Made by a program: the position numbers and the translations under genes. Shown one piece after another: positions 1 through 64,000 of a DNA stretch of 64,000 nucleotides (positions are counted from its first letter, which is position 1; every line of letters begins with the position of its first letter). The stretch spans positions 62,001 to 126,000 of the forward strand of contig JBLDXI010000050.1 in assembly GCA_047495785.1 (NCBI GenBank), written 5' to 3'. The notes under the pieces are model-generated. The model saw nothing but the letters and a program-made list of their open reading frames with translations, was not told where the DNA came from and ran no database searches. The stretch is from Lepidodermella squamata. Taxonomy: Eukaryota; Animalia; Gastrotricha.

Positions 1-445
1 ACTTGGTTGACATAACGTAGGGCTCGCCACTTGCAGTGTTCTCGTGATAGATTCGCGGGAACCAAACTGGCCGCTCGTCTGGGAAATTGATTGGCAAATT
101 GAAGGCTATGAGGTCATTGCGACACGACTCCTGTGATTGGCTGTATTGCAACCTCGAGCAATTAACAGGCTGCTCGCAGTTGTGGAGCCAAGACAACGAC
201 ATAGATCCGACTATGAGCATACTTTTTTCGACGTCCTTGACATCAACGAATCGGTAGAAACTGAACATAGTGTTAATTGTTACAGGCTTAGGCTGTGGGC
301 AGAGAAGCTTCACGTCGACTGGCAGGTTCGGCGAGAGGATGCTAGGGTAGGTTTCGGTGAGATCATCCCAGATTTGTGAGATCGTAAGTGGCGGGGTGTC
401 ACTTGCAGATACACTCACAACGGCGAGAATCACCAGCAAATTCAT
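1..445 (-). CDS. Cys-loop ligand-gated ion channel-like subunit, subgroup A; N-terminal part only (runs off left edge)
   Basis: ATG at 445, open to the window edge: MNLLVILAVVSVSA signal peptide, then ...FYRFVDVKDVEKS...PVWFPRIYHENTASG. Close nucleotide paralog of 16451-16888. Absent from the ORF track because it has no stop in the window. Confidence 0.85.
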   Translation of the reverse strand, partial: MNLLVILAVVSVSASDTPPLTISQIWDDLTETYPSILSPNLPVDVKLLCPQPKPVTINTMFSFYRFVDVKDVEKSMLIVGSMSLSWLHNCEQPVNCSRLQYSQSQESCRNDLIAFNLPINFPDERPVWFPRIYHENTASGEPYVMSTK

Positions 446-933
446 CGTTAAATCCGCGACAGCGAAAGAAAAAATGATCAAAATCTGCATTGCCAAGCAT
501 TTTTCGTGATTCAAGCTACCGGATATTGCCGATTTTCGCAATATATCTCTATATTGACATTGGGCTATTGAATTTTTACAAATTCCTAGCCTTAGAGTTG
601 TGCTCAAATGAAAAAATCAACGTGGTGTTTCTGGGCCAAATTTGTGGACTCCGCCACCTCCTGGAGTTTGGAATCACGCGAATTAAAGGTTCCGGAAAAC
701 CGAACAACTGCCTTTTTCGTTGATTGAGCACACCCTAATTCTTTGGACTACTATTAGTCCCAAGCCCAAATTACGAAATAACAAGTACATAAATTCAGCA
801 AAAGAATGAATTCCTGGGTGTCATGCCTCCCCTGATTCTATTGACCTTCCTTCTCTATCCAGATCAGCCAACTTCAAATCCATGGTCCAAGTATACAGTT
901 AGTAAGGAGAGGAGGCCTAGAGCGAAGACCGCG

Positions 934-1032
934 GAACTGGTAGGGATAACAAAATCGAGTCCCCCATTTGCTCTTTGACAGAGCTCACCATGTGGAACTG
1001 GTAGGGATGATTCCTAGCAGTACTTCGCTCTC
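934..1032 (+). repeat. Dispersed repeat (second copy ~11241-11358)
   Basis: GAACTGGTAGGGATAACAAAATCG..CCCC..AACTGGTAGGGATGAT..TACTTCGC.CTCT is shared with 11241-11358. Confidence 0.6.
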
Positions 1033-1189
1033 TAAGAGGAGGGACCTATCGTTCGACCATCTTCAAACTTTGCGAAAAACTTAAAGGGTCCTCCATGATT
1101 ATTTGCAAATGTTGGGCTCAGAATGCTCGATTTACCGCTGAGAGCTGGACCCAATCGGACCCAAATGGTTATCACATTTAATTGATATC

Positions 1190-1465
1190 TGATATTTAGA
1201 TCTGCAGCTTTTGGCTCAGGAGCGATCCTAATTTCGAGTTCGGGCATGTTGAGCACTTTTTGAAAGTTTGCTCATCTTCGGGATTGCTCTAGTTCCGTGG
1301 CCAACAATCGGCCGTCTGCATCCCTCACAAATTTCGAGCTGGTCGCTCCTCCCGCAAGTTGTTTTGCGAGTCGAAACGGCTTCTTCATGTCTCCTTTCTG
1401 CCCGGCTTCTTCAGCTTCTGACGCCAAGTTGCTAGCGTACTTGCGTCATCACGCCTCGCAATTTT
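1190..1465 (-). mobile_element. Decayed RTE-clade LINE ORF2 fragment (EN-RT linker)
   Basis: Minus-strand translation YASNLASEAEEAGQKGDMKKPFRLAKQLAG...VRDADGRLLATELEQSRR*ANFQKVLNMP fits the recalled RTE pattern LAxEAEEAAxxGD...KDxxGxLLT...EQxxRWxEHFxxLLN. Contains an in-frame stop. Confidence 0.7.
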
Positions 1466-2004
1466 GTTGACCTCCTTACTTTTCGCCTCATACTGTAAAA
1501 ACGGAAAATCTTGCAGAGATATGAAACATCAACAACAAATTATCTCGCGTTCCAAAAACCAACGAAAAAAAAGAATTATTAATTCATCGAAGTTCATCGA
1601 ATTAATTAGAATTCTTTTCACGGAAATCAGAAAAATTATTGGAAAAATAATAATAACAGGACACGACAGAACGGGAAATAATAAGTCTACAATTTTCATC
1701 TAATGTGGTTAAACGTTTTTAACGCATACGGTAAACGGTAAACTGAAACTGCGGCAAACATACGGCAAACATACCTAATATCACTATCCTGGTTTTACCG
1801 CCAAAATCGACCACTAAAAGAACTAGCAAAAGTGGATGAAAGCCATTTGCTCATCAAAGTTGTTTCAAATTTGCATTCGTTATTTTATGGTTATATCATT
1901 TTGCAATTTAATTTTCCATGAAAATTTTCTGAAACGTTTTGCATATGCACGAAAAATACTGCTTTGTTTCATTCATCAACATAGTTATTTTTTATTTTTA
2001 CAAC

Positions 2005-2600
2005 TATAAGTCGCAGTGAACACTCCACTCCACTCCACTAAAGCCATTCATAATTCCGCGTCGTGACCAAATCAATTCAACATGTCGTTTGCGTTGTTGA
2101 ATAACTCAGATTTAGATTGTTTGGGTCAGTTTGAAGGTGGACGATGGCAAGGAACAAGTAATTTGCTACAACTTTTTCATTCACGTGAAAAAATAATGCT
2201 TTTTACGTGTAACCCGTCTCATTTCAAGTGACGTAAACAAACCTATATCAGAGTTATTTTATGGCGCTAATAATGATCTTTTTTGCTCCAAGGCAAAAAA
2301 TGCTGAGAGCTAATTTCATTATTACTATATGAAATATTACAAAACTAATAGCCACGAAAGTAATTTGAATGAACGTAAACTTTTCATTGAAATGATCGTA
2401 GATAGTTTTTATTGCACGAAGTTTGGAAATCATACAGATTTCATCATTAGGTGAATTGAGTTTGAAAGTAAACAGAAAAGATAAGTGACCATTTTGATCA
2501 TAGATAATAGTAACTATGAACTATAACAATGATGGTTGAAAATTGATAAATTTGCCCGATAAAAATATGAAAACATTTAATTTCTCGTAAACAGCTTGGT
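2005..2600 (+). repeat. Diverged segmental duplicate of ~9275-9700
   Basis: Collinear shared blocks, e.g. CATTCATAATTC.GCGT, AACTCAGATTTAG, GTCAGTTTGAAGGTGGACG.TGGCAAG, GAGCTAATTTCA, CAGCTT.G.CCCA.AAT. Confidence 0.7.
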
Positions 2601-3170
2601 CCCAAAATCGATCAGTATTGATAGAAACAAACGTGTTGTCTCTACTCTCCGAAGTATTCGGAAAACGGTGATCGAGAAGCCTCGGCAAATGTTATGGCCT
2701 CGCTGGATATTTCATCAAGCGAATTCGTTGTTGGAATCGCCGTTCTTTCTGTGACTATTGAGTTGGCGAAAAAACTGCAATCCGTGCAAATGGATCTAAT
2801 TGGTTGCTTAGAGGAAGTTTATATGGGTTACCCAAATTACGCAACGATCAACGATGTTCAGCGACCTTGCTCGAGTTAGATATATCACTAAACCACGCGG
2901 AGCTGATTATTTCGACTCGCATTTATTTTCCCGATAACATTCATCTCCCGTACGTCGAAAGTCGAAAGTATCATTTCAGTGATGAAAGAGCGATTTGTTG
3001 CTTTTGCTGAATGAAAAAAACACGCCTCTGTTGGAAGCAGTCAAAAATCGAAGGAAATGTTATCCGTTTAGCAGTGTTATGCAGTGGCATTAGTGCAACA
3101 CCCGCGCACCCCTTGAGCTGGGGTGAGGGACGAGCCTTTCAGTGATGCCTTAAGACCGTGTTACACTAGC

Positions 3171-3604
3171 TCGTTTAAAGCAACTTTCTCATAGAGCTAA
3201 TTTTGCTCAAATGAAGATTAGCTCATGCTTTTGTGTCAGTCTGTCAGATCTAATTGGTATTATTTACACGAGGCAAAATCTTTTTTTTTGCTTCCCAGGG
3301 TTCAAAGTCTTGACTGAAAAATTTTGTATTCTCTCGAAAACCTTTACGCGTAATCATTGCATCAAACCTATAGTTATAACATTGAGTGATACTGAACTGA
3401 TCACCAACATTTCGATAAACGAGGCTTTTCGGCGGCTTTGATGCCTCTGATTCGTTTAAAGCAAAAGTTTTGCGCAGAGCTTATTTTGCTCAAATGAAGA
3501 CTAGCTCATGCCTTTGTGTCAGTCTGTCAGATCTAATTGGTGTTATTTACGCGTGGCTCGTTTTTTTGTTGTCTTTCCAGGGTTCAAAGTCCCGACTGAA
3601 AAAA
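3171..3604 (+). repeat. Local tandem duplication, two ~150 bp units (3171-3322, 3452-3604)
   Basis: TTTTGCTCAAATGAAGA.TAGCTCATGC.TTTGTGTCAGTCTGTCAGATCTAATTGGT...CCAGGGTTCAAAGTC..GACTGAAAAA occurs twice. Confidence 0.85.
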
Positions 3605-4626
3605 GTTTGGGGCCTGGCTATACCTGGGCATTGCCTCGGGTGGGCCTTTTTTCTTGTCATCTACTGAAAATGGTCGAAGGAACAGGAGTCAACGCGACAC
3701 GCGACGGGATCAGTTGAATTCCAGCATGAGACTTTTGCATTTGAAAATAGGAGTCCAGTGAGACAGGGAGGAATTTTTAACGACAAAGCATTCGTGATCA
3801 ATCTTCCTTCTTTATTTAAAAAAGTCAAAAGGCAAGGCCCAGTGTATAAATTGTTTGGTATATTCGAAGCAAGTCACAATTTCAGGCGGGCAGAAGCAAA
3901 AAGCAGTGGAATACTAGTCTTATTATTAAATTGCTGCTTGTTAGAGAGACAATTCGGATCAAAGCGGAGAGAAGGTCAGGGTGGAAATCGAGAACGAGAA
4001 AGGCTGAGGAATATAAAATGAATTGTGAGGAAAAAGACAGGAGCTGCGGAACGATTATTCAGCGTAATAAAGGAGAAAGAAACAGAATAGTGTGCCCGCA
4101 ATTCCGATGGGAGAGCCATTCCCGACGCGGACCACGAAAGAGCCGAGGGAAGAGCCGGTCCTCCGCCGACAACGGTCAAACAAGTCAAAACACGCGTCCA
4201 GGGCAGCTGGTAAGGTAGCAATCGCATCTTAAGTGGGGCAAGCCATTTGGCCTGTCTGCCTCATAATTTGCTTGAGCGATCGATTGCTGTTGCTGCACAC
4301 AACCGCCTAATTATGGGCCGAGACAAATGAAGTCCTGGAAACTGTAGTAGGCGTCGCAGCAATGCTAGCATACGTTCAGCTGGTGATTGTAGGCAATTTG
4401 GCTAATATGTTCGAGCCTGAGGACCGTTTTGATGCGACGTCGGTCGGCCATTTGTACGGAAATGTGGCGGTTGAGAAGTGAGTTGTAGCCGTCAGCTGGA
4501 CCCGGTTGTTGAACGAACCGGTGTAGCTGCTGTAACATCTAGGAGTGCGCAGACTCGCATCGACTATGTAGTTTGGGGCCGGAGGAAACCGTCTGGTTCT
4601 AAGGCTGATACGACCTGGGAAACGGC

Positions 4627-5168
4627 TAATATGTATAAATAAGGCCCTAGGGAAGGCTAGTTTCGAGGAAAAACTCACATAATAAGGCGAGGCGAAGCCG
4701 AGTCTTATTATGCGATTTTTCCGAGGAACTAGCCGTACCGTGGGCCTTATTAGACATATTACTCAAGGCGAAGCGTTAACCGTTCCCGATAAAACTGCAA
4801 TTTAAATGGAAAAATGTGACATAATAGGTGATTTTCTGGTGTGAAATGCGACTTTAAAAAATCAACCTTAAAACTGTACGATGAAAACGGCATTTTTTAA
4901 CGAATTTCATGCTGAAACGAGAAAAGTGATCTCGCTTCGCTCGAAGAGTTTCAAGTGCTTTTTCTCGCTTCGCTCGATCAAATCAGCGTCCCCTCGCTTT
5001 GCTCGGGCGAAAACCTTGCCCCGTGATGCTCGCTGCGCTCGCGTTTCACGGCGGGGCAAGGTTTTCGCACCTTCGGTGCTCACTGTATAAATTAAAAAAT
5101 CCCCCTTAAATAAGCGGTTTCTTATTATGTTATTATGTTATTATGTGAGCTTCGCCTAGAGTAATATG
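4627..5168. mobile_element. Non-autonomous hairpin element (Crypton-like) flanked by TAATATG direct repeats
   Basis: Imperfect palindrome 4638-4751 centred on GAGGCGAAGCCGAG; inverted pair CATATTACTCAAGGCGAAGC (4755) / GCTTCGCCTAGAGTAATATG (5149-5168); internal CTCGCTTCGCTCG motifs; TAATATG at 4627-4633 and 5162-5168. Family assignment is from recalled motif similarity only. Confidence 0.55.
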
Positions 5169-8100
5169 CAGAAGGCGGCCGTTGTTGTTGCGGCTGAAAT
5201 CGGCTTCGGCTTCGGCTTTGCTTTCGAATCGTCCGCGCTTTTGAGTCGCAATTCGCTCCACGGCCGCGGCCCAGTAGACCAGTAAAGGTAATCATTGTGG
5301 GCATAACCCCAATTCGCTTTAAACTCCTCGTACCGCTCAGGCCAAGGGTTCGCCAGGCCCCATTGACGGCCAACTCGTCGCGGCTTCTCCAGGAAACTCG
5401 GGGTGAGTTTGCCTCTTGTGGCACCGGCCTCTTGTGTTCCCGAAGATAACAACTGATTCGTCGGCGCCCTGTTTCGGCCATAGTCCAGGGCTGCAGAAGG
5501 TAGAAGGCACGCGCTGTAATTCTTTGAACATCTGATCTATTGTCACCGGGACTCGAGACGCAGCGAGAAGGCTATTCAGGTCTGACTGGCATTACTTGTT
5601 CAGCAACGCGTGGATCTGCTAAATGACCAGCGGGGTTGATTCCGGGTCGACGTCTTTCAAGGTCTTACGGCATCGGGCGGCGAACAAAATCGGACGGTTT
5701 GTTCACATTCTGTTTTTCAAGCAGGTCCTTTACCTTGATCGGCGCAGCTGAGTCCACGGGGCTATGTGGACCCGACACGACGCGGTTGTAGTAGGGTTGG
5801 AGGTCGAGGCATTTCGAGTTAGCGATCCTAACTCCAACGCCTCACTCCTTTTTCGGTGATATTGCCCGCGATCCGCGATATTGCCGATCTACTGGTATAT
5901 TGCAATATTACTGGTGGCGATCAACAGTCCCAAGAGCTAGCGATCCAGTTTTTCTTGTCCTTTCCAGAATATCCAGGAGTCGTAGGTGGTGGCCCTGTAG
6001 TCGCGCTCCGGAAATGGCTTCCATAGCCGACAGCTCCTTGATCGAGTGAGAGTGGCACAATCGACGGTTCCGCGGTAGGTTTCAAATTCGCTAGGAGGCA
6101 GGATCAAAGTGGCTTTGCCCTGCGCGACTGGTCAAAAGGTAAGGCCCTGTATACAAATTAGCCGTTATAATTAATACATAAACGAGTAATCGGGTTGGCT
6201 TACCGGTTTCGAAACAAGTTACAATCTCATGCGGGGCAGAAGCAAGAAGCAGTGGAATGCAAGTCCTTAAATTGAAATATTATTGTTGTAGGAACGAGCA
6301 TTCGGAAATCACAATGGATCCTAACCTCGCGAAGTAGGCAAAAGAAGCTAACATCGGAACGAGCAGCGGGCGATATATAAATTGAACCTCGGTCTGGAAG
6401 GGTGAAGTGAACGAGAGTTAACATACTTGACGTAATAAAATAATTACCAATTTCGCAGTTTGCGAGGTCCCCCTTTTTGAGATCTTCATGATCAATCCGT
6501 TCAGCCAATCGCTTGGTGCTCGCTGTTCGTACCAAATCTCTCACCAGTATCGTTTAGGGTGCTCCAAAAATTGTCTTAAATCAGCCGGGCGGATTTGGCG
6601 GATTTCGACACATACAAGCGCCAAAGTCAGGCAATCTAAGAGGTTGGAAGTTGGAACTTTCTAAATGTTGACGCTGGGGACCCATGGGAATAGGGAATAT
6701 ATTGAAATGGTAAGAAAACCTCGATAGTGTATTTTCAACCTCACAAGAATTAACCCAACGACGACTGAAATCTTGGCTCACAATCTAAGCTGAAGGGGCA
6801 AATTCCAGCCCCAAAAACTGAGAAAGAAAAACCAGCGCAACGGCATATTAATTAATTGATATTAATTTATGGGTTATTGTTGTTTTTTAAATATTATGAG
6901 GTGAATCTACGATGGCCCGCAAATATTTGATGATTTTTAAATGCTCAAAAAGGGTTAACTCGTAAAATAACTCGGAATGGTTACTATGGCAACAAAGGAC
7001 GCACCGATATCCTTGACAAGGAGACTCGCTGCAAATAAAGCACTGATTTTTTCAAGGGCAGATGAGTGATTTATCGCGCGTTCTTGGGCCATCAAATTCA
7101 GCGGGTTCTTTGCGAGCATTTCGATGCAATGCAGGTAGGTAATACAGGTTCGCGGATGGCTCTTGTTAGACCAATGTAATTGCCAAGAAAGGCCGTCATT
7201 TCGTTTTCGTCGGTTGAAGTGTGATCGCCTCCAATTTGCCGCATGAATACATTTGTTTCTCGAACAAACAGCGATACAATTTATGCAGTAATGAGGAGTT
7301 GGTCAATGATTCCAGCGGCCGGCTTCAGCCTAAGTTTCGTACGCAAGGCATTAGATTGAGTTGCTTGTCTTCCACGATGCGCCGGTTTAGTTGATGCAGT
7401 TGAAGCTCGACGGCTTTTCGCGATTAGGAACTCGGGTAGCGGGAAGATTGGTTTAGTAGCCGTGTAAACCAATCCCGTAGAGACATTTGTAATTAGTTAA
7501 ATTAGGTAAACTTTATGAATAACATTGTTGGTAAAACGGTTAGTTAGAATGGTAATTTCGGCATGACTTTGATGCATATTCATCGTTCCGGTAACCCAGT
7601 AGATGTCGGTGCTGAATGGTTAACGTAATTATTGAGCAATTTCCAATACAATCCAACATAAACGCATTGAAAATTACGGGGTCGGGTTTAGCCCCTTCAG
7701 CTATAAAAACGTGACTACAAATTAAGGCTAAATTTGTAAGAAAATTATCAGCGGTAGATAAATGATATTTTGCAGAATTCTTTCTCATGTCCTAACCCCT
7801 AACCTCCCTAGATCTGAAAGGAATTGGCTAAAATCGATAAGGTTACTGAACTGTAACAAAAAAAACCGCTCCTGGTCACCCCAATTAGTCCTCGTAGGGT
7901 TAACGCATCTGTGATGCGCGCAGGAAATCGACTTTATAGGAAATCACTTGTGAACCGCGGCGCCACTCTTCACACTGCCTTAACAGTGATAGAAACCCAT
8001 AAAAATGCGTGAAATGGCGAGCGTCGCAAAAACCTGAGTGAGCGTCGAAATGTTTAGAGACATGTAAAATCCGAGCGGGTGTCGCAATGATTTGTGCTAC

Positions 8101-8347
8101 GTCGCAATACTTGAGTACCGTAGCAATAAACAGAGGGAATGTCACAATTCCAAAATTATCATTTAATTACCTAATCTGGCCTAATTTCTGTTCAAATGCC
8201 TAAATTGCAAACGCAAATTTCTTTCTCGCGATCTGGAATTGTTGTTAGTGACTTATGTTACCTTCTTGGTCTTTTTAGCAGGTAAGTATAAAAACACATC
8301 AATGATGAAGTATCGAAGTCAGGGTGCGAAGTACAAGGGTGCTGGGC

Positions 8348-8428
8348 CAGTGTGCGAAATAGGATCCGAGAGCTGTTTGCTAATTGTTTTCTAGGGCCCA
8401 GCTGAATAAACCAAAGGGTCCCCCCTGG
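8348..8428 (+). repeat. Dispersed repeat family A (other copies 10154-10298 reverse, 34590-34719 reverse, 48616-49116 interrupted)
   Basis: CAGTGTGCGAA.TAGGATC...TTGTTTT..AGG.CCCAGC.GAA.AAACCAAAGGGTCC recurs in both orientations. Confidence 0.7.
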
Positions 8429-9274
8429 AGAAATCAAGGGGCGTCGTTAATTAACAAGTTTAATAAGCGTCGAGAGAAACTAAATTATAACACGCACGAA
8501 AGGCACTGGCAGTAGTTGCCGAGTTGGCAACTACGATGCAACCAACAATCATCCTGGTAGCATATTTACGTATACATTAAACCATTGTTATTTATGAATA
8601 AAGAAGCATTTTTCTTGAAAAAACAACGAAACGGCGTACTGCCGCTTCCTCTCACAGTTAAATAAACGTTGTAGACCTAACTATCCAGGCTCAGCGGTTT
8701 TTGCGGACAAGAAACCTCATCTTTTTGTTTTTCCATTTTCTTGAAGTCATTCATGAATAATTTGCATTGCATTTTATAATCGTATGAGAATTTCCCTTTA
8801 GTTCATTCAGAAATCACATGATGGTATCAGTTGGGACGTCCTGGTTTCATGTATCTTCGCAACCACAGTTTACCTCTCGCGTTGCTGGTAAATTACCTGA
8901 GGGAAGTTTTCAAGTTGAGATGACATGAACAGAGTGCAATCATGCGTGTTTGATAAGACGAATTAACAGCGCTGTATTGAAATTAACTCGCAAGTTTCTC
9001 GTTGAGCTTATGAGAACAAATGAGAAAAACTGGGACATGTTCAGGCACTCTAATTGGTGTTTCTTACAGCTGGCAAAAACTTCTTTTTTTTGCGTTCCAA
9101 GGGTCAATGCCCTCACTCGTATTTCGTATTCTCTCGACAGACTTCAAATTATATTTTTCCTGTTTCATTCTTCTAAGGAAAGAAGCTAAATAAGTAGATG
9201 CAGGATTAATGTTCAACAAAATACGCGGAACCAACTACTGCTTTATTCACTATCGTTCACTTTTATAAGTGTAA

Positions 9275-9700
9275 GATGGTCGCAATGAACACTGAGCCTG
9301 CAAGACATTCATAATTCTGCGTGGTGGTGACCCAGTTAATTCATCATTGTTGAACAACTCAGATTTAGGCATTTTAGCGTCAGTTTGAAGGTGGACGGTG
9401 GCAAGTAAAAATTAATTTGCTGTAACCTCTTCATTCAAGGAAAAAACGCCGCTTTTTACGTGCCGCCCGTCACATTTTAACTGGCGTATATACAAGGCTA
9501 TGTCGGAGTTATTTACAACGCTAATGATGTTTTTGTATCGCAAATGGATGATAATTAAGAGCTAATTTCACTACTATATGTAAAAAAATATAACCACGAA
9601 GGCAATGTGGATGAAGGTCAATTTTTTATGATGTTTGATAACTTTGCCCATCATGAAACATGAAAAAATGAAGCCGAGACGATCAGCTTTGGCCCCAGAA
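9275..9700 (+). repeat. Diverged segmental duplicate of ~2005-2600
   Basis: Same collinear blocks as 2005-2600. Confidence 0.7.
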
Positions 9701-9709
9701 TTCGAATAT

Positions 9710-10010
9710 AGCACAGCTGTTACATACTATCAAAGGGCGCTAATGTTAATGGCTTCTGCTGCGGTGAACTACGTGGATTTAGCAGTATAACCACTCTCGA
9801 GTTTTCATCGAAAATGGTGGGAATGCTAACGCTGGTATCGTCTGACTTTTGATTGAAAATGGCGCGAAAATGGCTGAGAACTGCTTTAGGTCAGCTTCCT
9901 ACTGAGAAAACAAGATTTGTACAGATCTTGAATTACTTGTTGGATCAAGGCGACGCGATTGATGGGAATTTGAGGAATAACGAAACATTCCTATCAATTG
10001 TACTCTAGAA
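9710..10010 (+). pseudogene. Degraded ankyrin-repeat coding relic
   Basis: Fragments KGANVN, LIENGAK and VQILNYLLDQGDAIDGNLRNNETFLSIVL* in shifting frames resemble ankyrin LLxxGAxVN/TPL motifs. Confidence 0.5.
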
Positions 10011-10153
10011 TACTAACAGCGTTTGATCAGACTGAAGTTACCATTCAAGTCATGGGCGATTTGCAAGAACGACTTGTTGATTGCTTGCGTTCTACACCCC
10101 GAACAGAAGCTAAACATTATCAACAGATATCCTCCTAAAACAGAGGACTCATT

Positions 10154-10298
10154 GTCGCGACACCCCAGCTCCGGGACTCCAGCCATGGGAAGGCTAAAAA
10201 ACCCTAGGGGGGCTTTGGTTTCTTCGGCCGGTCTAGAAAACAAGTAGAAGACACCTCAGCTCTCGGATCCCGGATCCCGGATCCTACTTCGCACACCG
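10154..10298 (-). repeat. Dispersed repeat family A copy
   Basis: GTCGCGAC.CCCAGCTCCGGG.CTC.AGCCA..GGAAGGCT.AAAAACC..AGGGGG...ATCCTACTTCGCACA closely matches 34590-34719. Confidence 0.75.
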
Positions 10299-13229
10299 AT
10301 AGCGGGAAAACTGCTTAGCAATACGTCCACGAGAGCCGGTGTTATGCGCAACAGCAGGCCGAACGTTCGGCGAACGCCAGGCTATTATCAACCTGCTAAG
10401 CTCTTAACATTTTTCCAAAGTTAGCACTAGTTAATTTGATCAGCGAGATAATTGAAAAATTAATATTTTTATAATCAATATGAAATTTCGGATAATTAGG
10501 GATAAAATGATTCTAATGAAAATCACTCATGCTATGATTTGAACTTCACTTTTAATTTTCATCGGGATTAGCTAAGCATTAATTCAAACAGAATGCCAGG
10601 GATGAAAAAACAGTTTTGTTGTATTTGCCAAATTTGCGGCGAAGCGAGAAAATTGTGAAGATTTTCCACTAAAACACGCTCTAGAACCTTCAAAAAATAA
10701 CAAAACAGTGGGTTAAATTCTCGTTTTGTCGTCTGGCCCTCAATTCGGTCGTAAGACGTGTTGCCAATACCACAAACATTATTTTCCGATCGATCGAAAA
10801 TTCCGAATTTCTGCGTTATTTACGACAGGCAGAAACATAAACCGTAAACAGCTGTATTGTGAAGTTGACGTCGCTTATAGAATGGCCTTTCTGCATGATT
10901 TGAAATTTCCCGTTGCTTTCATGGTTGCTGTGAATACTCGATTCATCTTCATCCATTCGGTTTTTGAGGAGCAAATGCATTTATCGTGTAAGGCCTTTCG
11001 CTGTTTTCTCTTGAATACTTCTCAGGTACCACGCAGTTCGTTTTCGCACGCAGTTATAGAATGGTTGTTTCTAAGCAATGAACAATGAACTGGCAGTTCC
11101 CAGTGGTATAGCCAGGTGATTGGATGTCGATATAACGTAGTTGGTTCCATGGATCGACCTCTCCACGTCATTATTATCGACGAGATCGGGTAATTGCTGG
11201 TAAGCTCTAGATTGAGAGCTGTGAGCGAAGTAGGACAGCCGAACTGGTAAGGATAAGGAAAATCGGTCCCCCTTTTGGTCTTTCATTGAGTTCACATTGC
11301 GGACCGATTAAACTGGTAGGGATGATCCCTACCATCCCTAGTGATACTTCGCCCTCTGATTGAGAATTGAGAGTATGCGAGGTATCCCTTCGAGAAAAAA
11401 CCCTCTAGTTCTAAGCTATTCCATTGTTTATCGATTGCGCATTAATCACCGATCAAACACCGGTATCCACGCATCATGGGTATGAATTGGAATAAAAATT
11501 AAAAATATAATTAATTGGCTTCATTCCGTCCGAATGTTTTTTATCACATTTCGTCTGCGCTCTGCGTTGCGGCTTCTTACTACGGCCTCATGATACCACG
11601 GCCACAGCCACATGTGTTAATGAGAACATACCGGAAATGTTTTTCAAATTTCTTGACGGCCCGGACGGCCCGGACATCAGGCTAAGGCTCTGCGTGACAG
11701 GGCAAAATAACAACATGGCACCAAGCACCCTCACTTGCATTTTTCATTACAAAAAAATGTAACGGTGAACATCAGACACCAGTTCTGAATGCGTGAGTCC
11801 GCATTGCTGAGGTCAAAAAATGAGACAAGGGGTGAATGTTAGCATTACAATACATTGAACTACCAATATATGTATTGAAATTTGAGATGCAGTGAGGTAG
11901 GATCACAAGCTAGTATAATAGATCATTGGCGATATATCGATAGGAGTTATGTTTGATCATGCCTAACGAACTTCGATTGTTAAGGGCTCCAAATACCAGC
12001 AGCTTTCCTAAGAAGACACCGGAGCCTGTCAAAGAGACTAACGATGCTAGGCAACTTTATTTCTATATCCTATTTCTATTCCTATTTTTCCCATGTCGAA
12101 TTTAATTATTTCCTTCTTTATTATAAGTAGGTACTGCGGTTTTTCACGGTACTTTGTTACAAAAGTGAGAGCTCCCACGTAGATTTTTATAAATTCCAAT
12201 TCAATTCCACAACTTAAGTTATAATATGACCTGAGGCTGGGAGACACTCGTTCTGCGTGACAAAGAGAAATTAATACAAGTCATCAGGAACATTCTGCAA
12301 AATTTTCCGTAATTATCATTGAACTAAGTCGGAAATAGATTTATCCCGTCAAGCGTCAAGTTTTATGAACTCTATAAAAGGGACAGAAAAGTATAATAAT
12401 GTCATTTTTTCTCTGGATGATAACTTCTCATTGCTAATGCTTCTTTTTTATTCATGGAAGAAGAGACTAGAGTTTCATTGAGTTGCCTTATATTTTTTAT
12501 TACTTCTGTTTATTCTGGTATCCACAACAGCCAGGTACAGTTGTACTCAAAATTTAGTTCCTTCGGAGTCCCAAACCCTGATTGCGCAAACGGTAGATCG
12601 GATTTTCACACGGAAATTTGCCGCGCGCGCTGGCGTGAAGGAATTTTTCCTATGTCCGTCCAAAAAAATGAGATGTCAAATAAAATGACAGACTATTGGC
12701 AGCACGCACGACGATTTTGGAATATCGCGTCGGTTTTTATGCAGAGCGCTTTGGATTTGATTTGATTTGATTTACGGCTTAAATCACTGACCTCCTTCAA
12801 TAAATTTCCCATTTTTTCGGAACAATTCCATCCCTGGCAGCTCCGGGATCCAAGATGGCACCTTGCACGCGAGAACCTTACATCTATTCAATCTATTCAA
12901 TATATTCTATTCCGAAAAAATGATTCAGACAATGATCTATAATTCTCATTTTTTCGGTCTAAAGTCCTCCTGAATAATCAAAACTAGCCGTGAAATTCAA
13001 AAATTGTCGACTTTTGGAGGAAAAAATTTTAAGGAAAAATTTGCTTCAAGCTTGAAAGAAATTTGCTGCCGATGAAAGAGCAGAACAAATGCTTGTGCTG
13101 CCGGATCAGATTGTATCTGCGGCAGAAGCCCAGGCTTTTTGGCCGCCAAAAATGCCTACGGTTCAAAGAATTTCCGGATAACTGTTTTAGAGTATCGAAT
13201 AACGAATAACGCAGCGTAAATCTAGGAGT

Positions 13230-13600
13230 TGTACACATTATACGAGCTTAGAAGTCTATTGATGATCTCCTTGTCCAGGATCTGAATGGCCGATTTCAGC
13301 TAATTTTTTTAGGTGCCTCGTGTTTCACATTTATTTCCAAATTCTGAACAATACTGACCTTTTTCATGTCCAAGTTTTTACGACCGTTTCAGAAAATAAT
13401 ATCAATTTGCAAGGTCCCCACATGCTGATCCCCGCAAAACAGACCAGTTTACAAGTCCGATCAAGTTTAACCCACTTTTGCCGTAGCTACAAGGACATTA
13501 TTTGGCGCAAATCTTGACCAACTCTGATCCCATTGTTTAGATTGTAAATTGTTTGAAAATCTGGAAAATATTATCCGGGCCGAAATGAAAAGGCTGCTCT
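13230..13600 (-). mobile_element. Possible decayed Tc1/mariner transposase fragment
   Basis: Minus-strand peptides KLVCFAGISMWGPCKLILFS (cf. VWAGISxxGxxxLxIF) and ILDKEIINRLLSS; interrupted by stops. Confidence 0.35.
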
Positions 13601-14160
13601 TATGTACACTTATAGTGGTAAGTTTGATTTACTTATATAATTATTCGATTTTCAATTCCATATATTCGATCGATTGCAGTCTTCGATTGCCGTATGGACA
13701 ATAACGGCGGAGGACTCCGAGGAGACTTCAACGTTAGAGCGCCTTGATGATGAAGAGATCCACGAAAAAGGAACAGACGAGGCGCCTGAGAAAGATGCAG
13801 ATAAGGACCAGAGTGTTCAGCCGAAGATGAGTCAAGAACACGAGAAGAGTACGGGACAAGTTCCGTCAAACACTAAGACCCGTCCCACTATACCCGTCCC
13901 ACCCGTGAGACCAGCTCTGTCACACAACAAGAGTATACCCATCCCACCGGTGAAGGAAGGAAATGGGCATCATAGAAATATTAAAAAAAAGGCCGGGAAA
14001 AAGCTGAAGAGGAGACGACATTTGAAGAAAGGGAAAAATGGGCCATTGAGGCGATTGAAGAATGGTAGAGTTTTGAAGAGACGTATCAAGGAGAGACTTA
14101 CCACGAAGGAGCCTCATGAGAAACGCGCCACTACCGAGGAACCCGGCAAGAATTAGTTGA

Positions 14161-14782
14161 CATATCGTTAGCGTAGTTGAAGAATTGACGCCATATATTT
14201 TTAACCTAAAAGGGGACAGAACAAGCCACTCCATTCTTCATTCTTTGTTATATATGAATGAGGGGCCAAGAGGTCCAATAGAGCATACCCGTTCCCCCAA
14301 GGACCGTTCTGTGTAATTTCCGAACGGGAAGCGCCCGACGATCGTAGTAGAACAGTAGGTACAAGGCAGCTGGAAGCAGGGAAATGAATGTGTCATAGAT
14401 AGGAAAATAGCTGCATATAGTAGACCTTAGACCTCGTTAAGATGGAATGAAAATGGCAAACGCTTCTGTTTCTTATTTCATATCGTTAGCGACGCGCCAA
14501 AACAACCACTTTGATGACTCATTCGATCGTACTTTAACGAGCCGAACGTAAAGAAAGAGTACGTTCGGCTTTTTGACCACTGATCGTACTCATCGTAATT
14601 TGAATTTACGTTCAAAGGTCGAACGTACTTTCCATAAAAAAGCTATAAATAGTAAAGTGGATGTTTTAGCGCGTCGCTAACGATATGCTGCATTCACGTA
14701 AAACACGTCTCTCTTTCCCAACTCATATAAATCTGGAATCGGAGAGGACGGTTATTGGTTATTCAACTGCGCTAACGATATG
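14161..14782. mobile_element. MITE with 21-bp TIR CATATCGTTAGCGYAGTTGAA
   Basis: 14161 CATATCGTTAGCGTAGTTGAA versus 14762-14782 TTCAACTGCGCTAACGATATG (1 mismatch). No clear TSD. Confidence 0.7.
14479..14687. mobile_element. Nested MITE with ~34-bp TIR starting CATATCGTTAGCGACGCG
   Basis: CATATCGTTAGCGACGCGCCAAAACAACCACTTT ... AAAGTGGATGTTTTAGCGCGTCGCTAACGATATG. Confidence 0.75.
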
Positions 14783-15684
14783 GCTACATTGCATTTTACT
14801 GTTGGATCTTACCTAACTGAACTCTTCTGCTTTATCATTATCTATTGCAATACGAGTGCTAATTATAATAGGAGCTTTTTGGTAACTCGGTTATATGAGG
14901 TGTCGGATAAATTCACACCGGTTAGCTTTCGGTGTCAGCTTTCATTTATTCGCAAGGTAATAAAAGGCAAAGAAAGAAAACAATGAGTTAACTATTTCGG
15001 TACGTCAAGTTTTACGTTGCCTTGTGGTCAGTCGACGCTTCAGTTACAGTTATACTCTCGCACTGGGGGTGGTGTCTAGTGAAACTAACATGGCAACAGC
15101 CAGTGCCACAAGTAAAGGAATGCAACGCAAATTAACATGAGTGCAGCGCATGCATACTTTCCCGGTAAACAAACTCATCTTCCATGTAGCACGCTCACGC
15201 AACACTAATATTACAAACGGGTTACAATTAATATGTAAATGACAATATCGGCAAATTTTGTCAATTTTGGAAACATATCGCCCACGTCATAGCGATCTGA
15301 GCCCTTTTCCAGGGAAAATAGGCCGAGAAGAAGGTTTGAGGTTATTCAGTAATTTTCGTAGTTTATTGAACAACTCAAAAACCAGCTGGCGACGCCCCTG
15401 CGCTTGTATCCTAGTTGGGTTACTTTATCCTTTATTCGCTATTCGCTATCTTCCAGTGACGAGAACTACTTTCAATAATATTACGCTAAATTGCTGAGAA
15501 ACTTGAAACTATATCCGTTCTCATTAACAACATCTATAATTTCCCGTTGTTTATGTTTTCTTCCGTTTTATTCTTCTTCCGGCCATTCAACGAGTGGGTT
15601 ACTTCTTATCGATTATCGAACACGTACAATAGAGTATTTAGATTTTGGAAAAAAACATGTTATATTGGTCACTTAAATTCGAGC

Positions 15685-16888
15685 TCAACTTAGCATTAAT
15701 TGAAACAAGACGCAGTCTATGACTAAAACCGTAACACCAATCACTATTCCTGCCCCCAAGTCGATAGCTCGAATGTAGTTCATGTTCAAGACAGGAATGA
15801 GTTTCAGATACTTCGGATCATTCGCCTTGCCACATGCGACTATAGTATGGAAAGTTAACAATCCTCCAGCTCCAAACTTCAAAGCAACCATAAGAACTAT
15901 GTAGACCAACTCGGAGGTCTCGGGAATCATGGCTGAAATCATGCCAAGGGTGACAGAATTCGCAAGGACAGCCGTTATATTCAAAGCAGACCTGAAAAAC
16001 GTGTTAAATTTTTGCAAAATAATTACGGATGAACTCACCGATTCGCGTCGGCTGGGTCCATTATCAGAACAGCTAATTGAAGGAAGAACAAAATGTAGGT
16101 TGGTAGGAACAATGTAGGCAGGTAATAGAAGTAATCACGCTGAAGGGTGACCTTATAGGAAAATCGAAACAACGATTCAGGGTCGATGTTATCCCACTCA
16201 CTCGCCGATGTAATCAAAACGAACTTCCAAATGTCGGCGCGGGAGATGAAGGTGTTAGAAAGTATAACGTTAGCCAGTGAGATGTTAACATCGCTGCTTT
16301 TGTAGGTCGCTATGAAGCTCAACGCGCAGGAGAATTGATCGAAAGGGAATTTTCGAAACGAAACATCCCTGCAGCTTGATTCAAAGTTACCATTTGCAGT
16401 AAGCACTGCTCTAAACGTTTGATTCCTGCTCGAGATTTCAATCATCTCTGACTTGGTCGGCATAACATAAGGCTCGCCACTTGCAGAATTTTCGTGGTAG
16501 ATGCGCGGGAACCAAACAGGCCGCACGTCTGGGAAATTTACCGGCAAATTGAAGGCTATGAGGTCGTTCTGACACGCCTCCTGTGATTGGTTGTATTGCA
16601 ACCTCGAGCAATCAACAGGCTGCTCGCAGTTGTAGCGCCAGGACAACGACATACCTCCGACGACAATCATGCTTTTTTCTACGTCCTTGACGTCCACGAA
16701 TCGGTAGAAACTGAACCTAGTTTCAACTGTAACAGGCTTCGGTTGCGGGCAGAGAAGCTTCACGTCTACTGGCAGGTTTGGCGAGAGGAAGTCGGGGTAG
16801 GTTTCGGTGAGATCATCTGAGAGATCGTAAGAGGCGGGCTGTCACTTGCAGATACAGTTACAACAGCCAGAATAACTAACAGATTCAT
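15685..16888 (-). pseudogene. Cys-loop channel-like subunit, subgroup A, with a 7-bp frameshifting deletion (exons 16888-16039, 15991-15685)
   Basis: Signal peptide MNLLVILAVVTVSA. Relative to the paralog at 1-445, 7 nt are missing near 16817, giving TAG at 16768-16766. The downstream frame is intact: Cys-loop CRDVSFRKFPFDQFSC, four TM segments, 47-nt GT-AG intron 16038-15992. Confidence 0.8.
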
Positions 16889-17482
16889 CGTTCAATCTGC
16901 GGCAGGAACAAATGATCGAAATCTGTATTGCAAAGCATTTTTCCGCGATTGAAAGCTACCGGATATTTGTGATTTTTGCAATAAATTTCTCCAGACTGGT
17001 AGGTGGGCTCTGTAGAAGTTTCCCGAATTCCCAAACGCGAAATCGGGCTCACATTTAATAGGTTCAATTTGAAGTTTCTGGTAGACTGAAGACGAAGTGG
17101 GAAACTTGAACTAGAGACTATGTGGTATATCCGATTTCCCACACAAGTCTTGAACCAAATTTCAAGACTCGATTTGAAAGTTCTGGAACTTCAATTCGTT
17201 TGCTGGGAACACATGGTCCATTATCAAACGGAAATTAACGGAAATTACAAAGTGGAAGAAAAATTTAGCCAAAAGTTCTGCCTTTCTTTGAATCTGTTGG
17301 AGCTTCGTTATTAGCCAACTTTTTATGCCTATTCTTTGAATATTTCTGATGAATTCGTCGCATGGAAGGTAAAATATAACCCATAATTATCGGGAAAATG
17401 TCGGAAATATTATCATACTATCATCCTTTCATCAAAAAACGTTCGTATTTTTTATTTTTCTTCTTTTAATCAGGAATGAATT

Positions 17483-18706
17483 TTACGATAACATAAAAGC
17501 GAAGAGTATTACATCGACTATGAATACGGAAATTCCAATAACAAGCGCCACGACGCAATCCAGGCCCCGGATGTAAGTCATATTCGTATCTGGGCAGCGC
17601 TGTTGAGCCCGCGGGAAAGTCGATAGGCCACACGCGACGATCGTGTACAAAGTCAACAAGCCGCCGACTCCAAACTTGACAGATACCAACACGACAATAT
17701 AGACGACTTCTGAGGTCTGTGGTATCATAGTGAAAACCATGCCCAGGGTGACAGAATTCGCTAGAACAGCTGTGATATTGAAAGCAGACCTGGAAAATGA
17801 ATTCCTAATTAAAATCGATACTCAAATCCAATCATACCTGTCAGGATCTTTCGGGTCCATTATCAATACGACTAACTGAAGGAAAAAAAGAGTGAACGTG
17901 GGGAGGAACAAGGTTGGTATGTAGTAGACGGCATCTCGGTCCATAGTGATTATAAAGATGATTCGCTGATAAAGCTCCGTGCCCCTTCCAAACACTTCGA
18001 TTCTCTGTTCGATCGATACCAAATTCCAAATATCAGCATCAGCTACAAAAGTATCGAGGCGGTAGTATGGTAGCAAGGTGATGTTAGACTTGGAAAAGGA
18101 AGTGCTAGATACAAATTTGATGGTGCAAGTGAAAATGTCGAACGGGAATTTTCTGAACGAAATAGGATCGCAGATTGACTCGAAGTTCCCGTTTGCCGTA
18201 ATAGAGGCGGATAAAATTCTGTTGCTCTGCGTGACTTCAATAGTATCAGCCATATCTTTGAGAACGAAAGGATGGCCAGTGGCTGTGTTCTCGTGGTAGA
18301 GTTTCGGATACCAAATCGGCCGCTCATCTGGGAAGCCAACCGGAGGACCATAGGCCAACTCGTCATTTTCGCAAACTTGTCTGGTGCTTGGTGATAGCAA
18401 GGAGCAATTGATTGGCTTCCCGCAGTTGTAGTTCCAGTTCAAGGCAAGGGTTCCGAAAACTGATAGACTCTTCTCGACACCGTTGATCCCAGCGAATCGG
18501 AAGAAAAGGAACTTGGCAGTTATAGCGACAGGTTTCGGGTTCTCGCAACGAAGTTTAACATCAGTCGGCAGTTGCGTGGATACCAAGTCTGGGTAGACCT
18601 GAGTCACTTCGTCCCATATTTGCGCAATGGTGGGTAAATTCGAGGTGTCTTGGCTGAAAATTTGGCTGATTAAGGCTGAGAAAATGGCTGTATATATTGA
18701 GACCAT
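17483..18706 (-). CDS. Cys-loop ligand-gated ion channel-like subunit, subgroup A (~391 aa; exons 18706-17838, 17789-17483)
   Basis: Signal peptide, WYPKLYHEN, Cys-loop CDPISFRKFPFDIFTC, M1 YYIPTLFLPTF, M2 DRSAFNITAVLANSVTL, short M3-M4 loop; 48-nt GT-AG intron at the same position as in the neighbouring gene. Confidence 0.9.
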
Positions 18707-20674
18707 TTTTTTGAATGAATTTATCCGACACTTTGCAAACAAATACTGGCTATGATCGGCAGTATGGCAACGGTTATTGGTTTCGACGCCGGAAGAGTGG
18801 AAGCTTCTCGAATGTCTCGAAAACTAGAGAAATCGATATTGAGATGAATCAGTTTGTGTGTTTTATTGGCAGTTATCTTATTTCGCAATGTTTCTATGTG
18901 TTATGAAAAATTGAGCGTTTAAAACCTGAAACAATTTACACGCCGTTTTTATCAGCTTGGTTTTTGGATCTTAAGAATGAAGGCCCCTTCAATTATAGCA
19001 GAATTTAGCTTTTTCCTGAGAGCTTTTTCCTTTTATTTTTTCCAGGAGTATCTGTAAAATTTCAAAAATTGTCCTCTGTGTCACATCCTGGATGAAGGTG
19101 TAAGAGAACAGCCCGCGTTTACCTGTAGTCATCCATGAGAAGAAAACTTCCATCTCTCTGTAGCTGCTGTGAACCTGTTGTGTTAGGGTCAATTCAGAAA
19201 AAAGCAACAACTTCAAAAAATAACAATTTTGTAAAAATATAATGAAGAGGACGAAGATTCATTTTAATGTTAAAATATCGCTTAAATCATAGATAAATAA
19301 ATGAGACGTGTCGTATGGTAGTCACCTCAATTGTGTGACACAAGGGAAACTACAAGGTCCCTTTTCAAACGGCGCGTCTCAAATACAGCGCATTGTGTGT
19401 GCCGGGATGATTCATCACTATTTTATGCTTTTTTCGCGCGATGGAAGAAATCACTTGATTAAAGAAATAGCCAGTGTACTGGAAAAAGGGCTCAGTGATC
19501 AACCGAAAAAGGTAACTTATGTAACGCATTGAAATCATATAGCTTCATCTTTGATTTGGCTGAAAAAAATCGACGGAGACTTAGATTATGATCAGCTTCA
19601 ATTTAATGTTTTATTGAGCCGACTAATTTTCTAATTAAAACCCCCCAGCCAAAATAATTTTATTTTGCTCTAAAGATATTTTAAATATGAATTCATCCAT
19701 CCAAAAATGAACGCATCAAAGAATTTCAAATCCATGCTTGAATTTGATGCTAAATTAGGCGACATTTCTCGGTTGGTAACTGCGTCTTTTTTCATTAATT
19801 GACCTTTTATTTTTTCGCCAACCTAAAAAAAGCCTTTGGCACCAGTTACGGAGAAGAGCAACAAAAGCAAAAAAGCAACTCGAATTGCAATATTCAATTC
19901 GGCTGACGACCTTAGTATAAACATGTATAACGTTTTTTTCTTGATCTTTCGCATGAAAGTACTATGGTATAAGTTTTTTTCTGCAAACATAGAAGTACTA
20001 GCACGAATATCGAATATACCCAATGTAGCTGTGCACAAACCAATTCGATTTGCTAATGATGTACTGTCGGAAATACACATGAAAGTACTACAATGGAATT
20101 GTTTGTGAACAGACCCTAAAAACCATTTCTCGCCAGAATCAAATGAAAGCAGCGGTTACCGAATTTGTTCACAACAAGGTCCAACGACAATGCCTGAAAT
20201 CAACTTGGAACTTCAGGATCACTCAACTAGCGACTTTCTACTTATCATTCTTCAAAGAATCAGTCAACCGCGATCGATGCGAGCATTAGCTGACAGTTAT
20301 TCCATTGATTTGTCGTCGATTATGATGTTAGTAAAATGCGTTGTTGCTTAGGTTTTAGGTCGTATCGTCAACTGATGCTCACATGGATAAATCGGGAATT
20401 AAGGGATCAATAACTGGGAAGCCTTTACACGAGTTTCCTATATTAGTACACTGTTTAGGAAACGCTGCGAATCTACTGACATTTAAACTAAATATAGACT
20501 CTTCCTGATGACCGACGACTTAAATTAGTGTAAACAAGTTTATTAGCTGAGATTAGTGTGATTAAATGTAATTGGCATGACAGAACTGCCACCTGCCACC
20601 TACAAGCTCAAATACAGCCAAGATGAACAACGAAATCAGATTGTTTAAGTTCGCTAAAACCATTCAAATTTTAC

Positions 20675-21169
20675 ATGCTGTCTGTAACTCATACCTTGAT
20701 CAAATTCGCTTTGTTCTCCACTGCTGTGCATGCGCAGCGAGATTTGGTAAGACTAGTTTAGAGTTACTTAGGGAAAAGAAAAAAATAAAACCTGCCCAGT
20801 ACTCAATGATTTTATTTTTCTTTAAGCGGCGGCCGGAAGTGTCGTTGAACTTCTCCCTGGCTGTTCCATATGTAAGCATTCCTGCATATCACAAGTATTT
20901 TACAACGTGTTTTTTTTCAAAAGGCTCTTGTCTCCTTGCATGTTACATCACCGTTCGGGGCGGTATCTACTATTGCCAATGCGACACGAGTGCGAGATTG
21001 GATGGATGTGGCAGCGACTGGTGGTAAGTATTATGGCGCGCATTCGCGAAAACCGATCTATGATGCCATGAGCCTGCTGTGTTCGGTCCTGATAGAATTG
21101 ATGGGCATTGATGGGCTAATTGGAAAAGGCTTTAACCAAAATCGAACATATTCCTCGTTACTTAAATGA
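20675..21169 (+). CDS. Small secreted protein (~120 aa), ankyrin-less paralog of 21981-23000 (exons 20675-20746, 20827-20871, 20924-21169); may be a pseudogene
   Basis: Same three-exon phase-0 structure and similar peptides (AVHAQRDL / RRPEV / ATRVR) as the ankyrin gene, then a jump to sequence matching that gene's 3' end (AATTGATGGGCATTGATG). Confidence 0.55.
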
Positions 21170-21980
21170 ACGGAAATCAGCGTTGTTATTCACCTTTCAA
21201 TGCATCTTCTGTGAGCGGGCAATATATATGTGTAATTGCTATTTACTGTGTTTCATGTCACACATTAATCTGACATGTTTACGAGCGCCACAAGTTATCT
21301 TGCAAGTAAATCCTAATTTCTCAGACACTATATGTACCTAAATTAATTGAAATAAAATGAGTCAGTCAGAAATGTTTTAGTTTTGCGTTAACTACACAAA
21401 ACTAGTGCCTTCCGCCGGCCACGACAAAAAGCAGTTTTCGGGAAACGGCTGATATCCTGGTGAAAATCACGAAGGGGACAGAAAGGTCGGACAGAACAGA
21501 TTTTTCATGATGCCGAAGAGTCGCTTCAGAGATTAGCAGTGTTGATGAAAGCGAGCGGAAGGTAGCAGTGGCGGTACATCGCCAACATCGCGACCGTCTT
21601 GCTCATTCAATGAATTAAAGCAAATTGAGCTTTCTGCTACTTAGCTGCTATAAACCTGCTATGTTAAATCCTTTCGCTTCAGGATCAATTCGGAGGAAGG
21701 GAGAAACAACTGACATCTTAGCTATAAGTAGACTTCCTAAGGATCGATGGCTTCAACTTGTTGTAAATAAGTATAATAGCTTATGAAGCGACAGGAGGAA
21801 GCTGTAGGTTGAAAACATCCCACGTCCAGCATACAAAAAATTTGACATGGCAGTACTGCCACCAATGAGCTTAAATAGAGCCGTGGTTTACCAAACGATC
21901 AGAATTGGTGAAATTCGCTGAAAAAACATCCTAATTTTACGCTGTTTTCGAGTCCAAGAAATTGCTAAGCTATGCATACT

Positions 21981-23000
21981 ATGCAAGCAGTGCTGACCTT
22001 GTTTTTCGGTTTCCTTTCAATCGCCGTATATGCGCAACGTGATTGGGTAAGATTGAATCGAATGTTTCTATGGACAACGTATTCCAACTGATATATTATT
22101 TTCTTTTCCAAGTGGCGGCCGGAAGTGAGGGCGGAAGCCTTTGGAACTGTTCCATCTGTAAGCATTTCCAATAATTTCACAGAGGTATAAAACATATTTA
22201 TTTCAAAGGGCCCTGTTACGTTGTATCGATCACTGTTTGTGCAAATTATGTATGCTGATGTGACACGAGTGCGGGAGAAAATCGCTGAGATAGATGCTGC
22301 GACTGGGAATAAATATGACGCGAATTGGCGAGACCCGGCCTATGACGTCATCTGTTCAAAATTGATCGGCAACTACACAGCATTGCATCGCGCTAGCAAT
22401 TGCGGGAGTTCGTCGAGCGAGCGGCTCGAAATTGCCCGCATCTTGCTAGGTCGCGGAGCAGAAGTTGATAGCAAAGAGTCTAATTTCGGCTACACTGCAG
22501 CCCATCTGGCGGCAATGAAAAACCACGTTGAATTCTTGAGGCTGCTGCTCGATCGCGGAGCCAATGCCAACAGCAAAGCGGCTTCGGACTGGACGCCGCT
22601 ATATCTTGCAGCTTCGAATGGCAATCTGGAAGTTAGTAGGCTGCTGCTCGACCGCGGAGCTGTGATCGATAGCAAAACAGTCGACGGCGACACAGCCTTG
22701 ATGGCAGCAGCTGATATAGGGGACCTGGAAACCGTCCGGCTGTTGGTAGATCGCGGAGCAGCGATTGGCGCCGAAAACAACTATGGCTCTTCACCGTTAA
22801 TAAATGCAGTCAGTAGTAGAATTTCTGATGCTCGAGAGGCAATTGTACGACTTCTTCTCGATCGAGGAGCCGATGTGAACCAAGCCCCTCGTGGTATTAA
22901 GACACCATTGGACGCAGCCATCGATGAGCGGGATGGTAGGGTTATTGCCCTGCTTAAAGCGCGCGGTGGTGTCTGTCGTATCCAGACTAACTGTAATTGA
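21981..23000 (+). CDS. Signal-peptide-bearing ankyrin-repeat protein (~300 aa; exons 21981-22046, 22113-22157, 22209-23000)
   Basis: About 5-6 ankyrin repeats (TALHRA..LLGRGAEVD, TAAHLAA..LLDRGANAN, TPLYLAA..). Two upstream GT-AG phase-0 exons add MQAVLTLFFGFLSIAVYA-QRDW. polyA signal near 23111. Confidence 0.85.
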
Positions 23001-24333
23001 TGGGCATTGATGAATGAATCAGAAAAGAATTCGCAGCAAACGTTAAAGACGTTACTTGCTTTTCCATGGACAAATATAATAATATGAATTATTCAAGCGT
23101 GTTATCTATAAATAAAATTCCAAAGTTGCAAGAAGGCGTTGAAAATTATCTGCCGAACTGCCCGGGGGCGTAACCAGGAAATATTTTGGTAGATGTTATT
23201 GACCTTAGATTTGCATTTTTCAGGGATAATGATAATCCAAGGTTGGCGAGGGCGGGTTTTTTTTTAATTTTCAATCGGCCAATTATCCCGGATCTAGCAT
23301 TTAGTGTCGTTAGCGTTTCGGTATAACTCTCCATTTGACGGTAACTCCATCTCGTCATCTCGTCATCTCGTCTGTTCTCTAGTTGCGGTAAATAGTTTAC
23401 CGTAAACGGCACTACACTGTGACACTAAAGCGTAAAATACTCGCGTGTGGTAAAATTAATTTCTCTGCGGTAATTTCAGCTCATATTATCTTGTAGGAAC
23501 AATAGGAATTACAAGCATATTATGGAGGAATAGAAATGGAGTTGGAACTGCGCTCAGGTTATAAGATCTTGCGCGCGCGCAGCCGCTCTCGTACTTACAA
23601 TAAAGCGTGTTAAGCAACCGCTGTAGCGCATTTCTGCGAGCCGCAAGCCACAAGCTTGGGCCGCAAGTGCTTCTGCGGTAAAAATCAAAAAATAATTTCC
23701 TCATGGTGCTTTCACAAATGCGTCCGACGGTGAAAACTTCGGCTAGCAACTCGCAAACTTCGGTAGAGTGAAGCGAAACGTCGGAGAGCGTTATCAGGGC
23801 GCTATTGTTCATTCTATTGTTTAGTCGCCAAAGTTGCTGAGTGTCACGCACTTGAGCGCGCCTGGCAGGCCAGGTACCGGGGTCAGAAGGCAAACAATTT
23901 TCTATTTCAGCGTAAATAAGTATGGAATTCAACTAAATAATGAGATGTGAAATGCGATGCGGATCATAAAAATCTAAATTTCATCGAAGAACTATGTGAT
24001 CAAGACGCATGATTTGCATATCATCAATTTTTCTTGCTGGTTTCGCCGGCCTTAGATTTTCGGCGTGCGCGGCTTTAAAAAAATTGAAAAATTCGAAAAT
24101 TCGAACTCATTTTCTTGACTCGTCGTAATTCAAGACTTGGGACTAATACTGTATGGACTCGACACTAGCACTATTTTGCATTTTTGTGCTGTGAATAGAG
24201 CCGCGATCAACCGCTGTCATAAATAATGATTCTTCAGAACTAGCTATAAGTCGCAACAGAACCATAGCTAATTGATTTTTCAATTCGAAAAATTGGAGAT
24301 TGGAGATGAACCATTCTTGTAAACTGAAATAAA

Positions 24334-25529
24334 TTAATTCATCATTCTTGCAAAATAAATCGCATCACAAATGATAACAATCACTGACATCACAACAGCA
24401 ACAGAAATATCTGCCAGGCGAATTTTCGACACTGCCACAAGATTCAGCAGTTTCCGAAGCGGCTTGTTGTATTCTTCGTAATGTTCTGAAACCGCAACCG
24501 TGACCAGCATGTAGATGGTTAGAAAAACTCCGCTGATGAACTTCACACAGACCATAGATATCAAGTAGACACTCTCGGAAGTTTTCGGAATCGCCCCGAA
24601 AACCATACTGAGAATCACAGCATCTGCCAGAACGACAGTAACGCCAAAACTCGGCCGATCAGCGTGGATTGGGTGCAGGATCAACCCAGCCATTTGAAGG
24701 ATGAACAGCCCAAAAGTCGGGATGAAGATGTAATTGATGAAATAGACATACTTCCGCCTGAATTTCATGTTGAATCGCACGGTATGGTAAAACAGACCAT
24801 CGTAAGCTTTTTCAGGGGTCAGTGTGAAATTCAACGGAGTTAGGATTTGCCAAATGTCTGTATCCCCAATGAAGACGTCCGCAGATTCCGAGAACATGTA
24901 AGTCACATCTTCGAAATAGATCACGTTAGTTGAATACTCTGATGATAATACAAAATCGCAACTAAGCTGATCGAATGGGAATTTTTCAAACTCGAAAATA
25001 CACGCAGATTCGAATAGGCCTGAAGTAAGCCACGTTGCATTGCTCGAGCAAGGGAACACGTCGATGTAAGGCGTTGTTTCTTCAAACGGGCGAGATGATT
25101 CGACGAAATTTTCGTGGATCAACCTCGGATGCCAGATGTCGTAAACGTTCTTCTCCAGAAAAACGAAATCAGGCTCTGCTTCGGGGATTATTTCTTCGCA
25201 AAGGCTTTCGTCGCATAAAATATCCCAAGTGAAGGTCAACTCAATCATAACCGAAAGCCTAAAAATTCGAAAAATTAGGAAAATCAGGTAAATAAAAAAG
25301 CTCACGTCTGTCTTAGGTCGTCAATTCCTTTGAATCGATAGAGAACAGTTCGAATTTTCACCTTCAAAGGGTTACTGAAATTCGTCATCAGTTGCAGGTC
25401 TAACGGAAGGTCGTCCGAGAAAGCAGTCGGGCATTTCTCTTCGAAAATCGTTTCAAACTCCTTTGTAGTGAAATTACAAACGACTGGGCTGACTAGGAAG
25501 CCCAAAATCGTTAGGAATTTACTAGCCAT
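24334..25529 (-). CDS. Cys-loop ligand-gated ion channel-like subunit, subgroup B (~382 aa; exons 25529-25306, 25258-24334)
   Basis: Signal peptide, WHPRLIHEN, canonical Cx13C loop CIFEFEKFPFDQLSC, M2 DRPSFGVTVVLADAV; 47-nt intron. Confidence 0.9.
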
Positions 25530-25640
25530 TGTGTGAATGACAAAAAATAGAGCTCATCGCTACATTTTCGATCGATAGTGTACAAAAAATACGAGTTGCT
25601 TAGTCGCGTTAGTAATTCTTTATTCAAAAAGTAAACAACA

Positions 25641-26930
25641 TCAGCTCGTCATTTTTCTTATATAGACAGCATCGCAAATGAACCAAATCAACGTCATAGC
25701 AACACCTGTGATAATATCAGCTAATCTCAGGGCTGAAATCGGGATTTTCCCCCGGAAGTTGTACAACACCTTGACTTGGTCTTCGAAATGCTCGGCGAGT
25801 GTTACAGTGATCAGCATGTAAATTGTTATCACAACGCCTAAAATGAACTTTACAACAACCATTGAGACCAAATGAACGCTTTCAGATGTTTTCGGGATCA
25901 AACTGAAGACCATTGCAAGGTATACGGAATCAGCCAGGACCACAGTTACACCAAACGCAGGTCTATCAGGGTGGATTGGCGGCATGATCAAACCAGCGAT
26001 TTGGAGAAGATACAGCGAGAAAGTCGGGATAAAGATGTTGTAAGCGAAATAAACGTATTTCCTCTTGAAACTCAGAAAAAATTCGGCGTGGTGATACCCG
26101 AGGTGGTCATAGGCCAATTCTGTCCAGATCGTGTTGTTCAGAGGTAGCTCAATGTCCCAAATATCACTTTGGTCGATGAACAAGTCCGGGCTAGTCGCGA
26201 ATAGGTAGTCGGATTTGGTGAAATAGATCAAATCAGTCGATAATTCAGAGCTGATATCAATGCTGCAGGACAGAGTGTCGAAAGGGAATTTTTCGAACTT
26301 AAACATGCATGAGGAATCCACCATGCCGTAGGTAACCCATTGAGCCTCGTTTCTGCATGGGTATAGATCGATGATCTGCGATGTTTCTTCGAAAGGACGG
26401 GCTGATCTGTAGAAGTTTGAGTGCATGATCCTCGGGTGCCAAACTTCGTCGACAGATTTTGAGATGACAATATCGCCGATGTTAGGTTCTGCTCTTATGA
26501 TCTCAGCGCATATGTCTTTTGGGCAGAGCAGACGCCAGAAGAAGGTTATTTCTACTACAACCGACAGCCTAAGGAAGAAAATTGTGACTTGAAGTCCAAT
26601 AAATCCAAGAAAATTCCCAATTTACTCCTTAGACTTTTGTTCTAGGTTGTCAGTCAAAATAAATTTCTATAATCCGCATATAATTTTACTGAATTACGTT
26701 TGCTGTAGGTCGTCTATCCGGGCGAATCGGTTTAAGACGCTGCGAATCCGTATTTCAAGAGGCTTCGTGAAGTTGTTCTCAAACTGCAAATCCAGAGGTA
26801 CATTCATAGACAAAGCTCTTGGGCACAGCTCGTAGAGTCGCTGTTGCAACTCAGAGCTTGTCATTTCTATGCAGTAAGTCGAAGTTGATAGAAGTTGAGC
26901 GATCACAGAAAATATGATAGCTTTCATCAT
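25641..26930 (-). CDS. Cys-loop ligand-gated ion channel-like subunit, subgroup B (~386 aa; exons 26930-26698, 26568-25641)
   Basis: Signal peptide MMKAIIFSVIAQLLSTSTYC, WHPRIMHSN, Cys-loop CMFKFEKFPFDTLSC, four TM segments; 129-nt intron at the same site as in its tandem paralog. Confidence 0.9.
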
Positions 26931-27406
26931 CTTGTGTAGCTCCGATGAACAACAACGCGCAGCTCTAGCATTGCAAAGTGCAAATGGTCTATTCAATTGA
27001 TTTTATGTTAGCATCAAAAGTTGTAAGTTGCGTTCAATCGATAAATTCGATCTTGAGTTGCAATTCACGCAAATCTTCACTAGCTAGACCCAGATAGCCG
27101 GGATGGGCGCGGCGCTTAAACTGCAACCGCGCAGAACAGCGACAACTTTCTATGTAAAGGATACATCGTGACTCTGCTGTTACATATATCGCAAGTTAAA
27201 CATTTCACCGTTTGGTCGCGTTTGCTGTTTTTGGCGGCAACCTTGGTATAACTCAACAACTGCAACAACGTCAGTTTCCAACAGCAATTATTATTTTTTA
27301 TTTAGCGACTATGCACGACCATATCCCCATTAAGCTATACGTGTTACATTTGTCTTGATCCTTCGAATCCTCATCTCACCAGGTCGCCCTTTAATCATAT
27401 TGGCGT

Positions 27407-28220
27407 TTACAACTTGAATGCCGTGTAGCCATTGGGAAGAGCACCGCCGGTCGGGTTGCATGCACTGCTGACGACGCACTGCTGTATTGCGGGCGCGTAA
27501 GTGAACGCCTTGCACTTGGTATCATTCGAACACCGAATGGCGCAATCGGCAAATGTGGCCGTTTTGCTACTGGCGTATTCGTTACCACACATCATTTGGT
27601 TTTGCTTGTACTTTGCCAAAACTGAATAAAATTGGTTGAAAAATCACGCTTCGGACAACATAAGCCTTCAAAATGGGTCAGAGAAATAAATCTGAATTCG
27701 ATCGTGGCGTCTATGGGAATTAAACGTATAGACCTCGGGAATAAAAAGCTGAGGTAGAGATATACCGACAAGTCGGTGCATTTGAACGATTTTGAATAAA
27801 ATAAGGGAGACGGCATGTGGATCAAATACCTCTTGGTAGCTTTGATGTAGGAGATTGAGGAGAAATGAAACCATAACTCCATATGCCTTACCGGGATTTT
27901 TGCTCTTGGTGATGAACTGCGAGTAGGCAGCCGGGCCCTTGGGGTTGCATGCCGAAGCAAAATGGCACTGCCACTTTGTGGGGTCGTAGGCGAAGCCCTG
28001 GCAGGTCGAGCCAGCTTTGCTGCAGGCGAGAGCGCATTCGTCCCGAGATGTGCCATCCCAAGTTTTGTAGATTGGTGCACACGTGACGTTGCTGCGAACA
28101 AAGTCATCGATGGCTCCTGCAAAAGCACGAAAAAAATAGAAGATGCTTTTATAAAATGAGCTGCAACGCGTTACCAACGACAGCTACAAGAGCAAGAGCG
28201 GTAACAATGCGGCTGAGCAT
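27407..28220 (-). CDS. Small secreted protein with two PAN/apple-like domains (~161 aa; exons 28220-28175, 28116-27892, 27621-27407)
   Basis: Signal MLSRIVTALALVAVVGA; two repeats of C..ECAxxCS..CxxFxY..C...ACNP; phase-1 GT-AG introns join the frames. Confidence 0.8.
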
Positions 28221-28716
28221 GGTTGAAGACGAGCAAAATTTTAACGAGAAAATTCAACGTTGAGAAGAAGGTGAAATGAACTGATGCCGAGTTTCTTAAG
28301 TAACGAATAATTTAGCATGGAGCAGATAGGGAGTGTCAAGTTCATCTTCTTGATTATTTCAGTAAGTTTGACAGCAAAAATTTAATCACAGGTGAAGAAG
28401 GGGTGGAAAGTTTAGCTGTGGTAGAAACTAATGTGTGGGCCCGGAAATATATCTCAAACATGCTGGAGAACATAAAACCTTAATGCCCAGGTCAACGTGA
28501 CAGAAATCGTGATTTCACATGATTAATCTGTTTACAGCTACCCGCTACCCCTCACCCCAGTTACGTCACACGCCGCAAATGCACGCGAGTTGTAGTAGTG
28601 AGCCACCCACTCACGAGCATGAAGCAAAGATAAAAGGCATCATAGCATGCTCATCTCCAGTTCATTACAACAAAACCTTCTTCACACATACTTACACATC
28701 ATAGTAAAAAGAAACA

Positions 28717-29969
28717 ATGCTTTCGAAACTGCTGCTCGTTAATTCCTTCTTCGCACTCAGCAGCATCCTGGTCAGTGCTCAGTACGACGAAAATGGCGGT
28801 TAGTTGTAAACTCATCTTTCATCTATCATCATTCAACTCATTCATGAATAGACCGAATCTACTCCTGCCAAGCCACTGCCCCAGTCACGCCGGAATTCGC
28901 AGACCCGAAAGATTACCAATACGCATCGAGTCTCACCCAAATCTTCTCGTCCCATGTCATACCTTGCGATGGATATATCGTAGCTTGGCGTTTTGTCGCG
29001 AGGAATATCGCAATCAACCCAGGAGCTTACTTGGCCATCTTTAGACCAAGCACGCCCGGCGGCACCTATTACACCCTGGTGAACGCAACCGCCTTACAAA
29101 GGGTCCGCATCGATAACTACGACAACTATGTTGATAGAGACAATTACCGATTCATGTCAGAGATGCGGAAACCTAATGGCCAACTACCTCAATTAGGCGT
29201 ATTCCCAGCCTGGGTCGAGTTGAAGTTAGCCAGGGGTATGGAGGTTAAACAGGGTGACAAAATCGGGCTGTACTACAACGCTAAGGACACCCCTGATTCG
29301 CTAGTTACAATCCCATTCTGGAGGGGTCCTATTTTCAAGGGTCTATCCAGTGGAGCGCCCGGATCAGTGCCTCCGACATACGTGTTCTACAGGGACGCGA
29401 CTGATTTAGCGACACAGGGTGTTAACTTCGATGCATCCGTCACGTCGAAGGACTATCGTGATGTGGCTATAGTTGCGATTATTGGCGATAGGACTGGTTA
29501 TACTACGACTACCACATCTACTACAACAACTACTACTACAACTCCGAGTACTTCTAGAACTTCTACTACTCCGACGACTACTACGACAACCAGAGCCACT
29601 ACAACAACGACTACTACCCCAACAACTACGACTATGGAGGACACCCCTGAGCCGGAGACTGATGAGCCTACAACTGAATCGACTACTACAACAACTACGA
29701 CACGGCCGCCTAAAGTCACCACCACGACTACGACAACTACAACTACAACCACGCCTCCAACCACGACGAGAAGGACTACGACACCTGTAATGTCATCACC
29801 GACAACTACGTTGAGAACGACTACTACGACTCGAGCTACGACTACAACGACAACTCAAAGGCCGACTACAACTACGACAATGTGGACTCCGTTTTTCACA
29901 GTACGGACTACGACAAGGCGCTCGACTACGCCCCGGTGGACGACCATTGAATGGGATTATAGAGGCTAA
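28717..29969 (+). CDS. Secreted protein: globular N-terminal domain plus Thr-rich mucin tail (~399 aa; exons 28717-28798, 28852-29969)
   Basis: Signal MLSKLLLVNSFFALSSILVSA; DRIYSC..PCDGYIVAWRF domain shared with the next gene; poly-Thr C-terminal part. Confidence 0.85.
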
Positions 29970-30063
29970 AATATTGATGATTAATAAATATTGAGGATTA
30001 TATGTTACGGAAGATCTTCGATAATATATATGTGTGATGTGTTTAGAATTTTATTAAAAAAGA

Positions 30064-31410
30064 ATGATACGTTTCTGGAGATATCTCGGTCTCTTGTTTT
30101 ACCTTTTCGCTGCTGCTAATGCACAAGATTTCGACGAAAATGGAGGTAAAAATAACAATCATATAACTAAGGCGGAAGTTCATTGAGCCACCAAAATCTA
30201 TAAAATGCACAAAATTTTGAAAAATCTTGCCAATTTCCCCAAGACAGGACAGTATGGTATTTTGTTGAATTATTGAGCCCATTGATTTACTCATCGAAAA
30301 ACACATCTCATTTGCAAATTTAATTTTTTTAATTTTTATTTTCAGATTGAAATTGCCCAGAATTCAATTAAAACACAAATTTACTAAATTTCACCGGATT
30401 TTTGGATTTAAAATTAATTTTCCTATTTTTTTTTCATTTATTTGATGTGATTTTTACATTTGTATACATTTGAAGATCGAATTTACTCTTGTGAGACTAC
30501 CGTCCCTCAAAATGCTGAGATGGCTGACCCTATATTTTACAAATACGCCTCGCCATTCATTCAAGTGATGACCAGCCACACGGTTCCCTGCGATGGCTAC
30601 ATCACATCATGGCGATTCGTCTCCCGAACTGTCAACATCAACCCAGGAGCTCATCTCGCCATTTTCAGGAAAAACTCTCTCAACCAATTTACAATCACGC
30701 TAATTAACGACACACCTATTCAAAGGGTCCGACTTGACTCGGCGAGTGTGAAAGTTGGCAGTGATACGTATCGCCTAATGACTGAGCTGAAGTTCAATAA
30801 CAAAACGCAATCGATCGGAATTTTCCCTGCCTGGGTTGAGTTACATCTCGGCAAAGGCCTTGAAGTTCGACAGGGCGATATTCTAGCGATTTACTACGAT
30901 GCAAAAGAAACCCCTGAGACAATGCTGGCGATTCCTTACTACCGAGGTCCTGTTTTTTCTGGAGTAAGGGGCTTATCAAGCGGTGCTGCAGGGTCTGTCC
31001 CGCCAACGATGCTTTTCATGAAGGATCAGAATGATTTGTATGTCTACGGGAAGTCGTTGAACACCCAGGAGGCAGGTCTGGATTACCGAGATAATGCTCT
31101 GATTGCTGTGATAACGAGCCGGGCTATTACTACAACTACGAGCTCAACATCGACCACCACAGCAACTACAAGGACTACGACTTCAAGAGCTATTACTACC
31201 ACTACTACAACAGCCCCATTTGCTGATGTAACCGATGAGGAGACAGATTTTCCGACTACAACAACGACTCGGAGAACTACGGCTCCGAGAAGGACTACAA
31301 CCACTACGAAACAAACCACTACACAGGATGCAACTCCTACTGCGACAACTGGACGGCAAAGGATGACGAGGACTAGGACAACGACAGTCTTCGTAGCTTA
31401 TGACAGCTGA
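30064..31410 (+). CDS. Tandem paralog: secreted globular domain plus Thr-rich mucin tail (~338 aa; exons 30064-30145, 30476-31410; a tiny last exon is possible)
   Basis: Signal MIRFWRYLGLLFYLFAAANA; same intron position (DENG-D); PCDGYITSWRF, FPAWVEL and GLSSGAxGSVPPT conserved. Confidence 0.85.
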
Positions 31411-31997
31411 TTTCAGCATTCATCTTGACTTTTGTACATCATTTTACCGTTGACAAGTGGGATGTGTGGGCTTAATTATCACTTGAGTTTTTTCTAATCT
31501 CAGGCTTTCTAAGGGTCCTTGGCTTTTTATTTGGGGTTAAGGTAAACGGTACATTCTTCAGACTATGATCATTGAAACTCAACAAATCATATCATAAGTT
31601 TTGGTTAACTGGCAAAAATCTTTCTAAATTTTTTTCTGGCCAAATTTCAAATTAATTGAAAATGATCCGATATCTTTAGAATGGCATCAAAATCAAAATG
31701 TTTCAAGTCAAAAATTTTGCAAAATATCAATCCCAAATCAAAATTAGGCTCTAAGTTGATTCTGCGAAGCACTTAACCCCATTTCACTTGTCAGCAATTA
31801 TTGTGAATAAAACTGCATTCTTTCTCACTCGTGCGCGTTTTTTCATCTATTATCTCTGTGTATAGCCTGCAGTGTGTAATGAAAAGCATCCGAGTGCGTG
31901 CGTAGTTATACCATCTGCCTTATACTACGAACACCAGTACTACACAGCTATTCATCTCGTGTATAGTAGCATCGTCATACTGGCGTGCATCTATAAT

Positions 31998-33243
31998 ATG
32001 AAAAACGTGCTCGCAACCTTAATTGTTTTGCTGTTCTACGCTGTTGAGTTGGCGTACAGTCAATTGAGTCAAACCTACGGCCTACCTTGCAGTGCCAACT
32101 CGGAATGCAAGGGACCTAACGAAGACTGCTTTTACGCTACCCATCTGGTAAAACTGTCAAATCAAATCGATATTCGAATTTGGAATCATTATTTTTCAAT
32201 TGAAGGACCCGCCCTGCCAAAAAGGCGTATGCGCCTGTAAAAGCTGCTACAAGCTAGTCGATGGATCTTGTGTGAAAAGTAAGCATTCATCTTTCATCCT
32301 AAATACTAATGACAAAGTTCGACTTTTTAGAAAGCTATGTGAATAAAGTTGGGGATGTTTGCACGTCAAAGGCTGGCGAAATTATCACTGTTCCTAACGC
32401 ATTTTGCCCGAATCGAGGCACATTAAGCTGTAAAGTTGGCTCGAGTTCTGGCCCAGTTTGCCCTGGCAATTATTCTTGCGATTCAATACTCGGCGAGGCG
32501 GGTGAATGCTCCGGAGAAGCGACTTGCGATCGGAAAACAAAATCCTGTAAATGCGCGGAGGTCTACCTTAAATTTGACCCAGATCTTCAAATGTGTGTCC
32601 GACGAGAATACGGCGACTCCTGCTCGAAAAATGAGGAGTGCCAAGTTAAAGGGAAGCTCGATCGAAACGGAGAGCTGTCCGGCTTCACCAGCGTTAACGG
32701 AGCTTGCATCGATGGTCAATGCATGTGCGGGTCAGATTCTAAGCCGACGATAGTCAGTTTTCTAAGTCCGGTCACTCAACAGGTGGTTAGCAAGGTGATT
32801 TGCGTGAAAATCGCTGCGAAGGTCGATCTGCTTAGCAACAGCACGTGTGACATTGACCCGGTCGGTTGGAGTAATGAAGATGCTGTTCGGGTGTGCGCTT
32901 CGACCCACATTTGCAGGGCCTGCCCTGAAAACCTGGCTTCTCCAGGTTTCCGACGCACCCGAGATGGATTATGCCGTAAGAATTATAAATCACTGCTGAA
33001 CTTTTCTGAACTCTTTGAATAGGAAAAGTGATCACGTCAAAACTGGTTTCAGAGGAAACATGTGGCCGAAACAGCCCAGTACCAGTGAAGTCAACAATCT
33101 CGCCAACGGATCTGCTCAAGCAAGTTACAACTCAAAAACCAACATCCGGAAAAACAGCTAGCTCAGCTTCGAGGAACGCTATCGCTATTACCAGCTTAAC
33201 AATACTCACTGCTTGTTCATATTTGATCAAAATCCCGCTTTGA
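31998..33243 (+). CDS. Cys-rich (EB/EGF-like modules) putatively GPI-anchored surface protein (~362 aa; exons 31998-32147, 32206-32278, 32331-32975, 33023-33243)
   Basis: Signal peptide; YGxxCSxNxEC...CxC modules; S/T-rich stalk; terminal hydrophobic stretch after SSAS. All three GT-AG introns keep the frame. Confidence 0.8.
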
Positions 33244-33363
33244 TGATTTGTATTTCAAAACAATAAAATGGCTGAAAATCGTGATTTTTATTGATTGCTC
33301 GAATTATCTATCCTAAATGATTCTCAAAAGCTAAGTTTCTCACGGATTCCCTTGAGACTTTCC

Positions 33364-34401
33364 TCAAATTTTGCGAAAAACAGCGCAAATCGAACCGAAG
33401 TTATGGCCGAATTTACTCGGCTCCGCTACGACAAAACGTCGAAATTCGTCCCAGAAAAGCGACGTCACAAACTGCCGACCAGCCTCACTGCGGTACACCG
33501 AAAGGGCGTCACGAAAGTACCGCTCAAACAAACCAGCCATTGCGGTGATGTACTCATCAGCAAATTTGTTAACGTCCCCATGCTTCGCGAAATTTTGGTA
33601 AAAATCGCTGGTCGACAGCGGCAATTGCTCTGCCTTGATTAGCTCAAGCGAGTTGATAGTCGTTATGTCTTCGAATTGACGCCAGGCTATCGGGATGTTG
33701 AAGTTCAACAGCTCATTCTCTGTTATGACTTTCCGCTCAACGAGAAGCCAAGCGCACCAATACATGGCTTCGAAAACATCGGCGGCTGATTTAGTAGCAG
33801 TCCAAGTAGTTAAGACTAGAGTCCCTCCTCGCGCCAACTCATCGCTTCTGGCTCGTAGGAAACTGGTCCAATCCTCAGAGGCTTGGTGATTGAATGCGGC
33901 CAGCTCTTCGTCCGAAGCGAACAAAGACGTGCAGTGGCGGTTGATTTTAGCTGGCAGCTTTGATAGCCAACTCAAGCCTCCATTGCTCAAACCAAGATGA
34001 AGGCAGTTATCGGGTATGATTTGAGTTAAAGGGCTCAGACCAGACGCTAGGTAATTCGCGTTTTTGATTGCTTTCAAAACAGATTTCGTGCTCGATTGAT
34101 GGTAATCGAAAATTCTGCTCCAGTTCAAGTCAGCTCGGCCTTGTTCCGCATAAATGATTGAATGTATAGACTCATCGCCGTATTTTTCTCGCAAGGCATT
34201 GATAGCAGTAATAACTGATGAAGAGCTAGATTCGGGGGAAGTCACGCCGAAATTTGCGATGAAAAATGGCGAATTGTGAGAAATCTGGGCCGAGTGGTGC
34301 TCCACGGCTAGTAGAACGTGATTATTCAACATTTCGTTGTGCGGCTGGTCCTCGCACTCGTCCATTTCGTTTTTTGAGTTGAAACTTCCGGTAGAAAGCA
34401 T
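33364..34401 (-). CDS. SABATH/Methyltransf_7-like methyltransferase homolog with degenerate SAM-binding motifs (345 aa, intronless)
   Basis: Retains QASEDWTSFLRARSDELARGGTLVL and LSWLSKLP. Motif I reads IANFGVTSPES instead of IADFGSSTGAN. Confidence 0.8.
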   Translation of the reverse strand: MLSTGSFNSKNEMDECEDQPHNEMLNNHVLLAVEHHSAQISHNSPFFIANFGVTSPESSSSSVITAINALREKYGDESIHSIIYAEQGRADLNWSRIFDYHQSSTKSVLKAIKNANYLASGLSPLTQIIPDNCLHLGLSNGGLSWLSKLPAKINRHCTSLFASDEELAAFNHQASEDWTSFLRARSDELARGGTLVLTTWTATKSAADVFEAMYWCAWLLVERKVITENELLNFNIPIAWRQFEDITTINSLELIKAEQLPLSTSDFYQNFAKHGDVNKFADEYITAMAGLFERYFRDALSVYRSEAGRQFVTSLFWDEFRRFVVAEPSKFGHNFGSICAVFRKI

Positions 34402-34589
34402 TTTTCACTAACTGGTTTCACGCAGTGTTAGGAAGTATTTTTTGTTTTCCGTCTGTGGGCTAGCGGTCAGTGTCAGCTCAATGAATAAATTACTCGATAG
34501 CATTTCACAAAATTGGGATTCCTGAATACTCATTTCACGATACCTCAGCGTATGAAGAAGGATTCTCGAGCTGGGGGCAGGTGCTGGGG

Positions 34590-34719
34590 TGTCGCGACGC
34601 CCCAGCTCCGGGGCTCTAGCCAGAGGAAGGCTGAAAAACCACAGGGGGGACCCTTTGGTTTCTTTGCTGGGTCCTGGAAAACAAGTTGAAAACACTTCCG
34701 TATCCTACTTCGCACAGTG
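34590..34719 (-). repeat. Dispersed repeat family A copy
   Basis: Matches 10154-10298. Confidence 0.75.
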
Positions 34720-35204
34720 ATTCCAACCCTAATTTGAGTTCTAAAGACCTCAACTTTTCGGTTTCTCTGCTTGGACGTCTCGAATCTTGCAGGCAGAAAA
34801 TGATGATCTTAAGGGAGGAATGCAGTGAGAAACCCCGGATTCTACATTCATCAATTACTTCATTGCAACAGAGTGAAGCGAAATTTGAGCCTTCACTGGA
34901 GCATGGAATTTAGGCAGCTCGGTGCTTTTCTCGCTATGTGTGGCGGAAAAACTGAATTAAAACAATACCATAATTGAAAAAACACCGCAAAACTCGCAAT
35001 TGTGTGTAACAAAATGCTAAGAGTATGCATGTAACATTGTCACACGCTGTGAGATGTGCATTTCAAACAATAGAAATCTAGCTGTTTTTCGCACCAGATA
35101 TACTGCGCAATTATGTATGCGCACTTTTGCAACTCAGGCTCGAGATTTGACACTTGACAACACACGCGCCGGGTTGCATTTAATCATAGAGAGAGAAAGA
35201 GAAG

Positions 35205-36513
35205 ATGGAAACATCGGTAATTGTTTCCCACACTTGGCACATTATCAAGCTATGGCTCATTATCAATCTTGCAAAATATTCACAATCATCAGGTTTGATT
35301 ACTTACAGAATAATTCTTATTCAGAAAGTTAGTATAATGCATTCCTGTATTTTGTAGAAATGGTTTCTGGCGATTGGGAAGTTATGCAAAATACAAGATG
35401 CATTGGTGGCGAGAAGATAAAAAAGCCAGCTCATAGCATTTTATCATGCTCAGATTGGTGTCTGGCGAATCCTGACTGCACAGGCTTCAACGTTAACAAA
35501 TACGACGCGAGATGTGTCGCAAGATCTCATTGCGAAATGATTACGAGTGGCGACGCAACTTTCTATCGGAAACGGACAAGGAAGATAGAAGCAAAGAAAA
35601 TCATCGGTCAGTTTGAATATTTTCATCAAACCTCAAAATCAGAGTAACGGAATCACTTCATCAACTTCTAATTTTTTAATTAAATTAATTTTGCATTTTT
35701 TTATGAATTTATTTTATTTTAAATTCTTTTTTGAAGAAACCTATATCAACATCTTTAATTTCAGAATTTGTTGGGCTTTCTGACTAAATTCTCTGTTATT
35801 TATTGCCATATTATACGTTTAGACGTGACATTGTTCGACAAACCGGACTATGATGAGTACTACTTATTTCTCGATCCCGAGCAAACAACAGTAAAAACGA
35901 GGCGAACAACAACTACAACACCTGAGCCCTTTTCTACTTCCTCCCCACTTTGGGATGTTCAGGAAGGCAAGAAATGCAAAGGCGGCGCTCGGTTGGGCTT
36001 TATCAGCCTTAACAACGGCATTTGCGCAGCACTTTGCATGAAAATCGAAGACTGTACCGGGTTCAACGTTGAAAAGGACGGTTTTTGCACGGCTAGGAGT
36101 CGGTGTTCGATTGCCGACAGTGAGACAACGATTTTCTTCCGAAAACGAGAAGGCTCCCCTCCAGCTGGAGAACCTGTATTAGAAAAGGAAACGAAACCAA
36201 GTCGAGGAAAGACTCATATCCCCAAGATCCTGGAATGTAAGTTCCTTCGCTTTCAATTTTCGAGATCTTTGATTTCGCTCCATTTCCTATAGCTAAATGG
36301 GAGGTGAATAGGAAAATGCGGTGCATTGGTGGCAGTAAAGTCGGTCCTCAATCAAATGAAGCTGGGGATTGTGCTGAGGCGTGCCTTAAGGCCAAGGAAT
36401 GCGATGGCTACAATTTGAATGACAATGGGCAGTGCATTGCGAGGGCGAATTGTCAATTAGTTGATGACGACCGAGCAACTTTTATAAAGAAAAAACGTAT
36501 TGACGCTGAATAA
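35205..36513 (+). CDS. Secreted protein with three PAN/apple-like domains (~323 aa; exons 35205-35292, 35358-35606, 35823-36236, 36293-36513)
   Basis: Three repeats of W.V....CxGG......C...CL..xDCxGFNV....CxARxxC......F.K; phase-1 introns. Confidence 0.8.
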
Positions 36514-37100
36514 ATTAGAAAAACCTTGGAAGTTTGAGTGAATTTTAGATGCAATTTTTCCGGATATTTTATATCCCATTCACAATAAGAGACCTACTTG
36601 ATTACTATCTCATGGGCTTTTTTGTTTTTTTCCAAAATTTTGTTGGCCACGAAATATGACTTCCCCTCTCATTTTAGAGTTTCTCATCACTTTCATTCCC
36701 TTTGATTTCGTTACTTATGGTACACGCTGTGTTTCAGCCGAAAACCATGCGTAGTCGGCGCATTAAATTTTACCGAGGAAAATTCCAAGTCTCTCGGCCT
36801 TCACATGATACGCAGCTGATTAGCTAGATTCGACTTTTGACCACTGCAAGGTTGGACGTTTCAAGTCACATTTGGAGTTGTCGGGGGGCATATGACGTGG
36901 TTGTAATTCGCATTCATTAAGGAACGAGTACCTCGTGTTACTTGAAGTAGTAATATGTGGAATGCACGGACTTATAACTTCGAGCTTAACCCTTACTGAA
37001 CCACATTTTTCAAAAAATTAGCCATATCAAATTTCACCAGAAACAAAATAAGATAGCAATCTTACGCTTCTCTTATGAACTCTTGTCACTCGAAATAAAA

Positions 37101-39389
37101 ATGAACGCTTTCAACCTATGCTTTATTCTTGCAGGCGCTTTCCGGCTATGCTTGGCGGAGAAGGTCCTCAAAATAGTTACATTTGCTCAGATAACCAGTG
37201 CGAATGCTGCTGCTAACGTCAGAATGGGTGATTACTGTATTGCCTCGTACCAAGTCGCCGTGAATGCTGCGAATGACGACCCACAAATTCTCCCCGGCTA
37301 CAAAATCGAACTCGAGGTTTTCGACGAAGGGATCGCTGGGGCTAATACTCTAAAGTCTCTACTAAATACCAGCGAAATGCTTGGAGACCAACTTGCGCCA
37401 GTTATTGTTGGGCAAGTCATCAATTGCCAATTTTTACAGCCTGTTGTAAAGCAGTTGAGAATGATCCAGGTATCCTATGGTTGCGGTTCTATTGGGTTGA
37501 GCTACCCCAGGTCCCACTACAACGCTTTGTATTCGACAGGCGGGTCAATCGAGGGCGAATTCTTTATGTTCCTCAAGTTCATAGTTGCAATGGGAAAATG
37601 GCGCCAAATCGGGCTTGTATCAACAACTTCTTCTCTCGACGCAGCCTTAATGCGATCGATAGTCAACCACGCGTCTAACAGCAACATCTCAGTTGTCTCG
37701 ATCATAGCAGATGAAGACTTCGCCAAACTTGATTTCGCTTACGAAATGAAAGCTAGTGATGCTAGGATCTTCATTTTCGCTGGCGCTAATCCGATATCGA
37801 AGTTGGCCGCTAGGTTTGTTTGCCAGGCTTACAAAGTTGGAATAAGAGGGCCAAATTACGCGTTCCTAATGCTTTACTCAACGCTCTACTCGGTTGATTT
37901 GAAGGCTACTCTACCAGCGGAATGTGACTCTATGGATATAGTCAAGGCCCAGGCGAAGATTACTGTTTTCTTCGGCTTGAACAAAAGTTTGGGTGGACCT
38001 ATGGCTGGGAACGGTAGTCTTGGCTACGGTCCAGCAGAGTTCGAAAGCCGTTTGAAGGTCGCAATTGGTAACAAAACTGGATTAGACTACATCGCCCGGA
38101 TGTTTTGCCACGACGCAATGATGGCGGCTATTTCGATATTGAACTCGACTGAATACAAACTCAGAAGATCGAATCTAACCTTGAGTGATTGGAAAAAGGC
38201 GCCTGATTTTGTTCAACAAGTCGTGAACACCTCTGCAACGGAACTTGATATTGTAACATTGAGATCTGGGCGAATTTTCTATTCGAGCCGGTTGGAAATC
38301 GAGAATCAGCCGAGTACGGCTTCGATAACTACAAGCCTATCTGATATTCGCCATTTTTACACAATCAGCGCTTTGAACGCGAAGAATGGCTCGCTTTCCC
38401 TGTCGAATTACCTCATCGAACCTTTCCCGAATTCCAAGGCTATGTGGACAACTTTGAGTGGTAACCCGCCTAAAGATTTGTCTAGCGTGGCTAATCTAAA
38501 AATCGACATGTCGGCTGTCTCAAGGATTGTCCTGATTCTAGTTGTCTCAGCCATTTCGATATGTCAGCTAGCTGTGTCTGTTTTTTCGAGGATCAGACGC
38601 GTTGACATATTTTTCGATAGGACTAGCTCGAGCTTCGTCACTGTCGGGTGTTTTGTACTCAACGCGGCTGTAATTACCCAAGCTATTGAAGGCATTTCAT
38701 GCGTCTTAATCGTTGCTCTGCCTATATTGGGTTTCACCCTGATCAATGCTACCTTTCTGTCCAGGACTATAACATTTCATCCCCATATTCGTTATAAATC
38801 GATTGCTGAAGTAACGAGTAACACCGTGACCAGCTTCCCAAAAAGCTCGTCTCGAAGAAGAAAAGGAAGTCGCTACTCGCAAAAACCGAAAAGGCAACGA
38901 AAATTATCTCCGAGCCAGATTTCACGCTTTTCTAGTGGCTTCGTAACATCTACAATACTCCTTTGCGGATTGGCGTTGATCCTGTGGCTTGCTGTAATCC
39001 ACCCTGTCAGTTATACCATAGTTTCGAGTGAAATACAGTTCAGCAATGAGTTGGACTCGTATTATACAACTGAGGCCCTCGTTTGCACCGGGGTTGATTT
39101 CAAGTCTTGGATTGGAGGATTTCTCGGTTTCAACTTACTGATTTTGGTCATCGGCCTATTTTTCGCGTTTGAGGTTAAATCGATTGCGAAACCTGTAGAA
39201 TATCAAAAGGATATTGTCACGTATCAAATTGCAACGCTTAATAGCTTGGCGATACTGTGTGCTTCTACGCTTATTACAGTCGGCTTCCGTTCTTGGTTCG
39301 ACAGCTTATTGGTTATAACTATCAGCGAGATCGTTTACTCAACAACATCATTTTTCATTGTTTTTTCGACTGTGCTGTTCCAAAAGTGA
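37101..39389 (+). CDS. Orphan class C GPCR, GABA-B-like (Venus flytrap/ANF-receptor domain plus 7TM; 762 aa, intronless)
   Basis: Signal peptide; AVNAANDDPQILPGYKIEL, WRQIGLV, DARIFI, CQAYKVGIRGPNYAF, HDAM and PPKD motifs; seven hydrophobic segments; no Cys-rich domain. Confidence 0.85.
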   Translation: MNAFNLCFILAGAFRLCLAEKVLKIVTFAQITSANAAANVRMGDYCIASYQVAVNAANDDPQILPGYKIELEVFDEGIAGANTLKSLLNTSEMLGDQLAPVIVGQVINCQFLQPVVKQLRMIQVSYGCGSIGLSYPRSHYNALYSTGGSIEGEFFMFLKFIVAMGKWRQIGLVSTTSSLDAALMRSIVNHASNSNISVVSIIADEDFAKLDFAYEMKASDARIFIFAGANPISKLAARFVCQAYKVGIRGPNYAFLMLYSTLYSVDLKATLPAECDSMDIVKAQAKITVFFGLNKSLGGPMAGNGSLGYGPAEFESRLKVAIGNKTGLDYIARMFCHDAMMAAISILNSTEYKLRRSNLTLSDWKKAPDFVQQVVNTSATELDIVTLRSGRIFYSSRLEIENQPSTASITTSLSDIRHFYTISALNAKNGSLSLSNYLIEPFPNSKAMWTTLSGNPPKDLSSVANLKIDMSAVSRIVLILVVSAISICQLAVSVFSRIRRVDIFFDRTSSSFVTVGCFVLNAAVITQAIEGISCVLIVALPILGFTLINATFLSRTITFHPHIRYKSIAEVTSNTVTSFPKSSSRRRKGSRYSQKPKRQRKLSPSQISRFSSGFVTSTILLCGLALILWLAVIHPVSYTIVSSEIQFSNELDSYYTTEALVCTGVDFKSWIGGFLGFNLLILVIGLFFAFEVKSIAKPVEYQKDIVTYQIATLNSLAILCASTLITVGFRSWFDSLLVITISEIVYSTTSFFIVFSTVLFQK

Positions 39390-39628
39390 CACCTGTTTCA
39401 TATTCAACCAAATATGAAGTGCGAAAATATATAATATGTGGCAACAAGTGAAATGTGAGATTTTGGAAAATGTTGTAACGTATGGATCTCACTTTTGTGG
39501 GCTCATCTTAAATGCGTCTGACTAATGCACGAAGTAGGATCCTCGAACCTCTCAAACGGTGGTTACGGTACCGTGGATTCCACCCAAGTAACCCGCTAGA
39601 AACCTATATCATAATGTTTGTAAATTTA

Positions 39629-39672
39629 TTTTGCTTTTGCTTTTGCTTTTGCTTTTGCTTTTGCTTTTGCTT
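39629..39672 (+). repeat. (TTTTGC)n microsatellite
   Basis: About seven tandem TTTTGC units. Confidence 0.9.
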
Positions 39673-39756
39673 ACAATTTTCACTACTGTCTTTATTATAA
39701 TCATATCGCTCAGGATACGAAATTGAATTTGCTACTTTTTAGAGTCCCCAGTAACT

Positions 39757-40846
39757 TTAGTCATAATAATTTCGTCCATACCAGTAATTAAAAGCTAGGC
39801 CAACTGTTGAGACCTGAACAGCGAATAGGAAAAAAATGAGAGCGGCAGCCAGGGTGTCAGCTTCCCCACTCAGTCTTTGATTGAAGGAACCGCACAGTCC
39901 AACAGCGGTAATCGATTCATTTCCTACACTGCTGTGATTATTCACTAACAGGAACTGCTCATAGCCAAGCGATGTTAAAGGCCCAATAACAAATACCAAT
40001 GAGTAAAGTGCGCAGACGGCAAAGCAGCCGAGAGTCATGAAGATCAGCTGAAGTTTTTCGAAATATAATTATTAAGTGTTATCAGCAGTGAGTGATCTGG
40101 AGCTTTATTTTCCAAAATTACTTGAGTGGTAAATAAGTTTCCCGTTTGGGTAAATCTTATGGCGGTACCCAATTTCATTTTATTCAGTACTTATCTAACC
40201 ATTTCATTAGGTTATTTAACTGGTTAAGGTTTGGTTAGGGTTAGGTTTATGCTTAGAGGCTGGGACTTGAAACTAAGGATTTGGAACTGATGGGATAATT
40301 TGGTACAGATTTCAATGATGTTTGGTAGTGGATTAAATAATTCGGTGATTAATTCACTATTCCTATCCCTCAAGGTTTTGAAGAGTGAGCTATTTATCTC
40401 AGCGGTCATCTTTAGGTTTCCGAGGAGAATCGACCACGCCGAATCGAATGACGGCGTCAATTTCAGAAAATTTGCAGTCCCAAGGAGCTCTGTCGATATA
40501 TGCGAATGAACTAAAATCCAACGGCCTACCTTGCGAGTATTCGATCGGTAGAGGGTCTTCGAGGTAACGCACATCCTACGCTCGTAACTGATTATCAGGT
40601 TGGCAAAGCAACCAAACGGACCGGTGGAATTTCCGATCCACCAATTCACGGTGCAAGCAACAGGTCCGAGTTCCCAATAGCCCGTGCGGAGTGTAACCAG
40701 CATGCCCCCCGACCAGCTGACAGTCCATAAGACATTTCGCGCGGCTAGAACAGCATTTAGGGCAAGAAAGTTTCGCTTCACATTCTCATCACCCAGCCGC
40801 CTCCTGGCATTACAATAGCAGTTGCTTTCGAACTGTTATTAGCCAT
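39757..40846 (-). pseudogene. Truncated duplicate of the class A GPCR at 42262-43906
   Basis: MANNSSKATAIVMPGGGWVM is joined directly to the RNVKR region (~170 nt including TM1 deleted, frameshift to TGA). The exon 2 homolog is present; no exon 3 homolog was found. Confidence 0.8.
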
Positions 40847-42261
40847 TTACTTAACGAGAGGTTGTCTGATTTGTTAACAACAGAGGTCAGAGAGCTCATA
40901 GAGGAAAACGAGGAAAAAATGCAGCCGGAGGATTGCGGGCGTCAATCAATCAATCAAAGACGGAAATCGCAGGAGGTTCTTTAATGTTCAAATTTCAACT
41001 ATTGCTCGTTTTCACTGTTCATTATATACTTCCGCATTATATACGCGCAAAGCGCAATGGCGGGAATGGAATTTTAGAATTTGCTAAGGAAGACAGGCGC
41101 CTCAACTATGCCGAATATGTTCTGGTTACCTACATTTGCCAATCATACCAAGTAACGCGAGTTGTTCAGAGTATTATTTCAGAGAGCCAGTACCCTAGTG
41201 AGGGTATGGCTCAGGAATTAACCAGATTTTTGTCAGATGGGTTGAAAGATTGAGGGGTTTGAGAGGTAAAAATAAACTTAGCGAATGGTCACTTTCTCGC
41301 CCCTATCTTACAATTTTATACCATTTTAATGAAGAAAACTGCGCGATATGTTTATTTTATCGAGTTTTGTTGCTTTGTGCTGTGCGCGCGCTTTAATTTG
41401 GCTTACACTTCACTTTCAACTGTTGGTAATCGCTCCATTTACCTCAACGTTGCAGGGTATTCGGTTTAAACTCCAACCAGGATAAACCAGTTCATACCGG
41501 TTGTTTTAGATCCTGATATACCGCGGTTTTTTCAAATAGCGGTTTTTGGGGTGTTTTCATGCAAAAAACATCAAATGTTCATAGTTGACAGCCAGCCAGA
41601 AGTCGTCGAAGAGTCATTATGTCCCCGAGATCAATACCACACAGCTGAAATACTTCAGAAAGACTACATTGTATCACATAAAATCGATTTGGCAAACTTT
41701 TGCAAAATCGATCACTCAGTTACCAATAATCGATAATCGATATTCGATACGTGATGCGGGTGATTCGATGTCACCAACGTGTTCAGCGGCAAATACTACA
41801 TTAGATCCCAAATTTTCATGGCGAGTAATGAAACTATCGTGAAATCAGTTTTACTTCCGCTGGGGTATAATTGGGCGGTGTTAGACCTTTCAAATTGGAA
41901 ATTTTCATATAAAATCGGCAAAACCGCTGCTTTTGTCGTTGAAACCCCCCATAGAGACCCCGGCCGGGTAACTATTCACGGCGGATCAGAATCCGTTTTC
42001 AGAATTTTACTATCTATCGTACTTCCGGAGATGACTATACTCCCGGGACCATTTTTCAGCGATCGGCCGAAGGAAGCGAAGGTCATTGCTAACCACCGTG
42101 AAATCAGCTCCAGTGTAACATTGACTATTTATTTTTTTGAGTCAATATTGAGTCCACAATGTTAGCCTCAACATTGTTTATGCGAGGTAACAATCTGCTT
42201 AACGAGAAACCAACGACTTGACTGCTGATGATGCAGACATTCCCAGAGCAGCAGTGTTTTT

Positions 42262-43906
42262 TTAAAATTCCACAGCGACAACCTTAACCTTGGTTTTACG
42301 AGAAAGCAATTTGCCAAGCGAAAAGCCAGTTGGTTTCAAGGACTTGACGATAGACGATACAAATATTTCAAGGGTAACTAACATGACCCCATATTTCGTG
42401 AGACTAGCGCTAATGTACTGAGATCCCATTCCTGCGTAACTCAGCTGCAAGAAGACGCCGGCTGCCAAGGGCACGTGAAACGCAGTGTACACCACAACGC
42501 CGACAATCGACTGTTTGGCGATGAAAACCTCGCGTTTTCGCCAGTCCTCCAGCCGGCTGCCACTTCTTGGTAATTTCCAAGCTAACCGAGCCGATCTAAC
42601 CAGCGAGAACATTTTCCTGTAGAAATGAAAATCACATGAAACAAGCTTCGGTACCTAATGTCTCCGTTTCCTACCAGTAATTGAATGCTAGGCCAACTGT
42701 AGAGGCTAGAAATGCGAATAGAAAGTAAACCAGAACGATAGCGAGGGTGTCAGCTTCGTCTAACAGTTTTTGAGTGAACGCACCGCAAAGTCCAACGGGA
42801 TCAGTTGATTCGTTCGCAAGAACATTACTGTTATTCACGAAGGAAAGTTTCTGATAGCCAAACGATTTTAGGGGCGCAATCACAAATGCCAATGAGGAAA
42901 GTGCACAGTAGGCAAAGCAGCCGAGTGTCATGAAGATCAGCTGAAATTGTTCCAAATATGTATAATCAGGGTCAAGTCATTAACAAGTATATTCATGCTT
43001 CATATTCCGGGCTGACAGTGACTTGTAGACACCAAGGTCAACCCGCGTTACGGCTTAACAACTCCAAGAAAGAAAGGTACGCTGGGACTCTGCAAACTCT
43101 AATTAATAGAAACAGGATGTGAATGTCTGCTAGTGGTTGTTTTCCCGCAGGTCGACCTCTTGCAGTACTAAAAGAGTAGCTTCTGCCGTTAGGCAAATGT
43201 ATAGATGAATGATGAATGTCAAACTAATCAATTGCAGTGCGCGAATTAGGATCCTTGAACTAGGGCCTAAATTGCATGAACAAAGAGTGGCTTTGGGTTT
43301 CCCACATTTGCCCTGCAAATCGGGGAGACGATTCCCCATTCCCCACGGTACTTCGCGCAATGATTCAAAGTCCAAACCTAATATCGATGCGAATGATCTA
43401 AAATAATTGCGGCCTACCGTGTGAGTACCAGATCGGTAGAGCGTCATCGAGCTGACGCACATCCTACGCTCGTAGCTGATGATAAGATTGGCAATGCAGC
43501 CGTACGGGCCGATAACACTGACGATCCACCAGTTCACGGCGCAGGCGACTGGCCCAAGTTCCCAATAGCCTGTGCTAAGTGTAAGCAACATGCTGACTGA
43601 CGAGTTGAGTGACCAGATGATGTTTCGCGTGGCTAGAACTACATTGAGGGCAATGAAGCTTCGCTTGACATTCCTCTGGTAGTACACAGCTATGTTCGTG
43701 ATGCTGGCGACGATTGCCAGGATGGATGCGAAGACATTGGCCAGAGTGTATGGTAACCGATCTGCGACTGATGTCGTGCTCAAATCGTGGAGCCAGCCGA
43801 TGAAATACGGCCTGGGCGCATCGAAACCGCTGCCGTTGATGTACGCCATCACCCAGCCGCCACCTGGCATTACAATAGCAGTTGCTCTCGAACTGTTGTT
43901 AGTCAT
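42262..43906 (-). CDS. Divergent orphan class A (rhodopsin-like) GPCR (~369 aa; exons 43906-43418, 42940-42675, 42616-42262)
   Basis: N-glycosylated N-terminus, TM1 SITN, ECL1 WELGPVAC, TM3 LIISYERR (DRY equivalent), ECL2 Cys, TM6 AFHVP; GT-AG introns keep the frame. Confidence 0.8.
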
Positions 43907-44327
43907 TTTCCCAACGAAATTTCTAGTTGCTACAGGTAAAGCTATTAGGGGATAATCAAGGAAAATATGCAGCTCGCGTTCGTCAATCAATGAGTACGAG
44001 GAAATCGCAGGAGGTGCTTTTAAGCTCGGCTTTCACTTATTGCATTGTTGCTCCGGAAACTGTACGCAGATGATAGATGACTAATATCTTAAGAACCATC
44101 CAGCCAACTAAGTCTGCCAGGTAAGTCGTTTAGACATAGTTTATAACAAACCCCGGGGACATTATTCAAGGTGATACAAAGTAATAAAAACCGGACAGCA
44201 ACATCAATGCACTCTTTCGAAATGTCAAAAATCGACAAAATGCTGTTTCAGTTTTTATTCTCAAGTAAGTTCTTACAGGTAGAGAATAGTAGAAAAAATC
44301 AGGTCAATAGTTCACGGTTGACTGAAT

Positions 44328-46269
44328 TCAGCGCTTTCTGAATACGACAGCAATAGTAGCCATCGTGCCAGCGAATTTTTTCGGCTCAGCAGCTACAACC
44401 CGTCGGTGTTCGGCCAGCAATTTGCCGATAACCGCCGATTTTTCCGCCTCACTGCGCTTCTCATCCAACCCGTCACGGATGAACGGCTCGACAACCGCCG
44501 CGACAAAATCGACAAAGTCACGCGCAAAAACTTCTGAATCGCCATGTTCAAGGTACCTTTGATACACCCAATAATACTCTTCCGGCATGTTTTCCGCGAC
44601 CAAAAGCTCAAGGCCCAGCTTTTCGTATAAATCACACCGATCGGCTATGTCCTCGAGACTTCGCCGCATGACTGGAACCTGAAATTTCAGCGATTCTTGC
44701 CTTGAAATAACGCCTTGTTGTACCAATCTTTCAACTGCTGTTTTGACGCCGCCGGCGAAAGCTTGGTCATTCGAGCCTTTTGACATGACATTGGCGACTA
44801 GGATTCCGCCCTTGACCAGTTCCTTCGAACGAGCTGTTATGAAGGTTTCCCAGTCTTTAGCCGCTTGTTGCTTGTAAATGTGGTAGATTTTCGTGTCTTC
44901 ATTAACGTGCCATGGCGATATCATGACTTCGTCGAAGCTTTCCATTGGTAGTTTCGATAGCCAGTGCAAGGCGCTGCTTGAGAAGGCGAATTGAAGGCTG
45001 TTGTTTGGCAGAATTTGCTCGTAAAAACTGAGACCCGCAGCTACGGCAAAAACCCCTGGAAAAAATGCACAATTTTTCAAAAATTTTCATGAATTTTGTA
45101 AATAAAAAATTATCCCATTCAATTTAAAAATTGTTTGATAGATTAATCAAAAAATTGATCAAATCAAAAATAAATTATTCTGATGAATTTTCGTGAAATG
45201 AGGATACATTTCGCTTGAAATTCGAGCTAACAGAATAATTTTCCGTTTAGATTGAAATATATTAAATTTAAAATTCTTCAAGCTTCACAATTTCTCTGAA
45301 GGAATTTTGGTTGGGGTGAATTAGAATTTACAAAAATTTCAACAATTTCAAAATTGAATTTCAAAATCAAATTCGCTAATCAAATCTGATGATGGAGTTA
45401 CGTTAAATTTTATTGAATTTTAATAAATTTCGATTAAAAATTCAATTATGAAAAATCAGAAAAAGTATATTAGCTAAATTTTCTTGAATGAATCTGTTTT
45501 TTAGCAACAATCGATGAACATCGATTTTCATTTCGAAATTGCCAGAATTGCGAGGCCTGAATTTGAAATTTTGAAAATTTGAAATTGAAAGTTTTTCCAT
45601 CAAAGTTGTAAAATTTACCTGAAACTGGTTAGAAAATTAAGGCATTATTTCACTGCAACGCAAAATCGGTACCGCTTTTGATCACAATTTCGAATTTAAT
45701 TTTCACGGAATTCCTATCAATTTTCAATATTTTTAATTTTTTCAGGTAAAATTTTAACCGACCGAAATACCTTTCAGCAGAATAAAATATTCTTAAAATA
45801 ATTTCGAACAAATTATTTTGAAGTTGTTTCATAAATTGGGAATACTTTCTAAAGATCACGGCTATTTCGCTATAATTTATTTGAAATTTCATTGAAAATT
45901 TGAAAATAACACTCCAATACCTTTATGCTGTCGTACGTAGGAATTTTCCTCAGATTGCAGGTAGGTGAACAGCACTTGCCATTTATTGCGAGGCACATCT
46001 TCATGAACGGCCAATATTTGCCCAGTCTTCTCATCGCCGTACTTGGCCCTCAGACCAGCGACAATCATCGACATGGCCTCAGAACTGTTGGCACCAGTGC
46101 TTGACCCGAAATCGGCAATGATGAACGGCTGGTTGGCTGGGATATTGGCCGAGTGGTGCTTCAAGCCGGTTTCAATGTACGGCTTCGTAAGGCGCACGGT
46201 TTGCAGTTGAACTTTCGAATGCGAGTTGTAGTCTTCACGCATGGCTGAAGCTGCAAATGGCGGACTCAT
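44328..46269 (-). CDS. SABATH/Methyltransf_7-family SAM-dependent carboxyl methyltransferase (~358 aa; exons 46269-45921, 45055-44328)
   Basis: YNSHSKVQ, IADFGSSTGANS, EDVPRNKW, SFYEQILPNNSLQFAFSSSALHWLS, DWETFITARSKELVKGG. Removing the 865-nt GT-AG intron restores HKGVF as in the paralog. Confidence 0.9.
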
Positions 46270-47309
46270 TTTCGGAGATTGCAAAAATTCGTGTGTGAAA
46301 AAATGGGAGGCGAAATTTGAATTGAAATTTAGGGAAATGAGCGACCTCAATTACTGCTGTGATTACTAAAAAGTGACCTTGATTGCGCGATTGCTCGCAT
46401 AATTTGCTCTTAATTTGTCACGCAACAAACGAGGCAATAATTTGACAATATTTGACCTGATTTTTAATATTGCCTATTGCAACCATGTCACAAGTCTGAA
46501 TCACGGACAACTTGAATGGCAGACTGTCATAACACAAAATACCCAAAACAGTAAACGCGACATAACAGCTAATTTTTGCAACTGGCGACATAACAGCAGA
46601 AACACGATGCATCGTTTACAAGTTTTCGCTGTTTTATCGCATTCGCTGTTTTGCGCATATGCCGTGTTGTCGCCGTACCGAAAAAGTATTTTGAAGACTG
46701 GAGAAATAAAACTTGGGAAGAATGGAGCGAAACAATTCAGGAATCAAGATTGAAAAATGAGAAAATTACCTAAAAAATCCAGCTTAAAAAATCACATTTT
46801 AGCAGCAATATCCAGGGTGCGATCTTGGATCCCAGAGCTGCCAGGGATGGAAAAAACATGTTTGCTGTATTTGCCAAGAGGTTTATTACACTTTGATTGA
46901 TAAAATATGAATCGTAACAAGCTCTTCTGTCGATTTTTTCTCCCTTTCTCTTGCTCGGTATATTACATAGTATTTTGGTCATTAAATTGGTTGAATTTTG
47001 CTCGAAAATCCAGGCAATCAACAACTTTATGACTATCGATTGCTGAAAACCATATCGAAAAATTTTGGCAACCTTAAAATTTGAGACGAAATAATTATGC
47101 ATATAATTCAATCAGTATTAATTGCATTTGAAAGCTTACTTCTGAGTCATCAGCTGAAACGAAGGGACTATGTCACTTGTCACTTGACCAATTTGAGTTT
47201 AATAACCGAGGAAATTTGTGTTATAGATCAGTCAGTAATTTTCTACCCAACACCTGATTAATAAGTACACTATAGGTGCGGGTGATGTCGCAGGTGAAAC
47301 ATGACTAAT

Positions 47310-48298
47310 TTAGATTCCGACACATGAGCGAAGATATGCATGCAGCCGCCCTGTTATTCTTACTCTGGATGACGCGAAAGATCCCTGGAAGCGGGGGCTT
47401 GTGTACTGAATAGCAGAATAACGATCAATAGCGATGTTTCTGCACGTGTTGTCAACAAGGTGCCTAGTATTTGGAATAAGCTTCTGTCTAAACCAGTACA
47501 GCAACAAAATCCTTGTGTCAACAAAATTGCTTATATAATATGCTGAAACTTCACGAGTAAGGGACTTCAGAGAAATATGGCTTACAAAGCTGTAGCGGAA
47601 GTTGTTACCCTCGTCATAGCAATAGTTGTTAATTCCTTCGCGATGGAAGGCGTTGTCAAGGGTAAAATTGGCAGGCGGAACTACAAACTACGTTAGTTTC
47701 CAGTAACTGGAACTGGTGCTCCAATTTCTCTTACAGTTTATACGAAAACTCGTTCGAGTTTGTGGTTATGATCGTCTCGCTTCTAGCTATGACTTTTATA
47801 ATCATCTGCCACTTGAGCTTTCGGCGGGTTATTGGCCGGTCGATAGGACGCACCAGGGCGAAAATAACGAAACTGAGCAAGACAACGGTGATAATGCTGC
47901 TAGCATTTGCTGTATGCTGGATGCCATTTGTCATTCACGAAATCGTAATGACATATCTAGTCAAAACTTCGGATGGCTCCAGGCGACTTGATGAGTATTG
48001 CATCATTGCACACAATATCTTATACGCCTGTTTCCTGTCAACGCCAATCGTAATTCCGGTCATTTATGTCACGAGAATTGTCGCAGTATCGCGCTTTCTG
48101 TCGACAAAGTATTCTTGCCTCAGATTTGGGCTATTAACAAGCGAACCTTCAGTATGTCTTTCTGAACCGAAACATGAGTTGGTAAAGTTGAGCGTCTCTT
48201 TTAATCCACCTCGCCAGAGAAACGACACTATGCAGCTGCGTAGTGTAGTTTCATTTAGTTTCATCCCAGCTACAAAAATCTGCAATCTTACCGTATAA
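47310..48298. pseudogene. Rearranged class A GPCR relic (TM1 and TM5-7 on +, TM3 DRY segment on -)
   Basis: +47577 MAYKAVAEVVTLVIAIVVNSF (TM1-like); +47738-48298 TM5, TM6 AFAVCWMPF, TM7 IVIPVIY; -47460-47310 IAIDRYSAIQY. Confidence 0.6.
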
Positions 48299-48651
48299 CC
48301 GCTAATTTCACTGGCGATGCCTGATCACATTACAAGATCGCCAACAAGTATTTCTAGTTTCATCTGTTCATGGATGGCACCGGATCCTTCGGTGATTTAC
48401 AACTAAGGTGCAGGCCATTACGATTATTGAAATACTCTAATGCAAATTTCATATCAGCTGAAGATTATGTTAGAGCTTCGAATAAAAATGTATATATTCT
48501 GAACTTCATCATAAAATCATTTTATTATAAAGCTGTTTTTATTGAACAAACCTCAAAACAAAGGGCAGAAATCTTAGGAAGATTGCGTCGACTGTTATCT
48601 CTAGTAAGTCTAGTACAGTGTGCGAAGTAGGATCTGAGGTGTATGCTGAGG

Positions 48652-49059
48652 CATGAGACGTACTATAGGACGCCGCGGCTTGCTGAGAATCAGAAAAATT
48701 GTGATATTTTTAATGAGGTCCTAATGAGGTTTTAATGAAGTCCAACTCGGCCAATGAATCATTTCATTACACTTTTTGCAATCCTCTCAAGCCTCTTTTT
48801 TTGCTTAAGATGATAAACGAGATCAACACATCTTTACACAGCGTCTCGCCGATCTTTTGCTGTAAACTAATTCTCAGCAGTTTTTAATTATTGACATTTA
48901 AAAAATAAAAATTTTATAAATTATTTAAAAATTTTAATTTCGAAATTACTGGACTAAAAATTAAATCGTGCGCACGAAATAATTATGCACAGTGGGTGGC
49001 AGCCGCGGGGTCATGTAATGGGAGCTTCGAAGCCGCGGCGTCCTATAGTACGTCTCATG
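48652..49059. mobile_element. hAT-type MITE, 408 bp, inserted in repeat family A
   Basis: Perfect 30-bp TIR CATGAGACGTACTATAGGACGCCGCGGCTT; 8-bp TSD TGCTGAGG at 48644-48651 and 49060-49067. Confidence 0.9.
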
Positions 49060-49415
49060 TGCTGAGGTGTTTTCTACTTGTTTTACAGGACCCAGCCGAA
49101 GAAACCAAAGGGTCCTCACCAAAGAAACCACCAAAGAAACCAACAAATTACCGATCACGCAGGTAAGGTTCAGGGGTGAGGATCGATGCGATTGTTGGTT
49201 TAAGTGTCCATCCTCAATTTTACTCAGAATTTGAAGCCCCACACGATGGTAAAAATTCGCTGCAGATATCTAAAAAATTGATTTTCCATCGTGAACATCG
49301 TGGACCGAATCGCTGCGCATACAAACGCTTCACAGGAAATTTGACACGGCTGTAAACTTTGTAGATTGGCTCTATGCAACTGCGGAGAATAAAACGTTCA
49401 TTTCATAAAAACATC

Positions 49416-50588
49416 ATGAAACTGCTTCTAGCTTTCCTGATGTTGGCGAAACTCTCATCGCTGGGATCTGCGACACTGATTGCTGGCAAGTTGAAGGCGA
49501 AATTCACTGAACGTTGTCAGGCATTTTTGTCGGATAACCTGCCGATGGAACAAGCACTTTATTCCAACAGCACAAGGCCGCTTGTTGTGAATGTCGCGGC
49601 GGGCCTCCACCGATTTGTTGGAATTAATGATGTGGAGCAAAAGCTTTCTTTGATGCTATATCTGTCTATATCGTGGGCACTGCCGTGCGAAACACCGAAA
49701 TGCACAGATTTACTATCCGACGCAGAATGCATGTCACTCGGTGCTACGGATCTCTACTTCACAGCCCCAGCGTTGAGCATCTGGACTCCAGACATTCAAC
49801 ATATGACTGCTTACGAGAAGCCTGCTATCGGTAACAAAATTAGCGACCTAATTTTCATACGTCCAGTTCAACCGTTTTTTCAAATGGTACACTACATTTA
49901 CGACCGATTCGACGTTTCGTGCACGGATTTCAGCTACCGCAAATTCCCATTTGATACGCAAGCCTGCACGTTGGTTTTAGAATCAACTGATGATTACAAA
50001 GGCGTTGCGCTCCGCCTTGCAATGTTTGGCGTCGACATGTCTGCTGGTAATACCTTCCTCGTTGATAGTGATATTTGGTCCCTTGTCGATCTATCCGGTT
50101 TTAACAGCACTGATTTGCAAAAAATGGAAAATTTGTTTGCATTTGATCGAATTTTTTTGACGATTCGATTCCGCCGCAAAAGTAGCTACTACGTCTGCAA
50201 CATCTTCGTACCAACTATCACGCTTTTCATCCTTCAAGTCGTTTCTCTGCTAACCGAGCCATTAAATCGAGATCGATCAGCATTTTGCGTGACTGTCGTG
50301 CTGTCTTACGTTGTGTATCTGACCTTAATCTTTGGCATGATTCCAGTAACTGCAGATCAGGTCTATCTTGTCTACATGGTCGCAATTAAGTTCATTGTTG
50401 CAGTCCTAATCACTGCTTACACTTGCTTGATTCCCAGTATTCCAGATCCACTGAAATATCGCGTTTTCAAGTTGAACAATTGTCTGGCCTTACCCTTGCA
50501 TCGCCTTCTGGACCTGGCGATCGCTGCATCGGCATTAATATTAGTAATCATTGTTGACGCTATTCTCTTCTTACTAATGTTATCTTGA
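49416..50588 (+). CDS. Cys-loop ligand-gated ion channel-like subunit, subgroup C (390 aa, intronless)
   Basis: Signal MKLLLAFLMLAKLSSLGSA, IWTPDI, Cys-loop CTDFSYRKFPFDTQAC, RRKSSYYV, M2 DRSAFCVTVVLSYVV, short M3-M4 loop. Confidence 0.9.
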   Translation: MKLLLAFLMLAKLSSLGSATLIAGKLKAKFTERCQAFLSDNLPMEQALYSNSTRPLVVNVAAGLHRFVGINDVEQKLSLMLYLSISWALPCETPKCTDLLSDAECMSLGATDLYFTAPALSIWTPDIQHMTAYEKPAIGNKISDLIFIRPVQPFFQMVHYIYDRFDVSCTDFSYRKFPFDTQACTLVLESTDDYKGVALRLAMFGVDMSAGNTFLVDSDIWSLVDLSGFNSTDLQKMENLFAFDRIFLTIRFRRKSSYYVCNIFVPTITLFILQVVSLLTEPLNRDRSAFCVTVVLSYVVYLTLIFGMIPVTADQVYLVYMVAIKFIVAVLITAYTCLIPSIPDPLKYRVFKLNNCLALPLHRLLDLAIAASALILVIIVDAILFLLMLS

Positions 50589-50770
50589 ATTCTGTCGAAT
50601 CGTTATTCGCTAACGATGGCATCCCGATAGGGATCAAACTGTCTTTTATTAATTTTGTAGCAAATAATGCTGTGGCATTCTTCTGCGTGCCTGCTGTGAA
50701 CTTGAATAAATAACAAATAAGCTTTTTTGTGTTGAACATTGAATGCTCAAAGTTGTACTGGATTACGGTA

Positions 50771-53349
50771 TCAATTCTTTCTTCCATTTCTTTCATTGAA
50801 AACCATCGCGGTTGATACTATTCGCGATCGTGTAGCCGGGGCTGCGAATTGCTGCTTTGAAGACCTGATAGTCCCAGTTTGCCTCATAGACGATGATTCA
50901 TCAACAACGCACCAAGCCGCGTCATTACTCGGCCACTTCCCAGCATAAACTGGGTACATCATAACCAAACTAGCCGTTAGGGAATAGACAAGCAACCCAA
51001 CGGCGAAAACAATCACTTTAAGCTGAACATCTGGGACGATGAAGATTATCAATAGGAAAGCGACAAAGATCGAGAAAGCATTCACTACGGCGAGACGAAC
51101 TGTTTTGAACTCGTAACAGTATCGAATTGCTACTTGAGTGTGACGAGCTTCGTACGAGAAGAAGCAGCCTGCCATGAGAAGGAACGCATGTTCAGCGACG
51201 AACCCGCCTATCCAGTCGATCTGGGTCTGCGAATAGCAGTAAGTTACTGTCACGTCGTAGTAAGTGTCGGACGAAGCGTCAAACATCACTTGAGATACAT
51301 CACTCGCTAAAGTCAAAGGCTCCCCGGCAACTAGCCAAACCAACAGAGCTATCGCATTCAGGAGGCAGAGAATGAAAATGCCTAGCTTCACCAATCGGGA
51401 CAGGTGGATAGGAGTTTCTGCAAAGGTAGTTGCACGGCGGTGTGTTGATGCCTTGCCATACATTCCACTCTCAAAAATCGACTTATTCCGGCGTAGGATG
51501 CCGTTTTGGAAGTTGAGAAACTGAACCATTGAACTCGATCGCATGAGAAGAGTCGAGTTGATGAGAATCAGACCGATTACAACAAGAACCGGCCTCCACG
51601 GGCAGAGAAAGCTCGGAAAGTTAAGCTCCCCAACTACTAGAACGATTACAAAAAGGTCCAAAACCATACAGCCAAGTAGTAACATAAGATTCGAGTCGAT
51701 TTCTAGGTATAAAGTTGAAGGCTGTTTCGACTGACTGACAACGACCGCGAAACAAATCAGCTGAAAAATCGCCACGATTCCTGCGGTAATCGCCAGACCA
51801 AGCATGGCGCTTTCAGGTATAGTTTCGTAGAAATGAGTGATTGTGGACAGATCTTTCGGTGCTTGGCCGGTTTGGGTCGCCCAAATCGGGCGTTGAACGA
51901 CAAGCATTTGATAGGCAGTGAAGTTGTACAGGTCATCGCCTGGGATTGTTTTGTAGACAAAAGTCGTGCTGCCACTCGCCGTCTTCTGTAGAACCCACAT
52001 TTCCTAGGAAAAATTGCCAAATTTAGCCTAAAAGTCCCAAATTCTATGCGATGGAAATTGATTGGAAAGAATCGATTGAATTCAAAAGTACCGAAAAATA
52101 CCCGATATAACCATATTTAGGTACTTATTTCCCAATGGATGAAAAATGTCCCTACCTCGTCATCGAATTCGTGCCTTTTCGAGTAGACAATCCTTCCCAT
52201 CCTCAGTCCATTGAAGTCCAAACCCATCGCAGCTTCATTTGCGACTCTCTCAACCAAACCAGGAGCGTCACGAAATTGCTTGAGACTGGAATTGTACCGA
52301 AGCTTCAGCAACCTCTCAGTTTTGTCCAGAGTTAGAAGTGCGGCCATTAGTGAATCATGGCAGAAGTATCTTTGACTGTAGTCCTCAACACCCCTTAGGG
52401 AATTGTTCAGCTTTTTCAGCAATTCAGCTTCGAAAAACTTGGAATCATAGCCGAAAGACGAGTTGCCAACCGGAGCGATTGAAGCTGGTAGAGTTCCTGC
52501 GAAATACGTATGTCGGTACTGGAGTAAAAGCCATTCGTAAGGACACCAAGGTGGGGTAACTTCCTTAGTGGGCGTGTAGCAGAAGACCGAAGTTATGAAC
52601 ACATAATTCGGCGCCCTAACACCAGCTTTGTAGGTATGGCACCAGAATAGGACGCAATTTGCCATGGTCGATGAGATGAAAATTACGATTCTCGCGTCGC
52701 TTTTGCTTAGTCCTATCGCCAATTCTTCATTGACATTCGGGCTTGCATCGAAATGCACGACTTTCTTGCCGTTTTCGGCAAGTTTAGATTGTAGAATTTG
52801 CATGAATGTGACCTCGCTAGCTACAGACGTAGTGCCAACTATACCGAACTCGCGCCAATTAGAAGTTCTGAAGGCGAAGGCTAACACTGGGGCTAAGTAA
52901 TTCTCAGCTGGGGCTCGAATGCGGTAGACATTGCTGTGAAACGGACTGCCAACTATAGCAGGGCCGTTGCAACTCGGGGAAATTATTGTGTAGTTGAAGT
53001 TTTTGATGACCAAACTCGCAGCGTTGCAGCCTGTTGGACCAACGACAATTGGCGAGGGGAAACTGGTTTGATCGATCGAATTCGCGTAGTTAAGAAAATT
53101 TGGGATTGTAAGGAGCCCGGATAGCCCTTCGTCCATTAGTTTGAGTTCGACTTTGTAGTCGCGAAGGATGTCACTCCGGGAATTCGCGATATCCTCAACA
53201 ATTTTGAAAGAAGCTTTACATGCAGCTCCGTTGGCTGGTTCATATCCAGTGAATCGGACGAAAGTAGGAATCGACAATTTATCGGACTTGAAGGGGTTAA
53301 CTTCGATAGCTATGGCTGCAAATAGGACAAGAGACAGACCCGCTCTCAT
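50771..53349 (-). CDS. Orphan class C GPCR, GABA-B-like (~808 aa; exons 53349-52156, 52003-50771)
   Basis: Paralog of 37101 (ANSRSDILRDYKVEL, DARIVI, CHTYKAGVRAPNYVF, FCHDSL, APKDLS); 7TM ending MMYPVY; 152-nt GT-AG phase-0 intron. Confidence 0.85.
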
Positions 53350-54734
53350 GTTGTTAATCGATCTATTTCGCGATAAATTTCGAAATATTTTTAGTACTGC
53401 GCGATAAAAACTATGAGCCTCGAAACAAGTGTCAAGTGCTTGACAAAATAAAAATAATGATTTTTCCGGACTTTACATTCGGATGGAGGTATTCAGGGCA
53501 GAGGCCTCAAATAGCGTTCGAAAGTAATTTTGTTAATTGTCTGTAGGCGTGGTCGTGGAATCGACAGTTCTCTTCTTCAGTCGATCCCCTGTCGTGACGT
53601 CAAACGCTCGGCGTAAGGGGTGTGACGCGTTTTCCCGACATTTACTCTGTTATTCTGACCATATAAAGAGCTTGGCCATTAAAAAAATTGTAAATACGAA
53701 AGTAATAAAGCAAGTAATTACGAAAATTAAAATCGATTAGGTAGGCGCCTATGTCCTCCTCTTAGAGAAGCACTCACCAAACGGACCTCTCAATAAAATT
53801 CCAACTTGAAGCAAATTACAAGCCTAAATCGCTAGCGACTAATCATTGGAAGTGTCTTCGTAAAAGCCCTGGATTTGTGATTTTAAGTAAAGCGTAAAAC
53901 CAGTGAAAAAATCCTAGCTTTTCTCGAAAGGACATTTTTCAAAGTTACAAATGCCCTACGTCAGCAAGGTCTAAATTAGGAAATGTTGGACTGGCTTGTC
54001 ATTTCTCCGAACGTGAGTTGTGAGGTTTTCCGCCATAAAAAATTGAGATTTGACGTTCAAGCACCCCCAGCAAGTACCCTCGCAATGCTCTTGGTATTAA
54101 ATATTCTCCCATATTTCACTATTTCGGCAAATAGGCTATATTTTCCTAACTACTAACAATCTCGCAATCAAAGTGTATCTGATGGTGTCTCATATACATT
54201 TGTTAATGTTAGGGCTCCACAGAAAAAATGCATGCTGCGAATTTTTTAGGGAGAGCATTTATAGTTACCTGGGGGTAGCTTGAAAGCAAAATGTGTCTCG
54301 TGGCGTTATGTCTGAGAAGCCGCACATGATCGAGTCCGATGATAGTGCTTCCGACCAACTGACGTGGATATCCGCATCAGACTATGTCCACACATTGAAA
54401 AAATGTCGCCTTTAGGCATTAGACACGTGATTATTTTGTTTTTCCAGCTATATCAATCATCTGAAAGAAATTAATCCATTACAATCGGCATGGGTGTCTC
54501 GTTTCGGACACACTTATCACAAGTCCCAATTATTTCCTTAATTTTGATTACAGACTTTCCTACACCATCGACATTCAGAAATAGTACAATTATTTAGACG
54601 GAGTAAACTGCGAAACAAAAGTTTACACTTAAGCCAGACGAGAAAATTTGAGCTGGAACCACTAACATAAACAAACAAATCTGAAATTTGCTAATTTTAT
54701 TTGTAAAATAGTGCAAAGTAAATTCAATTCAAAT

Positions 54735-55802
54735 TCAGTTCATTTTCTGAAACACAACTGCCATCGCAGACCACAGGCTTGAGAATTTATCTGGCGCCAT
54801 AGCGACGTAGCGCTTCTGTTCATCGAACAGAATCTTCGCAATTGCCTTCTTCTCCTCCTCCGATCGCTTGTTCGACAAACATTGCAAGAAAAACGGCTCC
54901 ATAGCCGCAGCCATTGAGTCGACAAACTCGTCAGCAAACCTAGCCGCATCTTTATGCTCGAGATAGCTAGCGAACAAGTGATGCTGAGCTGGTGGAAGGT
55001 GCTCAGCTTTCACAAGCTTCAGCCCCAACATTTCGTACAATCCAACCGGCCCGGTGATATCGTCCATAGTTCGCCACATCATTGGGACCTGAAAATTGAC
55101 CAGTTCTTCGGCTGTAACTACTCCACGTTGAACAAAAGCGCGTAGCATAGCTGTGAAGCCAGTTATCATCGTGGTTTGGCCGTCTTGTTTCGATAGGAAA
55201 TTCACGACCAAAACACCACCAGGGACCAATTCGCGAGATCGAGCTGTTAGAAAGTTCTGCCAATCCACCGCAGCTTGTTCCCGGAAAAGAGCGGCCACTT
55301 TTTCGGCATCGTAACCCATTGGTGAGTAGATTCCCTCCAGTTTCCCTGGGATTTTCGACATCCAATGAAGCGAACAGTTCGAAAAGGCGAATTGCAGACT
55401 GTTATCCGGCAGAACTTGCTCGAAAAAGTTCAAACCAGCCGCGAGTGAGAAAACGCCCTTATGCTGCTTCAGGTACGACCTCTCGCTGCCATGGATAAAG
55501 TTGAACATTACATCCCATTTGTTACGAGGGACGTCCTCGTGAACCACAAGAAATGAAGGAATAGCTTCTTCGCCGTATTTGTTGCGGAACAGGCTGATAA
55601 CGATAGACATAGCTTCCGAGCTGTTCGCGCCAGTGCTTGAGCCGAAATCGGCAATAACGAAAGGCGTTGCTCTAGGAAGTTCGCCCGCATGTTGTTGGAT
55701 GCCCAGCTCGATGAAGGGTGTTGTCAGTTCAAGGATCTGTAGCTGATTTCGCGAGTGGCTGTTGTAGTCTTCTCGCATAGCTAAAGAAGTAGTTGGCGAC
55801 AT
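54735..55802 (-). CDS. SABATH/Methyltransf_7-family SAM-dependent carboxyl methyltransferase (355 aa, intronless)
   Basis: IADFGSSTGANS, HEDVPRNKW, FFEQVLPDNSLQFAFSNCSLHWMSK, QAAVDWQNFLTARSRELVPGGVLV. Confidence 0.9.
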   Translation of the reverse strand: MSPTTSLAMREDYNSHSRNQLQILELTTPFIELGIQQHAGELPRATPFVIADFGSSTGANSSEAMSIVISLFRNKYGEEAIPSFLVVHEDVPRNKWDVMFNFIHGSERSYLKQHKGVFSLAAGLNFFEQVLPDNSLQFAFSNCSLHWMSKIPGKLEGIYSPMGYDAEKVAALFREQAAVDWQNFLTARSRELVPGGVLVVNFLSKQDGQTTMITGFTAMLRAFVQRGVVTAEELVNFQVPMMWRTMDDITGPVGLYEMLGLKLVKAEHLPPAQHHLFASYLEHKDAARFADEFVDSMAAAMEPFFLQCLSNKRSEEEKKAIAKILFDEQKRYVAMAPDKFSSLWSAMAVVFQKMN

Positions 55803-56833
55803 TGTTGTTGTAGTAAATTAAATGGCGAAAATAGCTGTTTTGTTCTACTTTAACGCTATTGCCAGCTATTTATAACGACGATGCGCACGACAAAAGGATT
55901 TGAAATGTACGCAAAAATGCAGCAGCACATTTCTCGTAGCGGCATAATAGGATTATAATGTTTATACGCACTTTGTATATTAGCCATGTAGCGGGCATTA
56001 AATTCTTTATAAATTCTTGAAAACCATCTTTCAGTCATGTTTCGAGAAGCATTTTATTTTTATCTGCCTGGAAATTTCTGAGAACAACGCCCTCTTGAAT
56101 GCGGTATTTTTAGAAGTGGCTTTGAACCATTCCCAGTGGGATTAGGATGTAATCTCTCATAATGCCCGAACTTTAATTTTTTCCAGCCCGCTAAAAAAAT
56201 GTCTGTGAATTTCAATTGCGTCATTTCAGAGATTCAGAGATTTTAAAATGGCATAAGAAGGGGTCAATTTTTCTTGATTCGAAGCATGGACGTTTCGCTA
56301 AATGTAAATAAAAGAGTAATTTTGACGAAAATTAAACTATTTTTTTGAAGTTGAGCCAACTGAGAAAATCACCCATCTTTTAACCACGATTTTACTGAAG
56401 AAATTACAAATGTTCAGTTTTTACCTGGTTTTATCAAATTTCTTCGGATTTTTTCATTCCCATTCACAAGAGACATACTTGATAACTATTCTTGGGGAAT
56501 TTTATGAGACACGCTGTAAGAATGGTTTTAAATTCAAGTCCAGCAGCAATTGAGACCCGATCAAATGTTTCTGAATTGTCTCTTTTTGACATCCAAATCA
56601 ACCAATTTTCGCGAAAATTGGGTTTCTTAAAAGTCATTTTCGGTCAAATTTACTTGCTTATTATTGTTACCAGCGGGTGCACACTTAACGACCCTCATTG
56701 GTGTTTTTTTACCCATACCAATATGCTATGCGAGTCGCTTGTTTTGCAGCAAATAGCAAGCAAACAAACAAAACCGCCGTGTTTAGTGACCACCACTTTT
56801 CAAATCATTTTTTTCACAAGTAAACACAAAACA

Positions 56834-59800
56834 ATGCTCATTAGACCTAGGAATATCGCTTGCATATGCTTGTTAATCAAATTAGCCGAATCTGCATGCG
56901 GACCACGCGGGTTAGCCGGGCCACCTGGCTCGCCTTGCTCCCTAGTTCCTATCGGGGAAATCTCCGGCGATCCTAAACCCCTGATTGGCGGTACCTACGA
57001 CAACGGAGATCCTTTTAATGGTTTCAAAACTCCAGCCACAACTACACCCTCGATTGATATCTACGATGACAACAGTGTTTTTGTTGGCGATCATTCTCGA
57101 TTTCCTGATGTCGATGCAGCGACTTATTTCGGTAGCAGAACCAGTAGCGAAGCAATTTGCCCAATGCTACCTTTTGACTTGAGCGACTCAGCCTTCCCTG
57201 CAGGGACTGTTATCTCAATCACATGTCCCGAGGGTTACGAATTCGTGCCAAGTGATGGCAATGTGAAGACGGATCGGCCTATCAGAACAGCGAGTTCTTC
57301 GTGTCTAATGGACGCAGTTTGGTCTTCAAATCCGATTGGAACCTGTAAGAAGCGGGTTGCAGTCAGGTTTTGCGCTGAACCTGAGCCGATACTGAATGGC
57401 GTAGTCTCGGAGAGGATGATTGTGAAAGTGGAGACGTTGGAGTCGCAGAGGCTGTTTCATTTTCAAACTGAGCCGCCGATGGTGCACAAGGCCAAGTCGC
57501 ATGGCAACCGGCACCCGGGTCCTCAGCCGATTTATGAGGTTGTTGATGGTTCGGAAAATCATCGCTACACTATTGGCAGTTATTTGCGTTACTCGTGCAA
57601 TCATGGATTTAGACTTCAAGGTATATTTTGATATAATATCTGATACTATAGGCCAAGGGCTTCTCAACACCTGGCACTATACAACCCAATAATCAGAATT
57701 CTTACCACGTTGCAACCACTGCCGATTTTTATCGGCTTTTTAGTGCAGGAAAATATGCCCTGAATTCTGAAATTCTGCGTCAAAGTGATTAAATATCATA
57801 TCTCTATCCATCTACATCCATTTTCAAATAATTTCTTAAACCTTTTACATTTTGTCATCAGGCGACCCCCGCGACCTTGAGCTGGATTGGCGACCCAGGG
57901 AAAACTCCCAGGGAAAGCTCACTACCCACCGGTTGAGAAGCGCTGCCCTAGGCTTAGGTTTTCTAAAAAATGAAAACAATGCCGATAGACAATTCATATT
58001 TTTCATAACCTGCGGTTCTATGAGACTCGCTCCTATCCAAAGAGGAAACAATCAAACTCGCATCATAACCCCTACAACTTTTGGGAACGGGCTTTAGGAA
58101 CGTAAATTTAAATTAAAGAGAATTTTATATATTTTTATATTTTCGAGGATCGAGAATGAACATAGAGCCCGGAGAACTGATAACAGATTACCGTATATAC
58201 CGAAATATTAGGCCACACCGAATTATAGGGCAGAACCGTATTTCAAGGCAGAGGTTAGAGGTTGAATAATAAAATATAAGGCACCACCGAATTATAAGGC
58301 ACGTGCCCTCAAATGCGAACACGTGCGTAATCCACTCAGCAGGTAATCTCTAGGGTAAACAGTCGCTGGAATGGACCGCAAGCACCTGCGGGGCGTAAAC
58401 GATGACATCGAAAACGCTCTGCACAAGCGGGTGGCTGAGAGGGGATTACGCCGACGTGTCTCGCCATGAAATTTATGGCTAACTAAGTTCGCTTTTGCGA
58501 AGCTGGGAATATAAGGGAGACCCGGAATTTAAAGCAGGACTTGAACGGCTTACAAAAAAATTATAAGGCAGTGTAAACTAATTCGGTATATACGGTATTA
58601 TTTTTTTGTCGTCTGCAAAAGTCGACATAGTCTTGGGAAAAATGACTAATAGCATATGAACTCGACACTTCTTAACAAACAAGTAACACATGAAAAATTC
58701 ATCTGCTTATGGCAAACAATTACTGCTTAATTTCAAAATCTGGATTAAAATTTTTATGAATTGAACTATGCATTAAAAAATGGCAGCAATTTTGCATATT
58801 CATGAAACGTAAAGCTTATGGCTAGAAAAACCTTTGATAAAACTGAAAAAACGCCAAATTAAAAATCGCATGAGCAGATATAATCAGTCAAATGTTTTTA
58901 TAAAATGATTCGCCGTGAGTTGAGGAGTCTGAAAATCCAAGTCCCATAATCATAGCACGCTCACCCGAGAAGCAATTGAGTTTCTAATTGCCGAGTCCAC
59001 CTGAAAAAATAAATAGGACAATGCAGCCTTGTTATTATTGCTAAAAACCCATTTTTTCCTCACTCGCAAAAATTTTATTTTTGCCTCGAGCAGATGAATT
59101 TCCCGCTAGTTTCGATTCCTTACTGCTATTACTGCTATTACTGCTAGGTCCCAAAGGACGTAGTGCAGGACAGGAATTTTCAACTCGAAAATCTTCACTA
59201 TCTGCTTAATGAAATTCCGACCCGGATCATTAGCGACCTTGCTATGAGGCTTTATTTTGTAAAACCTGGGTTACCTTTCAAGAGTTCATTGCTGTTTTGC
59301 TCGCTTTTTGCAGCAATCCCTCGACAGACGCGTTCTAGTTAAAGGAACGTTCTCTTTCTGACGCTGTTTACGAGCGAAAAGGATTGGCGCCCCAGATGGT
59401 GCCATTTTTTTTGCTTTTTCGTAATAAATGTACGGCGAATTTGATAACAGCACCTTTTTTTTATAAGACTGGGTCTGTCTACGGACTCCGTGCTTTATCG
59501 AGGGAGCACTGTATTTTGAAATTGAGAAAACATACTTACTGCGATTTAGCGATTGTGATTGAAAGTTGAAAAACGGGCTAAAAGCTAATAGGATTGCTTG
59601 ACAATAATTCGAAATTTTGTATATTTTCCTTCATTTGCAGGTTCGAGTGACCGGATTTATTGCAAGTACCCTGATTGGACCGTGGCTCCAACCTGTGCCC
59701 GAATCTGCTACGCCCCAGACACGCCAGCATACGCCGTCATCGACCGGCAACTCACAACCGAAGACGGCTTCGAGTTCCAAGTCAACGGCTACATAACCTA

Positions 59801-62250
59801 CAAATGCATCGACGAATCGTACATGCTAGTCGGAAGCGAAAAAATCACTTGCCTATCAAACGGCAGCTGGTCGGGCAACATGCCATTCTGCCGGCCGAGA
59901 AAGGTCAACAAACCACCGCCTGCTGTTGAATGTGTCACCCCAGTTCCGCCTGATAATGCCGTAGTAGTGTCCCAAGTCATTGGGCAGCATCCAGATCACC
60001 ACCCGGTTCAGGGTTATATTCGATACAAATGCCTGCCTGGCTACGAATTCACTCCTGGGTCTCAGGCAACCCTCACTTGCCAGCCAGATGGTAGCTGGAA
60101 CTACCCGGTTCCGATATGTAGACTAACAGTCGTCACCACGCCAACACCTCCATTCGAATGCGAAGGGCCTGCTATCCCAATCAATGGCATGATTCATCGA
60201 CAATTGACATCGTCCAGGGTTAACTACCGATACCCAGTCGGAGGTTTTATCGAATATGGATGTGAGGACCGGTATGAGCTATTCGGAGATCGGACGATAA
60301 CCTGTACGCTATCAGGCTGGTCCTCCTCTCCACCGGTTTGTAGGATGACATGCCCCGAGCCACACCTGTCAGGCGCGCCGAATATCTATATAAAATCACA
60401 GCCGGATGAACGATCGCCGAGTGGATTTTACATGGTGGATAGTGAATTTGCGCTGGATTGTGCGAATGGCACTACGTTGGTGAATGGGTCGCTGACGATC
60501 AAGTGTATGGAGAACGGCAAATGGCATCCGCAACACTTGAGGCCGATTTGCAGGTCAAAGAACTTGGTCCAGGAGACAAAGACTTGTAAGTCCATTTTGT
60601 ATACGCATTGGAATAGGTTTTCGGGGAATAACAAGGCGTCTATAGTCCAGAGGAACGAAATGTAAAAATGCGCTAAATTGCAGATTATTCCTAATATTCC
60701 TCAATTTCGAAATTAGGGAAATTGGAAAATTGCAGAACATTCATAATGTTTAAAATGAAATTTATATTAGGTTCTCCAAAATCTTGCAATTTTTATGTAC
60801 GAAATTCCCAGTCAAAATTAAAGCAAAAAGTGAAACGAATTAAAAACGAAATATAATTGAATATTTCGGATTTTCCAAGAAGTCTAAGATATAAATGCCT
60901 TCCACGACTTTTACTTGGAAAGGTCCCGTCGCCGGTACCAGCCTCTTCGATCTCAATCATTTTATGCAAGTTGATGGATAGTCCGCAGTATTTCTAAAAT
61001 TATCCTCCCTAATCCTCTTGAGGGTATCACATAAGCTATAATGATCCACTAAGTCTAATTGTTATTTTTTATTCGTATTTTGGCGCTTCTTGTCGCTAAA
61101 ATTGATTTCGACCGATGGTGAGTGTTTCGCTAATAGGAAATTGGGCAATAAAAATTGGTCAAAAACACAAATGACAAGTCAGACTGTACGTTACGCAGTT
61201 TTAAAAAAATTTAAAAAATTACAGGAATCATTTTCTGAACCATTTTTTTGGCCTAAATATTTGCTTGAATCCATTAAAAACCAATAAAAATACTTTTGGC
61301 ATTAAAAAAATTAAGGATTGTGATGGCCGGCGCCATTACGGCGTACGGTTGGAGAATTCATAGGAATTTATCCTTCATAGGTTGTTTTTCTGGGAAAATA
61401 TTAAAATAAATAATTATGAGCTAATTTCAGCATTTTTCAGGTTATAAACTAATTTATAATTAATTAAAAATATTGAATAACCATCATGGATTCTTCATAA
61501 TGAATACTCGTGGAAACATTTTAAAATTAAAATTTGAGAAAATCTCTAAAATGTATCATTTCAGTATGTGGCGAGCCACCGGCTATGAAATGGGGCTACA
61601 TCGTCCAGTGCTCACAGCTTCCGACCAACGGCCGTTATCCACTCGGAACAACAGTGGCCTATTCTTGCCAGCACAACTACACCCTAGTCGGAACTTCCAG
61701 CTACACCTGCAACGAGCGAGGCTTCTGGGTACCAGTCGACAGCGAATACGAGAGCTACTGCGACTTGACCTGCCCACACCCGCCAACAATGCCGTTCAGC
61801 AATATCATCGACCAATCAAAGTACATCCCCACAATCGACAGATACCGCCATGGCGCCCATATTCGCTACAACTGCACTCCAGGGGGCAATATTGTTGGCG
61901 ATGATACGATTTGGTGTTATGAGGACGGGTCTTGGTCTTCGAGCCCACCTGAATGCCAGATACCTTGCGGAAAACCTCCAACTCCTGCGAATTCATTCAT
62001 CCTATTCCAATCAGACCCGATAACTCCTATACCACTCGACGACTACGGCCAACCGGACGAGGCTGGGAAGCGATACCCACCCGGGGCCTATTTCCGATAC
62101 GCCTGTAACGATGGCTACAACAAGATTGACGAAGATCTGGACACAATTTACTGCCGAAATGGCGGATATTGGCTTACGAAGCTTAACAAAGAGATTGGAG
62201 AGATTTGCTTGTTTTTCCCTAACTGGATGGCTCAAAAACGGCTAAAATAG
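56834..62250 (+). CDS. Secreted multi-Sushi/CCP protein, about 9 CCP domains (~805 aa; exons 56834-57620, 59641-60585, 61565-62250)
   Basis: Signal peptide; repeated CxxPxxP..G..I.Y.C..GY.L.G...I.C...G.W....P.C; phase-1 GT-AG introns; no TM segment; AATAAA at 62252. Confidence 0.85.
58191..58595. mobile_element. Tc2/pogo-type (Tc1/mariner superfamily) MITE in intron 1 of the Sushi gene
   Basis: TIR CCGTATATACCGAA / TTCGGTATATACGG, TA target duplication on both sides, subterminal CCGAATTATAAGGCA-like repeats. Confidence 0.8.
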
Positions 62251-62368
62251 AAATAAAACAATCTATTGTATTAGAAAAATGTACTAAAGTGATTTTTTTG
62301 CTTACAACCTATTCAAAGTCAACTTGGGTGGGGCGGGGAGCTACATAGTACCATTCAGTGCTTTAACA

Positions 62369-62827
62369 ATGAGATTTCAATTAGCTCTATGGCTTCTCGG
62401 TGCTTGGTTGGGCTTTTCTGTTGGCAGGGTTACTTTCCAGGCAGATTACGGGGCTGATTGCTTCTTCGACTCGCAGTGCTTTTCCGTACTCGAATGCAAG
62501 AAGGTAAACGAAACGTATCAGCGCGGGGAGTGCTCTTGCAAGGACGATTGGATCTGGAACGCCTCGGACCAGCAATGTGTCGATCCGGAGCCTGAGACAA
62601 CGACTACGAGTACTACGACTCAAAGTACAACACCAGCGACTACGCTGAGCCCGGAGGACATGTTTAATGCGGCGATGGCCAAGTGCAACTTGAATTGTCA
62701 GCAGGTCTATCGGAAGAAATACATTGGGCTAGTTGCGGCTGGATCTTGTGAAGTTGTTGGAGATCCGGCTAAAATCTCTGTTATTTGCCCGAGAGGATAC
62801 ACCTGTAAATGCTACTTGCTACTTTGA
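62369..62827 (+). CDS. Small secreted Cys-rich protein (EB-like module, Thr linker, C-terminal Cys domain; 152 aa)
   Basis: Signal MRFQLALWLLGAWLGFSVG; YGADCFFDSQC..CSC..QQCV; AATAAA at ~62841. Confidence 0.75.
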   Translation: MRFQLALWLLGAWLGFSVGRVTFQADYGADCFFDSQCFSVLECKKVNETYQRGECSCKDDWIWNASDQQCVDPEPETTTTSTTTQSTTPATTLSPEDMFNAAMAKCNLNCQQVYRKKYIGLVAAGSCEVVGDPAKISVICPRGYTCKCYLLL

Positions 62828-63371
62828 ATTGATCCAAGCTAATAAAGAAGTTGAGACACAATGCAGCAGAGTGGTTCAAATTAGTTTGGGAATTTTCACT
62901 TAAAGAGAGGAATTAACCCTCCTTAATAGATTTCACTCTAGACTCCAGATGTGAAGTAGTAATTTAACTTAAGCATGTGCCTGCGTGACTAAAGAATTGA
63001 AAGAATTAATCAAGGATATGAGTCAATTTCGCCAGTCGAAGACTAGCCAAGAAACCAGTGATTGTCGCATCTAACGTTGCTATGACTAGTCGCTGAATTT
63101 CTGTTGCTGCACGATTCCGGATGGAAAACCGGATCTGCATCGCGACAGCTACCAACAAGAGATTTCGACGACCTCGTTTTTCACCTCATTTTGTCAAATT
63201 TTTAGTTTTGCACGTGAAATTGCTTTTGAATAAAATTAGGGTTTTCGCTGTTCTATTGACTTTCCTAAGATTCTCGAGAAAATGCGTTTTCTGGGGGTTT
63301 TGAGGCCAATTCCGAGCAAAATGCTGCCCAAATTTGTGGCAGTTTCAAACCATTGAGAAACATATGTTTGT

Positions 63372-63420
63372 ATGTATTGTATTGTATTGTATTATATTGA
63401 TTGTATTGAATTGTATGTAT
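63372..63420 (+). repeat. (TATTG)n degenerate microsatellite
   Basis: Tandem TGTAT/TATTG units. Confidence 0.6.
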
Positions 63421-63764
63421 TGAGGCATTATTTGCTTTTTGAGCCCATCCGCATAGCTGATAGCCGACCCGTTAGGTTTGAGATCCCAAGAGACCAACCC
63501 TGGTTTTCATCAGAATTTCCCGCTCTACAGGATGATACACATATACCTCTAGGCCATGAATAATTGAGCGCTATGGGTAATTATATGTTCACATAATTTT
63601 ACACGTTGGACATTTTTCTATTGTTCAGACCTCAGACCCACAGGAAGTTTGATATTCGGGAAGTTCGAAATTACAAGTGACGCGTGATCGATGAGTTATA
63701 TTCGGCTGTATCGTCATTTCAGCGTTGCAGCTACACATAATAAAAACCCCGCGGTATCAACTAC

Positions 63765-64000
63765 ATGGCATCCCTTATAATTTTGCTTTTGGTGGTTGAG
63801 CTGGCGTCTGTAGAAGCTGCGTCATCAGCAGCTGGGAAGTTTGAGGCGAGATTCGCTGAATCCTGTCCAGCAGTTCTGTCAAAAAGTCTACCGATGGATC
63901 AAGCGGTTTACACCAACAACAGCCGTCCGATTGTCGTGAATATCAAAATGCTTCTCCATCATTTCGTCGGTATCGATGACGTGGAGCAAAAGCTGTCTCT
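63765..64000 (+). CDS. Cys-loop channel-like subunit, subgroup C; N-terminus only (runs off right edge)
   Basis: MASLIIFALLVVELASVEA..AGKFEARFAESCPAVLSKSLPMDQAVYTNNSRPIVVN..HFVGIDDVEQKLS aligns to the N-terminus of 49416. Confidence 0.8.
   Translation, partial: MASLIILLLVVELASVEAASSAAGKFEARFAESCPAVLSKSLPMDQAVYTNNSRPIVVNIKMLLHHFVGIDDVEQKLS

Follow-up and report, generated by a model that had tools for sequence, protein, structure and literature searches.

Plants make methyl salicylate with enzymes of the SABATH family (Pfam PF03492, Methyltransf_7). In the plant enzyme SAMT, residues Q25 and W151 reportedly hold the substrate carboxylate, as described in the 1M6E study. Outside plants, the closest solved system is the fatty acid O-methyltransferase (FAMT) of Mycobacterium marinum (PDB 5f2k, 5f2n, and 5f2o). 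In animals, families of such proteins occur in bdelloid rotifers (Rotaria, Adineta, and Didymodactylos) and in the flatworm Macrostomum lignano, where they carry automatic names only, e.g., “salicylate carboxymethyltransferase” and “SAM dependent carboxyl methyltransferase.” A search of the literature for animal or rotifer members of SABATH (PF03492) turned up no paper on this spiralian branch.

[quoted passage not shown] We consider it probable, with some room for doubt, that they are members of a large, non-plant, lineage-expanded Methyltransf_7 family of about 20 to 25 loci that is long resident and most likely vertically inherited, and that g2 and g3 are active and g1 is noncatalytic.

Gene models and family membership

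All three open reading frames were found on the minus strand at the positions given in Table 1, and the predicted spliced product of g2 has 358 amino acids. In X2, a 2015 sequencing run that is probably RNA, both exons of g2 were covered and depth over the intron was zero. In addition, for the copy of g2 on contig C30, which carries a collinear, diverged counterpart of all 64 kb, one X2 contig joins exon 1 directly to the start of exon 2. Sequencing-run data were contigs throughout. g2 was searched exon by exon, and the phylogenetic tree took in its exon 2 only.

Table 1 Positions of the three Methyltransf_7 genes and of the parts of g2 in the window
Feature	Position	Strand	Description
g1	33364-34401	minus	Single intact ORF, 345 codons; Methyltransf_7 paralog
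g2, whole	44328-46269	minus	Two exons, one 865-nt GT-AG intron
g2, exon 1	45921..46269	minus	ATG at 46269; 116 codons plus 1 base; carries IADFGSSTGANS and HEDVPRNKW
g2, intron	45056..45920	minus	865 nt, GT..AG, phase 1, AT-rich
g2, exon 2	44328..45055	minus	Runs to the stop codon at 44328-44330
g3	54735..55802	minus	Intact, single exon, 355 aa; Methyltransf_7; all catalytic residues

An earlier note on this DNA had assigned the genes to the SABATH family, and the assignment was right. Against PF03492, whose gathering score is 29.8 bits, g1 scored 71.6 bits and g3 scored 138.3 bits, while the ORFs containing g2 exon 2 (44328-45080) and g2 exon 1 (45889-46350) scored 102.7 and 30.2 bits, respectively, so that all three genes pass the cutoff. 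The SABATH motif order that had been reported is legible directly in g2 and g3: IADFGSSTGANS, HEDVPRNKW, FFEQ/FYEQ..LP..S......LHWMS/LHWLS, and DW..F..ARS.EL..GG.

AlphaFold models, which cover g1 and g3, have pLDDT values of 91.4 and 84.9, respectively, and match the SABATH fold, with TM scores of 0.85 to 5f2k for g1 and to 5f2o/5f2k for g3. Foldseek ranks 1 to 29 are exclusively chains of the SABATH family, whose fold combines a Rossmann-type SAM-methyltransferase core and a helical cap; the fold matches include the plant N-methyltransferases CkTcS and xanthosine methyltransferase.

Phylogeny and origin

Homologs were gathered by word matching or as the best 150 matches. In the maximum-likelihood tree (IQ-TREE, LG+C20+F+G4 PMSF, 79 rows; supports are UFBoot/SH-aLRT), bdelloid sequences on one side and, on the other, metagenome sequence P0060 with Macrostomum plus the gastrotrich paralogs form one clade (100/97), within which the gastrotrich/Macrostomum/P0060 group is itself supported at 100/98. 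Plant SABATHs constitute a separate clade (100/99), and the bacterial FAMT clade, with Mycobacterium homologs, falls outside (99/99); the window genes are nested within neither, and the tree has a polytomous backbone. A second tree (FastTree, 196 rows) recovers the same clades, with a support of 99 for the animal clade. The attractive reading of a plant gene in an animal is thus corrected, as the closest solved match by both sequence and fold is the bacterial FAMT 5f2k and the plant enzymes stand in a clade of their own.

The distribution of the family in animals is patchy, with three meiofaunal lineages in the clade among the matches listed. Named matches in a word search with a clade profile were bdelloids and Macrostomum only, again among the matches listed, and Lingula lies elsewhere in the tree, its membership in the animal clade being excluded by an AU test (p 0.0004, for a group named after the tree had been seen). 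Two sequences without an animal label fall inside the clade: a transcriptome protein of Arcella intermedia and the metagenome contig P0060, whose neighboring proteins have no Pfam match and no homolog in the gastrotrich genome. Protists are found in neighboring clades (Lapot gusevi and one compact ciliated-protist genome context). A search for contigs encoding g3 showed that its product is not on record.

Vertical inheritance is the most likely origin because the family appears to share one origin with those of Macrostomum and bdelloid rotifers. Inheritance would then date back at least to the gastrotrich-flatworm ancestor, and probably to an early spiralian, and the family would subsequently have multiplied within gastrotrichs. 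The topology of the clade mirrors the species tree, which is better explained by vertical descent over a long time than by a recent or independent transfer, and fresh gene transfer is unlikely, since the family is large, long resident, and common to flatworms and rotifers.

Of the horizontal acquisition suggested earlier, the lineage-specific form is disfavored by the nesting of the genes within the gastrotrich plus flatworm/bdelloid clade, while an ancient transfer is still compatible with a clade of three phyla. Likewise, nesting in a vertically inherited metazoan clade, which the earlier note had taken to refute transfer, was observed in part: the animal clade is strong but holds three phyla only. 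The ultimate source may have been an old eukaryotic gene or an ancient transfer, e.g., into a spiralian ancestor.

Bdelloids are notorious for gene transfer. Independent horizontal gains by gastrotrichs, Macrostomum, and bdelloids from related donors (e.g., freshwater protists), or passage from animal to animal, would explain the clade as a shared donor pool and are the less probable but still serious account. The patchy range fits such gains, as do the intronless state of most copies, intron positions that differ by phylum, the Arcella-labeled sequence and the metagenome sequence within the clade, and the protists in adjacent clades. Nevertheless, the animal clade is strongly supported, and its internal order, with flatworm plus gastrotrich set against rotifers, is the one that vertical descent predicts. 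Furthermore, no donor-like sequence is more than about 39% identical to g3 among the matches listed, and the position of the Arcella protein, inside the gastrotrich paralogs, speaks for contamination or for a transfer with an animal as its source rather than for a donor.

The small number of introns, previously read as a sign of a domesticated transfer, is weak evidence, since the animal genes nearby likewise have few introns and intron positions vary from phylum to phylum, as seen when g2 is compared with Macrostomum P0247 and Rotaria P0065. These differing positions are therefore also uninformative as a test of common descent.

Predicted activity of g2 and g3

The equivalents of SAMT S22, Q25, D57, D98, F130, and W151 are S17, Q20, D52, D90, F126, and W147 in g3, and the same six catalytic positions are kept family-wide but not in g1. 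The SAM-binding residues are present in g3 (D52, G54, G58, and D90, i.e., the motif-I Asp, Gly loop, and second Asp; compare SAMT D57 and D98) and, as IADFGSSTGANS and HEDVP show on direct inspection, in g2. The carboxylate-holding Gln and Trp are Q20 and W147 in g3, and these motifs recur in g2; both genes retain the full set of SAM- and carboxylate-binding residues, and the Gln/Trp pair is conserved in nearly the whole clade.

For both g2 and g3, the prediction is an active enzyme located in the cytosol. SAM would be bound on the Rossmann core, with the motif-I and second Asp residues gripping it, while the substrate carboxylate would be held by the Gln/Trp pair, and transfer of the methyl group to the carboxylate would yield a methyl ester. 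As the nearest solved enzyme methylates fatty acids, the best guess for the substrate class is, by analogy, an aliphatic acid of lipophilic character, either fatty or isoprenoid. N-methylation in plants also runs on the SABATH fold, as the fold matches to CkTcS and xanthosine methyltransferase illustrate, and g2 and g3 could in principle act on groups other than carboxyls, either as N-methyltransferases like the caffeine-synthase branch or on another nucleophile. This is improbable, however, given the conservation of the carboxylate-holding pair in g2, g3, and nearly all of the clade and a nearest solved relative that is a carboxyl O-methyltransferase.

g1, a probable pseudoenzyme

The earlier description of two intact genes and one degenerate gene holds for the catalytic motifs of g1 but not for its reading frame, which is intact over 345 codons. 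At the functional positions, g1 reads N-D-N-G-P-G-S-P-S-W against S-Q-D-G-G-D-S-F-H-W in the family, and 7 of the 10 SAM- and carboxylate-binding positions are lost. The SAM-binding residues have given way to N/H, P, and G in both copies of the gene, and the Trp alone is retained from the carboxylate pair. As these residues are lost while the gene stays conserved, g1 is probably a pseudoenzyme, catalytically dead yet conserved. It would keep the fold without SAM-binding residues and be held by selection as a noncatalytic paralog, perhaps as a binding protein or dimer partner.

The lost positions and the long branch of g1 in the maximum-likelihood tree (1.18) could also describe a mere decaying pseudogene, but this explanation is very improbable and was rejected. 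The ORF is unbroken in the copies on C50 and C30 alike, dN/dS between them is 0.077 (36 synonymous versus 11 nonsynonymous differences; P 2.6e-15), and the model of the product has a confident, FAMT-like fold.

Genomic setting and selection

In the 121-Mb genome (151 contigs), about 20 to 25 Methyltransf_7 loci were found, and the lineage-specific expansion proposed in advance is real. The neighbors of the three genes in the window are of animal type (class C GPCRs, a Cys-loop channel, and Sushi and EB modules), and the G+C content of the genes is that of their surroundings. Comparison with the C30 copy gave dN/dS values of 0.049 for g2 exon 2 and 0.064 for g3, and all three genes are under strong purifying selection (dN/dS 0.05 to 0.08 versus the collinear copy). 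Domestication is full, as indicated by the animal neighbors, the spliceosomal intron, the collinear second copy, the exon-only X2 coverage, and the spliced contig.

A bacterial source, whether by recent transfer or as contamination of the assembly, is suggested by the mycobacterial identity of the best solved relative and by a motif-I pattern common to many Actinomycetota homologs (in a search with a narrow paralog alignment that is biased to motif-I look-alikes). It was rejected as effectively refuted, since bacterial matches are 27 to 36% identical and fall outside the animal clade (99/99), genes for animal receptors lie between the three genes at similar G+C content, g2 has a spliceosomal intron, and the region is present as two collinear, diverged copies.

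Implications

The family represents a real, little-noticed spiralian branch of SABATH-type methyltransferases, expanded in gastrotrichs, a basal flatworm, and bdelloid rotifers. Its members are candidates for the enzymes behind methyl-ester metabolites of meiofauna, g1 is a clear instance of a paralog that is conserved although probably dead, and the family as a whole lends itself to telling ancient transfer from patchy retention. A more speculative scenario, in our view rather unlikely, is that the base of Spiralia saw a single gain, or else the retention, of a SABATH-type carboxyl methyltransferase, which survived only in a few microscopic freshwater lineages and there radiated into dozens of makers of lipophilic methyl esters (of fatty-acid or farnesoate type, serving as hormones, pheromones, or defense), with dead copies such as g1 acting as regulators or ligand binders. 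If true, animals would have their own counterpart of the plant toolkit for methyl-ester signaling.

Comparison with known systems

Arthropod juvenile hormone acid methyltransferase (JHAMT), a SAM-dependent carboxyl O-methyltransferase of animals with a lipophilic acid as its substrate, is analogous in function to what is proposed for g2 and g3. It belongs, however, to another methyltransferase family without the SABATH cap domain and is a remote fold match (TM about 0.46, ranks 39 to 50). Plant SABATHs (SAMT 1m6e, LAMT 6c8r, IAMT 3b5i, and caffeine-type N-methyltransferases) share PF03492, the fold (TM 0.72 to 0.79), and the SAM- and carboxylate-binding residues with the animal genes but differ in their separate clade and in an identity of 16 to 21% in structural alignments; the animal genes are nearer to bacterial and protist members.

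M. marinum FAMT is the best match both in sequence (E 2.2e-33 for g3 with 5f2k and 2e-18 for g1) and in fold for both models, and it has a similar length and the motif-I, second-Asp, and Q/H-W motifs in common with the gastrotrich proteins. Identity is nevertheless about 27 to 33%, FAMT belongs to the bacterial clade, and the gastrotrich genes lie in a eukaryotic genome, one of them with an intron. The bdelloid and Macrostomum families differ from the window genes in their intron positions and are 25 to 37% identical to them, but they are likewise multicopy in each genome, mostly with a single exon or one intron, have the same functional residues, and belong to the same monophyletic clade.

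Methyltransferase genes and their genomic setting

The minus-strand genes g1, g2, and g3 all exceed the Pfam gathering cutoff for Methyltransf_7 (PF03492; 29.8 bits) in a profile scan, g2 in both of its ORF pieces. The earlier note's claim of three SABATH-family methyltransferases thus holds against the very profile that it proposed as a check, and the motifs that it listed can be read in the sequences of g2 and g3. The g2 gene model was read from the DNA, with the end of exon 1 splitting a Gly codon after base 1; searches used its exons separately.

The flanking ORFs are of animal type (two class C GPCRs with ANF_receptor and 7tm_3 domains, a Cys-loop channel, a rhodopsin-type GPCR piece, and Sushi and EB modules), and G+C content is uniform over the window. 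The class C GPCR genes lie between the methyltransferase genes, and one, a single ORF of 768 codons, illustrates how intron poor the genome is. The neighboring tandem membrane-protein gene, for which no Pfam match was found, probably represents a lineage-specific receptor family.

Methyltransferase genes, neighboring features, and related loci (window positions unless a contig is named)
Feature	Position	Strand	Description
g1	33364-34401	minus	345 aa; PF03492, 71.6 bits
g2, ORF pieces	45889-46350 and 44328-45080	minus	PF03492, 30.2 and 102.7 bits
g2, start codon	46269	minus	predicted product, 358 aa
g2, exon 1 end	45921	minus	
g2, intron	45920-45056	minus	865 nt, GT..AG, AT-rich
g2, exon 2	45055-44328	minus	
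g3	54735-55802	minus	355 aa; PF03492, 138.3 bits
Class C GPCR	37083-39389	plus	ANF_receptor and seven-transmembrane part
Class C GPCR	50771-53349	minus	ANF_receptor and seven-transmembrane part
Membrane-protein gene	39757-43990	minus	two tandem multiexon copies (39757-40038 / 42671-42955; 40224-40781 / 43130-43990)
Second copy of window	C30:1431522-1492329		collinear
Tandem family members	C17:509595-525259		three two-exon genes
L022	C30:53633-54310		family paralog
L023	C60:150653-151318		family paralog

Predicted activity and a degenerate paralog

The best solved sequence relative is the fatty acid O-methyltransferase (FAMT) of Mycobacterium marinum (5f2k; E values of 2.2e-33 for g3 and 2e-18 for g1), followed by the plant enzymes LAMT and SAMT (1e-18 to 1e-16). 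AlphaFold models are confident (pLDDT of 84.9 for g3 and 91.4 for g1), and Foldseek ranks FAMT first for both (TM, 0.85), ahead of all plant SABATH structures (TM, 0.72 to 0.79) and then other methyltransferase families. Residues of SAMT (1m6e), whose roles are those reportedly assigned in its structure study, were transferred to g3 by HMMER alignment (S22, Q25, D57, D98, F130, and W151 correspond to S17, Q20, D52, D90, F126, and W147, respectively). Across an alignment of 34 sequences, the ten functional positions compared are S-Q-D-G-G-D-S-F-H-W in nearly every member, whether from gastrotrichs, flatworms, rotifers, protists, or bacteria. The N termini of g2 and g3 show no evident signal peptide. 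Residue conservation and the nearest solved enzyme suggest that both work in the cytosol as SAM-dependent carboxyl O-methyltransferases with lipophilic acids as substrates.

The one degenerate copy announced by the earlier note is g1, which reads N-D-N-G-P-G-S-P-S-W at these positions (H at the third in its C30 counterpart). Both aspartates that bind SAM are gone from g1, as are a glycine of the loop and the Gln that binds the carboxylate, and the fold and C-terminal half are retained; most likely, it is a noncatalytic paralog maintained by selection. The paralog pair L022/L023 is similarly degenerate, with the glycine loop deleted, the second-Asp motif missing, the ORF intact, and a dN/dS of 0.20, and is another candidate dead enzyme of the family.

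Second copy, selection, and expression

The entire 64-kb window, positions 62001 to 126000 of contig C50, is collinear with a segment of contig C30 (82 to 97% nucleotide identity) that holds counterparts of g1, g2, and g3 in unchanged order, at a dS of 0.18 to 0.28. The segment represents a large segmental duplication or else a very divergent haplotype such as a parthenogenetic animal may carry; further family members are paired across contigs (C1/C20, C30/C60, and C2/C135). Comparison of the two copies places all three genes under strong purifying selection, with dN/dS values of 0.064 for g3 (51.5 synonymous and 13.5 nonsynonymous differences; neutral P = 1e-21), 0.049 for g2 exon 2 (39 and 8; P = 1e-18), and 0.077 for g1 (36 and 11; P = 2.6e-15).

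Expression was assessed from sequencing-run data at contig level for the 2.2-kb g2 region. Run X1 (2024, DNA-like) covers all of it, and run X2 (2015) has depth on both exons and none across the intron. A contig of X2 runs through exon 1 to the donor site and then carries 25 letters matching exactly the exon 2 start of the C30 copy; with X2 taken, by guess, as RNA, the C30 counterpart is therefore transcribed, and its homologous intron is spliced out. Three X2 contigs match the window copy at ≥99% identity, suggesting that it is likewise expressed.

Family distribution and phylogeny

A six-frame PF03492 search of the genome (121.2 Mb, 151 contigs) gave 30 matches, representing about 20 to 25 loci on 13 contigs. 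Word searches of databases returned few matches: a EukProt transcript (39% identity), bdelloid rotifers (29 to 37%), unnamed metagenome proteins, and, far behind, plants. An exhaustive profile search gave 2,926 matches at an E value of ≤0.001 and 373 at ≤1e-30, the best by cluster look-up being from the bdelloids Didymodactylos, Rotaria, and Adineta, the flatworm Macrostomum lignano, the brachiopod Lingula anatina, Arcella intermedia (transcriptome), and Lapot gusevi (Rhizaria). Two high-ranking plant entries owed their rank only to fused multidomain gene models. When a profile of the spiralian clade described below was used for a word search, the only named matches were bdelloids and several Macrostomum paralogs, including one on a 388-kb genome contig. 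One neighboring clade has the context of a compact ciliated-protist genome, and another match sits on an mRNA-like contig. A motif-I pattern scan of GTDB genomes found mostly Mycobacteriaceae and other Actinomycetota (27 to 36% identity). The Adineta steineri model P0252 (516 aa) combines Methyltransf_7 with a PfkB adenosine kinase domain (PF00294); this is either a fusion coupling methyl transfer with removal of the product of SAH breakdown or two genes merged in annotation.

In the IQ-TREE analysis (LG+C20+F+G4 by PMSF; 79 rows, 351 columns; UFBoot/SH-aLRT support), bdelloids form a clade (98/84) that joins (100/97) a clade (100/98) in which P0060 stands beside a group of Macrostomum plus all gastrotrich paralogs; FastTree agrees (196 rows). 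The bacterial FAMT group falls outside (99/99). Plants stand apart (100/99) and the window genes group with flatworm and bdelloid sequences, contrary to the plant-like character first ascribed to them. Among the gastrotrich paralogs, a single subclade (100/98) unites g3 and g2 with the C1/C20 pair, and g1 is a long branch. The Lingula homolog P0069 (XP_023930208.1, “gibberellic acid methyltransferase 1”) groups with P0004, a sequence in bacterial operon-like context (100/99). Constraining Lingula into the spiralian clade (bdelloids, Macrostomum, and gastrotrich), a group named after the tree was seen, is rejected (AU P = 0.0004), and P0069 is probably a separate acquisition.

Descent versus transfer

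In the species tree, flatworms group with gastrotrichs and rotifers lie outside; the same order within the gene clade fits vertical descent. Intron positions differ between g2, Macrostomum P0247 (after SFYKQ), and Rotaria P0065 (inside ELKK|G), and these introns were gained independently. The short introns of the C17 tandem genes also differ in position from that of g2, indicating independent gain within the family. Independent intron gains, host-like base composition, and strong purifying selection fit long residence, vertical descent, and lineage-specific expansion: the gene would have been long resident and vertically inherited and then expanded lineage by lineage.

Independent transfers into three meiofaunal lineages, a less likely explanation, would account for the patchy distribution and for the presence in the clade of P0060, a metagenome sequence. 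The Arcella-labeled sequence (P0037/P0001; UniRef A0A6B2L8N3), nested among gastrotrich paralogs (91/94) at ≤47% identity to any, also speaks for them; it likely reflects small-animal contamination of the amoeba culture or transfer out of an animal lineage.

The founder of a vertically inherited family may have been an old eukaryotic gene that most animals have lost, or it may have reached an early spiralian by ancient transfer; the backbone of the tree, a polytomy, does not separate the two. Of the earlier proposal of ancient transfer or retention with expansion, the expansion stands, and long residence is likely.

Relation to known enzymes

A limited literature search found nothing on a gastrotrich family, a shared spiralian clade, or the probably dead paralog. 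The family, its fold, and its chemistry are already known, and rotifer, flatworm, and brachiopod homologs are already in databases under automatic names; new are the family in gastrotrichs, the support for a clade common to these spiralians, and a conserved paralog that is probably dead.
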